A DNA stretch of 64,000 nt from Hemiscyllium ocellatum (Eukaryota). This document shows positions 1 to 64,000 of the stretch, piece by piece. The position numbers and the translations under genes were made by a program. The notes under the pieces were generated by a model. It had not been told where the DNA came from. It made no database searches and worked only from the letters and a program-made list of their open reading frames with translations. The DNA lies in assembly GCF_020745735.1 (NCBI RefSeq), contig NC_083447.1:21780755-21844754 (forward strand). Reading direction: 5' to 3'. Each line of letters begins with the position of its first letter. Within the stretch, counting starts at the first letter, position 1.

Positions 1-242
1 CAAAGCGCAAACCACCCATATCCCTACATTTACCCCTTACCTAACACTACGGGCAATTTATCATGGCCAAGTCACCTGAACTGCACATCTTTGGACTGTG
101 GGAGGAAACTGTGGGAGCAAACCCACGCAGACATGGGGAGAACATGCAAACTCCACACAGTCAGTCGCCTAAGGCGGCAATTGAACCCGGGTCTCTGGCG
201 CTGTGAGGCAGCAGTGCTAACTACTGTGCCACCGTGCCGCCC
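1..242 (-). mobile_element. HE1-type tRNA-derived SINE (cut by window edge)
   Basis: Reverse complement of the GGGCGGCACGGTGGCACAGTAGTTAGCACTGCTGCCTCACAG head and body shared with at least 8 other copies in the window. Confidence 0.9.
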
Positions 243-566
243 ACTAATTTCCTGCTGCTAGAATTTTACTGAATTTGCCTTTGCCAAGGGTGTGTCGATG
301 GGATGTTACTATTTTGGAACAGTTCATTAGTAATAGTTAATATACATTGATTTGTTCAGCATTTCGATAAAGTTACAGCTGAACGAATTTTTAAAAACTT
401 TTTTATTTTGTCTGTACTTTAACTGTTACAATATTGTGTGTTTTGCTTAAAATGGAATCGTTTGACCAATCAAATTGCATTGGAAAGTAACGCCTTATCT
501 TAAATGTAAGGACAGGTTGTTGTCTAGACTAGCTTCTTCATATACTTTGATCTTGTCCATCACAGG
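243..566. mobile_element. Partial LTR-like repeat, homologous to 5555-6140
   Basis: Shares blocks (CCTGCTGCTAGA, AATTTGCCTTTG, TGTTACTAT..TGGAACAGT, TTTGTTCAGCATTTC, GTGTGTTTTGCTT, GTCCAT..CA end) with 5820-6140. Confidence 0.5.
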
Positions 567-800
567 AGGATCTCATAGAAATCCACAAAATAGCAACAGG
601 ATTTGGGACGGCTAAACGGAGGAAGCACGTTTCCGATGACCAGGGAGTCCAGAACCAGGGGTCACAGTTAATGATACACGGTCGACCTCTTACGACTGAG
701 AACGAAGGGAAATTTATTCACCAGAACAAAATGAGCAGATAGACTTCTCTGAGACCAAAACAAAAGCATGTTTTTAGGAAGGAGGTAGATACAGAAAAAT
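567..800 (+). mobile_element. CR1 LINE 3' RT fragment (decayed)
   Basis: GGAGGATCTCATAGAAAT...TCCAGAACCAGGGGGTCACAG matches the RGDLIE..SRTRGH region of the intact CR1 ORFs elsewhere in the window. Confidence 0.65.
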
Positions 801-1003
801 GTTCGTAAACGTCGTTCAGTTCTTTTCGAGAGTTATCATCCCTCCGCTCTGGTATCATTGCAGTGAAATCATTGTTTTTAAAATCTCCGGCAGTACATTT
901 GTCTTGTCGTTCTAAATGGGGAGGGAGGAGAGATGGTGCTTCGGGCTGTCCTCAACAGGACGAATAAGTGATGTCGTTGACAGCTGCTTCCTGCTGCCTT
1001 TGA

Positions 1004-1034
1004 GGTTTTTGTTGAGCTGCTCCACCTCTCTGTG
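1004..1034 (-). other. Aberrant recombination signal sequence of V1: CACAGAG - 15-bp spacer - ACAAAAACC
   Basis: Consensus nonamer at 1004-1012, heptamer with one mismatch at 1028-1034, spacer 1013-1027 of 15 bp (neither 12 nor 23). Confidence 0.9.
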
Positions 1035-1330
1035 AATACACCAGGCACAGTAATAAACAGCCGAATGATGCGCCTGCAGGTTGCGAGACTCCAGGTTAAA
1101 GTCAGAGCCACTCGGCCGTGTGGCGGTGAAACCGTCCGCCACTCCTTCTTCATTCACATTTCCTGCAGCTGCAGAATAAAACATCAACTGCAGCTCCTTT
1201 CCCGGGTATTGTCTGTACCAGAACATGTCACCGGTACTCTCACCCTTCACCGTGCACCTCAAGTCCACTGCCTTGCCGAGGGACCTGGAGACGCTGCTGG
1301 GAGTCTGAACGACTCTCGCTGTCTTCACGT
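1035..1330 (-). CDS. TRBV: TCR beta V exon (V1); open frame, RSS defective (IMGT 'ORF'-type segment)
   Basis: Acceptor CCCTTTCTTAG. Translation (Y)VKTARVVQTPSS...LRC...MFWYRQYPGKELQLMFYS...FTATRPS..F.L.S.NLQ..SAVYYCAWCI has the conserved Cys, Trp and YYC of a V domain and the CAW end typical of TRBV30-like genes. Confidence 0.85.
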
Positions 1331-1433
1331 CTAAGAAAGGGAAAAGGTCAATAAACAGAGCAATTGTTACCCAGAAGGAGAAAGGAATAGAGTGTAAGTG
1401 TTCCCTCAAATTATTAGATGAACAATCATTTAC

Positions 1434-1470
1434 ATTGCAGTAACGTCATGAGGCTCAGTAAGAGATACAT
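1434..1470 (-). CDS. TRBV: Leader exon of V1 (MYLLLSLMTLLQ, phase 1)
   Basis: ATG at 1470, hydrophobic peptide, GTAAAT donor, 103-bp intron. The phase joins the V exon in frame, and the 37-bp length equals the V2 leader. Confidence 0.85.
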
Positions 1471-1590
1471 CTTTTTTACGTTAATCTTTTCCTGTATGAA
1501 CGCGAACAGAATCCAATCTTGTCTGGAACTGGAACCAGTTACTTTCAAATCAATGAGAGAAATGTGACGGATTCAGGAAATGACTTGGGT

Positions 1591-1621
1591 GTGCACACGC
1601 CCCTCCCCTCTGATGGAAAGC
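1591..1621 (-). promoter_or_regulatory. Candidate V promoter module shared with V2
   Basis: Plus-strand GTGCAC-ACG-CCCCTCC-CC-TCTGAT-GGAAAGC versus GTGCAC-CT-CCCCTCC-G-TCTGAT-TGAGAGC upstream of V2. Confidence 0.4.
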
Positions 1622-2597
1622 TCCATGTCTGTCTCTCTCTGTTTCTTGTTGCAAGAGGAACAGTGGTGAACATGAGGTTTCCAAAGGGAAGCGACAGTGG
1701 GGAAAACACTGGCAGGTACAGCTCAAGGTGAGATTTTGTTGCTTTGTGGGATTCGTGAACACAGTTGCCTGATATTGGCAGTCGACAATTTCTAGCAATT
1801 GCTGATATTTTGTTGAATTTGTAAAGAAACAGCATTTTCATTAGATTAAAAACCATCCGACCGTGACAGATGAGAACACTTCTCCGACCGCGAAACCCTT
1901 CTCCAGAATGGAAGAGGCAGACCAGCAGTTTTGGATGGTGCCTGAAATTTTGATGATAGTCTTTGCTAATAAAAGATTTGTTGACCCTAGGGTCAATGTG
2001 GAGAACTCCTGGTCTTCTCCCAACTGTATGGGGTTTTGCTTCCCTGGACCCTTTCATTTTTCTCTGAGATTTCTTCGCTCATTGAACTTGTGGAATTCTC
2101 CCCTACTGAAGGCTGTGGAGACCTAGTCACAGACTATCCCTTTCTTGAATATATTCAATTTTTAATTCCAAAGACGTCAGCGGTTTGGGGGAGAAAGCAA
2201 GAACTTAGTATTGAAACAGACGTGATCATATTGAATGGCAGATTATGCTCGAAGATATGAATAACTTGCTCTTCCGATGTTAAAAGTCGAAACAATTACG
2301 ACTGAAGTTGAGAGATTAATTGACTTGTGCAAATAAAGGAGGATTTCTTTGCCTTCACTGAGAGTTCTTATTTTCCCTCAGTCAAGATGTCTGGCATTTA
2401 CTCTCTCCCAAAACACGGCCAGTTCAAGTCGGAGATTCCTATGTTTTAATAGGGTCAGTGTGTAAACGAATGGTTAGTGGAGGTGAGTAGATTGAATTTA
2501 TGCATCGATCCATTCTGGCCCATTTGATTGGCGGCGCAAGCTTGAGGGGCAATTTGGTCTCTGTACCTGTACCAGCCCCAGGTGTATTTCATGGTGC

Positions 2598-2618
2598 TAA
2601 AGTGCCCTCTAGTGCACC
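2598..2618 (-). promoter_or_regulatory. Candidate CTCF-binding element between the two V segments
   Basis: Minus-strand GGTGCACTAGAGGGCACTT matches the CTCF core CCACYAGRKGGCRS at all but the first C. Motif match only. Confidence 0.4.
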
Positions 2619-2989
2619 AATAGAAAAGTAATTCAAAGTCGTCATGAAGTCTGCACTGCTCTCTTCCGATTTCCATTAATTTCTCTTCAATTTTCTATCA
2701 ATTGCTTCTTTTCAGTGCATTGTTCCGAATTCATTGTGTTTCTGCGAATTCCACATTCTTACTATCTCGACAAAGAAAAATGCATTTCTCCTGACTTCAT
2801 GTTTAGATTTACTTTTAGAGACTGTCGTGACCTCGAGTTTAGAAGTTCCGCAGAGCCTAAATTATTGAACCCAGTTTTCAACAGCTTCCTGCTTTTCAAC
2901 AGATACGAACCTGCTCAAACTTCCATGATGGCTGAGAGCTTTACCTTTATTCAATTTCACATTCACCCTCAGCACTATCACACTACCAG

Positions 2990-3420
2990 AAAGGATGTAG
3001 AGACTTTGAGGGGTTGCAGAAAAGATCTACTAGAACGTTGCCTAGTTTGAAGGGTTTTATAGCGTCGGAGGATGCAGGGCGATCTGATAGAAGTTTATAA
3101 TACAATGAACAGTCGAAGTCTTTTTCCTCAAGGTAGAAATGTTATTTACTTGGGGACATAAGTTTAAGGCAAAAGGAGCAACTTTAAAGGAAATGTGAGA
3201 AGTTTTTTTTTATAAAAAAGCTCAGGCTGGAAGTGTTGGAATGCGCTAGTACAGGAGGTGCTGGAGGCGAATGCAACGGCAACTGTTAAGAGCCATTGTG
3301 ACGCAGGCATGAATAGGCAGAGAACGAGAGATACAGACCGCGTAGAAGTTTCTAGTTTAGAAAGGCGTCGTGTGTTAGGACAGAGTTGAAGGATCTGTTC
3401 CTGTGCTCTGTTTTCTTCTA
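2990..3420 (+). mobile_element. CR1 LINE 3' end (decayed)
   Basis: GATGTAGAGACTTTGAGGGG..GCAGAAAAGAT, GGCGATCTGATAGAAGTTTAT and a 3' UTR ending CTGTTCCTGTGCTCTGT. Confidence 0.7.
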
Positions 3421-3542
3421 ACAATATCTCTACAGGTCATTACTTTCTATCCCCTCCATTGTTGCCCATTTTATAAAAACAGGAAAAAAAATGCAAACCC
3501 GTCAGGTTTTGACGATAACAGTTGCTTCCTGTTACCGTTTGG

Positions 3543-3581
3543 GGTTTTTGTTGAGCGGCTCGCTCTCGCTGAATCACTGTG
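3543..3581 (-). other. Canonical 23-RSS of V2: CACAGTG - 23 bp - ACAAAAACC
   Basis: Perfect heptamer at 3575-3581, perfect nonamer at 3543-3551, spacer 3552-3574 of 23 bp. Confidence 0.97.
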
Positions 3582-3883
3582 AAGACTCCAGGCGCAGTAA
3601 TACACGGCTGATTGATTCGCTTGGAGGTTGGAGGATTTCAGGCTGAACTTGGTGTTACTCGGTCTGTCAGCGGTGAAACCGTCCACCGGCTCCTGTGGAT
3701 TCACGTACTGTGCTGTATTGGAGTAAAACATCAGCTGTAGCTCTTTTCCTGGGGACTGTTTGTACCAGTACAAGTAGAGAGTACTACTGCTGCTGCCCTC
3801 CACATTGCACTCCAGTTTCACTCCCTCTCCGGGAAATTTGGAGACGGCGGCGGGGTTCTGGTGGATAGTCTGTGATTTCACAT
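3582..3883 (-). CDS. TRBV: TCR beta V exon (V2), TRBV30-like, apparently functional
   Basis: Acceptor CTTTTCCTCAG. (Y)VKSQTIHQNPAAVSKFPGEGVKLECNVEGSSSSTLYLYWYKQSPGKELQLMFYS...DRPSNTKFSLKSSNLQANQSAVYYCAWS aligns motif by motif with recalled human TRBV30 (SQTIHQWPA..LECTVEG..LYWY..LQLLFYS..RP..YLCAWS). Confidence 0.92.
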
Positions 3884-4070
3884 CTGAGGAAAAGACGGGG
3901 AGAGGAAGAGGTCAGTAATTGGGGATAGAGTCGTGGAGAAAGAAAAAGAGATACGTAACGAGAGTGGAAAAGAAAGGAATACAGAGACGTAGAATGAGAG
4001 CAGGATTGTAGGATAGCCAGTTGAAAGAAATTTACAGGTTGAAGTACGATTGCAAATTAGAGTCCCTTAC

Positions 4071-4107
4071 AGTGAAACGCGATGAACAGAGCGAGCAACA
4101 GATACAT
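4071..4107 (-). CDS. TRBV: Leader exon of V2 (MYLLLALFIAFH, phase 1)
   Basis: ATG at 4107 preceded by an in-frame TAA, hydrophobic peptide, GTAAGG donor, 187-bp intron, in-frame join to the V exon. Confidence 0.9.
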
Positions 4108-4146
4108 CTTCCACTTTTAGTTTCCCTTTTTTGAGCAATCTTTATC

Positions 4147-4265
4147 ATTGGTGAGACGGCATTGGAAATACAGTGCACCTCCCCTCCGTCTGATTGAGAG
4201 CCTCGCCCTTCCCTTTTGCCCACGCACCATACCAGTGCCCTCCCAGCCCCACCCTCCCTGATTGG
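4147..4265 (-). promoter_or_regulatory. V2 promoter region: three CCAAT boxes plus shared module (4173-4201)
   Basis: Plus-strand ATTGG at 4147, 4161 and 4261, and the GTGCAC/CCCCTCC/TCTGAT module also found upstream of V1. Confidence 0.4.
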
Positions 4266-4329
4266 ATGATAGGGAGCTGCCGGCAGTATGAAGTTGCCAA
4301 GACACCTTGAGGGATTGTGGAGCGATAAT

Positions 4330-6950
4330 ACTGTGGAAGCGCCAGGCTCAAAATCACTGGAACCATAACCAAAGGCTGTATGGATCGAGCTCAGGAATAG
4401 GAAGGATGCAATCACTTGAACGGGATTCAACTCTCAATAGAAGAACAGATATGTGGACAGATTATTGAAAAAATTGTGACGACAGGATTGATTTGGTGGG
4501 TGATTTTAACTTTTCCCATATTGACTGGGATTCGCCTAGTGTCAGGTGTTTGGATGGGGGAGAATAGGTTAGGTGTATCCAGGACAGGTTTTTGAAAAAA
4601 TATATCAATAGTCCAACTAGGCAAGGGCCATGCAAGACCTGGTATTGGAGAGTGAGACCAGTCACATGATGGAAATTTCAGTGGAGGAGCATTTTGGGAA
4701 CAGTAACCCTCATCTGTAAATTTTAAGTGGATAAGGATAAGAATAGTTCTTGGGTGAAGAAAGTATTAAATTGGTGAAAGACTAATTACTATAATATTAG
4801 ACAGGAACTGTATATTTTAAGGTAAATCCAGCAAGTGGGAATCTTTTAAAGTCCAGTTGAATAGAGTTCAGGACCAGCAGGTTCTGATGGATGATGAGAC
4901 TGGGAACCTTGGACATAAAAGAAGTTGTCAGATGAATCAAAGAATCCATTACAAATACAAAGGGAACAGGAAAGAACTCAAGGAATTAGGGAAGATGAAA
5001 GGGGCCATAAAACATCTTTGGCAAACAAGATAAAGGGAAAATCCCGAGACATTTCGTACATGGGGAGCAAGACAATAGCTAGGGTACACTCAAGGACAGA
5101 GGAGATAACTTATGGATGGAGTCAGAAAAAGTGGTTAAGGTCTTTGCTGAGTGCTTTGCACTGGTATTCACAAAGGAGGAGGACATGATTTTTGGTGAAT
5201 CTCAGGAGAGTTATGTTGATCTTTGAGGGCATGTCAATAAGAAAAAGGAGGAGGTTTTGAGTGTTCTAAAATGCATGAAGTAAACATATTCTCAGGACCT
5301 GATGGATTCTATCTGAAAATGTTGAAGGAGGCAGGTGAGGAAATTGCTGGGGCCTTGTATGAAATCTTTGTATCCTCATTAGTCACAGCAGAGATCCCAG
5401 GGGACTAGAGAATAGCCAGTATAACATTCCTTTATTTAAGAAGGGCAACAGGGGTAATCCAAAAACTGACAGCCCGTTGATCAGTGGTAGGGAAAAAAAA
5501 TGGAGAAAATTCTTAGGGATAGATTAACTCACATTTGGAAAATATGGATCCTGATGTATTTTGTCCAGGTTTTTTTTATGAAGGAAGGTTGAGACAGAGG
5601 TGGCAAGTAGTCTGCTCAAAGCCAATGAAATAAACAGCTTGTAAGACCTTGGGGTTTTACTTTCAAGTTGGAACAATCAAAGCAGCTTGAATGTGTAGGG
5701 CCAAGATCCCACAGAACCAGGATTTTTAGTTTAGCTTTTAGTACCTGTTGCAGGGATCTTGAAGCTGGATGTGGAAGCTCTTGTTCCTCTCTCTAGTGCA
5801 GCTAAAAGCTGGGGTTGTCATCCTGCTGCTAGATATACTTGTGAGACAATTGATATTACTTAATTTGCCTTTGCAAGGTGGGTTTATGGTGTGTTACTAT
5901 ATTGGAACAGTTAATGAGTAGTTCATTATTTTGTTCAGCATTTCAATGCTTACAGTTAAACCAATTCCTTTCTTTTATTTTAGTCTGTCTGTACTTTAAT
6001 TGTAATCTGAGTAAAGTGTGTTTTGCTTCAGACCTGCAGTTTTGATCAATTGAATTTTACCCCTTGTTTTTAAAATAAAAAAGTTAGAGTCTCAGCTATC
6101 TCCTTGACATGTTTTGAGGTGGTTTACTCTGGTCCATAGCAATAGGCAGCATGGATTTGTGTAGGGAAGGTTGTATCTCACAAACTTGATTGAGTTTTTT
6201 TTGAAGAAGTGACAAAGATGTTTGAGGGCAGGGCTGTAGATGGTTTCTATATGGGGCATAGCAAGGTCTTTGATAAGTTGGTTGGCTGATACAAAAGGGT
6301 CACATGTGATCTGCAGTTAGTTAGTTTGAAGGATACAGAACTGGCTTAGTCATAGAAGGCAGACAGTAACAATGGAAGGCTGTGTATCTGGCTTGAGATT
6401 TGTGACCAGTGATGTTCCATAGGAATCAGTGCAGAGAACCCTGTTGTTTGTAATATATACATAAATGATATGGAGGAAGATGTAGGTTGCCTGATTTCTG
6501 AATTTATGGATTACACAAGGATTGAGGGAGCTGCAGATAGTGAGAAGGACTGCTGGGGGATACAGCAGGATATAGATAAGCTAGAGACATGGGTAGTGAA
6601 ATGTCAGGTGGAGCTTAATCTGGAAAATGCAAGGTGATAGTATTTTGGAAGATCTAATGCAGGAGGAAAGTATACAGGAAATGGCAGAAATCTGAGTAGC
6701 ATCAACATACAAAGGGATTTAGGCTTACAGGGCCACAGTTCCCTGAAAGTGGCAACACAAGTGGATAAGGTGGTCAAGAAGCATATGGCATGTTTGCCTT
6801 CGTCAATTCAGGCACAAACTATAAAAATTGGCAAATCATTGCTGCTGTATAGAACTTTAGTTTGGCCACATTTCAAGCATTGTGTACAGTTACAGCCACC
6901 ACAACACTAGCAGGATGTGGAGGCTTTTGAGAGGGTACAGTAACAGTTTA
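4330..6950 (+). mobile_element. Decayed CR1 LINE ORF2 (endonuclease to RT), interrupted by an LTR-like insert
   Basis: Recognisable WIELRN, GDFNFP.IDW, GPDG, KGNRGNP, FDK, DDTRI and HYRKDV equivalents with many stops and frameshifts. Confidence 0.75.
5555..6140. mobile_element. Probable solo LTR nested in CR1
   Basis: About 590-bp non-CR1 insert starting TGTATT and ending ATAGCA, with CR1 sequence resuming on both sides and a second copy at 243-566. No clear TSD. Confidence 0.45.
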
Positions 6951-6954
6951 CATA

Positions 6955-7310
6955 GATATAGAACACAGAACAATACAGTGCAGAACAGGCCCTTCAGCCC
7001 TCAATGTTGCACCAACCTGTGAACTATTCTCAGCTCGTCCCCCAACACCATCCCAAAATCATCCATGTGCTTATCTAAGGATTGTTTAAATCTCCCTAAT
7101 GTGGCGGAGTTGACTACATTAGCAGGTAGGGCATTCCACGCCCTTACCACTCTCTGTGTAAAGAACCTGCCTCTGACATCTGTCTTAAATCTATCACCCT
7201 TCAATTTGTAATTATGCCCCCTCGTACATGCTGACATCATCATCCTAGGAAAAAACTTTCACTGTCTATCCTATCTAATCCTCTGATCTTCTTGTATGTC
7301 TCTATCAATT
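6955..7310 (-). mobile_element. CR1 (HER1-type) 3' end, younger insertion
   Basis: ORF 7001-7243 ([26 protein letters not shown]) and an ATAGAAC-type tail. Confidence 0.85.
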
Positions 7311-7314
7311 CAGT

Positions 7315-7680
7315 ATGTAGCCTCGATTGGAGGGTACTAACAATGAGGAGATTTTGGATAAAGTTAATTTGTTTTCACTTGAACCTCGAAAGATGAGGTG
7401 CAACCTAAAAAATGTTTACAAAATTGAGAGATGTGGATAGTTGGCGTGTTTTTCCCAGGGTAGACACATCAATTATGAGAAAATGTAAGTTTTTAAAAAG
7501 ATGTGAGAGGCAATCTTTTGTATAGAGGGTGGTAAATACCTGTAATGCGCTGCCAGGGTTGGTGGTTCCAGCAGATGCAGTAATCACATTTAAGAGGTAC
7601 TTTGCCAGATATACCAATAGGTAGGGGCTGGAGGGGTATGGACCATGTAGAAGCAAAGACCATGTTGAAGCTTGTTATGG
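7315..7680 (+). mobile_element. CR1 3' fragment (decayed)
   Basis: Continuation of the 4330-6950 copy through the RT C-terminus and 3' UTR. Confidence 0.6.
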
Positions 7681-8959
7681 AAGAATATAAACATACTTTA
7701 CACAAACGCAAGATACAAATGGTAAAGAACTTTTTTTATTGAAGCTTGTTATACAAAACGTGTTTTAACAAAACTCGAAAAAATATTGACAAACTGTAAC
7801 TTGTGGAATGACAGAGAGATCAGTGCTGAAGTCTTAAGTATTTAAAATTTTATTAAAGATTTTGTTGAAGGCCCAATTGTTGAAGTCATAATACAACAGT
7901 AGGAAAGCATGCCATGAGGAAGGACACAAACAGTCTGCAAATAGATAAAATGGAGGTGAAGTGGGTGAGGAAACATTTTGAAAGATAGACTGTGATGTGG
8001 GAAAATGTAAAGTCTTGGATTTTTTCAAGATGAATAGTGTAGGAGTGAGCTGACCAGGACTAAATTTCAGAAGGCAACAGAGTTCAGACACATACCTGTT
8101 TATTCAAGCAATTACTGGTAATATGCAAGGAGAGGCACTCGAAAACTCCACATCGGGCTGTGTCAAATGCACTCTACCCTAGTGCAAGCAGATTTTTAGT
8201 TTTGTATATTTTCCTTGTCTCTCTCTGGAAACACTCTGCACATCCACTCCCTCTGTATACAATTGGTCAGTAGTGCTGGGATGTCCAAGTGCGGATCATT
8301 CTACATCAGCAATTTGCTTGCTGCTGTGTGTTTACCTGCCAATTAATTAGATCACGAACTTTTAAATTTCTTATTGCAGGGAATATAAAGGAATATTGAT
8401 TTTTGATCAGTTTCAACATACTAATTTTGTGACATCTAATTTTAGATTTCTTTAAGTTCACAAGTTGTGTCTCAATGTGTTCATTCAATCCACATTCCAG
8501 TGTATGATCATCTGTCTTCCCTGTATTGATAAAGGGGCAGTGGAGCTTCTTTTGCCTGAAACTTGTTTGCATCTCTTTCTTTAATGCTTTTAGTGACCTT
8601 TTTGTGTATATGGGGATCCATAACTACTTCGGAATCCACATCTATGATAATAACAAGAATCTTAACTATAACATGCTCTTAATATTGTATCAGATTTATG
8701 AAATAATTCAAGAGAAACAACTAATTAATGTGAAATGTCATTATTATGTACGCCAATGCAGCTGCAATTCTATCCCAGCTAGTGGCCTTGATTATACAGT
8801 TCTGCTATTGTTCCACTTGTGAAGACTACATTAAGAAAATACTTCCAAAGCTCCCTAATTACTGTCAGCCATATTCTGCAGAGCTAGAGCTGTCAGCCAT
8901 TTTGTGCTGCTCAGTTATGGACTGCCCTAACAAATAGAAGATCAGAATAGGATTAGGGA

Positions 8960-9590
8960 GACTGAAAAATGCTGCAATACAAAAGGTTCTGGGTCTCCTC
9001 ATGCATGAACACGATCACAAATATAAGTTTGCCTTGGGGGCGGGGAGCAAGTAATTAAGAGGGCAAATGGAATGTTGCCCTTTGTTATAAGTGAGGAAGG
9101 TTTGCTGCAGCTGTACAGGACATTAGTGAAACCACATCTAGAATATTGTGCTCAGTTTTCTTTCCTTTATTTAAGGAAGGATACACTTGCATTGGAGGGA
9201 ATTTAGTGAAAGTCCACTGGGTTAATTCCTGGGATGGCAGAGCTGCCTTGTGAGGAAAGCTTAGTAGGTTGGGCCTATAATTACTAGAGATGCAAAGAAT
9301 GAGAGGTGATCATGTTGAAATGTATAAGACTCGATAGGGACTTGAGAGGATGGATAACTAGAACAAAATGTTTTCCCTTATGTCAAGGAGTCTAGAACTG
9401 GGAGACAGCTTGAAGACAAAGCAGATCTCATTGAGATAAGGAGTTGTTCTAGTCTCTCAAGCATTAAACTTTGGAATTCACTTCCCCTGGGAGCAGTGAT
9501 ATCTATCTTGTTGAATAGATTTGAGGCTAAGTTGGATATTGGATTCACAAGGGACCATGAGGGCAGAGAGGAAATTGAAATTAAGGCCTG
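8960..9590 (+). mobile_element. CR1 3' fragment (decayed)
   Basis: [16 protein letters not shown] and RGDHVEMYK equivalents. Confidence 0.7.
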
Positions 9591-9940
9591 ACTGACAGCA
9601 AAAAGAACCTCTCGTAAATGCTAATGATTCATAGTGGAATGCCAAAAAACTACTGCAAGCCAGTTCACCCCTTTCATTCCATTGCCAAGGGAAAGCAAAG
9701 CAGCTTTTGCAAACTGTTTCAGGATTTAAGCATTTAGCATCGAAACATAATGATTAGGAGTAGGAGTATGCCGTTCAGAACTTTGAATCTGCCTTGCTAT
9801 TCAATATCCTCATGGCTGATCCTTTCTCTTACTGCCCTATTCCCGGTTTCTCTCCAGAACACTGATGTCATTAGAATAAAAAAACTCTTTCTTGAATATA
9901 TTCAACTGACTGTTCTCCACAACATTCTGAGGAGAACATT

Positions 9941-10244
9941 GGCACGGTGGCACAGTGGTTAGCACTGCTGCCTCACAGTGCCAGAGACCCGGGTTCAATT
10001 CCCGCCTCAGGTGACTGACTGTGTGGAGTTTGCACGTTCTCCCCATGTCTGCGTGGGTTTCCTCCGGGTGCTCTGGTTTCCTCCCACAGTCCAAAGATGT
10101 GCGGGACAGGTGAATTGGCCATGCTAAATTGCCCGTAGTGTTAGGCAAGGGGTAAATGTAGGGGTATGGGTGGGTTGTGCTTCGGCGGGTCGGTGTGGAC
10201 TTGTTGGGCCGAAGGGCCTGTTTCCACACTGTAAGTAATCTAAT
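9941..10244 (+). mobile_element. HE1-type SINE, full length
   Basis: tRNA-like head GGCACGGTGGCACAGTGGTTAGC..GGGTTCAATTCC and tail CCTGTTTCCACACTGTAAGTAATCTAAT. Confidence 0.92.
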
Positions 10245-11459
10245 AACGAATTGATTTGCAGATTTGTGTGAAGAGGACCCCAGTAGATACAAGAAATGAT
10301 TATTAGAAGTAACTATGAGACCCGGGTTTAAGGTCCATGTGCTGCAGTGTTGAATAATAACCTCTGTGGAAAGGTTGATAAGAAAATGTCTTGAGTCAGC
10401 ACTGGACAGGATAGGCTTCCACAACGCTGAGCCTCCCAGTGTACCTTGATATTCTGCATGCTGTCAGACAGAGTGGAATTCCTAATGAATTTATTGCTCT
10501 CTGTAATAACCTTGAGTACATATTGTTTTCCTGGGACGGTTTCTCTTAATTAAGATAGCCTGACAGGCTATTCTTCTGCTGGGACAGGAGAACACATTTA
10601 TTACAATGCATCTTCTAGTCACAAGACATTACAAGAAATCATACATTTACTCACATATTAACTTCCTGTCATTTGTACCTTCCATCGCCTGATCAGCTGC
10701 CTCAGTTAAACATCAAATCAATTAATTAATTTCCAACAATTTTAAAATCTTTCTTTTCAAGTGATCCAAATACTTTGTTGTCCTGTCTAAATTCAGCTGA
10801 AGCTACAACTGCCTAATGAATTACCTGATTTCTCTGTTCAAACTACAATGAGACGCTCTTTATGATGATGTTTAAAACATCCTTCAGTAATTTCCCATTT
10901 CTCTTAGCTGTTACAAAATGGCTATCAGTCATTCTTTGCTGGTCTCTCTCACTCATCTGTTCATTTCCCTGCATTTTAAAAGAAGATATTATCTATCCGT
11001 GTGAACTTGCAAAGTTCTTAGAACTTGCAAAATTATTTCAGGGCCTTTCGGAGAATTAAATTTATATTTTTCTTTAAACAAATCAATCCTTATCTTCATA
11101 TCACAGAAATCAACTGTCCAAGCTTCCCCACCATGTGCAAAATGTTTCTCCAATGTCTTGACTTGACAACAATGCAGTTTTGAAAAAATGTTTTTATTGG
11201 TTTCAATTCATTTATGCCTGTTTATGCTTCTCACTAAACATTCCACAGGTGTTAATACCCATTGCCTCTGTAGCTTGCATTTCTGTAAAACCATTAATGC
11301 AGCATAGCTTTCTATATTTCATTGAAATTTCCCCTGGGTTGCACAGAGGGCAATCTCTAACATTCGCAATCTTCTCTAACTTACACCTCCCACAGCACAG
11401 CACTGGAACAGAGTCTTTGGCCCACCACATTTGTGACGATAATGGTACCATTCTAAACT

Positions 11460-12790
11460 AATCCCATTTTCCTGCATATGGTCCATATCACTCTATTTCC
11501 TGTCTATGTGTCTGACAAAATGCTTCTTAAACTTTGCAAACCTACCTGTTTCTACTACTTCCTCTGGGAGCATGTTCCAGGAATCCGCCATCCTTTGCAT
11601 GTAAAACCTTCTTCGTGTATCTCCTTTTAACTTTCTCTCTTTCACCTTGAGCCTATGCGCCCTAGTATTTCCATCCTGGGGGAAAAGGGTCTGACTATCC
11701 ACTCTATCTACAGCTCTCAAAATTTTATAAGCTTGTATCAGGTTAACCCTCAGCCTCAGACATCTCGTGAAAATGCCCACTTTTGTCCAGCCTCTCCTGA
11801 TAGCTAATACACTCCAATCCAGGCAACATCCTAGTAAACCTCTTTTGCACCCTCTCCAAAGCCTTCACATTCTTCCTCTAGTGTGGTGACACAATATTCC
11901 AAATGTGGCCTAACTAAAGTTTTATACAGCTGCAATATGACTTGCCAATTTTTATATTTGATTCCTCGATGAAGAAGGGTTACACCCAAACCGTTGACTT
12001 TTCCACCTCCTGAAGCTGTCTGGCTTGCTGTGTTCTTCCAATCTCCTGCTTATCTACCTTTAGTGGATGAAGACGAACATGCTGTATCCCTCCTTTCCCA
12101 CCTTATCCACTTGTGTTGCCACTTTCAGGGAGCTATGGACTTGGATCACAAGATCCCTCTCCATAAGGGAAGTCTACCCTGACAAACCTTGCCAAATGCT
12201 TTAGTAAAATCCGTGCACACAATATCCACTGCCCTACCCTCATCAATCATCTTTGTCACTTCCTCAAAAACACAATCAAATTTGTGAGACAGGACCCCCT
12301 TTGCATAGAGCCAAGCTGACTATCCCCAGTAAGCCCATTCTTCTCCAAATGCACATAGATCCTTTTCCTAAGAATCTTCTCCAAACGTTTTCCAACTACT
12401 GATGTAAGACATACCACCCTATAAATTCCTAGATTATCCCTGCTGCCCTTCTTAAATAAAGGAGAAGCATTGGCTAATCTCCAGTCTTCTGAGACCTGGC
12501 TTAGGCGAAAGAAGATACAAAACCCTCTGTCATGGTCCCAGTAATCTCCTCCTTTGCATCCCTGTGTATCCTGAGTTGGATCCCATCAGGCCCTGGTGAC
12601 TTACCTACTTTAATGTTTTTCAGGACACCAACACCTCCACATTTTTAATATCAATGTGCCACAGAGTATTAACAAACTCCTGTCTAAACATTCCATCATC
12701 CATGTCCTTCTCTGTAGTGAATACTGATGTGAAGTACTCATTAAGGAGCTCACCCACTTTCTCAGTGTTAGGGAAAGCTGTTCAAGATGA
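11460..12790 (-). mobile_element. CR1 LINE fragments (RT and 3' end)
   Basis: ORF 11493-11780 (NLIQAYKILRAVDRVDSQ..TRAHRLKV) plus upstream RT-like remnants. Confidence 0.75.
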
Positions 12791-13289
12791 GTCGCAAGTC
12801 CCAGATTAGCAGCACACATCAACCTTTACTTGGAGCTCTTACCATGCAGCATGGACCATTCTGCCTTTTCCAGGTAAATACAGCATTTTTGTAATTTCTC
12901 ATTACAAAACTTACACTGAGGTTATTGGTAGTCACGTACCCCTAATCTATACATCCAAACCTGTAAACAATCAATCAATGATGGACACCTCTATGGACAG
13001 CCCTATGGACATCCCATGATCTCCTGATGTTCACCAAGACGGCTTTATCATCTGTCCTTGGGCCCTTACAATGCATCCCACTAATTTATATTCCAATGCT
13101 GGCAGGTATATTTCTTCCTAAATGTTTGTCAGCTGCATCATCGCCAACAAATTAGACACTTGCTTATTTCAAAGGACTCTTCTAATTCCATCATTCATAG
13201 CATTCCCTTCTATCCTTATTATAAGAGATATGAAAAGATACTAATTTCTGCTAATTGCTATAAAATTCGTAATATTAGTTCCAATGTAA

Positions 13290-13878
13290 AGTTGTCACTT
13301 ACAGAATTAAGGAGAACCCCAAAGCCTTTTATTCATACATAAGAAGCAAGAAAATAACTAGATAAAGCATTGGTCCACTAAAAGGTCAGGAAGGAAGCTT
13401 GTGTGTTGAACGTGAGAAAATGGGTGAGATTCTCAATGATTACTTCACATCAGTGTTCACTGAGGAGAGGGACATGATGAATGTTGAGATTAGGGATAGC
13501 CTTTTGTTTTCTCTGGATCACGTTGACATAAGGAGGGAGGATGTGTTGGGTAGGCTAAAGGACATTAAGGTGGATAAATTCCCAGGACCAGATGGGATCT
13601 ATGCCAGGTTGTTGAGGGAGGTGAGAGAGCTAGGGCCCTGAAAGATATCTTTGTAGCATTCTTAAACACAGGTGAAGTTCCGGATGACTGGGGAGTTGCT
13701 GATGTTGTCCTCCTCTTCAATAAAGTGTAGTAAGGATATTCCAGGTAACTACAGACCAATGAGTCTGACTTCAGATACTGAGGGATAGGATCTATTTATA
13801 TTTGGAAGAGAATGTGCTTATTGGTGAGAGGCAACATGGTTTTGTGCTGGGGAGATCGTGCCTTACCAAATTAATAGA
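13290..13878 (+). mobile_element. CR1 ORF2 fragment
   Basis: ORF 13399-13641 (EILNDYFTSVFTEE..DKFPGPDGIYARLLRE). Confidence 0.8.
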
Positions 13879-14168
13879 TTAGATAACTTACAGGCCCTTT
13901 GGCCCAACAGGTCCACACTGTCCAACTGAAGCACACCCACCCAGACCAATTCCCCTACACCTAACGCTACAGGCAATTTAGCATGGCCAATTCACCTAAC
14001 CTGCACAGTTTTTGACTGTGGGAGGAAACCGGAGTACCCAAAGGAAACCCATGCAGACACAGGGAAAATATGCAAACTCCACACAGTCAGTCGTCTGAGG
14101 CAGGAATTGAACCCAGGTCTCTGGTGCTGTGAGGCAGCAGTGCTAACTGCTGTGCCACCATGCTGCCC
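13875..14168 (-). mobile_element. HE1-type SINE
   Basis: Reverse complement of the same head, body and tail. Confidence 0.9.
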
Positions 14169-14170
14169 AC

Positions 14171-14400
14171 AATCCAAATCCACTGTCTAAACCTATTGCC
14201 CAACTCCTAAGGATCTGTATCCCTCTGCTCCCTACCTACTCGTGCATCTGTCACGCATCTATTAATTTGGTAAGATACGATCTCCCCAGCACAAAACCAA
14301 ATTGCCTATCATCAATGAGCCCATTCTGTTCCAAATGTAAATAGATCCTATCCCTCCGTACCTTCTCCAGAAACTTTCCAACCAATGAAGTCAGTCTCAC
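14171..14400 (-). mobile_element. Internally deleted CR1 fragment, inverted relative to 13290-13878
   Basis: ORF 14251-14451 (LTSLVGKFLEKVRRDRIYLHLEQNGLIDDRQFGFVLGRSYLTKLI) joined directly to a 3' UTR-like piece. Confidence 0.7.
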
Positions 14401-15299
14401 CCCCCCACCCCCGCATGGCCTGCTGCAGGCAGAGACTGTGATGTTTGGCATTTTAACCGATGGTATTACTGTGAACAGCTGTAATGTAACTTTTTCTTCA
14501 TTTCTTTATTCTGTAACTAAGGACTGTACTTAGGTATGCTGTCCGTAAGATGGTACTGTGAGTGGTGATTTATAAACTTTTACTGCATTCATTTGAGTAC
14601 ACGTGACAAGAAAAAGTCGATTATAGAAAAAGTTATATGGCTAAGTATACTGAACCTACTCTAAATATTTCTACACTAACTTTTTTTATCTTAAAAAGAC
14701 AACATCTACTCAAATTCCATTTATAAGACTGAAATTCAATCACGTTCACAACTCAAGAAGCATTTTTAAATTCCTAACGTTTTACAAGATATAAGCCCCC
14801 ACTGTTTATTTTCTCGCAGTCAAGCTAGTGTTCTTTAGCGGTTATCTGTTTTCTCCTTTTCTTGTTCAATTCCTCTTGTTGATGGGATTGTGACTCCTCT
14901 CCACCACCTTTGTTTGAAAGAATTCAGCCAAATTTCTGAATGCTTAGTTGTAGATTGTATTTTTTAATTATTTCTTGATACTCAGTTACCTGAAGAGTGT
15001 GTTGTGGGATCATAGTTTTCTTTTTAATCTTGCAAACTTCAAACTTTGGATTATCTGTTCCTAAACATTTTTTGTCAGACTGGCTATTACAAACTTCTGC
15101 AGCTGTGGGTTTGTACAAAACTGTTTGTATGTTAATTTGTAAGTTCTATCTGGACCTTGTTATTTTGGAATTACCTTATTCACAAAGTTACAATTGTCCT
15201 AACTTATGATCTAACTTTATTACTGAACTGAACAAGCTATTTCTATTGCTACAGCTAAAAAATCTTGTCCGCCATCTTTTTGTCAACTAAGAATTGTGG

Positions 15300-16990
15300 G
15301 TGGCCATTTTGCGTCACATCTGGCCATGGGCTGCTCCAACTCTCCAGCTCCACACACAATGTCTGTCCTTTGTACTTGAGTGGACCTACCCTTTCCCGAC
15401 TTACCCTCCCACTCCTTACGTACATATAAAATGTCTTGGGATTCTCCATATTCCTCATTGCTGATGACATTTCATGGCCCCTTCTATCCCTCCCAATTCC
15501 TTGCTTTAGTGGATGGCACAGTAGCACAGCAGTTAGCACTGCTGCCTCCGAGACCCAGGTTCAATTCCTGACTCAGGCGACAGACTGTGTGGAGTTTGCA
15601 CATTCTCCCCGTGTCTGTGTGGGTTTCCTTTGGGTACTCCTGTTTTCTCCCACACTCCAAAGATGTGCAGGTCAGGTGAATTGGCTATGCTAAATTGCCT
15701 GTAGTGTTAGATGAGGGGTAAATGTAGGGGTATGGGTGGGTTGTGCTTGGGCGGGTCGGTGTGGGCTTGTTGGGCCGAAGGGCCTGTTTCCACACTGTAA
15801 GTAATCTAATCCTTTTCTGTTTCCTTTACACTCCTCAAAAGCCTTGTTTGATATAAGTTTCTTAGACTTTACAATTTCTTCCTTTTTCTTTTTGACTAAA
15901 CTTTTAAACATCTCTTTTTATCAAAGATTCCTGAACATTGCCATTCTTATCTCTCATCCTCATAGGAGCGTGCTGATCCTAAACTCTGACCTTTATAAGA
16001 TTCCCATATGTCAGATGGGAATTTGCTCCCTCTATCAGCTGCCCCGGATATAATTTCTTTTGTTCCTGCTTTGTAATTAGCCTTTGCCCAGTTTAGTACT
16101 TTCGCCTGAAGACCAGTCTTATTCTTCTCCATAACTCTGCCAGAATTATGATCACTGTTCCTTAAATGCTTCCCAACTGAAACTCTGACCACCTGGCCAG
16201 ACACATCCAGCCGTGCAAGCTCTAATATGGTGTCTTACTTCATTATCTATGTTTCATGGGACCCTCTTGGATGCACCTAACAAATTCTACCCCATCTAAG
16301 CGCCAAGGGAGCCCCAATCAATAGTGGGTAGGTTGAAATCACTCACTACAATAACCCTGTTGTTTTTATTTTGTTTCATGACCTGCTTACATATCTGTTC
16401 CTCTAGCTGCTGCTGGCTATTGGGAGGTCTACAATATAATTCCAGAATAGTGAGTATACTTTTCCTCTTCTTAAGTTCTACCCATATTACCTCACTGGAT
16501 GAACCTTCCAAAATGTTCCCTCTTAGAACAGCTGTGTTATTCTCTATATTCAGTCATGCAACTTCCCCATTCCTCTTATATCTCCCTCTGTCTCATTTGA
16601 GACATCTTAACCCGAAAACATTGAGCTGTCAGTCCTGGCCTTCTCTCGAAAAAGTTTCTGTAATGGCTAACAATTCATAATCCCAGGTACTAATCCAGGC
16701 TTTAAATTCATCTGCCTTATCTATTATACTCTTTGCATTACAATCAATGCATTGCAGACTGTCAGTCCTGCAATGTCCATTAACCTGGCAATGCGTCTTC
16801 TCCTCTTAAGACTTATTTGACTTAACCTGTGCCTTCTTCTTAATCACTCCACATGCTGACCTACTGCGCTGGTGCCTACTCCCTGTCACACTGGTTTAAA
16901 CTCTCCCAAATGGCACCAGTAAAACTGCCTGCAAGGAGATTGGTGCTCCACCTGTTCAGGTGCAACCCATCCTTCTTTGACAGATCCTAT
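15300..16990 (-). mobile_element. CR1 LINE 5' ORF2 (endonuclease) fragment, split by a SINE
   Basis: ORFs 16296-16511 (VIWVELK..YCRPPNS..VSDFNLPTIDW) and 15255-15539 (ENPKTFYMYVRSGRVSRERVGPLK). Confidence 0.8.
15511..15810 (+). mobile_element. HE1-type SINE nested in CR1
   Basis: Same head, body and tail as the other copies. Confidence 0.9.
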
Positions 16991-19900
16991 GTTTTGGAGT
17001 CTCCCGTTTGCAGACTCCAGCTGCTTCCCCTTTATCATGGCTGTGCAATCCCGTTACACGTCCATCCCCCATCAGGATCATTTCAGGACTCTCCACTTCT
17101 TCCTGGAGCAAAGGCCTGAACTGTGCCCACACCCTGCCACCTCCTCTGCCTGGCCGAGCTCGCCCTCACCCTAAACAACTTCTCGTTTTAACTCCTCTCA
17201 TTTTCTTCAGCTCAGAGGGGAGGCCATGGGGACACGCATGGATCCTCCTGGCTAGATCGTTGTCCCCTCCTTTGTCCAATTGTTCTTCTCTGTCTTTGGG
17301 CTTTGTCCCCACCTATCATTCACTCCTTACCTCCTTCCACCACCCTTTCTCCCACATAAAAAAACGACATCTTCCTAGCTCCCATCAGTTCTGAGGAAGG
17401 GTCACTGGACCTGAAATGTTAACCATGATTTCTCATCACAGATGCTGCCAAATCTGCTGAGCTTTTCCAGCACTTTCTGCTTTGGTTTCTGATTTACCTT
17501 ACCACAGCTCTTTTGGATTTTATTTAGTATTTTACTCACTCCCTTAGCTCTTCTGGGCATGCCCACCTTGAAGAAGTTCTGCTCCTCTCTCTGATGGGAC
17601 TTCCAATCCAATCTTTTCTCTTGCCAGCTGTCATTAATTTCACTGTCACTCCTGGTGTTTGACCAGGTATTTGTTAAAACCTGTTTCCACAGTCACATCA
17701 CATTCCTCAGTGAGTCACCCCATGTAGGTTCATCCCTCATACTTTGAATCCAGCCAGGATCATGGGTATCTCTGCAATGTTCAATATTGCACAGACAGCT
17801 ACTCCCGCTGCATCCTGAGATCCGCACTTAGTGCCATGTGTCGTCACTTGCGCATTCTCAATCCCTGTCTCCAACAGCATAACATCACACTGGCTCAGGG
17901 CTGCACCACTCTGCAATTCCACCTCCTCCCCCAGCTCCTTCACCGTGCTAACAATAAATTATTTATTTTCCTTTCAGGCATCAAGGCCCGCAAAATGCAA
18001 CAACTCAGTCAGACCCATGACCCTCTGGAACCTTCCTCCCCTCCCCTTCCCTCTGACTCCCTCACCTTCTCAACACCACCTCCTGTTGGATATTCATCAT
18101 TCTTCATGATGTTCCGCACTCTGATGCTGAACGTTATGTACTCAGCAAAGTTGTCTTTGCCTCTATGCCCATTTCTTTGGGCAACAGTCCTCTCCTCTTC
18201 CCATAGTACCTTCACCCACCCCCTCCAACACTCTCCCTCCACCTTGACCCCTCCCTTTGGTCTTCTCCCTGCACTCTATCTGTTCACTGAGAACTGTCGA
18301 TGTGACATTGGCCACCTCAGTTTCTGTGCCCCAAACTGAGTACACTCTGAGTGCTCAGATCCAACCCCGACTTTGTTAGGGTGGTGCTGTTGTAGTCTGA
18401 AATATTGACCCTTGCATTGCAGAGGCGAAGGGCCAGCTCTCAGATACTTCCTTCTATCTCCCTCTGGACCGTGACCCCACCATGGAACATCAGGCATTAT
18501 ATCTACAATGGTCACTAACCTTTTTTCATCTGATGATCCCCCCTCCCCCCACTGCCTCCAAACTGACAGTATCCCAGCCCCGCACAGCTTGCTTCTACCT
18601 CTATTCGAAAATCCTGGGTGGACCCATTGTTTCCATCTCCTCCTCCCCCATAGAACCCATCTCTTCCGACTTTGACTGGATCTTTTCTGCCCTGGTCCAG
18701 TCCTTGCCAACTTACATCCACAATTCCTCTATTGCTTTATGTCCATTTTGGAATTTCCAGTTTGCAGGCTACAGCCACCTCCCCTTTACCATAGCAGTGC
18801 AAACCCTTTATACGTCCATCCTCCAACAGGATGGTCTCAGGCTCTCTGCTTCTTCCTGGAGCAAAGGTCTGAACCATCGCCACCTACCAGCACCCTCCTC
18901 TGCCTGGCCAAGCTCATCCTCATCCTCAACAACTTTTCTTTTAACTCGTCTCATTTCCTTCAGGTCACAGGGGAGGCCCTGGTTATGCCTGTATCTTTGT
19001 GGAGTATATGGAACATTCCTTGCTCCAGTCCTCTTCAGGCACCCACCAACAACTGTTTCTCTAATATATCAGTGATATCATTGGTGCCGATTTCCTCTCA
19101 CATCCAGAAACGGAAAGGTTTATCAATTTCGCGTCTAGTTTCCAAACCGCCCTCACTTTCACCTGGTCCATCTTTGACTCCTCCCTTCCCTTACTCAACA
19201 TCCCGGTTTCTATTTCTGATTTTGACTGCCCACTATAAACCCACCAACTGCCATAGTTACCTGGACTATACATCCTCACACCTTACTTCCTGTAAAGACT
19301 CTATTCCATTCTCTCAATTCTTCTGTCTCTCTGACACACATATTCCAACGAGGCCAACTTCCACAAGTGAGCCTCCAGAATGTTAATCTTCTTCCTCAGC
19401 TGATGATTCCTCAGCACTGTTGTTGACAGGGCCTTCAGCTGGGTCTGACCCATCTCCCACATTTTGGCCCTCACCCCCTCCCTCCCACAAAAGCGATAGG
19501 TTTCCCCTTGTTCTTACCTACCATCCCACCAGCAGCCACATTCAGAAGATTATTATCTGCCATTTCCGCCACCTCCAGTGAGGTGCCACCATCATGTACA
19601 TGTTCCCATCCCCTCGCTTGTCTGTCTTCCGGGGGTCTGTTCCCTCTGGGACACCCTGGTCCACTTTTCCTTCACTCCCAACACCCACTTAGCCCCACTC
19701 CTCCCATAGCTCCTTGGTACCTTCTCCTGCAATCTCTGAAGGTGTTACACCTGCCCATTTACCTCCTCAGTATCTAATATACTTTCCAGATGAAGCAATG
19801 TTTTACCTGCACTTCACACAGCTTGTCCATACAATGTGGACTTCATTACATTGGGGAAACAAAGGGTAAACTGGGTGATGCCTCCACAGAACACCTGCCC

Positions 19901-20430
19901 CCTGAGCTTCCAGTTGCCTGTCAGTTCAACACACCACCCTGTTCCCTGGCCAATATCTCTCCCTCAGCCTTGCTGCAGTGCTCCAACAAAGCTCAGCATA
20001 AACTGCAGGAAAACACCTCATTTTCCAGTTGGGGACCCTGCAGCATTCTAGATTCAACTTCAGGGCTTGAACTCTCTTATGTCCCTACCCCAACCCCACA
20101 CACGAGGCCTTGTTATCACATATTCTGTTATTACACACAACGCATTGTTAGCCACAAACAGTCTCCACTAACAGCAATTCATCCTCCTAGCCAGGATTGT
20201 TATCCACTCCTTTGTCTGTCCAACAGTTTTTCTCTCTCTTTGGGCACTATCCCCATGTATTGTTTACTCCTTATCCCTCTACCCACCCTACCTCCTGCAT
20301 AAAAACCAACATTTTCCAAGCTACCATCAGTTCTGAGGAAGGGTCATTGGATTCAAAACATTAACTGTGATTTCTCTTCAAATAAGTTGCCAGACGTGCT
20401 GAGCTTTTCCAGCAATTTCTATTTTTATTT
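16990..20430 (+). mobile_element. Decayed Penelope-like element in partial tandem array (partial RT - pLTR - N-terminal/RT/GIY-YIG - pLTR)
   Basis: Direct repeats at about 17385-17520 and 20325-20430. The RT segment 16995-17260 is duplicated at 18755-18990, with AMGTRM-like RT motif A/B remnants and GLHYIGETK (GIY-YIG) in ORF 19790-20302. Confidence 0.7.
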
Positions 20431-20572
20431 ACAGGTCCCACCTGTCCTGGAAGTAATCCCAATCATCTAGATATCTGAAGCCACCCTTCCTACACAAGCT
20501 CTTTAGCCCCTGCATTCAATTATGTTATCTTCCTACTTTTGGCCTCACTCGCACTGGCACAGGAAGTATATG

Positions 20573-20893
20573 GTCAGCACGGTGGCACAGTGGTTAGCAC
20601 TGCAGCCTCACAATGCCAGAGACCCGGATTCATTTCCCACCTCAGGTGACTCTCTGTGTGGAATTTGCACATTCTTTCTGTGTCTGCGTGGGTTTCCTTC
20701 GGGTACTCCAGTTTCCTCCCACAATCCAAAAATGTGCAGGTTAGGTGAATTGGCTATGGTAAATTGCCCGTAGTGTTAGGTGAAGGGGTAAATGTGGGGG
20801 AATGGGTCTGAGTGGGTTGCGCTTCGGCGGGTCGGTGTGGATTTGTTGGGCCGAAGGGTCTGTTTCCACACTGTAATAAAACCTAAATCTAAA
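20573..20893 (+). mobile_element. HE1-type SINE
   Basis: Same head, body and tail, moderately diverged. Confidence 0.9.
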
Positions 20894-21980
20894 AGTAATC
20901 CTGAGATTACAACCCTGGAGGTCTACTTTTCAACTTCTTACTCAACTCCCTAAATTCCATTTGCAGGACATCATCTCTGTTTCTGCCATGTTGTTAGTAT
21001 CAATATGGACAACGATCTCTGGCTTCCTACCATCTCCTTTCAGAATATTACGTGCCCACTCTGAAACATCTATGACCCTGGAATCAGGAAGGGAGAAGGT
21101 TGTGGGAAGAAACTATTTGTGTCTCTGGGTGCTTCTGTCCCGTGGCATACCACAGCGATTAGTACTGGATCTCTTATTGTTTGTGATATAGATATTGAAG
21201 AAAATAGGGCAGCAGAGTAAGCAATGCAGTGTTCTGGCTCCTGAGCCCTGGAGCTTGAACACTCCATCCATTCTTCCCTCTTATTACCTTCTTTCTCATT
21301 TTTAAAAAAACTTTTAACTGATGGTGGAGTAATGCTCTTGAGCCCAAGGCTCATTCGGTCTGTCTGCTTTTCTTTTTGTTTCCTTTTTTTTCTCTTTACT
21401 TATGTGTCTTTTTTAATCTTTCACTCACCTCTTGGAGGTGGCAAGTGATCTCCACATGAGTCCAGTGTGGAATCGAGTGAGGCGCTTACTTTTCTGGGGC
21501 AAGCGCAGGAACTGGCATTGGAATCAGCAGCTGTTTTATTGGTGGAGACAACATCAGTGAGGTGGGCCCAGTGGCGAGAGATGGCGCCTGAGGATTGGCA
21601 ACATTTTTATTGGTTGGGTCTGGTGCTGATGGTGGGAAAGCAGTTGCAGATTGGCCATCATGTTTACATTGATGAGGTGGGCCCAGTAGCAAGACATGAG
21701 ATTCCAACATTTGTGGGTCCGTGCATGTAACAGTAAGGCGGTGGTGCAGGAGAATTGGCCCAGCAGTGAAAGATGGTGCCTGGAGAGTGGCAACCTCAAC
21801 ATCGGTTGGGTCCGGTGAGGGTAGCTGTGAGGTGGTGGGGTAACGATAGCGATGCAGGCGTTATTGACAATGAGCAGACTGAGGATAGATGCAAGCTCAG
21901 AGCAACAGAAGGACCATGGGATGCTTGTTTACAGATCCCTGAAGGCATCAGGTCATGTTAATAGGGTCATTAAGAAGACA

Positions 21981-22298
21981 GAGCGGCACGGTGGCACAGT
22001 GGTTAGCGCTGCTGCTTCACAGCGCCAGGGACCCGGGTTCATTTCCCGCCTCAGGCGACTGACTGTGTGGAGTTTGCACATTCTCCCCGTGTCTGCGTGG
22101 GTTTCCTCCGGGTGCTCCGGTTTCCTCCCACAGTCCAAAGATGTGCAGGGCAGGTGAATTGGCCATGCTAAATTGCCCGTAGTGTTAGGTAAGGGGCAAA
22201 TGTAGGGGTATGGGTGGGTTTCGCTTCGGTGGGTCAGTGTGGACTTGTTGGGCCGAAGGGCCTGTTTCCACACTGTAAGTAATCTAATCTAATCTAAT
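21981..22298 (+). mobile_element. HE1-type SINE, near-consensus, inserted in CR1
   Basis: Intact head and (TAATC)n tail. Confidence 0.92.
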
Positions 22299-22299
22299 A

Positions 22300-23340
22300 A
22301 TCCAACAGAGGTTGGTTGTGGAAGGTTGCCTTTCGGACCGAACATCTGTGACCAGTGGGCTTCCACATGGATTGGTGCTGTCATTTATAGAAATGTTTGA
22401 ATGAAAACATAGGAAATATAGTTAGTAAGTTTGCAAATGACACCAAAATTGGAGGTGTAGTGAATGGCAAAGAAGATTACCTCAAAGTACAACGGGATCT
22501 TGCTCAGATGGGCCAATAGGCTGAGGAGTGGCAGATGGGGTTTAATTTAGAAAAATGTGAGGTGCTGCATTGTGGAAAAGCAAATCTTAGCAGGGCTTAG
22601 ACACTTAATGGTAAGGTCCTAGGAAATATTGCTGAACAAAAAGACCTTCAAGTGCAGGTTTATAGTTCCTTGAAAGTAGAGTCACAGGTATATAGTACCA
22701 TGAAGAAGGCGTTTGGTATGCTTTCCTTTTATTGGTCAGAACATTGAGTATAGGTGTTCGGAGGTCATGTTGTAGCTGTACAGGATGTTGGTTAGGCTAC
22801 TTTTAGAATATTGCATGCAGTTCTGGTCTCCTTCTTATTGGAAGGATGTTGTGAAACTTGAAAGCGTTCAGAAAACATTTACAAGGATGTTGCCAGGGTT
22901 GGAGGATTTGAGCTATAGGGAGAGGCTGAATAGGCTGGGCTGTTTTCCCTGGAGCATCAGAGGCCGAGGGTTGACCTTCTAGAGGTTTATAAAATCATGA
23001 GGCTCATGGATAGGATAAATAGACCAAGTCTTTGCCCTGGACTGTGGGAGTCCAGAACCAGAGGACATACATTTAGGGTGAGAGGGGAAAGATATAAAAG
23101 GGACCTAAGGGGCAACTTTTTCATGCAGAGGGCAGAATGATCTTCAAGAGGCACTGACGGAGGTTGATACAATTGCAGCATTTAAAAGGCATCCAGATGG
23201 GTGTATGAATAGGAAGGATTTAGAAGGTTGTGGGCCAAGTGCTGGCAAATGGGACAAGATTGGGTTGGGATATCTGGTCAGCATGGATGCATTGGACCAA
23301 AGGTTCTGTTACCATGCACTATCTCTCTATGATTCTATAT
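22300..23340 (+). mobile_element. CR1 RT and 3' end
   Basis: FANDTKIGG, ORF 22785-22982 (LEYCMQFWSPSYWKDVV) and a tail ending CTCTATGATTCTAT. Confidence 0.85.
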
Positions 23341-23344
23341 GGGA

Positions 23345-23940
23345 AACTTGCCTTTCAGTCAGGGCATAGATTATCAGAGGAAGGAGGTTACGTTGGAGTT
23401 GTATAAAACTTACCCTCAGACACAGCTGGAATGCTCTATGCAGTTCTAGTCACGATAGGAAGGAAGTAATTGCACTTGGGGCTGCAGAAGAGATTCACCA
23501 GGTTGTGGCCTGGAAAGGAGCAGTTCAATTAGTTAAAATGGGTTGTTTTATTTGGAGCAGAGAAGGCTGAGAGAGAACCTGACTCAGTTGAATCAAACTA
23601 TGAGCGACATGGACAGGGTGGATAGTTAGCAGCTGTTCCCCTTTGTTGAAGGGTGAGTAACAAGGAGACATAGCTTTAAGGTAAAGGACAAGAAGTTTGG
23701 AGAGGATTTGAAGAAAAGATTTACCATCTGGTGTGGAAATGTGGAATGTACTATCTCGGAGGATAGTTGAGGAAGAAAACCTCACAATCTTTAAAGAATA
23801 TTTGGATAACCACTTAAATTATCAGAATATTCAAGATTATGGACTAGCTGCAGAAAAATGGGACTCACATAAATTTAGAGTAGTTTTTGTTGGTGAGTCT
23901 TAATAGACTGAAGGACCTCTTCTGTCCTATATGATTCTAT
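23345..23940 (+). mobile_element. Older CR1 3' fragment
   Basis: LYKTYPQTQLECSMQF-like segment and a 3' UTR ending ATGATTCTATGAT. Confidence 0.6.
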
Positions 23941-25479
23941 GATCACACCTTGGCCTAACTGTCTAATCCTCTTGCACTTTATGCTCCTTTCAGCATCTTG
24001 CCTTGTTCCACTCTCCTCCACTCTTTTTCTCACTCTTCGTTCTCTGCTGCTCTTACAGATACCTTTTACTATAAAGGTCCCTATTCTCTAATCTTCCCTA
24101 AATCTCTCACTCCATGTAAACCTCCCAATCCGTGTTGGTTCTCTTTGTCATCTCACACTACTCTCTGTGTTTCAATCACAGATAAAGGCATCTGTGCTCA
24201 AATATTCACGCCTTTCTCCATTCACAATTCCCTTCTGCACCTCAATAGTACTTTGTATATCTGTAACTGGAAACAAATATATAATTCATTTTCAACTGGT
24301 AGTACAGAACATGGATATTACTGAAAAAATATGTTTTGTTGAAAGTTTGCACCTTGCACCCATGAGGACAATTTGCAAGAAATAAAAAAAAATGGAAAAC
24401 AGAATTTATACTCTACGCTGATTGTTTGGGAATAGGACTCGGGTGTAGAAGCATTGCCATGGAGAATGCAACAATTGATGTCATCTCTGCCACACCCATC
24501 CTGCCACTAACCTCAACGGCCTAGTATTTTATTTTTCTTCCTTGTCCTATTTCCAAACTCACATTTTCGTTGTGTCCTCATGCTCTGTTTGTTCAAATGA
24601 ATTATTCTTATCCTCTTGCTCCTCTTCCCACTAAGTTGCTGATCAACCATCTTTTCCTCCTAGGTCACCAATTTTAGCTGTTGTAATAAATGGATTTCTC
24701 TCTTCCAGTGTTGCCAGTCTCTCCTTTAAATCTACCATCATCGTCTCTTTTCTTCAAAAAATCAATCCTTGAGCTCTCTGTTCATGCACATCCAATCTCA
24801 CATTCTTCTCCAATGTTCTTCAGCATATTATGTCTTCCAAATCCATTACTGTATTTCTTGGAGCTCTGTTATTGAATTCATCCAATCGGGTTTGGTATGA
24901 CACAGAAATTCTTCTTATCAAAGTCATAACTGACATCCTATGGTAAATATCCTATGGGGGGGTAAATTTTCCCTCCTGTGTTTCTCAATCATCTGCAGCT
25001 TTTGCTCCAGTCAATGACACTATCCCCCTCCAGTACCTCTCCTCTGTTGTCCAGTTGGGTGGGACTACTGTCACTTGGCTCCATTCTAAACTACTACTCA
25101 TAGTTACCTACAACCTAAAAATCTTTCAGTCTCACTGGAACCAATGTCATCTGAGGCACAGTGTTAGTTTTCTCATGTATGCAGATACTCTCACCAACAT
25201 CTCTCTTGACTGCTCCAATTTTGTAATTTTAAGACTACTTATCAAACATTCAGTTCTGGATGAGCAGAAATTTCATCACTTAGATGTTAATAAGATTCAA
25301 TTTATTGTTTTTACTCACTTCTCTGTTCCTTGGGTACTGAATCTATCCCTGATAACAGTCCGAGATTGAGCTAGCCTTTTTACCTTTGATTCTGAGAAAA
25401 GTTTCTGACCTCAAATTCAGGACATTGCTAAGACACTCTTTTTCATTTTGAAAACCCATATTTTTCTCCCTAAATTTCT

Positions 25480-25740
25480 ATTTCTCTCCACTTGCCTGCA
25501 TGTGCATCTTTCTCTTTCTGTCTGTATATAACTGTGTATCTCTCATTCTCTGTTTTGCCTTCCAAATATATCTCTAGCTAGATGTGTTTGTATATCTTTG
25601 TGTGAATTTGTTTATCCATTTGTTCCACTATATCCTCCTCTCTATATATCTCTATCCCTCTCTTTATATCTCTACCCATTTCTCTGTCTTATTCTTTATG
25701 TCCCTCTCCCTATCTCATTTACTCTCTGTCTCTTAAACTT
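25480..25740. repeat. CT/TA-rich low-complexity degenerate microsatellite
   Basis: Runs of CTCT, TATATC and TCTCTATCCC downstream of the C1s 3' end. Confidence 0.6.
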
Positions 25741-26008
25741 AAACAAATAAAACATGCACACACAAGAATGGGGTGTCATCATTTTAAATGGGAAGCAGAA
25801 CTATTTCAATTCAATTAACTTCACATATGGAAAGTGAAAGAGAGAGAGATTTGAAGACAGAGATTGTGTGAGAAAGAGACTGAGAAATAGGAAGAAGGGT
25901 ATGACCTCCACAAAACAACTTGTTTCACAGAAGGAGAAAAAGAGGAACACAAAGAGACAGAAAGGGAAATGGCGAGAAAGAGGGAAATATGCAAATTCAC
26001 CATTACAC

Positions 26009-26014
26009 TTTATT
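26009..26014 (-). terminator. Likely polyadenylation signal (AATAAA) of the C1s-like gene
   Basis: AATAAA about 26 nt after the TGA stop on the coding strand. Confidence 0.55.
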
Positions 26015-26039
26015 GTGATTGATGGCACAATGGATTAAT

Positions 26040-26818
26040 TCAGTTCTCCTCACTGCTTTCATATTTCTTTATGGTTGTGTCAATCCAGTCCAGGTACTTC
26101 TCCACATGAGTATACACCCCATTAATGCCACAATTCTTGGGTCCAAAAGACACAATGCCCCTGGTCACATAACGATTCAGGTCCCGGGCCTCCTTGAACA
26201 CAAAGGGTCCCCCACTGTCACCCTGGCAGGAGTCCACACCACTTTTTCCAGCACAGATCATGTTGGAGGTGAAATTTGGCTTTGGTTCCTCATAGTTTGA
26301 ATCCGTGCAGTGGTCCATGCTGGCAATAGGTATCTCAGCATACTGCAGGAAGACAGTCTTCTGATGTCTTTCTGTTCTTCCCCACCCTGAAATGTAGCCC
26401 AGTTTGCCATGCTGCAGTGATGAAGCCTTTTTTGGGTTAGGCAGGCACACAGGGGACAATTTTCCTCCAAGTTTGACCTTCTGCTTGAGTTTAATCAGGG
26501 CAATGTCATGATTAAAGTTGGGTTGTGCTCCTTTGACTTGTTTCTTATAGTCTGGGTGCATAATGACCTCTTCCACAGGGAGTTGGTTTTCTCGTGACCT
26601 ATGTCTCATGTCAACAATCCCACCATGAATATTCACCTGATGCGAATTGTCAAAGAGATGAGCAGCCGTCAGCACCCAACCATCGGATATCAGGGCTCCA
26701 CCCCCATATGTAGATCCACCAATGATCAAACGCAGCTGCCAGGGAAAATCGCCCAACTCAGCTGGTCTGCCACCGAAGATGCGCCCAGCTTTAGAGGAGA
26801 GTCGGCTCATTCCACAGA
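26040..26818 (-). CDS. C1S: C1s-like final exon: activation site and whole serine protease domain
   Basis: Acceptor CTCTTCCCAG then (V)[12 protein letters not shown]|IFGG. Triad TAAH/HDIAL/GDSGG intact, Ser codon AGT (26214-26216), no histidine-loop cysteines (GGGALI, TAAHL), S1 Asp (VDSC), no introns. These are C1r/C1s/MASP2/3-type hallmarks. Confidence 0.95.
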
Positions 26819-29800
26819 CTGGGAAGAGATGAAAATCAGAACAGTTAATAAGTTCTCATAATCCTCTCAAATGTAAGACTTGCAAATATTAATTACCCAA
26901 AACCAAAGCCCTGACAGATGTTTGATTTGGGGACAGCAAACAGTCAGATGGTGTCAAATTAAGAGCTGCGCTACAATCCTCTCTATGTGTTGAATTAAAA
27001 TGGAACCAAAGAATATCTACTGTAAAATAAAACAAAGAAACTGCAGTTGCAAGAGATTTGAAACAATGTCTACAGTTTTGCCCATTTTAAAAAGCCATCC
27101 CCATTTAATGGGATCTAATGACCAGGCAAAATCTCTGTTGAACTCTCTGGGAAGGAAGGAGCCCCGAAAGACTTGATAACCTGTTCTGAACTTATTGTTA
27201 AGATCCTAGCTGGAGAATGATGTCTCATCCTGGGTGCTATGTTCAAAAGGGTAGGAAACTGTCCGAGATGGTATGGAAACAGATTGAGCAGATTGGTGTC
27301 GAGTGTGGTGCTGGAAATGCATAGCAGGCCAAGCAGCATCCGAGGAGCAGGAAAATCGACGTTTTGTGAAAAATCCCTTCTTGATGAAGGGCTTTTGCCT
27401 GAAACATCAATTTTCCTGCTCCTCAGATGCTGCCTGACCTGCTGTGCTTTTCCAGCATCACACTCTTGACTCTAATCTCCAGCATCTGTAGTCCTCACTT
27501 TCACCTGGGCAGATTGGTGTCAAGGACAATAAACTTATAGTTACTGCTGAGAGATTGGATAAGCCAGAATTGTTCTCCCTCGAGCTGAGAAGGTAAAGGG
27601 GAGATTTCACTCTAGTGTTCAAGATTGTTGGATTTTGAAATCAAGAAAGTAATGTCTCTGTAGCAGGAGGCTTGGTAAATAGATGAGTAGATATATGATG
27701 TTGGCAAAAGAAGCTGTAGCAGGAAGAAATACTTTGTTGGGCAATGGGGAAAGGGCAGAAGGGAGTGCTTTTAATTTAAAATTTCTACATACAAACCAGT
27801 AGAGGCACGACAGGCTGACTGGTCTCCTTGTAGGTGGTATTACTTAATGATTTCATGTTGTCTTTCTCTTAATGTATTTTGTTAAATATTTACCTGGTTT
27901 ACACTTGGGTATGGTCGTCTGATGACTCGTAACGTCCACCCATTCAGCATCAGCCGAGCATTCAAAGACAGCTGGTGGAGAGAAGAATGTAAAGGGAGAG
28001 GGCTATCTATTAGAGAGAAGGCTGCATAAAGTTACATCCTTTTTCCCAAAAGGGCTCATGGGGTCATTGCCCCTGGTCATTGTGAATGTTCTTGATTTTA
28101 ATGCACATCATTCATATTCTGTAACTATCTTCTACTTATCCTATAGCAAGTTGCTGAAGAGGCAATGCTGTAGTTTTGACTGAGTTCTGTTGCTGCAGTT
28201 TGTGGGGACTCTCCAATTTTCTTAAATTGGCCTCATGAGCACTCACTGCCTTTAAGGGTGGCAGAGGTAGAAATTTTCATAACATTTAAGAAGTATTTAG
28301 ATGTACATTTGCACACATACAACGCTATGGACCAATTGCTGGAAAATGGGATTAGAGTAGAATCATAGAACCCCAGCAGTGTGGAAGCCGGCCATTTAGC
28401 CCATTGAGTTCACACTGACTATCTGAAGAGCATCCCAACAAGACCCACACTATCGCTGTAACCCTGCATTTCCCATGGCTAATTCAGCTAGCCTGCACAT
28501 CCCTGGACACAATGGACAATTTAGCATAGCCAATCCATCAAATAGATTGGTGGTTGTTTTTGACTGGTGTGGACACAACAGGTTGAAGGGCCATTTTCCA
28601 TGCTGTAGATTTTTTTGGCTCTGTGATCCTGCATGTAGTGCGCTGTGGTGCTTAGCATAACTGATTTTTGCCAGCTCTTTCTGACAATTGCTCCTTTTTC
28701 AGACAATTTCATATGCCCCATCTTTGGAACTAATACTATCCCCAGTGTATTATGTTCTCTCCTCTTCTGTTCAGGTTTCCAACCCTTCCATTCTCATCTG
28801 AACTCTAACAACAACATGAGCAAACAGTTCCTTCAAACATTTAGGTCCCATTTGTGTTCCGGTGCACCTGGTCCCGTTTGTATTGGTTCCACCTTTCAGA
28901 GAGCCTATCCCAATGTCCAAAAAATCTGAATCCTTCCTCACTACAACATTTATTCAGTCCATTTATTCATCTGATCAATTTTCTGTAGTCAGCTTGTACA
29001 ACCTCACACCTTTTCCTTACTAATGTCATTGGTACCAATATATATGATGACCATTGGTTGCTCACCCTTGCCCTTTAGAGTGCCCTGCAGCCTCTCCATG
29101 ACATCTTTGACCTAGGTACCACACACCAACTTTGAATCTTTTTAACTGCCTCAGAATTGCCTGTTTTTCCCCTTACTAATCATCTATCACCATCACAAAA
29201 TACTTATCAATACAACCCTGCCAAAAAAAATTTTTTTTGAGGATGTAACACTGAAGATGGAGAGGGAGATTCAGTAGATGTAGTGTACCTCAACTTTCAG
29301 AAAGCTTTTGATAAAGTCCCACATGGGAGGTTAGTGAGTAAAATTAGGGTGCATGGTATTGGGGGCAAAGTACTAGATTGGATTGAAAATTGGTTGGCTG
29401 ATAGGAAACAAAGGGTAATGAGAAACGGCTCCATTTCGGAATGGCAGGCAGTGACCAGTGGGGTACTGCAGGGGTCTCTGCTGGGACCACAGCTTTTTAC
29501 AATGTATGTTAATGATATAGAAGATGGTATCAGCAATAACATTAGCAAATTTGCTGATGATCCAAAGCTGGGTGGCAGGGTGAAATGTGATGAGGATGTT
29601 AGGAGATTACAGGGTGACCTGGACAAGTTAGGTGAGTGGGCAGATGCATGGCAGATGCAGTTTAATGTGGATAAATGTATGGTTATCCACTTTGGTGGCA
29701 AGAACAGGAAAGCAGATTACTACCTCAATGGAATCAATTTAGGTAAAGGGGCAGTACAGAGAGATCTGGCTGTCCTTGTACACCAGTCAATGAAGGCCAG

Positions 29801-32800
29801 CATGCAGGTACAGCAGATAGTGAAGAAGGCTAATAGCATGCTGGCCTTCATAACAAGGGGAATTGAATATAGAAGCAAAGAGGTTCTTCTGCAGCTGTAC
29901 AGGGCCCTGGTGAAACCACACCTGGAGTACTGTGTGCAGTTCTGTTCTCCAAATTTGAGGAAAGACATTCTGGTTATTGAGGGAGTGCAGCGTAGGTTCA
30001 CAAAGTCAATTCCTGGAATGGCGGGATTACCTTACACTGAAAGACTGAAGCAACTGGGCTTGTATACCCTTGAGTTTAGAAGACTGAGAGGGGATCTGAT
30101 TGAGACATATAAGATTATGAAAGGATTGGACACTCTGGCAGCAGGAAACATGTTTCCGCTGATGGGTGAGTGCCGAACCAGAGGACACAGCTTAAAAATA
30201 TGGGGTAGACCATTTAGGACAGAGATGTGGAGAAACTTCTTCACCCAGAGAGTGATGGCTGTGTGGAATGCTCTTCCCCAGAGGGCAGTGGAGGCCCAGT
30301 CTCTGGATTCATTTAAGAAAGAGTTGGATAGAGCCCTCAAAGATAGTGGAATCAAGGATTATGGAGATAAGGCAGGAAGAGGATACTAATTAGGAATGAT
30401 CAGCCATGAGCATATTGAATGGCGGTGCAGGCTCGAAGGGCTGAATGGCCTACTCCTGCACCTAATTGTCTATTGTCAATTGTCTATTGTCTATTGTCTT
30501 CTTCCTCCTGTCTTACACAGCAATGCTACCTGTGGTTCCATGGAACTGGCTCTCACTGGTATCCCCTGAGATGACTGTGCTCCCATCCTCAACAGTATAC
30601 AAAATGGTATAAATCTTAGAGAGGGAATTGGCCACAGGGTATCCTGCACTAGCTGCCTTCTTTTACTCTGCCTGGTTGTCACTTATCCTCCTTCTGCAGT
30701 CTTTACCTGATGTGATTTGAGTACTCACTGAGCGCACTGGAAAGATAATCTCAGTATTGTGAAAGCCCCACAATGAGCCCACCCATAGCTCCAGTTCTGA
30801 AATGGGGGTAATCAGCAGCTTCAAAGCGATCCTTCCCTCACACCTCAGTCACTTACCCTACTTTATTTTCCAAAAAAGTCGACTATTCTCCAGCAGGTCC
30901 ATTTACATATTGGTTGAGAAAGCTTTCTTGAACACACTTAACAAATTCCAACACATTGAAGCCCTCAACACTATGGCAGTCTCAGTTTATGTTTGGAAAA
31001 TCAGAATCCTCTACTATTGCAACTCTTCAAGGTTAATGGAAAGATTTGTAGCTCGGATGCTGGTTATTATGGTTGTGTGTATGTTTGTCAAGCTGGGAAG
31101 TTGATTTACAGATGTTTCATCCCCTGTCTAGGTGACACCTTCAGTGCTTTGGAGCCTCCTGAGAAGTGCTGCTGTACTGCATCTTCTGGAATTTATTTGG
31201 CTTTGTTCCCGCTGCATCCGGTTGCCGGTTCTAGTTGTTCATTATAGTGGCCGGTATATTGGGTCCAGGTCAATGTGCTTGTTGACGGACTCCATGGCTG
31301 AGTGCCGTGCTTCTAGAAATTCTCTGGCTGTCCTATGTTTAGCTTGTCCTGTGATTGTTGTGTTGTCCCAGTCGAATTTGTGGTCCCTGTCATCTGTGTG
31401 TGGGGCTAATAGGGACAGCTGGTCGTGACGTTTAATGGCTAGTTGGTGTTCGTGGATGCGGATTGTTAGTTGTCTGCCTGTTTGTCCTATATATGTTTTG
31501 TGTGGTCTTTGTATGGAATCTTGTAAATTACATTTGTCTTGCACATGATGGGTACAGGATCCTTTGTCCTGATCCTTTGTCTGAGCATGGGCTGTCAGTT
31601 TATGGGCTGTCATGAATCTGATGGTTGGAGAGGTCTGGCTGTCAGTTCCAAGACATTTTTTATGTAAGGTAGTGTGATTAGTGAGTTAGGTCATGGTACG
31701 TTCTTGTGATGTTGTTTGTTTGTTAGGCATCTGCCGATGAAGTTGCGGGGAGATCCGTTCGTGGCAAATAATCCATAGAAGTGTTCTTCACCTTCCCTTT
31801 GTAGGTCAGGAGTGCTACAGTGTGTTGCCGTCCATTTGAACAGGATGCTAATACAGCTTTTCTTGTGTGTGTTTGGCTGTTTGCTGTTGTAGTTCAGCAC
31901 CTGGTCGATGTATGCAGCTTTCCTATACACTTTTGTGGTGCATTCACCATTCTGTGTTCTTTGGAACATCACATCCAGGACAGAGAGTTGGTTGTTGGTT
32001 TCCTCCTCTCTTGTAAATCTGATCCCTGTGAATATGGTGTCCACAATCTGGTGTGTGTTCTCGATTGCTGTTCTCTTAATGATGACAAATGTGTTATCTA
32101 CATACCTGATCCTGAGTTTGGGTTGGATTTGTGGTAGGGCTGTTTGTTCCAATCTTTGCACCACTGCTTCTGCTATGAGTCCAGAAACGGGTGAGCCCAC
32201 AGATAATACAACTCTATTATTCTTACAGCTATCTGTGATCTCCCTACAAAATTGCTTCTCAATTTCTTGCTGACCATTGGGGATCTTATAGTATAATCCC
32301 AGCAAAGTGATCACCTTTTTTTTTTCTCAGCTCCCTCTGTGTATCTTCACTGGAAGACCCTTCAGGGAATATCATCTCTAAATACTGCTGTGACATTTTC
32401 CGTAATCAAAAATGCCACTCCCCCTCCTCTCTTGCCGCCCCTTCTATCTTTCCTATATCATCGATACCCCTAAACTTTGAGCTTCTAGTCTTGTCCCTCC
32501 CTCAGTCATGTTTCTGCAATAGTATGATGTCCCAGTCCCACATTCCCATCCTCTTCACAGCAATGCTGACTCTGTGACTGTTGCTGACTGATGTCGGGCT
32601 TTTAGTGAGGGAGTTCTAGGACATGGATCCAGTGACAGTGAAGGACAAGTGATGGATTTCCAAGTCAGGATGATGAGTGTCTTGGAGGGGAATTGTAGGT
32701 GGTGACGTTTTCATGCAGTTGCTGTCCTTGTCCTTCCTGGTGGTTATGGGTTTGAAAGTTGCTGTTGAAAGATGATTATGAGCTGTTGTGGTTAATCCTG

Positions 32801-35800
32801 TAGATTGTACACACTGCTACCATGTGCAGTAGTGGTGGAGGAAGTTGATCTTTAAATTGATGGATGGGATGCATGTTTTCTCTGGGATGATGTTAAGCTT
32901 CTCTAGACAAGTGGAGTGTATTGTAACACACTTTGACTGGAACCTTTAGATAATGGATTCAATTTGTTCTCATCTTTGTGGGCAGGACAGACAGAGGCAA
33001 CTTTCTACATTATTTGGTGTTGTAGTTCTAAGAGGACAGCACATCTTGAGGTGTGGCTAGGTCTGGAGAACAAATATTCAGTATTATTCGTGGAATGTTG
33101 TCAATGCTCGTGACCTTTGCAAGATCCAGTGCCTTCAGCCAGTTCTTGATATTATATGAGATGAAGCAATTTGTCTGAAGATTGGCACCTGTGATGACAG
33201 GCAGCTCAGGAGGGAGGCAATATGGATCACCTACTTGACACTTCTGGCTGAAGGTTGCTTAAATGCTTCAGTCTTGCCTTTTGCTCTAATGTACTGGGCT
33301 CCCCCACTATTGAATGTGGCAATATTGGAAGAATCTCTTTCCCTTCCAGTGAGTTATTTAATTGCCCACCACCATGCAAGGACTGCAGAGCTTTGATCCG
33401 TTCTGTTGAATGTGGGATTGCTTAACTCTGGCTATCACTGTATAGCATGAAAATAGGCCTGGCTTTAGCTTCACATTATTTTAGCTCACTTTCAGGTCTG
33501 CCTCATTCTGCTCCTGGCATGCCCTATTACATTCTTCATTGCAGCTGGGTCATTCGCCTGACCCTACGGTAATGGTAGAGAAGGAAATATGCTTCACTGT
33601 GAAATTATCAATTGTAGTTGGATACAATTCTACTGCTACTAAAGGCCCACTATCCATAAGGGACACCCAGTTCTGAGTTGCGAAATGTATTTGATTCTAT
33701 CTTCGACTTGAATGTACCTTAATGACTCGACCTCAACAGCCTTCTGCAGTAAAGAGTTGTATAGATTCACTACCCTAGGAGAGGAAAAATTCCTCCTCAT
33801 CTCGATCTTAAAAAGGCCTCCTACTCTAACTTTACTGGGGATCTGGAGCTTGTTGCTTGTAAAAAGGGTCATTCCAGAAATCCTGACATCAATATTAACT
33901 GCTCCACATAAGTCCATGAAAAATAGGACAGGAGTAGGCCATTTGGCCCCGAGATCCTGCTTAGCCATTCAATGAGATCTTTGCTAATCAGATACACCTC
34001 ACATCCATTTTCCTGTTCATTCCCTGTAACCCTTGATTCCCCTGCTGATTAAGAATTTATCTTTCTCAGCCTTAAATATACACAAGGACTCTGTTCCCCA
34101 CTGCTCTGTATGGCAAGAAGTTCAAAGACTCAATACTCTGTGAGAGAAAAAAAAATCCTCCTCACCTCAACCTTAAATTGATGCGTCTTAAATCTGAGAC
34201 CATACCCTCTGGTCCTAGACCCTCCTGTGACTCTTCTCATCCTCTCAACATTTACTCTGTCAAGTCCCTTAAGAATCAGACATGTTTCAATGAGATCACC
34301 TCTCCTCCTTCTAAATTCCAATGAGCAGAGTCCCAAGTTGTTTAACCTTTGCTCACCAGGCATCACCTTCCTGAAACTTCTCTGAACTGCCTCCAATGAA
34401 ATGATATCTTCCCTCAAATAAAGGAACAAAAACTGCTCTCTGTACTCCAGCTGTGATTTCACAAACGCGTTGTACACCTTGGAGTAAGACATTCCTACTC
34501 TTAAACTCTCAACCCTGTGAAATAAGGACCAACATTCATGAACCTTCCTGATTACCTGCTGCACCTGTATACTAGCTTTCTGTGTTTTGTGCACAAGCAT
34601 TGATGTTTCATAAACTACAAGTAATGGAGTAAGTTCCAAGTCTGAAAATATGATTTAGACTGCGTGGGTGCTTGTTGGCTGCCATGAACATAATGGGTCT
34701 CACCGTTTCCTTCAAGTTTATAGTATGGTTCTTCACAGCTGTACGTATTCCAGTGTCTGTAAACTGTGGATGTGAAGTTCTCATGTCCATTTGTCAGTTT
34801 ACTGGGAGGTCCGCAGTTCACAGCTGTGAATGGGAAACAGTCGAGCAATAAGCTGCAATCAATCATGAGACATCTATCAAGGTTCTTAATTTCAATAATA
34901 ATATTTACATATTTATTTGTTTGTTCAATTTATCGTTTCACCATTTTTCCAGTCTATTTTAACCAACTCTGTGTTTGTACCTTTCTAACTGCCTTTACTT
35001 AAGTTTAAGAGACTTGTTTTAATAGGCATTTGGATGGGTATATGAATAGGAAGGGTTTGGAGGGATATGGGCCAGTTGCTGGCAGATGAGATTAGATTGG
35101 GTTGGGATGTCTGGTCAGCATGGACGGGTTGGACCAAAGGGTCTGTTTCCATGCTGTACATCTCTATGACTCTAAGGCACCAGGTTTCACAACCTCAAAT
35201 GTAACATGAAATTCTAGCTCATCATGATCACTCTTTTTTTAGAAGGTCCTTCATTAGAAGATCATGAATTAATGCTGCTAATTCATTATTACTAACAGCC
35301 TGTTTCCTGGATTGTTCCACAACATATCATCAAATCTACCTTTGTCAATTTGTTCATGCCAAGCAGTGTAAAGGCTACCATATGCTGATGGTACTTTCCT
35401 TAAAAGCTGTCACTATTTCTTGATTTGTACAAGTCCAACAATGTAGCTACAGCTGGGATATCTATATGTGAAAAAGGAGGCACAGTGGTCATGCCATTGA
35501 ATCTGGAGGCCAGGCTCTTGGGACGTGGATTCAAATCCCACCATGGTGGCTCATGTAAATAAAACTCAGTAAATGAATTTTGAATTGAAAGCTAGTCCCA
35601 ATATTGGATAGTAGTAATAACAATTAAATTATAGTCAATTATGATTAAAACTTCTCCAGTTCACTCATGGCCTTTAGGGAAAGAAATCTCTTTACCTACC
35701 TGGTCTGGCCTGCATGTCTGTCCAGACCCACAGCAATGTGATTGACTCTTATCTGCCCTCTGAACTGGCTGAGAAGCTCCTCAGTTCATGAATTGGCAAC

Positions 35801-38800
35801 AGATACTGGCTTTTTCAGCAACATTTGCATTCAACCTCACCTTTTCTTTCTCTTGTCTCTAAGCAAACTGATTCTCTGCTTTGATGTTTGGAACCACGGC
35901 CCACATTCTGCCATTCTCAAACAAAGAGCTAGTCCACCTCCTGTTCTGTTCTGACAAAACATCAAGTGCCCTTGTATTCAAGATACTTCATTAGTGCATA
36001 AATCAGAACAGCCTGCCACATAAGGAGATACTGTGACAAGCAGGCCATAACATCATTGAACATGGGAACATGTTTGAAATGCAGAATGACTGACTCCTGT
36101 TGTTATGTCTCTTCCTAAACAATTATTTGATCAAAAGGTTGATATTTTCTAACCAACTTGTTCAGATTACATATCTCTGGAACAGGTTGGGCCCTGAACT
36201 TGTGCCTCTTTGTCTTGAGGTAAGGATATTACAATGTACCAGAAGAGATCCACTTGGTCAACAAGATAAGATTGAAAGAAGCAATTAATGGAAGAACGAT
36301 GATCAGAGAGACTCCCCAGCCGTTTAGGATACATTACATTACTTCACTTACGTCTGCAGGAATATGGGTCACTATTCCATGTCCCATCCTTCTGGCAATG
36401 CAGCATGGCGGAACTGATGTGCTCTTTTTGCTTTGAATCCTACAGGGAGCACAGTTAATGGAACAGAATTAAAGGAGTACCAAGGAATCCTTCTGCAAGT
36501 TCTCAGGAGTCAGCTAGCAGCTGTGGCTCCACCAGAGGGAGTCAGAGAGCAGGGTGACTGAACGACAGAGACAGACAAGCCTTAATAATGTGTGTAGAAT
36601 CATGGGATCAACACAGCAGGGAATGGCGGAAAACTTTGAAATATTGTGAACTGTGAAGAGGATATCACAAGTATCAAGAGGATTTCGACAGGTTTATGGA
36701 AAAGGGGGACATGTGGCTGCAGAAATTTAATGCAGAGAATTGTGAAATGATTTAATGCAGACTAATGTTTGGTAGTTAAAATTGGGAGGGACTGCATAAG
36801 TTAAAGAGCAAGTCCAAACGTGAGGGTAGGAGCACAGGAACTTTAGAGTATATGTGCTCAAGTCAATGAATCTGGCAGCGCAGGTTGAGACAATGGTTAA
36901 TTATGTATCCAGAACCCTGGGATTCATAAACAGGGGTCTAGAGTAAGAAAAACAACAAAGTGATGAGAAAAACCTCTATAAATCAATTATTCAACCTTAA
37001 CTGGAGTGTTGTGACCACTTCTGGACACCGCACTTTAGGAAGGACGTGAAGGTATTCAAGATGAGTAGAAAATATATGTCCTCTTGTTCTTGGAATGAAG
37101 ATTAAGAGACAATTAGATTGAGCTGTTCAAGATGTTGAGAGGTCCATACAGAGCCGATTGGGAGAAGCTATTGGCATTGTAGAAGGAGCAGGAACTAGAG
37201 GAATCTGGTTTTAAGGTGACTGGCAAAAGAATAACAGCAGCATGAGAAAAAACATTTTTCACACAGTGAGTGGTTTGATCTGGCAGTACTTCCTGACAGA
37301 ATGGTAAAAACAGATTCAACTGAGGCTTTTAAAAGAGAATTAGATCATTATATAATGAGTAAAAGAAACTCTGGGCTACACAGGAAAAAGTGGCAATTGT
37401 AACTACCTGCTTTGCTCTTGTAGAGATTCAGATTGGACATGATAGACCAATTGCCCGCCTTCTGTTACACAAACCAATCTATGATTCAGTTAGATTATTA
37501 AGACCATCATGCAATGCTTTGGCTGTTTGATAGAAGTGTCCAATTAACTCCACTTCCCTGCTCATTTCACATAGCCTTGCACTTAGGTTAAATTCAATTA
37601 TTTACCCAAGTTAGTTTGAAATACACAAATGTATCTGTTCCAACAGTTGACCTTGAATTCCAGATGAAAACCACTCACTGTTTAAAAGCATTAGTTATTC
37701 ATATCACCCCTTGTTCTGTTGCCAATTAGCTTTAGTCTGTGTCTTCAGCCACTAGAAATAGTTTCTCCTTGATACACTCTCGTTAAACCCTTCATGATTT
37801 GGAAGACCTCTGTAATACTTCCCTGCTGCAAAAAGAACAGTTCTAGGTTTACCAGCCTATACATATTATTGAGGCCCTTCATCCCTGATGCAATTCTGGT
37901 AAATGTGGGTGGCACGGTGGCACAGCAGTTAGCACTGCTGCCTCACAGCACCTGAGACCCGGGTTCAATTCCCGCCTCAGTCGACTGACTGCGTGGAGTT
38001 TGCACGTTCTCCCCGTGTCTGCGTGGGTTTCCTCCGGGTGCTCCGGTTTCCTCCCACAGTCCAAAGATGTGCGGGTCAGGTGAATTGGTCATTCTAAATT
38101 GCCCGTAGTGTTAGGTAAGGGGTAAATGTAGGAGTATGGGTGGGTTGCGCTTCGGCGGGTCGGTACGGACTTGTTGGGCCGATTACTGTAAGTAATCTAA
38201 TCTAAGAACCATGACTCCTTCCTAAAGTATGGAACCCAAAATTAAATACAACTCACACCTGTGAAGGCCCAAATGGCACCTTATAAAGGTTTATCATATT
38301 ATCCTTGCTTTAGTACACAATCCTTCCTGAAGCAGGGCTCATGCCCGAAATGTTGATTCTCCTGCTCTTTGGATGCTGCCTGACCTGCTGCACTTTTCCA
38401 GCAACACATTTTCAGCTCTGATCTCCAGCACCTGCAGTCCTCACTTTCTCCTCCTTTGTACACAATCTCTGAGTTAATAAAGTCAAAGATCAGTCTAACT
38501 TTTTGACAATGTTTTCAACTTGACCACAACGTTTTGTGTGCATATATATCCCAAGTCTTTTGGTTCAAGTTCAGGAGACTGAGAAGCAGATTTAGATTAT
38601 TTACAGTATAGAAACAGGCCCTTCGGCCCAACAAGTCCATACCGACCCACTGAAGCGCAACCTACCCTGTTCCCCTACATTTACCCTTCACCTAACACTA
38701 TGGGCAATTTAGCATGGCCAATTCACCTAACCTGTATATTTTTGGACTGTGGGAGGAAACCGGAGCACCCGGAGGAAACCCACGCAGACATGTGGAAAAT

Positions 38801-41800
38801 TAGCAAACTCCACACAGACAGTCGCCTGAGGCGGGAATTGAACCCAGGTCTCTGGTGCTTTGAAGCAGCAGTGCTAACCACTGTGCTGCCCACATATTTT
38901 GATTCTAATATGACTTGTGTTTAAAACTCATCTTATCCTCAAAATGTTAACTCAATGCCTCTCACCACAGATGCTGCCAGACCTGCTGAGTTTCTCAAGT
39001 ACTTTAAAATGAAATAAAGACTGGAATTAAATGTCACCCTTCACCCTCTTTGGACAATCCAAAGTACTTTGGAATCATTGAATTGCATGCACTGTTCTAT
39101 TGTTGGAAAGCAGCAGCTAAATTGCAAAGAGAATGCTCCCACAAAGAGAAATGAGATAATGGCCACTTCTTTTTTGTGAACTGAACTGGAGAATAAGCGG
39201 AACTGAGGGGAAAGAATCCCAGCTGTTCCCTAAAATACTGATCATGGCATCTTTGCGTCCTCTGAGAGAACTATTGGACCTCCATTTCATGTCTGAAATA
39301 CAGTGCAGCACTCAATCAATATTACAGTGATGCTTTGGGTGAAATTCTTTCATTCAAATCCCTTATTTATGGTCCCATGTAATAGTAATATTAAACAAGT
39401 CACATCCCAGAGTGAACCCCACCTTGATAGTTCATAGGTTAAACTTTTGTGGTAGGTCACCATGGTGGACAGTAATTGAAATATTTTATGTAAGGTGTTC
39501 ATTATGCAAAAGAAAGAGAACCAAATAAAATTGTATGTATACCAAGACAGTTAAAAACTTTTTTTTTCAGTTCTAACAATTTGAAGAGTTCTATACAAAT
39601 GCTCCCAAATGAAACTTCACAAAGTAAAACTTGGGCAGCACAATGGCTCAGTGGTTATCACTGCTACCTCATAGTACTAGGGACCTTGGTTTGATTCTAG
39701 CCTCGCGCAACTGTCTATGTGGAGTTTGCATGTTCTCCCCATATCTGTGTGGGTTTCCTCCTACATTCCAAAGATATTCAGGTGAAGTAGATTGGCTATG
39801 TAAAATCACCCAGGGATATTGTTGTAAAGTTGGTATGGTAAAATGAGGGAAAGCATTGTCCCTTTAGACAATGGTGTTTTTTCAGTGCTTAGAAGTTAAG
39901 ATGGATGTTTGAACAGCAATTAAAGTCCAGGTTTACAGATTGAAACATTTTGTATCAAATAGCCATGCAGCATTTTTACCAAGACGACAAGTCTTTTCAA
40001 ATTTATCCAAATAATTTAAACTAAGCACTTTGATGTTGAAAGCCAATTAAATTTAAATCTGATGGTGTTGACAACCTTGAACCAATTTGGTTGTACAGAA
40101 ATCAATACGTCCGCATGGGTATAAAGACAGGGACAATTGGACATACTGGAGAGAACCAACTGAAGAGATAAGAAATCTCCACACTCTTAGAAAAAGGCAC
40201 CATTCTATTCATAAAGGTATCATGTCACGGTTCGATAATATTCCAGGCAAAAATATCAGAGAAAATGCCTAAGAAGCATTTCAGCCAGAGGAAGACAATG
40301 AAAGACGATACAGAAAGTTGAGAAGGATCTATTCTGTGTGAACTTTGAGAGACTAAGTTTTAATTTATTGTTTTCTTATTACTTGGATTTAGATAAGTGG
40401 GACCTAAGTTATTGGAACAGCATACAGTCTTATTTTATTCAGGAATAGGTAGTTAGAGAGGAACTGCTCAGTTTGTTAATTGTTCTGTTAGTTTGTTCAG
40501 TGTTGAAATTGTATACATAATTTATGTGTTAATTATAGAGTGGGTAAAGGATTCCATTTCATTTAATCACACTTTTATGAGGGTTGGGAATAAGAGGTAG
40601 GTTATACCATTTTCACACTTATTTTTAATGTGACTATGAAACAAGGTGAGTTCCTCTGGATGTTTTGGGTTTAATTATCAGAGGGGTGTTGATCTCCACT
40701 TTGTCACAAAGTGCAAGTGGGTTGACCATGGCAAATGCAGGATTATAGGATAGGGGGTTGGGTCTGGGTAGTATGTGCTTTGGAGATGTGGTCTTTATGG
40801 GCTAAATAGCCAATCCACAATGTAGGGATTATGTTATTCTTCCCTGATGCTATGAAAACACTTCAGGTAGGGTGATTGTTCCCTGACCATGATTCTCCTG
40901 CTAAGAGGAAACAGCTCTCTTTTCCAAACTAAACTCCTGATTCTTTGGAACTGAAGTCAAAAGCTAAACTAATGGCTTCAGGTTTGTATAAACACAACAG
41001 CATAAACAAATCATCCATTGACTAGCAGGTGTCTTGTCACACAATTGACAGAAGCCTGTTTGGGTATATTGTATTCAGGTCACTATTCCCAAATCTGATC
41101 TTCTAAAAAATAACCTGAACAGAACTGAAACCACACATCTGCCTCTATTTTAAATCAAAATCCCAAAGGGTGATAATTTGTGTAGTATATAACTTTAATA
41201 ACACTCCAGAGTGGGAATTGTGCTCATAATTTTCTGAATCAGCATGAAAAGTTTATGCATTAAATTTCAAAACAGGGTTGACCAGAGTTAACAGAGTCCT
41301 CAATGTTCATTACTTGGTTTAAAGAGAATGCAACTTACGTAGAGCTCAAACCCAACATCACAGCTCAGTTGTACAATGTCCTTATAATCATACTCTGATT
41401 TATTCGGCTGAATAACATTATGCTCCAAGATGTAAGTGGGACATTGTTTGGCTGCAGACAAAACAAACAGGAAACCATATTAGATTTTAAACAAGCAATA
41501 TTGTCTCAGAGAAATATCGCACAGAAATATGACATTCAACCTACCATGTCTTTGGTAACAATTTGAAAGAGCAATCTAGTTATTCCCTTTTCCTATAGGC
41601 TTGAAAATAATTTTCTATTTGAAGTATTTATCACTTCCCCTCTTGAAATTTCCTACTAAATCTTTCTCAACTGCCTTTTGAGGCAGCACATTCCAGATTA
41701 TAACAACTCACTTCGTAAAAATGAGGCATTCTCAACTAATGCTCTGGGTCGTTCATTAATTATCTTGAATTAGTCTCTCATCACGGACCTACATTCTTTG

Positions 41801-44800
41801 AAACAAGCAGTTACTACTTTATCAAAGTGTGATATTACATCTTCTCTTTATATTTTAATGAACGTACAAGGTCACCAACAATATAGAAATTGATTTCACA
41901 ACTGTACTCTGCTAACTACTGGGTCTTCTTCCTGCAGCAGCCATGGGACAGTGGCTATTACTCTCATTCAGAATTCATGATACTGAGGGTTCAAGTCCCA
42001 TTCTAGAGACTGGAGCTTGGAATACAAGCTCACATTCCCAGTGTGGAAATACTGCATCATTGGAGGGTCAGGACAGAGGGAGTATTGCACTGTCAGAAGA
42101 TCATAAGCTCCTTATTAAAGGAATACTGCACTGAGAGAGAATCAACACTGCGGGAGTTGTGAAAAAAAAAATCATTTGCAGGATGTGGGCTTTGCTGGCT
42201 AGGCCAGCATTTATTGCCCATACCTAATTGGCCAGGGAGGTAATAAAGAGTCAACAACAGTACTGCAGATGATGTAGGACTGCAGTTTCCTTCCTTAAAG
42301 GACATGAACAAATCAGACGTTTTTTTAGTCAACAATCAACAATGGTTTCATAATGATCATTAGAGGCTTAAATTGAATTCAAATTCCACCATCTTCCTTT
42401 GCTGGATTTGAACCCAGGTCTCCAGAAAATCACTTGAGTCTCTGAATCAAAAGTCTAGCACTACTCTGATTCAAACGTCAAAGCTATCACCTTCCACAGT
42501 ACTACACTAGTAGAAAAATCAGTGTAAAAGGAATGCTGCCTTTCCAAAGGATAGGGAATGCTGTACAGTCACAGAATCACCACTGAAGGAATGACAGTCA
42601 GACAGTCAGTATTGAATGTCAGAGAGTCAATGCTGAGTGAATGACGCATTGTCAGAGAGTCAGTATTGTGAGAGTGCTGCATGATTGGAGGATCAGTACT
42701 GAGGGAAAGCTGCACTGTCAGAGGGACAGTATGGAGAGAGTGCTGCACTGTTGTAGAATCAGTACTAATTGAGTTCTGTGTCATTGAACAGTTAGTGTTG
42801 ATGAATGCTGCACTGTAGGACAGTCAGTACTGAGGCAGCACTGCACTGAGGGAACATAGTATTGTTGAAAGGTCAGTATTTTGGGTGCATTGAACTGTTA
42901 GATATACCATATTTCAGAATCAAATTTAAAATGAGTCTCTACAGAGAAAGTAAAGAATTGTATAAAGGTACTGAAGAAAACTTTGAAAATGATTAGTTGG
43001 GATGCTATCTGAACTAAAGGATAAATAACGATTAGAAAAGTAAAAAGAAAAACAGGTTGGAATATTCTTCTCAAAAAGTTTGGGCATGGGGGCTGTGATC
43101 AGAATTAAACTTTAAAATTATAAGTTTCAATAGAGTAGACTTGGGAAAGATGTTTCCATTTTTGGGGGAAACTAAAATTAGGGGAAGTTAGTGTTAGACA
43201 GTCACACATAAATATATTCAGAAACATCTTCATCCCGAGAGTGGTGAGAATGCAGAACTCACTACCAGTGGGAGTAAGTTAAGGTGATTATAAGAAATGG
43301 TTTGAATGAACAAATTGGATACAGACTTGAAGGAGAAGGGGAGAGATTGACATGCTGATGGGGTGAGACATAGAGAGGGTGGGGGAATGTGTGTAGTGAT
43401 GCACAACCACAGGCTACATGGCCTCCTGTACAGTAAAGTTTATGTTACTTTGGCAAATTCTACATTTTACCGGTTGATTTGTACATTATTTTCCACCCTT
43501 TCTTCTCTCCTTGATCATCGGTGCGGAAAGTTATCTCCACTTCATTTGACAGAAGTTCATGAATAACCGGAGCACTATCTCCACAGAAGGGGCCATATTC
43601 TTTTTCTCCAGATGTGATCTGGAATCAGGAAAATCTATATTAGTTGCAGAATCATGGATCAGTCTAATACTGAAGGAGGCCAGACAGCCAATCAAGATTG
43701 AACCGGCTCTCTCAGAGAGCATTCCTATTAATTTCACAAAAACTGTCCTCTCACCTTGCAATGTTTTTTTTCTCAGAATCTATCCAATTCAGTTTTAAAC
43801 ACCACAATTAATTCTGCTTCCACCACCTGTACAGAGAGTGCATTCCAAATCCCAGTCAGTTATTGCATAGAGAGAAGATTTTTCTTCCTTGGCCTTGTCC
43901 CTCAGGCTTCTTTATTTGAATTGAGTTATTGACCATTCATGTCATCCCTACTACCTGATGTGCAAGTTCATCACTGCCATCCTGACAGCAGTCTACTTAC
44001 CACCAAGGTAGAAGTGAAGAAATTTATACCAGTACAAACCCACTCGAGATGAAATTCCCAGAAGCCTTATTCATTATAACTGGTAACTCAAGAGGGCGCT
44101 ATCAAAATATCCTCAACATGTTTCCTGTCCCATGTAGGGGCCAGACATCCTACACAGCCATCAAAGATGCCTGCCACTCCATACCCTCTCCGTACTTCGA
44201 AAAATCAGATCACAATGCTGTGTTCTTTCACCCAGTTTAATAGCAGAAGTGGAAATGTGAGGTCCCAGCACAGAATTAGGACAGTGCTGCTCTGAGACAG
44301 CAGAAGACCTTCTGTGGGACTGCTTGGAATCAGTGGACTGATCCATATGCAAGAATTCTGCAGCCAACCAGACGAGTATGCCACCACCATCACAGACTTC
44401 ATTAGCAAGTGCATAAAGCTGCATGCCAAAGAACACAATCTGTATGTTCTCCAACTGAAGACATGGATGAACCAGGAAATCCATTGCCAACTGGAGATCA
44501 GGTGTGCGGTGTTCAAGTCAGACAACTCAAACCTTTACAGGAAATCCAGATACAATCTCCACAAGGCCATTAGCGATGCGAAGAGGTAATACTGTACTAC
44601 GTTAGAGACTCAAGCCCGCTGACTGCGGCAATGCCTACACGAAATGGAGTTACAGAGACGTACAGCACGGAAACAGACCTCTCTGTCCAATTCGTCCATG
44701 CCGATCAGATATCCCAACCTAATCTATTCCCACCTGCCAGCACTTGGCTCGTATCCTGCTAAACCCTTTCTTTTCATATACCCACGCCTTTTAAATGTTG

Positions 44801-47800
44801 CAATTCTACCAACGTCCAGCACTTCTTCTGGCAGCTCATTTCAGACATGCACTACCCTCTACATGAAAAAAATTGCCCCTTAGATCCCTTTTTATATCTT
44901 TCCCCTCTCACCCTAAACCTATGCCCTCTAGTTTTGGACTCCATTACCCCAGGGAAAATACTTTGTCTATTTATCCTATTCATGTCCCTCATGATTTTAT
45001 AAACATCTATGAGGTCATCCCTCAGCCTCTGACTCTCCAGGGAAAACAGCCCCCATCTATTCAGCCCCTCCCTATTGCTCAAATCATCCAACTCTGGCAA
45101 CATCCTTGTTAACCTTTTCTGAACCCTTTCAAGTTTCATAACATCTTTCTGAAAGGAAGGAGAGCAGAATTGCATGCAATATTCCAAAAGTGGCCTAACC
45201 AATGCCTTGTACAGCTGCAACATGACCTCCTAACTCCTGTACTCAATACTCTGACCAATAAAGGAAATCATACCAAATGCCTTCTTCACTATCCTATCTA
45301 CCTGCGACTTTACTTTCCAAGAGCTATGAACCTGCACTCCAAGGTCTCTTTGTTCAGCAACGTTCCCTAGGGCCTGAGCATTAAGTGTATAAGTTCTGCT
45401 AAGATTTGCTTTCCCAAAATGCAGCACCTTGCATTTATTTTAGTTAAACTCCATCTGCCACTCCTCAGCCTATTGGCCCAACTGATCAAGATCCTATTGT
45501 AATCTGAGGTAATCTTCTTCGCTGTCCACTATACCTCCAATTTTGGTGTCATCTGGAAACTTACTAATTATACCTCCTACGTTCATATAAATGACAAAAA
45601 GTAGTGGATCCAGCACCGATCCTTGTGGCTCCATTGGTCATAGGCCTCCCGTCTGAAAAACAACACTCTATCACCACCCTCTGTCTTCTACCTTTGAGCC
45701 AGTTCTATATCCAAATGGCTAGTTCTCTTTGTATTCCATGAGGTCTAAACTTGTGCACCACTCTACCCTCATCAATCCTCTATGTTACTTTTTCAAAAAA
45801 CTCAATCAAGTTCATGAGACATAATTTACCACGCACAAAGACCATCCCTAATCAGTCTTTGCTTTTCCACAGTCCTTGCCTGTAAATCTTATCTGTCAGG
45901 ATTCCCTCCAACAACTTGCCCTCCACCGACGTCAGGCTCACCGCTCTATAGTTCCCTAACTTGTCCTTACCACTTTCTTAAATAATGGTACCACGTTAGC
46001 CAACCTCCAGTCTTCTGACACCTGACCTGTGACTATTGATGATACAAATATCTCAGCAAGAGGCCCAGCAATCACTTCCTTCGCTTCCCACAGAGTTCCA
46101 GGGTACACCTGATCAGCTCCTGTGGATTTATCTACCTTTCTGTGTTTCCAGACATCCAGTACTTCCTTCTCTGTAATATAGACATTTTTCAAGATGACAC
46201 CATCTATTTCCCCACATTCTACAGATTACATGTCCTTCTCCACAATAAACACTGATGCAAAATACCTGTTTAGCGTGTCCCCCATTTCCTGTGGCTCCAC
46301 ACAAAGGCTGCCTTGCTGATCTTTGAGGGGCCGTATTCTCTCCCTAGTTACCCCTTTGTCCTTAATGTATTTACAAAATCCCTTTGGATTCTCCTTCACC
46401 CTACTTGCCAAAGCTATCTTATGTCCCCTTTTTGCCTTCCTGATTTCCCTCTTAAGTATACTCCTACTGCCTTTATACTCTTCTAAGGATTCACTCAATC
46501 TCTCCTGTCTTTACCTGACATATGCTTCTTTCTTTTTCTGAACCAAACCCTTAATTTCTTTAGTCATCCAGCATTCCTTGCACCTACCAGCCTTTCCTTT
46601 CAGCCTAACAGGAATATACTGTCTCTGAACTCTTGTTATCTCATTTCTGAACGCTTCCCATTTTCCAGCTGTCCCTTTACTTATGAACATTTGCACCCAA
46701 CCAGCTTTTGAAAGTTCTTACCTAATACCATCAAAATTAGTCTTCCTCCAGTTTAGAACTTCAACTGTTAGATCTGGTCTATCCTTTTCCATCACTATTT
46801 TTAAACTAGTAGAATTATGATCATAGAGTCATAGAGATGTACAGCACAGAAACAGACCCGTTGGTTCAACTTGTCCATGCCGACCAGATATCCTAACCCA
46901 ATCGAGTCCAACCTGCCAGCACCTGGCCCATATCCCTCCAAACCCTTCCTGTTCATATATCCAACCGGATGCCTTTTAAATGTTGCAATTGTACCAGCCT
47001 CCACCACTTCCTCTGGCAGCTCACTCCATACACATACTACCCTCTGCATGAAAAAGTTGCCCCTTAGAACTCTCTTATATTTTTCCCCTTTCACCCTAAA
47101 ACTACACCCTCTAGTTCTGGACTCCCCCACCTCAGGTAAAAAAACCTGTCTATTTACTCTATACATTCCCCTCATGATTGGAGAGTTCCTCTGCACCAAT
47201 CAACTTTACCACACCATGGCCAAGCACTTCAACTCTCACTCACACTCTGCCAAAGACATGCAGGTCCTGGATCTCCTCCATCACAATGCCCTGACCACCC
47301 GACACCAGGAGGAAGAACACTTTATCTTCCGCCTTTGGACCCTCAAACTGCACGGCATCAATGTGGATTTCACCAGTTTCCTCATTTCCCCTCTTCCCAC
47401 ATTATCCCAGTTCGAACCTTCCAACTTGGTAATGCTCTCATGACCTGTGTCACCTGTCCATCTTCCTTCCCACCTATCAGCTTCACCCTCCTCTCTGACC
47501 TATCAGCATTATCTTCCCCTGCCTCCCCCCTCCCAACCTCCATCTAACTATCATGCTCTCAGCTACCTTCTCCCCAACCCCACCCCCCACCCAACTTTCT
47601 CTCTACCCCCTCAGCTCATAAGCCTCATTCCTGACAAAAACCTTTTGCCCACAATGTTGATTCTCCTGCTCCTCGGATGCTGCCTGACCTTCTTGAGGGT
47701 GAATCCATGGAGAGTGACTGGCCCGGGTGGAGTCCCTATCCATGCACTCAGATCCTTTGCAGACCAGCTGGCAGAAGTACTCACTGACATCTTTAACCTC

Positions 47801-50800
47801 TCCTTGCTACAATCTGAAGTCCCAATTGCTTCAGGAAGACCACCATCCTCCCAGTACCAAGGAAAATATATGCAATGTGGCTCAATGACGATGGCCTGGT
47901 GGTTCTGACTTCCATAATATGGAGTGCTTTGAGAGGTTAGTCATGGCTCATATCAATGCTAGCCTCCCAGCCTGCCTTGATCGCTTGAAATGCTGACTGG
48001 CACAACAGGTCCACATCAGGCATCATTTCTTGAGCCCTACACTTATCCCTGGAACATGTGGATGATAAGGATACCTGTGGCAGGCTTCTATTTATCAACT
48101 ACACCTTCACCTTAATCCCAATCAAACTGATCTCCAAACTCTGTGACCTAGGTCTCTGCATCACCTTCTGCAACCGGATCTTCAACTTCCTGACCCATAG
48201 ACCACAATCATTGAAGGTAGACAACAGCACCTCTTCCATGATAATCCTTACCATCAACTCTCCACAAGGATGCAAATGTAGCCCCCTGCAGCACTCCCTG
48301 TTCACTCACAACAGTGTTGCCAAATTTTGTCTGAGCTCCATCTAAATGTTCACTGATGACAGCACTGTTGTAGGCCAGATATCAAAGATTAATGACTCAG
48401 AATACAGGAAGAATGCTTGGTGCAAAGATAACAATCTCTCCCTCAATGTTGATGAAACTAAAGAGCTTACTTCAGGAAGAAAGGAGGAGGACACACCCCT
48501 ATCTACATCAAAGTAGTTGAGGTGGAGAAATTTGAGAACATTAAGTTCTTAGGAGTGGCAGTACCTAACAATCTGTCCTGGACCTGCCACGTAGAAATGA
48601 CGGACAAGAAGGGACAATGCCTCTTCTTCCTCAGGAGACTAAGGAAATTCAGCATGTCCATAAGGACTCTCACCAACTTTCACAGATGCACCATAGAAAT
48701 CTGGATGCATCCCGACTCGGTACAGTAACTGCTCTGTCCAGTATTGTAAGAAACGACAGAAAGTTGTGAACACAGCGCAGACCATCATGCAAGCCAACCT
48801 TCCATCTATGGAAACCGAAAGAACTGCAGATGCTGTAAATCACAAACCAAAACAGATGTTGGCGGAAACATTCAGCAGGTCTGGCAGCACCTGTGAAGAT
48901 AAATCAGATTTACTGTTTCAGGTCCAGTGACCCTTCTGCAGAACTGAGGAAGGATCATTGGACCTGAAATGTTTACTCTGATTTATTTTCAGAAACTGCC
49001 AGACCTGCTGAGTTTTTCCAACATTTTCAGATTTTTCTCCCATTTATGGACTCCATTTACACATCTCGTTGCCACAGAAAGTTAGTTAACATTATCAAAG
49101 GCCCTTCCTAACCTGGTAATGCTTTCTTCTAAGCTCTTTCATCAGGCAGAAGCTTGAACATATGCACTAACAGGTTCAAGTACAACTTCTTCCCTGCCAT
49201 TATTAGACCACTGAATGGACTCTCTAACTGCAAATAATGTTGATCTTGGTTTGCAGACCTCCTGTGCCGTTGTAACCTGAATGCTTTGCTCTGTGATCTG
49301 TATTACCTTGTTTGCTATGATATTCCTGTACTGCTTGCAAAACAAAGCTTTTCACTGTAATTAGGTACAAATGAATACAATAAATCAAATCAAATCAGAT
49401 AAATCAAATTGAATCAAATCAAAGCCATTACGAACTATTTCTTCCTTTGTCTTCTATCTAAACCATTAATGAGGTTGAACATCTACATCACATCCCTTCT
49501 TGGTTTTCTTTACTTTAAAGGGAACCAACAACAGTTTCTTTAGGTCTTTCCTCAGAACTGTCATTCCAAATCCTGGACCTGCTGAAAAAGTTAGACTTTA
49601 TATTAATTTGCCTTCAAACTCTGTCTGTTAGAGATAGAGTGATTGAAGGGCTGCTTCATGCCATGTTCTGTGATTCAAGAGAGAGCCAGTTAAGTAGGTG
49701 GCTTTAAAGGGGCTTAATTGTCTCCTCCTGTTCCTGTGTAGAAGGCTCAAGAGGAAATGAATGACCTTTCTCTTGCTCTATGATAGGTACAAGGAGCTTA
49801 ATGTCACCCCCCCCCCTTCCATTTCAGTTCAACACATTTCAGATCGGGCTGGATGAGTCTCTTGTTTTTGTGAAAATTGGTGTTAAGAAGATATAGGGGT
49901 ATTGTAACTTTAAGAGAGTTGAAAAGCTATCAAGGACTTAGAGAAGCACAGAGAGTCCAGAACATGGTAACAATAGAACATTTAGTCAAAATTGCCCAGA
50001 GAAGTGTTGCCAGGGTACACAAACAAATTCAAATTTGACCAATCAGTGTAAATTATGCCGCAAGTTACCAAAATCCAATCAAATTTGAAAAAAAAATGTT
50101 TTGACAACATTAAACCAATGAAATGATCCAATGTTTTGGGGTAGAAATATCAAAGATTTTGAACAGTCACCTAGAGCAGCAAAGAGCAGCTAGCACCAAC
50201 AACTAGAGAGAGACTGTTTGCAGAAAGATCTGCTCTCTTAAAGTAACCTTTATCTACTAAAGACCTGGGAAGCAGATTCCTTAAGAAGAAGAAAAGAAGA
50301 CAAAGGAAAATCTACAGAGGACACTCAGCAAAGCTGACTGGTTTTGAAATGTGATTTTTTTTTTGTAAATTGTAATTCTGATTTTTTATCTGACCAGTAT
50401 TGTAGAGGGGTATGTAAAAGTTTAGAGAAAGGAGTTGTAAATAGTTGTTAGTTAATTATTCTCCATTAGACTTTAAAAATAAAGTTGTTAATTTTTACTA
50501 TAAATAGTGACTTTTGAGATAGTTCTTTGCCTCTCAAATTTTAATAGATTACAGCACAGTGTGAATATTTTCCTTGTTGCTGGTATAAATTAGTAGAGGG
50601 GTTTATGCCGTGTTGTAACAGCCTCCTCATTATTCCAATATTGTGTATACATGTTATTGGTGATATGGAACCAAATACTATTAGAGAATATAGAATGCTC
50701 CTCTTGTACTACCCTAAGGGTGTGCTTCATTAATAGTGTTAATGAATTAACTGTGATGAGTCTCATCAAGAAGATTCACTTGTATTAACAATGAAATTGA

Positions 50801-53800
50801 GTTTACTGTACAATAGCACAAGTTACATGAGCAAGCTGGATATAATTACTCAGATGATCAGGAGCTGGGGAAGGTGTATCTGACCCCACTAGGATCTTGA
50901 GTTAGAGTTTGAATGCACCATAATGCAGCCTTCAAATTTAACCTTTCAAAACCATTACCAAATACTGTTCAAGAGACTGAACGGGCGTCCTCCTTTTGCG
51001 GTGTAATAAAATCAAGAGACTGAACAGGCCCAGTTCTGACTTTAGGAACTTGCTGTAGGGATTAAGGGACTTGCCATTTATAAAAGATAGCCATACCTTC
51101 AGGATATCGGACAAACAGCCAGTTGAAGGATCCCCTTCCACTTCGAAATCCTCTGCGAATTGCAGGATCACCTCAAATCCTGGGTCGATCTGGATTCTGT
51201 AATGGCACTCGGAATTCTCTGCATAAACTTCAGGATAATTTGGGCTGGTGATGATACCCTTGAATTTTGTGAACACTTCCCCACTGCAGTTCACTATTGT
51301 TGGAAAAGCACAGGATGGATATCAGACTGGCAGGATAACAACTCTAATCAGTGTTAATTCAAAAGTAGTGTTACATCAGATAGGGTTACATTTCTGTGAC
51401 ATGTTCTCTTACTCTATCAGATTGGCACATATACCCTAAATAGGGGTATATATCATAAATCTCTATTGGTATTCAGCAGATGTATTACAGGAGGTTATGT
51501 GGAATGTCAAAGGATATTGCCTTATATCTCTATTAGCCATTAAGAGGGTATTGTCAAAAAAACATTTGCCTCTGATGGAAAATCAAGGGTTATGTTATGT
51601 TGGAACATGTACCTCGCATTCTTTCTTTAATGGGATAATAATGGTTAACTCTTGTGCACAAATCAGGTATAGGCACCAGTTTCACCAATCAGGGACTCCT
51701 TCAAAAGAAGAATTGCTTAGGATAGACTAAGGAAGATATTGTCGCCCATTCTCCCCATGGAGGATCTCATGCAAGGTTAGATCTCATGGAATACAGGGAG
51801 AACTAGCCATTTGGATATAGGACTGGCTCAAAGGTAGAAGACAGAGGTGGTGATGGAGGGTTGTTTTTCAGACTGGAGGCCTGTGACAGTGCCACAAGGA
51901 TTGGTGCTGGGTCCTCTAATTTTTGTAATTTGCATAAATGATTTGGATGTGAGCATAAGAGGTACAGTTAGTAAGGTTGCAGATGACACCAAAATTGGAG
52001 GTGTAGTGGACAGCGAAGAGGGTTACCCCAGGTTACAACAGGATCTTGACCAGATGGCCAATGGGCTGAGAAGTGGCAAATGGAGTTTAATTCAGATAAA
52101 TGCGAGGTGCTGCATTTTTTGAAAGCAAATCTTAGCAGAACTTATACACTTAATTATAAGGTCCTAGGGAGTGTTGCTGAACAAAGACAACTTGGAGTGC
52201 AGGTTCATAGCTCCTTGAAAGTGGAGTCACAAGTAGATTGGATAGTGAAGAAGGCATTTGGTATGCTTTCCTTTATTGGTCAGAGTATTGAGTACAGGAG
52301 TTGGGAGGTCATGTTGCGGCTGTACAGGACATTGGTTAGGCCACTGTTGGAATATTACAAGCAATTCTGGTCTCCTTCCTATCGGAAAGATGTTGTGAAA
52401 CTTGAAAGGGTTCAAAAAAGATTTACAAGGATGTTGCCAGGGTTGGAGGATTTGAGCTACAGGGAGAGGCTGAACAGGTTGGGGCTGTTTTCCTTGAAAC
52501 GTCGGTGGCTGAGGAGTGACCTTATAGAGGTTTACAAAATTATGAGGGGCATGGATACGGTAAATCGGCAAAGCCTTTTCCCTGGTGTCTGGGGGTCCAG
52601 AACTAGAGGGCATAGGTTTACAGTGAGAGGGTAGAGATATAAAAGAGACCCAAGAGGCAACTTTTTCATGCAGAGAGTGGTACGTGTGTGGAATGAGCTG
52701 TCAGAGGAAGTGGTGGAGGCTGGTACAATTGCAACATTTAAGAGGCATTTGGATGGGTGTATGAATAGGAAGGGTTCATAGGGTTATGGGCCGGGTGCTG
52801 GCAGGTGGGATTAGACTGGGTTGGAATGTCTGGTCAGCATGGATGGGTTGGACTGAAGGGTCTGTTTCCATGCTGTACATCTCTGTGACTCTATGACTCA
52901 GGAAGTCCCAAGGCTCTTTATTTCTCATAAATGACATATTTGTTCTCCCCACTGCGCTGGGCCAATATTAAATCCTTTAAAAAAAACTCAATCAAAATAG
53001 AAATTGAGCTCCTGGTTTTTCACAGAGGATCTTGTTTTGCCCGATTTGGTAGTCTGGTCATCTTGCATTACAGAAGGGAACACAACTCAGTCCCAATTGG
53101 AAGTACTTCTGACAGTGCAGCACTTTTTCAGCACTACATTGGATTTCCCTGTCTAAATTGTTGTGCTTCAGTCTCTGGAGTGGGATCTAACTCACAACAA
53201 GCTTGAACTGAGAAAAGTGTGCACCTTAACATGAGTGAAGTTTGAATATTGCCTTTTTAGGAAGCAGTGAAATGTCGAGATCAAGAAAAGCCAGGAAGCA
53301 ACAAAAAGGAAACCAACATGCAAAGATGTAGGTGAAGGGTGGAGCTTAGCTGATTGGCTCATTTAGTGCACTGGGATGCAGTCAGTGAATCAAAATAGAT
53401 CCTTTCCTTTGATGTGGGTCACCATCGCCTGGCACTCACGATATCTGATGCCTGTTCATAATACTGCCATGAATTAGGAATCTCAAATGGAGGTGAAAAT
53501 CTTTTTATTTAATCATTCAAAGGACGAGGGCATTGCTGGATAGGATCCTTCCCATGCTCTAATTCCAACTTTGTGGTGGTATGACACAATGAAATATTTA
53601 AGTGAAAGATATAAAACTTTTTACCCCCACAGATTCTTTGGTTTTCTTGCAAGAAGTAGCCTGGGCGGCAGGAGCAATGAAATCCTCCAATATAGTTGTT
53701 GCAATAATGGCTGCAAGGATCCTCTTCCTTACATTCATCGACATCTACAATGAAATAGAGACAGGTATATGTCACTTGTTAGTTTTATGGTTTCTCTCCT

Positions 53801-56800
53801 TGGGCTTTGGGCAGATGCAGACCAAAATTGCCAGGGACAATTGGGTGGGACAGGGAAGAGGAAAGAGACAGAGTCAAGAATTGAAATATAGGATTTTGTC
53901 AAGGGAATAGTGGCTGGGAGTTGGGCAATTTCCGAATTCTCAAACCCATTTCTATATAGAAGATTGCCCCTCTCCTTGGTATTCTTATCCTTGGGAGTTA
54001 TGGTTGGTTGGACACTGTCACACATCTGCAGCAGTGCAGTAAATTATGCCAGCAGCTGAGTTTGGGCTGATATTTTGACAGCTGAAAATGTGTTGCTGGT
54101 CAAAGCACAGCAGGTCAGGCAGCATCCAAGGAACAGGAAATTCGACGTTTCGGGCCAGAGCCCTTCTTCAGGAATCTGGCCCGAAACGTCGAATTTCCTG
54201 TTCCTTGGATGCTGCCTGACCTGCTGTGCTTTGACCAGCAACACATTTTCAGCTGTGATCTCCAGCATCTGCAGACCTCACTTTTTACTCTGATATTTTG
54301 ACACCCAGACTGGAATGAGCACTTTGCCATAACAGGAAATGCTAGACAGATTAGGCCAATGTCTTCTAAATAAAAACCAAAAGAACTGCAGATGCTGAAA
54401 ATCAGACTTTAAAAAAACAAAAATTGCTGGAAAAGCTCTGCAGGTCTGGCAGCCTCTGTGGAAAGAAATTAGAGTTCATGTTTCACGTCCAGCGATCCTT
54501 CCTCAGAACTCCATTTGACTCACCCTGCTCTGAGATGGGGGCAACAAGTTAAGTTTATTTTATGGGGGGGAAGATGATGATGGGCACTGCAGGCTGCACA
54601 TTGCTCGGAATGTCAATGATGCTGAAATTCCTATCCCAAATACTCAAGACAGTGGAAGGTACACATGGTGATGGTGTTGATGCACAAGGCATTATTGACA
54701 GCTGGCCAGATACTGATGCATTGGTGAAGTTGAAGGTTTGATTGGGCAGAGTTTGACAATTATAGTCGAGAATACTGGCCTCAGACCACACATGGTCTCA
54801 CAGCATGCCAATGTGAGACTATTTCGATGTGAACCACTATCACTCAACACACATGGTGTTTGATGCTTGTTCACAATACTGCAGTGATGTTGCTCAGGCA
54901 GGAACAGAATTAGGAATCACAAATGGGGGTGAAGATCTCTTAATTAATCATATAAGGACGTGGCATTGCTGGATAGGACAGCATCAATTATGTTGGAGAA
55001 AGGTGAGATGCTCTCTCGTGCTGTTATATTCCAGTTGGTTTTGGACACAGTGCTCTTAGGAAGTCCGTTCCAGGATTTTCACCCAGTGACATTGAAGGAA
55101 TGATGACGTAGTTCCAAATCAGGATATTGTGTGGCGGAAAGGAGAACTTTAAGGTGAAAGTGGCAGCCCTTGACATTAAGGCTCCATTCAACCAAATGTG
55201 GTATCAAGGAGCCTCAGCAGAACTGGAATCAATGGGTATCAGAGGGCAAACTCTCCACTGGTTGGAGTTATAGCTGGCACTTAGGAAGATGGTTGAGGTT
55301 GTTGGAGGTCAGTATTCACAGTTCCAGAACATCTCTGAAGGAGTTAGGATAGTGTCCTACCCCCAACCATCTTCAACTGTTTCATTAATAATTCCCTCCA
55401 TCATAAGGTCAGAAGTGGGAATTTCACCAATGAATGCACAATGTCTAGCACCATTCTTTACTCCATCAATAGTGAATGTAGTCTGTACTCAAATGCAACA
55501 AGCTCTGGACAATCTTCAGTCTTGAGCTGAGAAGTGGCACATAACATCCATGCCACACAAATGCCAGGCAATGGCCATCTCTAATAAGAGACAATCTAAT
55601 CACTACCCCTTGACATCTAATGGTGTTACCATTGGCCAAAAACTTAACTGGACCCACCACAGTGGTCACGAGAGTAGGTCAGAGTTTAGAAATACTGCAG
55701 TGAGTAACTCAACTCCTGACTCCCCAAAGTGTCCATAAGGCACAGGTCAGGGGTGTGATAGAATACTCCCCATCTCCAACAAAAGTCAAGAAGCTTTATC
55801 CATCCAGGCTAAAGCAACCTGCTTGATTGGCATTACATTCACAAGCATTCACTCCTCTACCAGCGACACTCAATAATAGCAGTTTATACTGTTGACAAGA
55901 TGCATTGCAGAAATTCATCAAAGACCTTCAGACAGCATCTTCCAAATGCAAGACTACTTCCATTGAAAAGGACAAGGGCAGCAGATAAACAGGAACACCA
56001 CCACCTGCAAGTTCCCCTCCAAGCCACTCACCATCCTCACTTGGAAATGCATCGCTGTTCCCTTGCTGTCACTGGGTCAAAATTCTGGTATTCCTTCCCT
56101 AAAGGCTTTATGTGCCAACATACAACATGTCAACTGCAGAGGCTCAAGAAGGTAGCTCACCACCGCCTTTGCATGGGCAAACAGGGATGGGCAATAAAAT
56201 AGTGGCCAACCAGCGATGTCCAGGTCCCATGAGTGAATTAAAAAAAACTTACATAAATGGTGTTCACCTGCATCAGCTGCTCATGTTCTAGGTTTCAGAT
56301 TTGAAAGCTGCTGTTCAAGGCCCCTTGATGAATTATTGCAGAGCATCTTGTAGATGCTGTACCATGTTGACATTGGACAAACAACTAAATATTTAAGATG
56401 GTAGATATCGTGCCAATAAAATGGACATCTTTTATAGAACATAGAATATAGAACAATACAGCACAGAATAGGCCCACGATGTTGTGCCGAACATTTGTCC
56501 TCGCTTAAGCATCTGTCCATGTACCTATCCAATTGCTGCTTAAAGGTCACCAATGATTCTGACTCTGCCACTCTCAAAGGCAGCGCATTCCATGCCCCCA
56601 CCACTCTCTGGGTAAAGAACCTACCCCTGACATCCCCTCTATACCTTCCACCCATCACCTTAAAATTATGTCCCCTTGTAACATTCTGTTGTACCCGGGG
56701 AAAAAGTCTCTGACTGTCTACTCTATCTATTGCCCTGATCATCTTATAAAACTCTATCAAGTCACCCCTCATCCTTCGCCGTTCCAATGAGAAAAGGCCT

Positions 56801-59800
56801 AGCACTCTCAACCTATCCTCAAACCTATTCTCCATTCCAGGCAACAACCTGGTAAATCTCCTCTGCACCCTCTCCAAAGCTTCCACATCTTTCCTAAAGT
56901 GAGGCAACCAGAACTGCACACAGCACTCCAAATGTGCCGTACCAAGGTCCTGTAAAGCTGCAACATCATCTCACGACTCTTGAATTCAATTCCTCTGCTA
57001 ATGAACGCTAATACACCATAGACCTTCTTACAAGCTCTATCCACCTGAGTGGCAACTTTCAAAGAGCTATGAACGTAGACCCCAAGATCCCTCTGCTCCT
57101 CCACCTTACTAAGAACCCTACCGTTAACCCTGTATTCCGCATTCTTATTCGTCCTTCCAAAATGGACAACCTCACACTTGACAGGGTTGAATTCCATCTG
57201 CCACACCTCAGCCTAGCTCTGCATCATATCTAAGTCCCTTTGCAGCTGACAACAGCCCTCCTCACTATCCACAACTCCACCTATCTTCGTATCATCTGCA
57301 AATTTACTGACCCACCCTTCGACTCCCTCTTCCAAGTCATTAATAAAAATTACAAACAGCAGAGGACCCAGAACTGATCCTTGCAGAACTCCACTTGTAA
57401 CTGGGCTCCAGACTGAATATTTACCATCTACCACCACTCTCTGACTTCGACCGGTTAGCCAGTTCTCTATCCAACTGGCCAAATTTCCCACTATCCCATG
57501 CCTCCTGACTTTCCGCGTAAGCCTACTATGGGAAACCTTATCAAATGCCTTACTAAGATCCATGTACACTACATCCACTGCTCTACCCTCATCCACATGC
57601 TTGGTCACCTCCTTAAAGAATTCAATAAGACTAGTAAGGCAAGACCTACCCCTCACAAATCCATGCTGGCTGTCCCTAATCAAGCAGTGTCTTTCCACAT
57701 ACTCATAAATCCTATCCCTCAGTACCCTTTCCATTACTTTGCCTAACACCGAAGTAAGACTAACTGGCCTGTAATTCCCAGGGTTATCTCTACTCCCTTT
57801 TTTGAACAGGGGCACAACATTCGCCACTCTCCAGTCCCCTGGTACAACCCCCGTTGACAGTGAAGACGAAAAGATCATTGCCAACGGTACTGCAATTTCC
57901 TCTCTTGCTTCCCACATAATCCTAGGATATATCCCATCAGGCCCGGGAGACTTGTCTATCCTCAAGTTTTTCAAAATGCCCAATACATCTTTCTTCCTAA
58001 CAAGTATCTCCTCTAGCTTACCAATCCATTTCATACTCTCCTCTTCAACAATATGGTCCCTCTCATTTGTAAATACTGAAGAAAAGTACTCATTCAAGAC
58101 CTCTCCTATCTCTTCCAACTCAATACACAGTGTCCCACTACTGTCCTTGATTGGACCTACCCTCATTCTCGTCATTCTCATGTTTCTCACATACGCATAA
58201 AAGACCTTGGGGTTATCCTTGATCCTACCCGCCAAAGATTTTTCATGCCCGCTCTTAGCTCTCCTAATCCCTTTCTTCAGCTCCCTCCTGGCTATCCTGT
58301 ATCCCTCCAACACTCTGTCTGAACCTTGTTTCCTCAACCTTATGTAAGCCTTCTTCTTCCTCCTTTTATCCTGCATAATATCAAGCTCCTTGCACATTGT
58401 TAGAGCTGAACTCATCCAGGTAAATGACGCCTACTCCATCACATTCCTGACTTGTGCTTTGTGGATTGTGGAAGGTTCGGGGTGTCAGGAGGTGAGTTAT
58501 TCACCGAAGGATTCCAAACTCTTGCAGCCACTACATTTATATGCCAAGTCCAGTTCAGATTGTAGTCAATGGGTGTCCTGGGGATGGTGACAGTGGGTGA
58601 TTCGGCAATGGTAATGTCATTGAATGCCAAGCGAGGATGGTTAAAATCTCTCTTGCAGGAGATGGACATGAACCTGGTGTGAGTTTACTTCGCCCTTGTC
58701 AGCTCAAGCCTGAATGTTGTTTAGGTCTTGATGCATTTTTTATTTAAATTCATTCTTTCGATGAGTGCATCACTTGTGGCACCTGCATTTATTGCCCTTG
58801 GGAAGGTAGTGGTAAGCAGCCTTCTTGAACACCTGACCCAATAATGGAAAGAATGTAATGATGAGGTGGCTGAAGATAGTTGGGCCTAGACCACTACATG
58901 AGGTAACCCCTGCAGAGATCTCCTTGAGTTGAGATGACCGAACACCAGCAACCACAACCATCATCCTATCTTTCAGATTGACTCCAACCACTGGACAGTT
59001 TCCACCCTGATTCTACTGATTCTAGATTCTGGATTAGTGGTGCTGGAAGAGCACAGCAATTCAGGCAGCATCCAAGGAGCAATGAAATAGATGTTTCAGC
59101 CAAAAGCCCTTCATCAGGAATAATTGAGGAAATGACCTGGGAGTTGCAGTGGGAGAGGGACTCCCTGAGATTCTTGTAGAGAGAGGAGGAAAACTTCTTC
59201 AAGGCAGGCATCCTTGCAAGAGGATTCACAGTAGGGTTAAAGTCAACGAGGTAAAAGCAATGACTGCAGATGCTGGAAACCAGATTCTGGATTAGTGGTG
59301 CTAGAAGAGCACAGCAGTTCAGGCAGCATCCCAGGAGCAGCGAAATCGACGTTTTGGGCAAAAGCCGATTCAGGTTTGCTCACGTGGTGAAATGTGGCCT
59401 TGATGTCAGGGACTCTTACTTTGAGGTCCCCAGATTACTATCTGGGTGTCTGGATTAACAGTCTGGTGTTAATACTACTGGCCATCACTTCTCTTGGAAA
59501 AATACAACAAAAGCATATACTTACACATAAAGAAAAAACACACACCTCGTGACACACTGACATATGGACACATGCAAACATAAATGCACACAGATATAGA
59601 TTCATGGATATATGGTCAGAATAATGCACAATGTCAGTATACAACAAAAACACATACACTGTCACATACACATTAAACAATATAGACACATAAACATGGA
59701 CCTACACACATAGATGTGTACACACAGATATACAAACAACTCCATCTACATTCTCACACACGCGCAGACTCATTCCCAGACTGGGATATATGAACAGATT

Positions 59801-60224
59801 CACACGCATACACAAAGTTCACATGACCACACACACACTCTCATACACACAGATTCAAAACCACATAAATGCACAGAGGCACATACACAAGACATACATC
59901 CTGTTTTAATGCACAGCGAAAGAGGAATAGAAGGATGGCATGAAATGAAGAGTAAGGAGGAGGTATTATGTTAGAACACACATCAGCACAAATTAGATGG
60001 CCCAAATGACCCTATGCTATTCTGTAATGAGTTTCTAATAACTTCATACCAATTGCTGTATAGTAGGCAACAAATCCAGTATAACGTTCTTCATTGGAGA
60101 AATCTGATTTAAAAGTGACTTTCATCCAATTTCCTGTGGTGTGGTATTCTTGGGGGAATTGGAAATCTCCCTCCTCTTTGCTACTTCCACAGATCGGAGG
60201 ATGAAGTGCTTCATCACAAAAGAT
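26040..60224 (-). CDS. C1S: Complement C1s-like serine protease, 5'-incomplete: join(60050-60224,53625-53744,51097-51293,43471-43618,41339-41451,36352-36439,34704-34823,27894-27971,26040-26818)
   Basis: Nine exons with GT-AG ends and compatible phases total 1818 nt (605 aa plus stop), in the order CUB1b-EGF-CUB2-CCP1-CCP2-SP. C1s-type motifs are [23 protein letters not shown] and GWGRTE. C1s versus C1r was assigned by recalled human sequences only. Confidence 0.85.
27301..27508. mobile_element. Penelope-derived hairpin insertion with 13-bp TSD
   Basis: Imperfect inverted arms GCTGGAAA..GCAGCATCCGAGGAGCAGGAAAATCG / GATGCTGCCTGACCTGCTG, and TSD GCAGATTGGTGTC at 27288-27300 and 27509-27521. Confidence 0.8.
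27894..27971 (-). CDS. C1S: C1s-like exon CCP2b
   Basis: (A)[25 protein letters not shown](V); CTCTCCACCAG acceptor, GTAAAT donor, phase 1/1. Confidence 0.9.
28365..28550 (-). mobile_element. Diverged HE1-related SINE 3' part
   Basis: GGCCATTTAGCCCAT..CTAGCCTGCACATCCCTGG..GGACAATTTAGCATAGCCAATCCA resembles the SINE body and tail. Confidence 0.55.
29235..30497 (+). mobile_element. Young 5'-truncated CR1 LINE with 368-aa RT ORF (29283-30389)
   Basis: [39 protein letters not shown]; tail of (CTATTGT)n repeats. Confidence 0.95.
31240..32210 (-). mobile_element. Penelope-like element fragment (RT C-terminal part plus GIY-YIG endonuclease)
   Basis: ORF 31691-32314 ([21 protein letters not shown]) and ORF 31242-31613 ([21 protein letters not shown]). 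Confidence 0.9.
32560..33700 (-). mobile_element. Old L2/CR1-clade LINE remnants
   Basis: Reverse-complement similarity to the 55160-56250 element; no ORF. Confidence 0.5.
33850..34610 (-). mobile_element. CR1 3' fragment
   Basis: ORF 34130-34639 ([28 protein letters not shown]). Confidence 0.8.
34704..34823 (-). CDS. C1S: C1s-like exon CCP2a
   Basis: (P)[39 protein letters not shown]; CCCATTCACAG acceptor, GTGAGA donor, 120 bp. Confidence 0.92.
35000..35175 (+). mobile_element. CR1 3' tail fragment
   Basis: GGGTATATGAATAGGAAGGG..GGACCAAAGGGTCTGTTTCCATGCTGTACATCTCTATGACTCTA. Confidence 0.85.
35478..35810 (+). mobile_element. Second SINE family (tRNA-like head, L2-type tail family)
   Basis: GTGGTCATG..GGATTCAAATCCCACCATGG..TGGTCTGGCCTGCATG..CCAGACCCACAGCAATGTG..GACTCTTA.CTGCCCTCTG; related pieces at 42165-42490 and 59380-59490. 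Confidence 0.6.
36352..36439 (-). CDS. C1S: C1s-like exon CCP1b
   Basis: [29 protein letters not shown](P); CTCCCTGTAG acceptor, GTAAGT donor, phase 0/1. Confidence 0.9.
36620..37500 (+). mobile_element. Decayed CR1 RT/3' fragment
   Basis: [12 protein letters not shown]- and [16 protein letters not shown]-like segments. Confidence 0.6.
37907..38205 (+). mobile_element. HE1-type SINE with short deletion near the tail
   Basis: Near-consensus head and body; lacks AGGGCCTGTTTCCAC. Confidence 0.9.
38323..38457 (+). mobile_element. Penelope terminal-repeat insertion with 10-bp TSD
   Basis: CTGAAGCAGGGCTCATGCCCGAAA..GATGCTGCCTGACCTGCTG; TSD GTACACAATC at 38313-38322 and 38458-38467. Confidence 0.75.
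38590..38891 (-). mobile_element. HE1-type SINE
   Basis: Reverse complement of head, body and tail. Confidence 0.9.
39040..39345 (-). mobile_element. Deu-domain SINE (SacSINE1/AmnSINE1-like) remnant
   Basis: Minus strand CTCTCAGAGGACGCAAAGATGCCATG..GGCCATTATCTCATTTCTCTTTGTGGGAGC..GCTGCTGCTTTCC.ACAAT..AAAGTACTTTGG resembles the recalled Deu domain. Confidence 0.65.
39633..39845 (+). mobile_element. Diverged tRNA-SINE (HE1-related)
   Basis: GGGCAGCACAATGGCTCAGTGGTTATCACTGC..GTGGAGTTTGCATGTTCTCCCC. Confidence 0.75.
39850..40710. mobile_element. Probable solo LTR (related to 49870-50620)
   Basis: Shared TTGACAAC.TT.AACCAAT block and similar composition with 49870-50620; ends TTTGTCACA. Confidence 0.4.
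41339..41451 (-). CDS. C1S: C1s-like exon CCP1a
   Basis: (A)[37 protein letters not shown]; TTTGTCTGCAG acceptor, GTAAGT donor, phase 1/0. Confidence 0.92.
41945..42940 (+). mobile_element. SacSINE1-like SINE head with expanded internal ~30-bp minisatellite, interrupted by a minus-strand SINE (42165-42490)
   Basis: Head GGGTTCAAGTCCCATTCTAGAGACT, then repeated CAGTACTGAGGGA..GCTGCACTGTCAGAGG units at 42540-42910. Confidence 0.55.
43471..43618 (-). CDS. C1S: C1s-like exon CUB2b
   Basis: [49 protein letters not shown](A); CCTGATTCCAG acceptor, GTAAAA donor, phase 0/1. Confidence 0.93.
44647..46825 (-). mobile_element. CR1 LINE, about 2.2 kb 5'-truncated, frameshifted
   Basis: Consecutive ORF pieces 46511-46696, 46226-46498, 45956-46192, 45230-45427 and 44852-45223 trace CR1 ORF2; AGAGACGTACAGCACGG tail. 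Confidence 0.9.
46826..47180 (-). mobile_element. Second CR1 3' end
   Basis: ORF 46801-47199 ([24 protein letters not shown]) and a CATAGAGT tail. Confidence 0.88.
47180..47690 (+). mobile_element. Penelope-like 3' fragment (GIY-YIG C-terminus plus terminal repeat)
   Basis: [34 protein letters not shown] followed by GATGCTGCCTGACCT. Confidence 0.8.
48820..49035. mobile_element. Penelope-derived hairpin (second family) with diverged arms
   Basis: CAGCAGGTCTGGCAGC...TTTCAGGTCCAGTGACCCTTC / GAAGGATCATTGGACCTGAAA...CTGCCAGACCTGCTG. Confidence 0.7.
49870..50620. mobile_element. Probable solo LTR
   Basis: About 750 bp starting TGTGAAAA and ending GTTGTAACA, with an internal AATAAA and similarity to 39850-40710. 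No TSD found. Confidence 0.45.
51097..51293 (-). CDS. C1S: C1s-like exon CUB2a
   Basis: (V)[65 protein letters not shown]; CCAACAATAG acceptor, GTATGG donor, phase 1/0. Confidence 0.93.
51760..52895 (+). mobile_element. CR1 RT and 3' end, same subfamily as 61330-62900
   Basis: ORFs 51847-52122 and 52080-52634 ([24 protein letters not shown]); CTCTGTGACTCTATGACTC tail. Confidence 0.92.
52990..53220 (-). mobile_element. SacSINE1-like SINE head remnant
   Basis: Plus strand CTGACAGTGCAGCACT..CAGCACT..GTCTCTGGAGTGGGAT is the reverse complement of the head seen at 41945. Confidence 0.55.
53625..53744 (-). CDS. C1S: C1s-like exon, Ca-binding EGF
   Basis: (D)[39 protein letters not shown]; TTTCATTGTAG acceptor, GTAAAA donor, 120 bp, phase 1/1. 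Confidence 0.95.
54081..54289. mobile_element. Young Penelope-derived hairpin insertion: perfect 82-bp arms, 14-bp TSD
   Basis: Arms 54078-54159 and 54175-54256 are exact reverse complements, with a 15-nt loop; TSD CTGATATTTTGACA at 54067-54080 and 54290-54303. Confidence 0.9.
54144..54171 (-). ncRNA. Candidate minimal type-I hammerhead ribozyme core
   Basis: CUGAAGA-A-GGGC(UCUG)GCCC-GAAA-CG-UC with flanking helix I GAUUC/GAAUU. Predicted from motif only. Confidence 0.55.
55160..56250 (+). mobile_element. Old L2/CR1-clade LINE RT and 3' end
   Basis: [33 protein letters not shown] motifs; tail GGGATGGGCAATAAAA..CCCATGAGTGAATTAAAAAA. Confidence 0.7.
56435..58380 (-). mobile_element. Young CR1 LINE, about 1.95 kb, with 400-aa ORF (57213-58415) and two downstream frameshifts
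   Basis: [51 protein letters not shown]; continues in ORFs 56808-57206 and 56281-56931; (ATAGAAC)n tail. Confidence 0.95.
58380..58990 (-). mobile_element. Old L2-like LINE fragments hosting the young CR1
   Basis: ORF 58439-58669 ([25 protein letters not shown]) resembles the 55160-56250 family. Confidence 0.6.
59020..59370 (-). mobile_element. Penelope-like tandem terminal repeats with RT remnant
   Basis: Two direct copies of GGATTAGTGGTGCT.GAAGAGCACAGCA.TTCAGGCAGCATCC..GAAAT; ORF 58966-59361. Confidence 0.75.
59500..59900. repeat. CA-rich degenerate microsatellite
   Basis: Dense ACAC/CATA/CACAG runs. Confidence 0.75.
60050..60224 (-). CDS. C1S: C1s-like exon CUB1b
   Basis: [58 protein letters not shown](D); TCATTTTCCCAG acceptor, GTATGA donor, phase 0/1. 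Confidence 0.93.
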
Positions 60225-60339
60225 CTGGGAAAATGAAATGACACAATAAAATTAGCTTCATAATTTCAACTGTGAGACCCTCAAATACAGATCCAGAATC
60301 AATGGAAATTGTTGTATAGAAAAATGGGGAGATTGAGGT

Positions 60340-60540
60340 ATAGACTGCAAGATAGATGGAAACATTGATAAGATAGATGTATAAAATATAAAAATAGCCA
60401 GACAATATATGATGGCTGTGAAGAAACATAAAGATAGACAATTAAATTGATGAACAGATAAAGACACATTATAGGTACATGAGACAGATGATGGAGGTGG
60501 ATGATGGATAGACAGGCAGACAGATAAATCAAATAGGTTT
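60340..60540. repeat. GATA/GACA-type degenerate microsatellite
   Basis: AGATAGATGG, GATAGACAGGCAGACAGATA runs. Confidence 0.6.
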
Positions 60541-61329
60541 AAATGGAAAATAATATTCAAAAGGATGAATTAAAGTACTTCATATAAAAGCATGCACCAT
60601 TCACAAAAAAATTAATGATTTGAATGTGCAAACTGAGGTAAATGGTTATTATTTCATTGCCATTATAGAAACTTGGCACTGAATATACAAGAACATTCTC
60701 TATTTAGGGGTCTAGGACAAAACAAAAGGAAGTAGAGTAGCACCCCTAGTAAGGCAATATATCAGTGTGTTAGTAAGATAGGGTCTTTGATTAAAAGATC
60801 AAGATGTCGAATCAGTTTGCATGGACCTACAAGTCAGTGAGAGAAAGCAAACATTGCTGTGAATTGTTTATAGAATGCTAAACATAGTTCTAATATTGGA
60901 CATGCTCTAAATTAGGAAATTACAGGTTAATTTAACCTGAGTATTAATGAGCAAAGTAAATCTGCATATAACAGTCAGCAGAAATGGATGACCCCCTGGA
61001 GTATGGTGAGATAGTTTTCTGGGACAATATGTTGAGCAACCAACTAGGGAATCTGTCTATTTTGGATTTGATGTTGTGTAATGGAAAAGGGTTAATTAAT
61101 AATGTCACTGTAAAGGGACCTTTGAAAAATAATGATTATAACACAATAGAATTTTAAATGAAGTTTGAACATAGTTCTTTCTGAAGCTACAGCATTAAAT
61201 CTGAGCAATGAAAATTCTGAGGCAACGAGGAGTAAGCTTGCTGAGGTGGATTGGTGAAAATACTTTAAATTATTTTATAATAGACAGACAATGGAAAATA
61301 GTTAAAGAAATACTGTCCTGTCTGTAACA

Positions 61330-62900
61330 TCTTGAAATGGATAAAGGTGGATAAGTCCCCAGGTCAGGTGTGCCCGAGAACTCTGTGGGAAGTTAGAGAA
61401 ATGATTGCTGGTCCTCTTGCTGAGATATTTGTATCATCGATAGTCACAGTTGAGGTGCCGGAAGACTGGAGATTGGCAAACGTGGTGCCACTGTTTAAGA
61501 AGTGCGGTAAAGACAAGTCAGGGAACTATAGATCAGTGAGCCTGACCTCGGTGGTGGGCAAATTGTTGGAGGGAATCCTGAGGGACAGGATGTACATGTA
61601 TTTGGGAAGGAAAGGACTGATTTGGGGTAGTCAACATAGCATTGTGCATGGGAAATCATGTCTCACAAACTTGATAATTTTTTTGAAGATGTAACAAAGA
61701 AGATTGATGAGGGCAGAGCAGCAGATGTGATTTTTTTGGACTTCAGTAAGGCGTTCAACAAGGTTCTCCATGGGAGACTGATCAGCAAGGTTAGATCTCA
61801 TGGAATACAGGGAGAACTAGCCATTTGGATACAGAACTGGCTCATAGGTGGAAGACAGAGGGTGGTGGTGGAAGGTTGTTTTTCAGACTGGAGGCCTATG
61901 ACCAGTGAAGTGCCACAAGGACCGGTGCTCGGCCCTCTACTTTTTGTCATTTGCATAAATGATTTGGACGCGAGCATAAGAGGTACAGTTAGTAAGTTTG
62001 CAGACGACACCAAAATTGGAGGTGTAGTGGACAGCGAAGAGGGTTACCTCAGATTACAACAGGATCTGGAACAGATGGGCCAATGGGCTGAGAAGTGGCA
62101 GATGGAGTTTAATTCAGATAAATGCGAGGTGCTGCATTTTGGGAAAGCACATCTTAGCAGGACCTATGCATTTAATGGTAAGATCCTAGCGAGTGTTGCT
62201 GAACAAAGAGACCTTGGAGTGCAGGTTCATAGCTCCTTGAAAGTGGAGTCACAAGTAGATAGGATAGTGAAGAAGGCATTTGGTATGCTTTCCTTTATTG
62301 GCCAGAGTATTGAGTACAGGAGTTGGGAGGTCATGTTGCGGCTGTACAGGACATTGGTTAGGCCACTGTTGGAATATTGCATGCAATTCTGGTCTCCTTC
62401 CTATCGGAAAGATGTTGTGAAACTTGAAAGGGTTCAGAAAAGATATACAAGGATGTTGCCAGGGTTGGGGGATCTGAGCTACAGGGAGATGCTGAACAGG
62501 CTGGGGCTGTTTTCCCTGGAGCATTGGAGGCTGAGGGTGACCTTATAGAGGTTTACAAAATTATGAGGGGCATGGATAGGATAAATAGACAAAGTCTTTT
62601 CCCTGGGGTCTGGGGGTCCAGAACTAGAGGGCATAGGTTTAGGGTGATAGGGGAAAGATATAAAAGAGACCTAAGGGGCAACTTTTTCACGCAGAGGGTG
62701 GTATGTGTATGGAATGAGCTGCCAGAGGATGTGGTGGAGGCTGGTACAATTGCAACATTTAAGAAGCATTTGGATGGGTATATGAATAGGAAGGGTTTGG
62801 AGGGATATGGGCCGGATGCTGGCAGATGGGACTAGATTGGATTGGGATATCTGGTCGGCATGGACAGGTTGGACTGAAGGGTCTGTTTCCATGTTTATAA
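61330..62900 (+). mobile_element. CR1 LINE ORF2 3' half with few frameshifts
   Basis: ORFs 61332-61694, 61658-62548 (296 aa; [20 protein letters not shown]) and 62524-62835. Confidence 0.95.
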
Positions 62901-64000
62901 GAATATCAGAAATAGTGGCAGGCATGAGGATTGGGAGAAAATTAGGACTGAACAAAGGAGAACCAACAAACTGACAAGCAAAGGGAAAACAAAATGTAGA
63001 TGCAAGCTAGCAAAGAACATAAATGCTGACCATAGAAACTCCTACTCATGAAAGGAAAAATATTAGAAGGGGCAAATGAAGGCCCTTGGATGTGGAGCTT
63101 AGAGAGTTTATAATGGAGAAGAGGAAATGCAGATAAACTAGTTATTTTGCATCTGTCTTCATGGACACAGAAAACCTCCCAGAAGTGAAGCAACCATGGG
63201 ACTTGTGTAACTGAAAAGCTAAAAGACATTTAGTAAAGAGGTCATAGTGGATTAATTAAGGGTTTATAAGTCTTCTGGAGCAGTTGAGCTTAATACTTAA
63301 GAAAGCAGCAATCGAGATAATAGAGTCATTGGTGGTTACCATTCTTAATTCTAACAATTCTGGAAAGATTCCTGCTGACTAGAAAGTGGTAAATATAGCC
63401 CTAATATTTAAGAAGGAAGGGAGAGAGAGAGTGAGTGGAGAACAACACACCTGTTAGCTTGCCATCTGTGGTGGGAAATATATTAGGGTTATAAAATGTG
63501 TGATATCTGTACATTTGGAAAGAATGGCAAGATTGTGCAGAATGAAAATGGATTTATGAAAGAGAATCATATTTGACACACTTGGAGGTTTTGAGTATAT
63601 ATTTGTAACATAGGCATGTGTGTGTGGTGCAAAATGATTTCCTGAAGGCTTTTGATAGGTCTCACAGGAGATTAGTAAATAAAATTACAGAGTGTGGAAT
63701 TAGGAAAATATACTCGAATGGATTGAGAATTACTTAATAGATAGAAAGCAGAGTTTAGGAATAAAAGGATCATTATTAGGATAGCAGGTTTTTGCAAATG
63801 GGATACTGTCAGGGTTACTGCACTGTCTACAGGTTTTTACGACCCTTATAGGAACGCTTTGAATGTGGAGATCAATTGTAATATTTCTAACTGTGCTAAT
63901 GACATCAAGCTAGGTGTGAATGTAAATTGTGAGGTGGCTTCAAGAAGATTGGACAGCCTAATTGAATGGGTTAAAGCACGTCAGATGGAATATGTAAATA
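62900..64000 (+). mobile_element. Strongly decayed CR1 ORF2
   Basis: Residual ANDIKLG, KAFD-like and IFKKEG segments without ORF. Confidence 0.6.

Follow-up and report, generated by a model that had tools for sequence, protein, structure and literature searches.

Where does the TCR-beta (TRB) locus of a shark end, and what lies beyond its last V gene? A 64-kb stretch of DNA from the epaulette shark, Hemiscyllium ocellatum (hereafter the window; all coordinates are positions in it), raises this question. A first-pass annotation had proposed that two TRBV segments and the 3' end of a complement C1s-like gene lie here on one strand, with no gene in between. All three are present, on the minus strand. 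The TRB–C1s boundary is real and fairly ordinary, and we consider it likely that the TRB locus of the epaulette shark has its distal boundary here, where the V genes V2 and V1 face the C1s-like gene.

Two V genes and a C1s-like gene

V2 and V1 are 54% identical and share a two-exon layout, with an ATG leader exon, a GT donor, a short intron, and an AG acceptor. Both match the Pfam V-set domain (E values of 3e-16 for V2 and 2.5e-15 for V1) and have the expected anchors Cys23, Trp41, and Cys104 (in LEC/LRC, WY(K/R)Q, and YYC). Their recombination signal sequences (RSSs) face lower coordinates.

4107-4071, minus strand: V2 leader exon L-PART1 (MYLLLALFIAFH), donor GTAAGG
3883-3582, minus strand: V2 V exon, intact, acceptor CAG
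3581-3543, minus strand: V2 canonical 23-RSS; heptamer CACAGTG at 3581-3575, 23-bp spacer, nonamer ACAAAAACC at 3551-3543
1470-1434, minus strand: V1 leader exon L-PART1 (MYLLLSLMTLLQ), donor GTAAAT; matches the leader in model P0155
1330-1035, minus strand: V1 V exon, reading frame open, with Cys23, Trp41, and a YYCAW end
1034-1004, minus strand: V1 recombination signal, defective; heptamer CACAGAG at 1034-1028, 15-bp spacer, nonamer ACAAAAACC at 1012-1004

V2 is a complete germline TRBV gene, with leader exon, V exon, and consensus 23-RSS, and looks functional. Its ortholog in the bamboo shark Chiloscyllium punctatum has 92% protein identity and 96% DNA identity, and dN/dS between the two is ∼0.9, a value from very few changes that does not demonstrate selection. 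The first-pass annotation had assigned an RSS to each V segment; that of V2 is intact, but the defect in that of V1 had been overlooked. Relative to all three V1-type copies of C. punctatum, the V1 signal has an 8-bp deletion, the loss of TGACTCAG, and because of it the spacer has only 15 bp instead of 23 bp. Since a 15-bp spacer breaks the 12/23 rule, V1 is probably unable to rearrange and, despite having kept an open frame, is most likely a nonrearranging relic.

The C1s-like gene was mapped by tblastn with C1s queries from shark, chimaera, bichir, frog, and horse. The window contains every exon from CUB1 (second half) through the serine-protease (SP) domain, in the order CUB-EGF-CUB-CCP-CCP-SP, while the signal-peptide exon and first CUB1 exon lie past the end of the window (64000).

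60042-60431, minus strand: CUB1, second half (strong match from 60051 to ∼60230; the outer limits are those of the longest weak HSP)
53626-53775, minus strand: EGF exon (tblastn)
51094-51294, minus strand: CUB2 exon, first half (tblastn)
43466-43624, minus strand: CUB2 exon, second half (tblastn)
41342-41470, minus strand: CCP1 exon, first half (approximate; aligns with C1s of Callorhinchus, frog, horse, and bichir)
36353-36445, minus strand: CCP1 exon, second half (approximate; in model P0004, skipped in RefSeq isoform X2)
34699-34854, minus strand: CCP2 exon, first half (approximate, tblastn)
27895-27996, minus strand: CCP2 exon, second half (approximate, tblastn)
26818-26040, minus strand: serine-protease domain in a single exon of 779 nt including the stop codon; AATAAA at 26014

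The AGY-type C1r/C1s/MASP lineage is defined by a protease domain confined to one exon, an active serine encoded by AGY, and the lack of the histidine-loop disulfide. The shark protease domain has an R-IFGG activation site, the catalytic His in TAAHL/TAAHLF, Asp in DIAL, and Ser in GDSGGP; the active serine is encoded by AGT (26216-26214), and the histidine-loop cysteine is missing. Among structures in the PDB, the gene scores highest with human C1s (199 bits), followed by MASP-2 (169 bits) and C1r (140 bits), and its nearest named homologs are all called C1s or C1s-like by NCBI. By protein similarity, C1s is thus a closer match than either C1r or MASP. No second C1r/C1s-like gene is found within 10 kb upstream of the C1s-like gene in C. 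punctatum; in humans, C1R and C1S lie tail to tail.

The spacer and its conservation in bamboo shark

Between the two loci lies repeat-rich DNA, at least 40% of which recurs elsewhere in just ∼250 kb of comparison DNA.

4108-26013, no strand: spacer of 21.9 kb, repeat-rich, in which no gene was found
9941-10240, 13947-14166, 15507-15806, 20576-20875, and 21985-22284, in the spacer: SINE copies of ∼300 nt
16296-16511, 13399-13641, 7001-7243, and 11493-11780, in the spacer: LINE endonuclease and RT fragments

A further part of the spacer (∼17.5-20.3 kb) appears, judged by motifs only, to hold a Penelope-like remnant. The proposal that no further V segment, RSS, or coding exon separates V2 from the C1s-like gene withstood each search. 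A scan of the entire 64-kb window for RSS-like sites returned two strong sites only, those of V1 and V2, and tblastn with both V domains as queries (E ≤ 50) detected no third V in the window. Likewise, tblastn with 159 proteins revealed neither an Ig exon nor a protease exon from 4.2 to 26 kb, Rfam detected no RNA gene, and Pfam searches of ten spacer ORFs matched a LINE endonuclease and nothing else. A scan for CTCF motifs gave a single match, between V2 and V1, which is no excess over chance.

The same layout is present in C. punctatum. On contig BEZZ01000538.1, V model chiPu_0012188 (1160338-1170201, minus strand) and C1s-like gene chiPu_0012189 (1198547-1232427, minus strand) are consecutive genes with consecutive locus tags. 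Order and strand are alike in the two species, and V and C1s are 19.9 kb apart in C. punctatum versus 22 kb in epaulette shark. On the V side, window positions 5432-2146 align to positions 1-3302 of the C. punctatum sequence L001 with 92% identity, and on the C1s side, positions 29219-22305 align to 40715-47613 of L002 with 93% identity. In a comparison that covered the C. punctatum spacer except for an 8.3-kb stretch, the spacers are collinear with 88–95% identity (six blocks on the C1s side), save for one 2.3-kb inversion. No V is found in the 10 kb downstream of the C. punctatum C1s-like gene. With no gene in between and the order conserved, V2 and V1 are, as had been proposed, the last V genes before C1s.

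The first-pass annotation had itself named an assembly mis-join between 4 and 26 kb as what could undo its reading, and a repeat-rich spacer is the type of sequence prone to scaffolding errors. No such mis-join is seen: an independent assembly from another genus is collinear at both ends of the spacer, with the identities given above, and agrees in order, strand, and distance, and the window has no N runs. We therefore reject a mis-join as the source of the TRBV–C1s junction and regard it as extremely unlikely. A contig of Heptranchias stops 4.7 kb past its C1s gene and is free of V genes up to that point; relative to a spacer of ∼20 kb in epaulette shark, this is uninformative.

Identity and orientation of the V genes

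The assignment of V1 and V2 to TRB draws on structure, profiles, and linkage. V2 was modeled from an alignment of 17 sequences (pLDDT 85.6; a prediction from three sequences reached only 48.7). Among reviewed UniProt models, its top Foldseek match is human TRBV30 (E = 9e-9, TM 0.88, 42% identity over 98 residues), and all matches ranked 1 to 9 are TRBV. When a profile built from 17 shark V genes was compared with the PDB, the TRBV30-bearing beta chains 3hg1_E and 5xov_J outranked all other natural single-V chains; 3hg1_E is MEL5, a TRAV12/TRBV30 receptor (PMC5887915). Both V1 and V2 share 55–56% identity with the V of P0157, a V-J-C model of the bamboo shark C. plagiosum. The C region of P0157 can be aligned over its full length with TCR beta; its connecting peptide is of the TCR-beta kind, and its transmembrane segment keeps the conserved Lys. 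The PDB matches of this connecting-peptide and transmembrane part are all TCR beta and all weak (E ∼0.4).

Some searches could be read as placing V1 and V2 among orphons or in another antigen-receptor locus (TRG, TRA/D, or Ig light chain). The V-J-C model is named "immunoglobulin kappa light chain-like" by NCBI, and phmmer searches of the PDB with a single V are swamped by antibody constructs. However, these top entries each contain several V domains, with summed scores, whereas the best natural single-V chains and the nine top Foldseek matches are all TCR beta, and the linked C region is of TCR-beta type. Moreover, in C. punctatum, five further V genes, which share the same RSS, follow the orthologous pair of V2 and V1 within 20 kb. 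Given these TCR-beta matches, the TCR-beta C region, and an array that continues, the orphon reading is rejected and membership of another locus is highly improbable; that V1 and V2 are TRBV genes, nearer to TRBV than to other V classes, is supported. A protein atlas returned mixed V classes and was not decisive, and a word-indexed protein search with the bare V2 exon returned one metagenomic fragment only, while a longer ORF or protein query reached shark entries.

Orientation was approached through the bamboo sharks. On C. punctatum contig BEZZ01000538.1, the minus strand carries the V genes at 1.08–1.18 Mb, whereas those at 0.757–0.773 Mb, 400 kb from the V model next to C1s, are on the plus strand. 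It is a V of the plus-strand type (89% identity) that P0157 has spliced collinearly to TRBC. V1 and V2 are probably the outermost inverted V genes of TRB, with their orientation relative to TRBC in epaulette shark predicted from the bamboo shark sequences. Alternatively, the V genes on the C1s side could face forward and rearrange by deletion within a second, minus-strand TRB D-J-C cluster rather than being inverted behind the main constant gene. The C. plagiosum locus does have a second gene model with V and C1-set parts, oriented opposite to P0157, making "inverted" a relative term. However, in C. plagiosum, this second C has the forward V genes on one side and the main C on the other, which would leave the main D-J-C between it and the V genes on the C1s side; we find a separate cluster unlikely, though less so than the mis-join or orphon readings.

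Reading along the minus strand leads from the end of the C1s-type gene at 26040, through ∼21.9 kb of transposon-derived DNA, into a V array that starts with V2 and V1. The signal of V2 points toward lower coordinates, the proposed D-J-C side. If V genes on this side are inverted relative to the constant gene, as we propose, V2 would have to reach a D-beta 12-RSS through inversion of the intervening DNA, a route that mammalian TRBV30 takes over a shorter distance.

The suggestion that V1 and V2, should D-J-C lie to their left in the opposite orientation, are equivalents of the inverted TRBV30 fits in part. Their position, judged by the strand switch in C. punctatum, and the best human match of V2 agree with it, but likeness to TRBV30 is common to the whole V family, forward copies included. 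With TRBV30 chains, the profile of the forward cluster scores 88 bits versus less than 83 bits for that of the inverted cluster. By these scores, the inverted V genes do not group with TRBV30 any more closely than do their forward-facing counterparts. One-to-one orthology of V2 and TRBV30 is not established because forward-facing shark V genes are equally TRBV30-like. Identity of 42% between a shark V and human TRBV30 suggests that this V lineage is older than the split between sharks and bony vertebrates.

Ancestry and comparison with known systems

The TRB–C1s adjacency is shown within one shark family only and is without known functional consequence. For annotators, it provides a firm locus end, consisting of the last V gene, a 22-kb spacer, and C1s. 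Papers on tetrapod TRB describe loci bounded on one side by MOXD2/DBHL or CLEC2L and on the opposite side by EPHB5/6 and TRPV6. Literature searches found no paper on linkage of TRB with C1S/C1R, and no map of a shark TRB locus was found in the searchable literature. Rather than a local accident, the junction could be a relic of an ancestral neighborhood of jawed vertebrates, in which TRB with a TRBV30-like inverted V block stood beside C1r/C1s (a region of the human 12p13 type) and from which tetrapods later separated the two, leaving TRB flanked by EPHB6 and TRPV6. We regard this history as improbable. If it is true that distant cartilaginous and ray-finned fish also have C1s beside TRB, the finding would bear on the arrangement of antigen-receptor and complement genes in early jawed vertebrates.

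The gene beyond the boundary resembles complement C1s of the AGY-type lineage (C1r/C1s/MASP-2/MASP-3) in its exon set, single-exon protease, AGT serine codon, Arg-Ile activation site, and missing histidine-loop cysteine. It differs in that its protease domain is ∼40–46% identical to those of mammalian and chimaera C1s.

On the TRB side, the closest parallels are human TRBV30 and mouse TRBV31 (Vbeta14), inverted V genes located 3' of TRBC2. V2 is like them in sequence and fold (42% identity, TM 0.88) and in its 23-RSS, is probably also downstream of and inverted relative to its constant gene, and would likewise join by inversion. But TRBV30 and TRBV31 are each a single V gene, whereas V2 and V1 are at one end of a large, apparently backward-facing V block, which in C. 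punctatum spans at least 110 kb, and the neighbor of TRBV30 is EPHB6 rather than a C1s-like gene. Axolotl, newt, and Chinese alligator are more similar in this respect, with several TRBV genes inverted relative to D-J-C, and those of newt are used through inversional joining (PMC12698447, PMC12529555, PMC11754216). Unlike that of the shark, however, their loci end at TRPV6 and EPHB5/6 (PMC12698447, PMC12529555, PMC11754216).

Two TRBV genes and a C1s-like gene on one strand

All features of interest, the two germline V genes (V1 and V2) at the low-coordinate end and the C1s-like complement protease gene, are on the minus strand. The first-pass annotation placed them accurately, as position 1004 is the end of the V1 nonamer and 26818 is the acceptor of the protease exon. 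Reading frames of the V exons of V2 and V1 are open (Pfam V-set E 3e-16 and 2.5e-15, respectively). The two are 54% identical and therefore belong to different subfamilies.

V genes and their recombination signals (RSSs)
4107-4071, minus: V2 leader exon, donor GTAAGG
3883-3582, minus: V2 V exon, acceptor CAG
3581-3543, minus: V2 RSS, CACAGTG + 23-bp spacer + ACAAAAACC, textbook form
1470-1434, minus: V1 leader exon
1330-1035, minus: V1 V exon
1034-1004, minus: V1 RSS, CACAGAG + 15-bp spacer + ACAAAAACC

Both V1 and V2 are TRBV genes. Single-sequence searches with either gave no informative class assignment, and bamboo-shark proteins were reached by a region-restricted search. Among these is the V-J-C gene model P0157 of Chiloscyllium plagiosum, with a V that is 55–56% identical to V1 and V2, a J that carries an FGDG motif, and a constant part that aligns end to end with the TCR beta chains of TCR-CD3 structures. 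The sole PDB matches to its connecting peptide and transmembrane part are TCR beta chains, which are weak (E ~0.4) and have the transmembrane Lys aligned. The structure of V2 was modeled with confidence (pLDDT 85.6) from a 17-sequence shark V alignment. In a Foldseek comparison with reviewed UniProt models, its top match is human TRBV30 (E 9e-9, TM of 0.88; all 98 residues aligned, 42% identical), and eight more TRBV genes rank next, ahead of any other V class. When the 17-sequence profile was searched against PDB, beta chains 3hg1_E and 5xov_J outranked all other natural single-V chains. Structure 3hg1 is the MEL5 TCR, which uses TRBV30 (PMC5887915).

The protease gene is C1s-like. Its exons, including that of the protease domain, were located by tblastn with C1s proteins of shark, chimaera, bichir, frog, and horse. 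An ORF of 256 residues at 26810-26040 encodes a trypsin-fold domain (Pfam E 8e-54) that scores 199 bits to human C1s, 169 to MASP-2, and 140 to C1r in PDB, and NCBI gives the name C1s or C1s-like to each of its nearest homologs. A single-exon protease domain, an AGT serine codon, and the lack of the histidine-loop cysteine mark the C1r/C1s/MASP-2/MASP-3 lineage, and the domain has all three features.

Other exons of the C1s-like gene (tblastn) and an intronic LINE
~60.4-60.0 kb, minus: second half of CUB1
53.8-53.6 kb, minus: EGF exon
51.3-51.1 and 43.6-43.5 kb, minus: CUB2 exons
41.5-41.3 kb (41342-41470) and 36.4 kb (36353-36445), minus: CCP1 exons
34.9-34.7 and 28.0-27.9 kb, minus: CCP2 exons
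29283-30389, plus: intact LINE reverse-transcriptase ORF, 368 aa, in the intron between the CCP2 exons

As judged from the Chiloscyllium punctatum gene, the first coding exon(s) lie ~3 kb past the window end. Several public models of the C1s-like gene (596, 616, and 572 aa) fall short of the ~680-aa full form. Both CCP1 exons, present in the window, are skipped in the C. punctatum RefSeq isoform X2 (P0159; 616 aa).

The interval between V2 and the protease exon

The first-pass annotation saw no other V exon, RSS, or coding exon between the V genes and the C1s-like gene. No third V gene was found in the whole 64 kb (tblastn with both V domains, E up to 50), no Ig or protease exon was found between 4.2 and 26 kb (tblastn with 159 proteins), and Rfam at its gathering thresholds gave no family, hammerhead ribozymes among them, anywhere in the window. 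When both strands were scanned for RSS-like sequences (CAC-anchored heptamer, nonamer with two or fewer mismatches, spacers of 11–24), the only sites besides those of V1 and V2 were two weak ones near 28.5 kb, at chance level. ORFs in the interval are transposon debris, including a LINE endonuclease fragment (Pfam Exo_endo_phos_2) and several LINE C-terminal tails like that of the intact reverse-transcriptase ORF. These results confirm the observation.

The interval also holds an ~300-nt SINE in five or six copies, in both orientations. At least 40% of the interval sequence is found again within only ~250 kb of unrelated comparison DNA. A C-rich stretch at ~17.5-20.3 kb contains ORFs without a match in Pfam, with motifs of what we take to be Penelope-like elements. 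The C-terminal tail motif of the intact ORF recurs, decayed, at 7001-7243 and 11493-11780.

The adjacency of TRBV and C1s is genuine, as order and strand are the same in C. punctatum and sequences on either side of the interval are collinear. In an independent C. punctatum assembly (BEZZ01000538.1), the V model chiPu_0012188 (1,160,338-1,170,201) and the C1s-like gene chiPu_0012189 (1,198,547-1,232,427) follow each other directly in the annotation and share a strand. In DNA alignments, window 5432-2146 is collinear with and 92% identical to the first 3.3 kb of a C. punctatum V-region sequence (L001), and window 29219-22305 and five more blocks match the 3' flank of C. punctatum C1s at 88–95%, about as C1s introns do. 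V2 and V1 correspond to the C. punctatum V pair nearest C1s, located 19.9 kb from the C1s stop, and the first 10 kb downstream of C. punctatum C1s contain no V gene. The comparison covers the interval except for 8.3 kb of C. punctatum sequence that corresponds to window 12-5.4 kb, where the window has no V gene. Because order, collinearity, and position of the V pair are conserved in C. punctatum, an assembly mis-join of the V genes to C1s is very unlikely.

One segment of 2.3 kb is inverted between species (window 12055-14373 versus 50980-53861 of L002, which includes the C. punctatum C1s-like 3' flank). Copies of the ~300-nt SINE in opposite orientations (13947-14166 and 9942-10158) are at or just outside its ends.

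A deletion in the V1 recombination signal

An alignment to the C. punctatum ortholog and two paralogs shows an 8-bp deletion in V1, TGACTCAG, by which the heptamer lost its last bases and the spacer its first. A heptamer-like CACAGAG and a spacer of 15 bp are left. Under the 12/23 rule, a 15-bp spacer suits neither side. Judged from its signal, V1 is probably dead for recombination. Decay of the V1 lineage is also seen elsewhere. All three V1-type copies in C. punctatum (L001 ~3780, L001 ~19640, and L004 ~10150) are disabled, each in its own way (1-bp insertion, 1-bp deletion, and in-frame TAG), with 23-RSSs that are still canonical. The V1-type copy within the C. plagiosum protein P0155 appears intact. 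The C. punctatum ortholog of V2 is intact and has a canonical RSS; dN/dS between the two is ~0.9 on only ~11 substitutions and hence is little informative.

In C. punctatum, CAC is followed by AGTGACTCAG in 13 of 13 V signals that have an intact Cys104 codon motif (YYC/YFC; L001, L003, and L004), and a perfect AP-1/TRE site (TGACTCA) therefore spans the heptamer–spacer junction. The counterpart in V2 (3575-3569) is TGATTCA. The 8-mer that follows CAC in these signals is exactly what the V1 deletion takes out.

Orientation of the V cluster and the parallel with TRBV30

On the C. punctatum contig, plus-strand V genes lie at 0.757-0.773 Mb and minus-strand V genes at 1.08-1.18 Mb, so both sets have their signals directed toward the stretch that separates them. 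The plus-strand type shares 89% identity with the C. plagiosum V whose splicing to TRBC is collinear over a span of 205 kb, and the minus-strand cluster beside C1s would thus be the one inverted relative to the main TRBC, an orientation that we extend from Chiloscyllium to the window. The C1s-side V genes could also be forward-facing for a second cluster. In the C. plagiosum TRB region, the 205 kb between V and C of P0157 enclose a second gene model with V-set and C1-set domains, encoded on the other strand, suggesting that this species carries two oppositely oriented D-J-C units.

With the C1s-side cluster predicted to be inverted relative to the main TRBC, the conditional suggestion in the first-pass annotation that V1 and V2 are equivalents of the inverted TRBV30 holds for position and best match. 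The match is not specific to the inverted cluster, as forward V genes score higher. With a profile of forward-cluster V genes only, TRBV30 chains score 88 bits and rank 12–13; with one of inverted-cluster V genes only, they score <83 bits and are not among the matches listed. The likeness is common to the whole sampled shark V family and so gives no support for the inverted V genes as specific orthologs of TRBV30.

The first-pass annotation also proposed ancestral linkage, on the premise that the TRB and C1S/C1R regions are linked in birds and some other non-mammals; the literature searched yielded nothing on TRB linked to C1S/C1R in any species. The adjacency of TRBV and C1s is known within Hemiscylliidae only. 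The locus boundary is real and was correctly described, and to it we add the broken signal of V1, the TRBV30-type identity of V2, and conservation in a second genus. In published tetrapod TRB loci, the flanking genes are MOXD2/DBHL or CLEC2L on one side, and EPHB5/6 with TRPV6 on the side of the inverted V genes (PMC11754216, PMC12529555, PMC12698447); the TRBV–C1s boundary is a useful annotation point.
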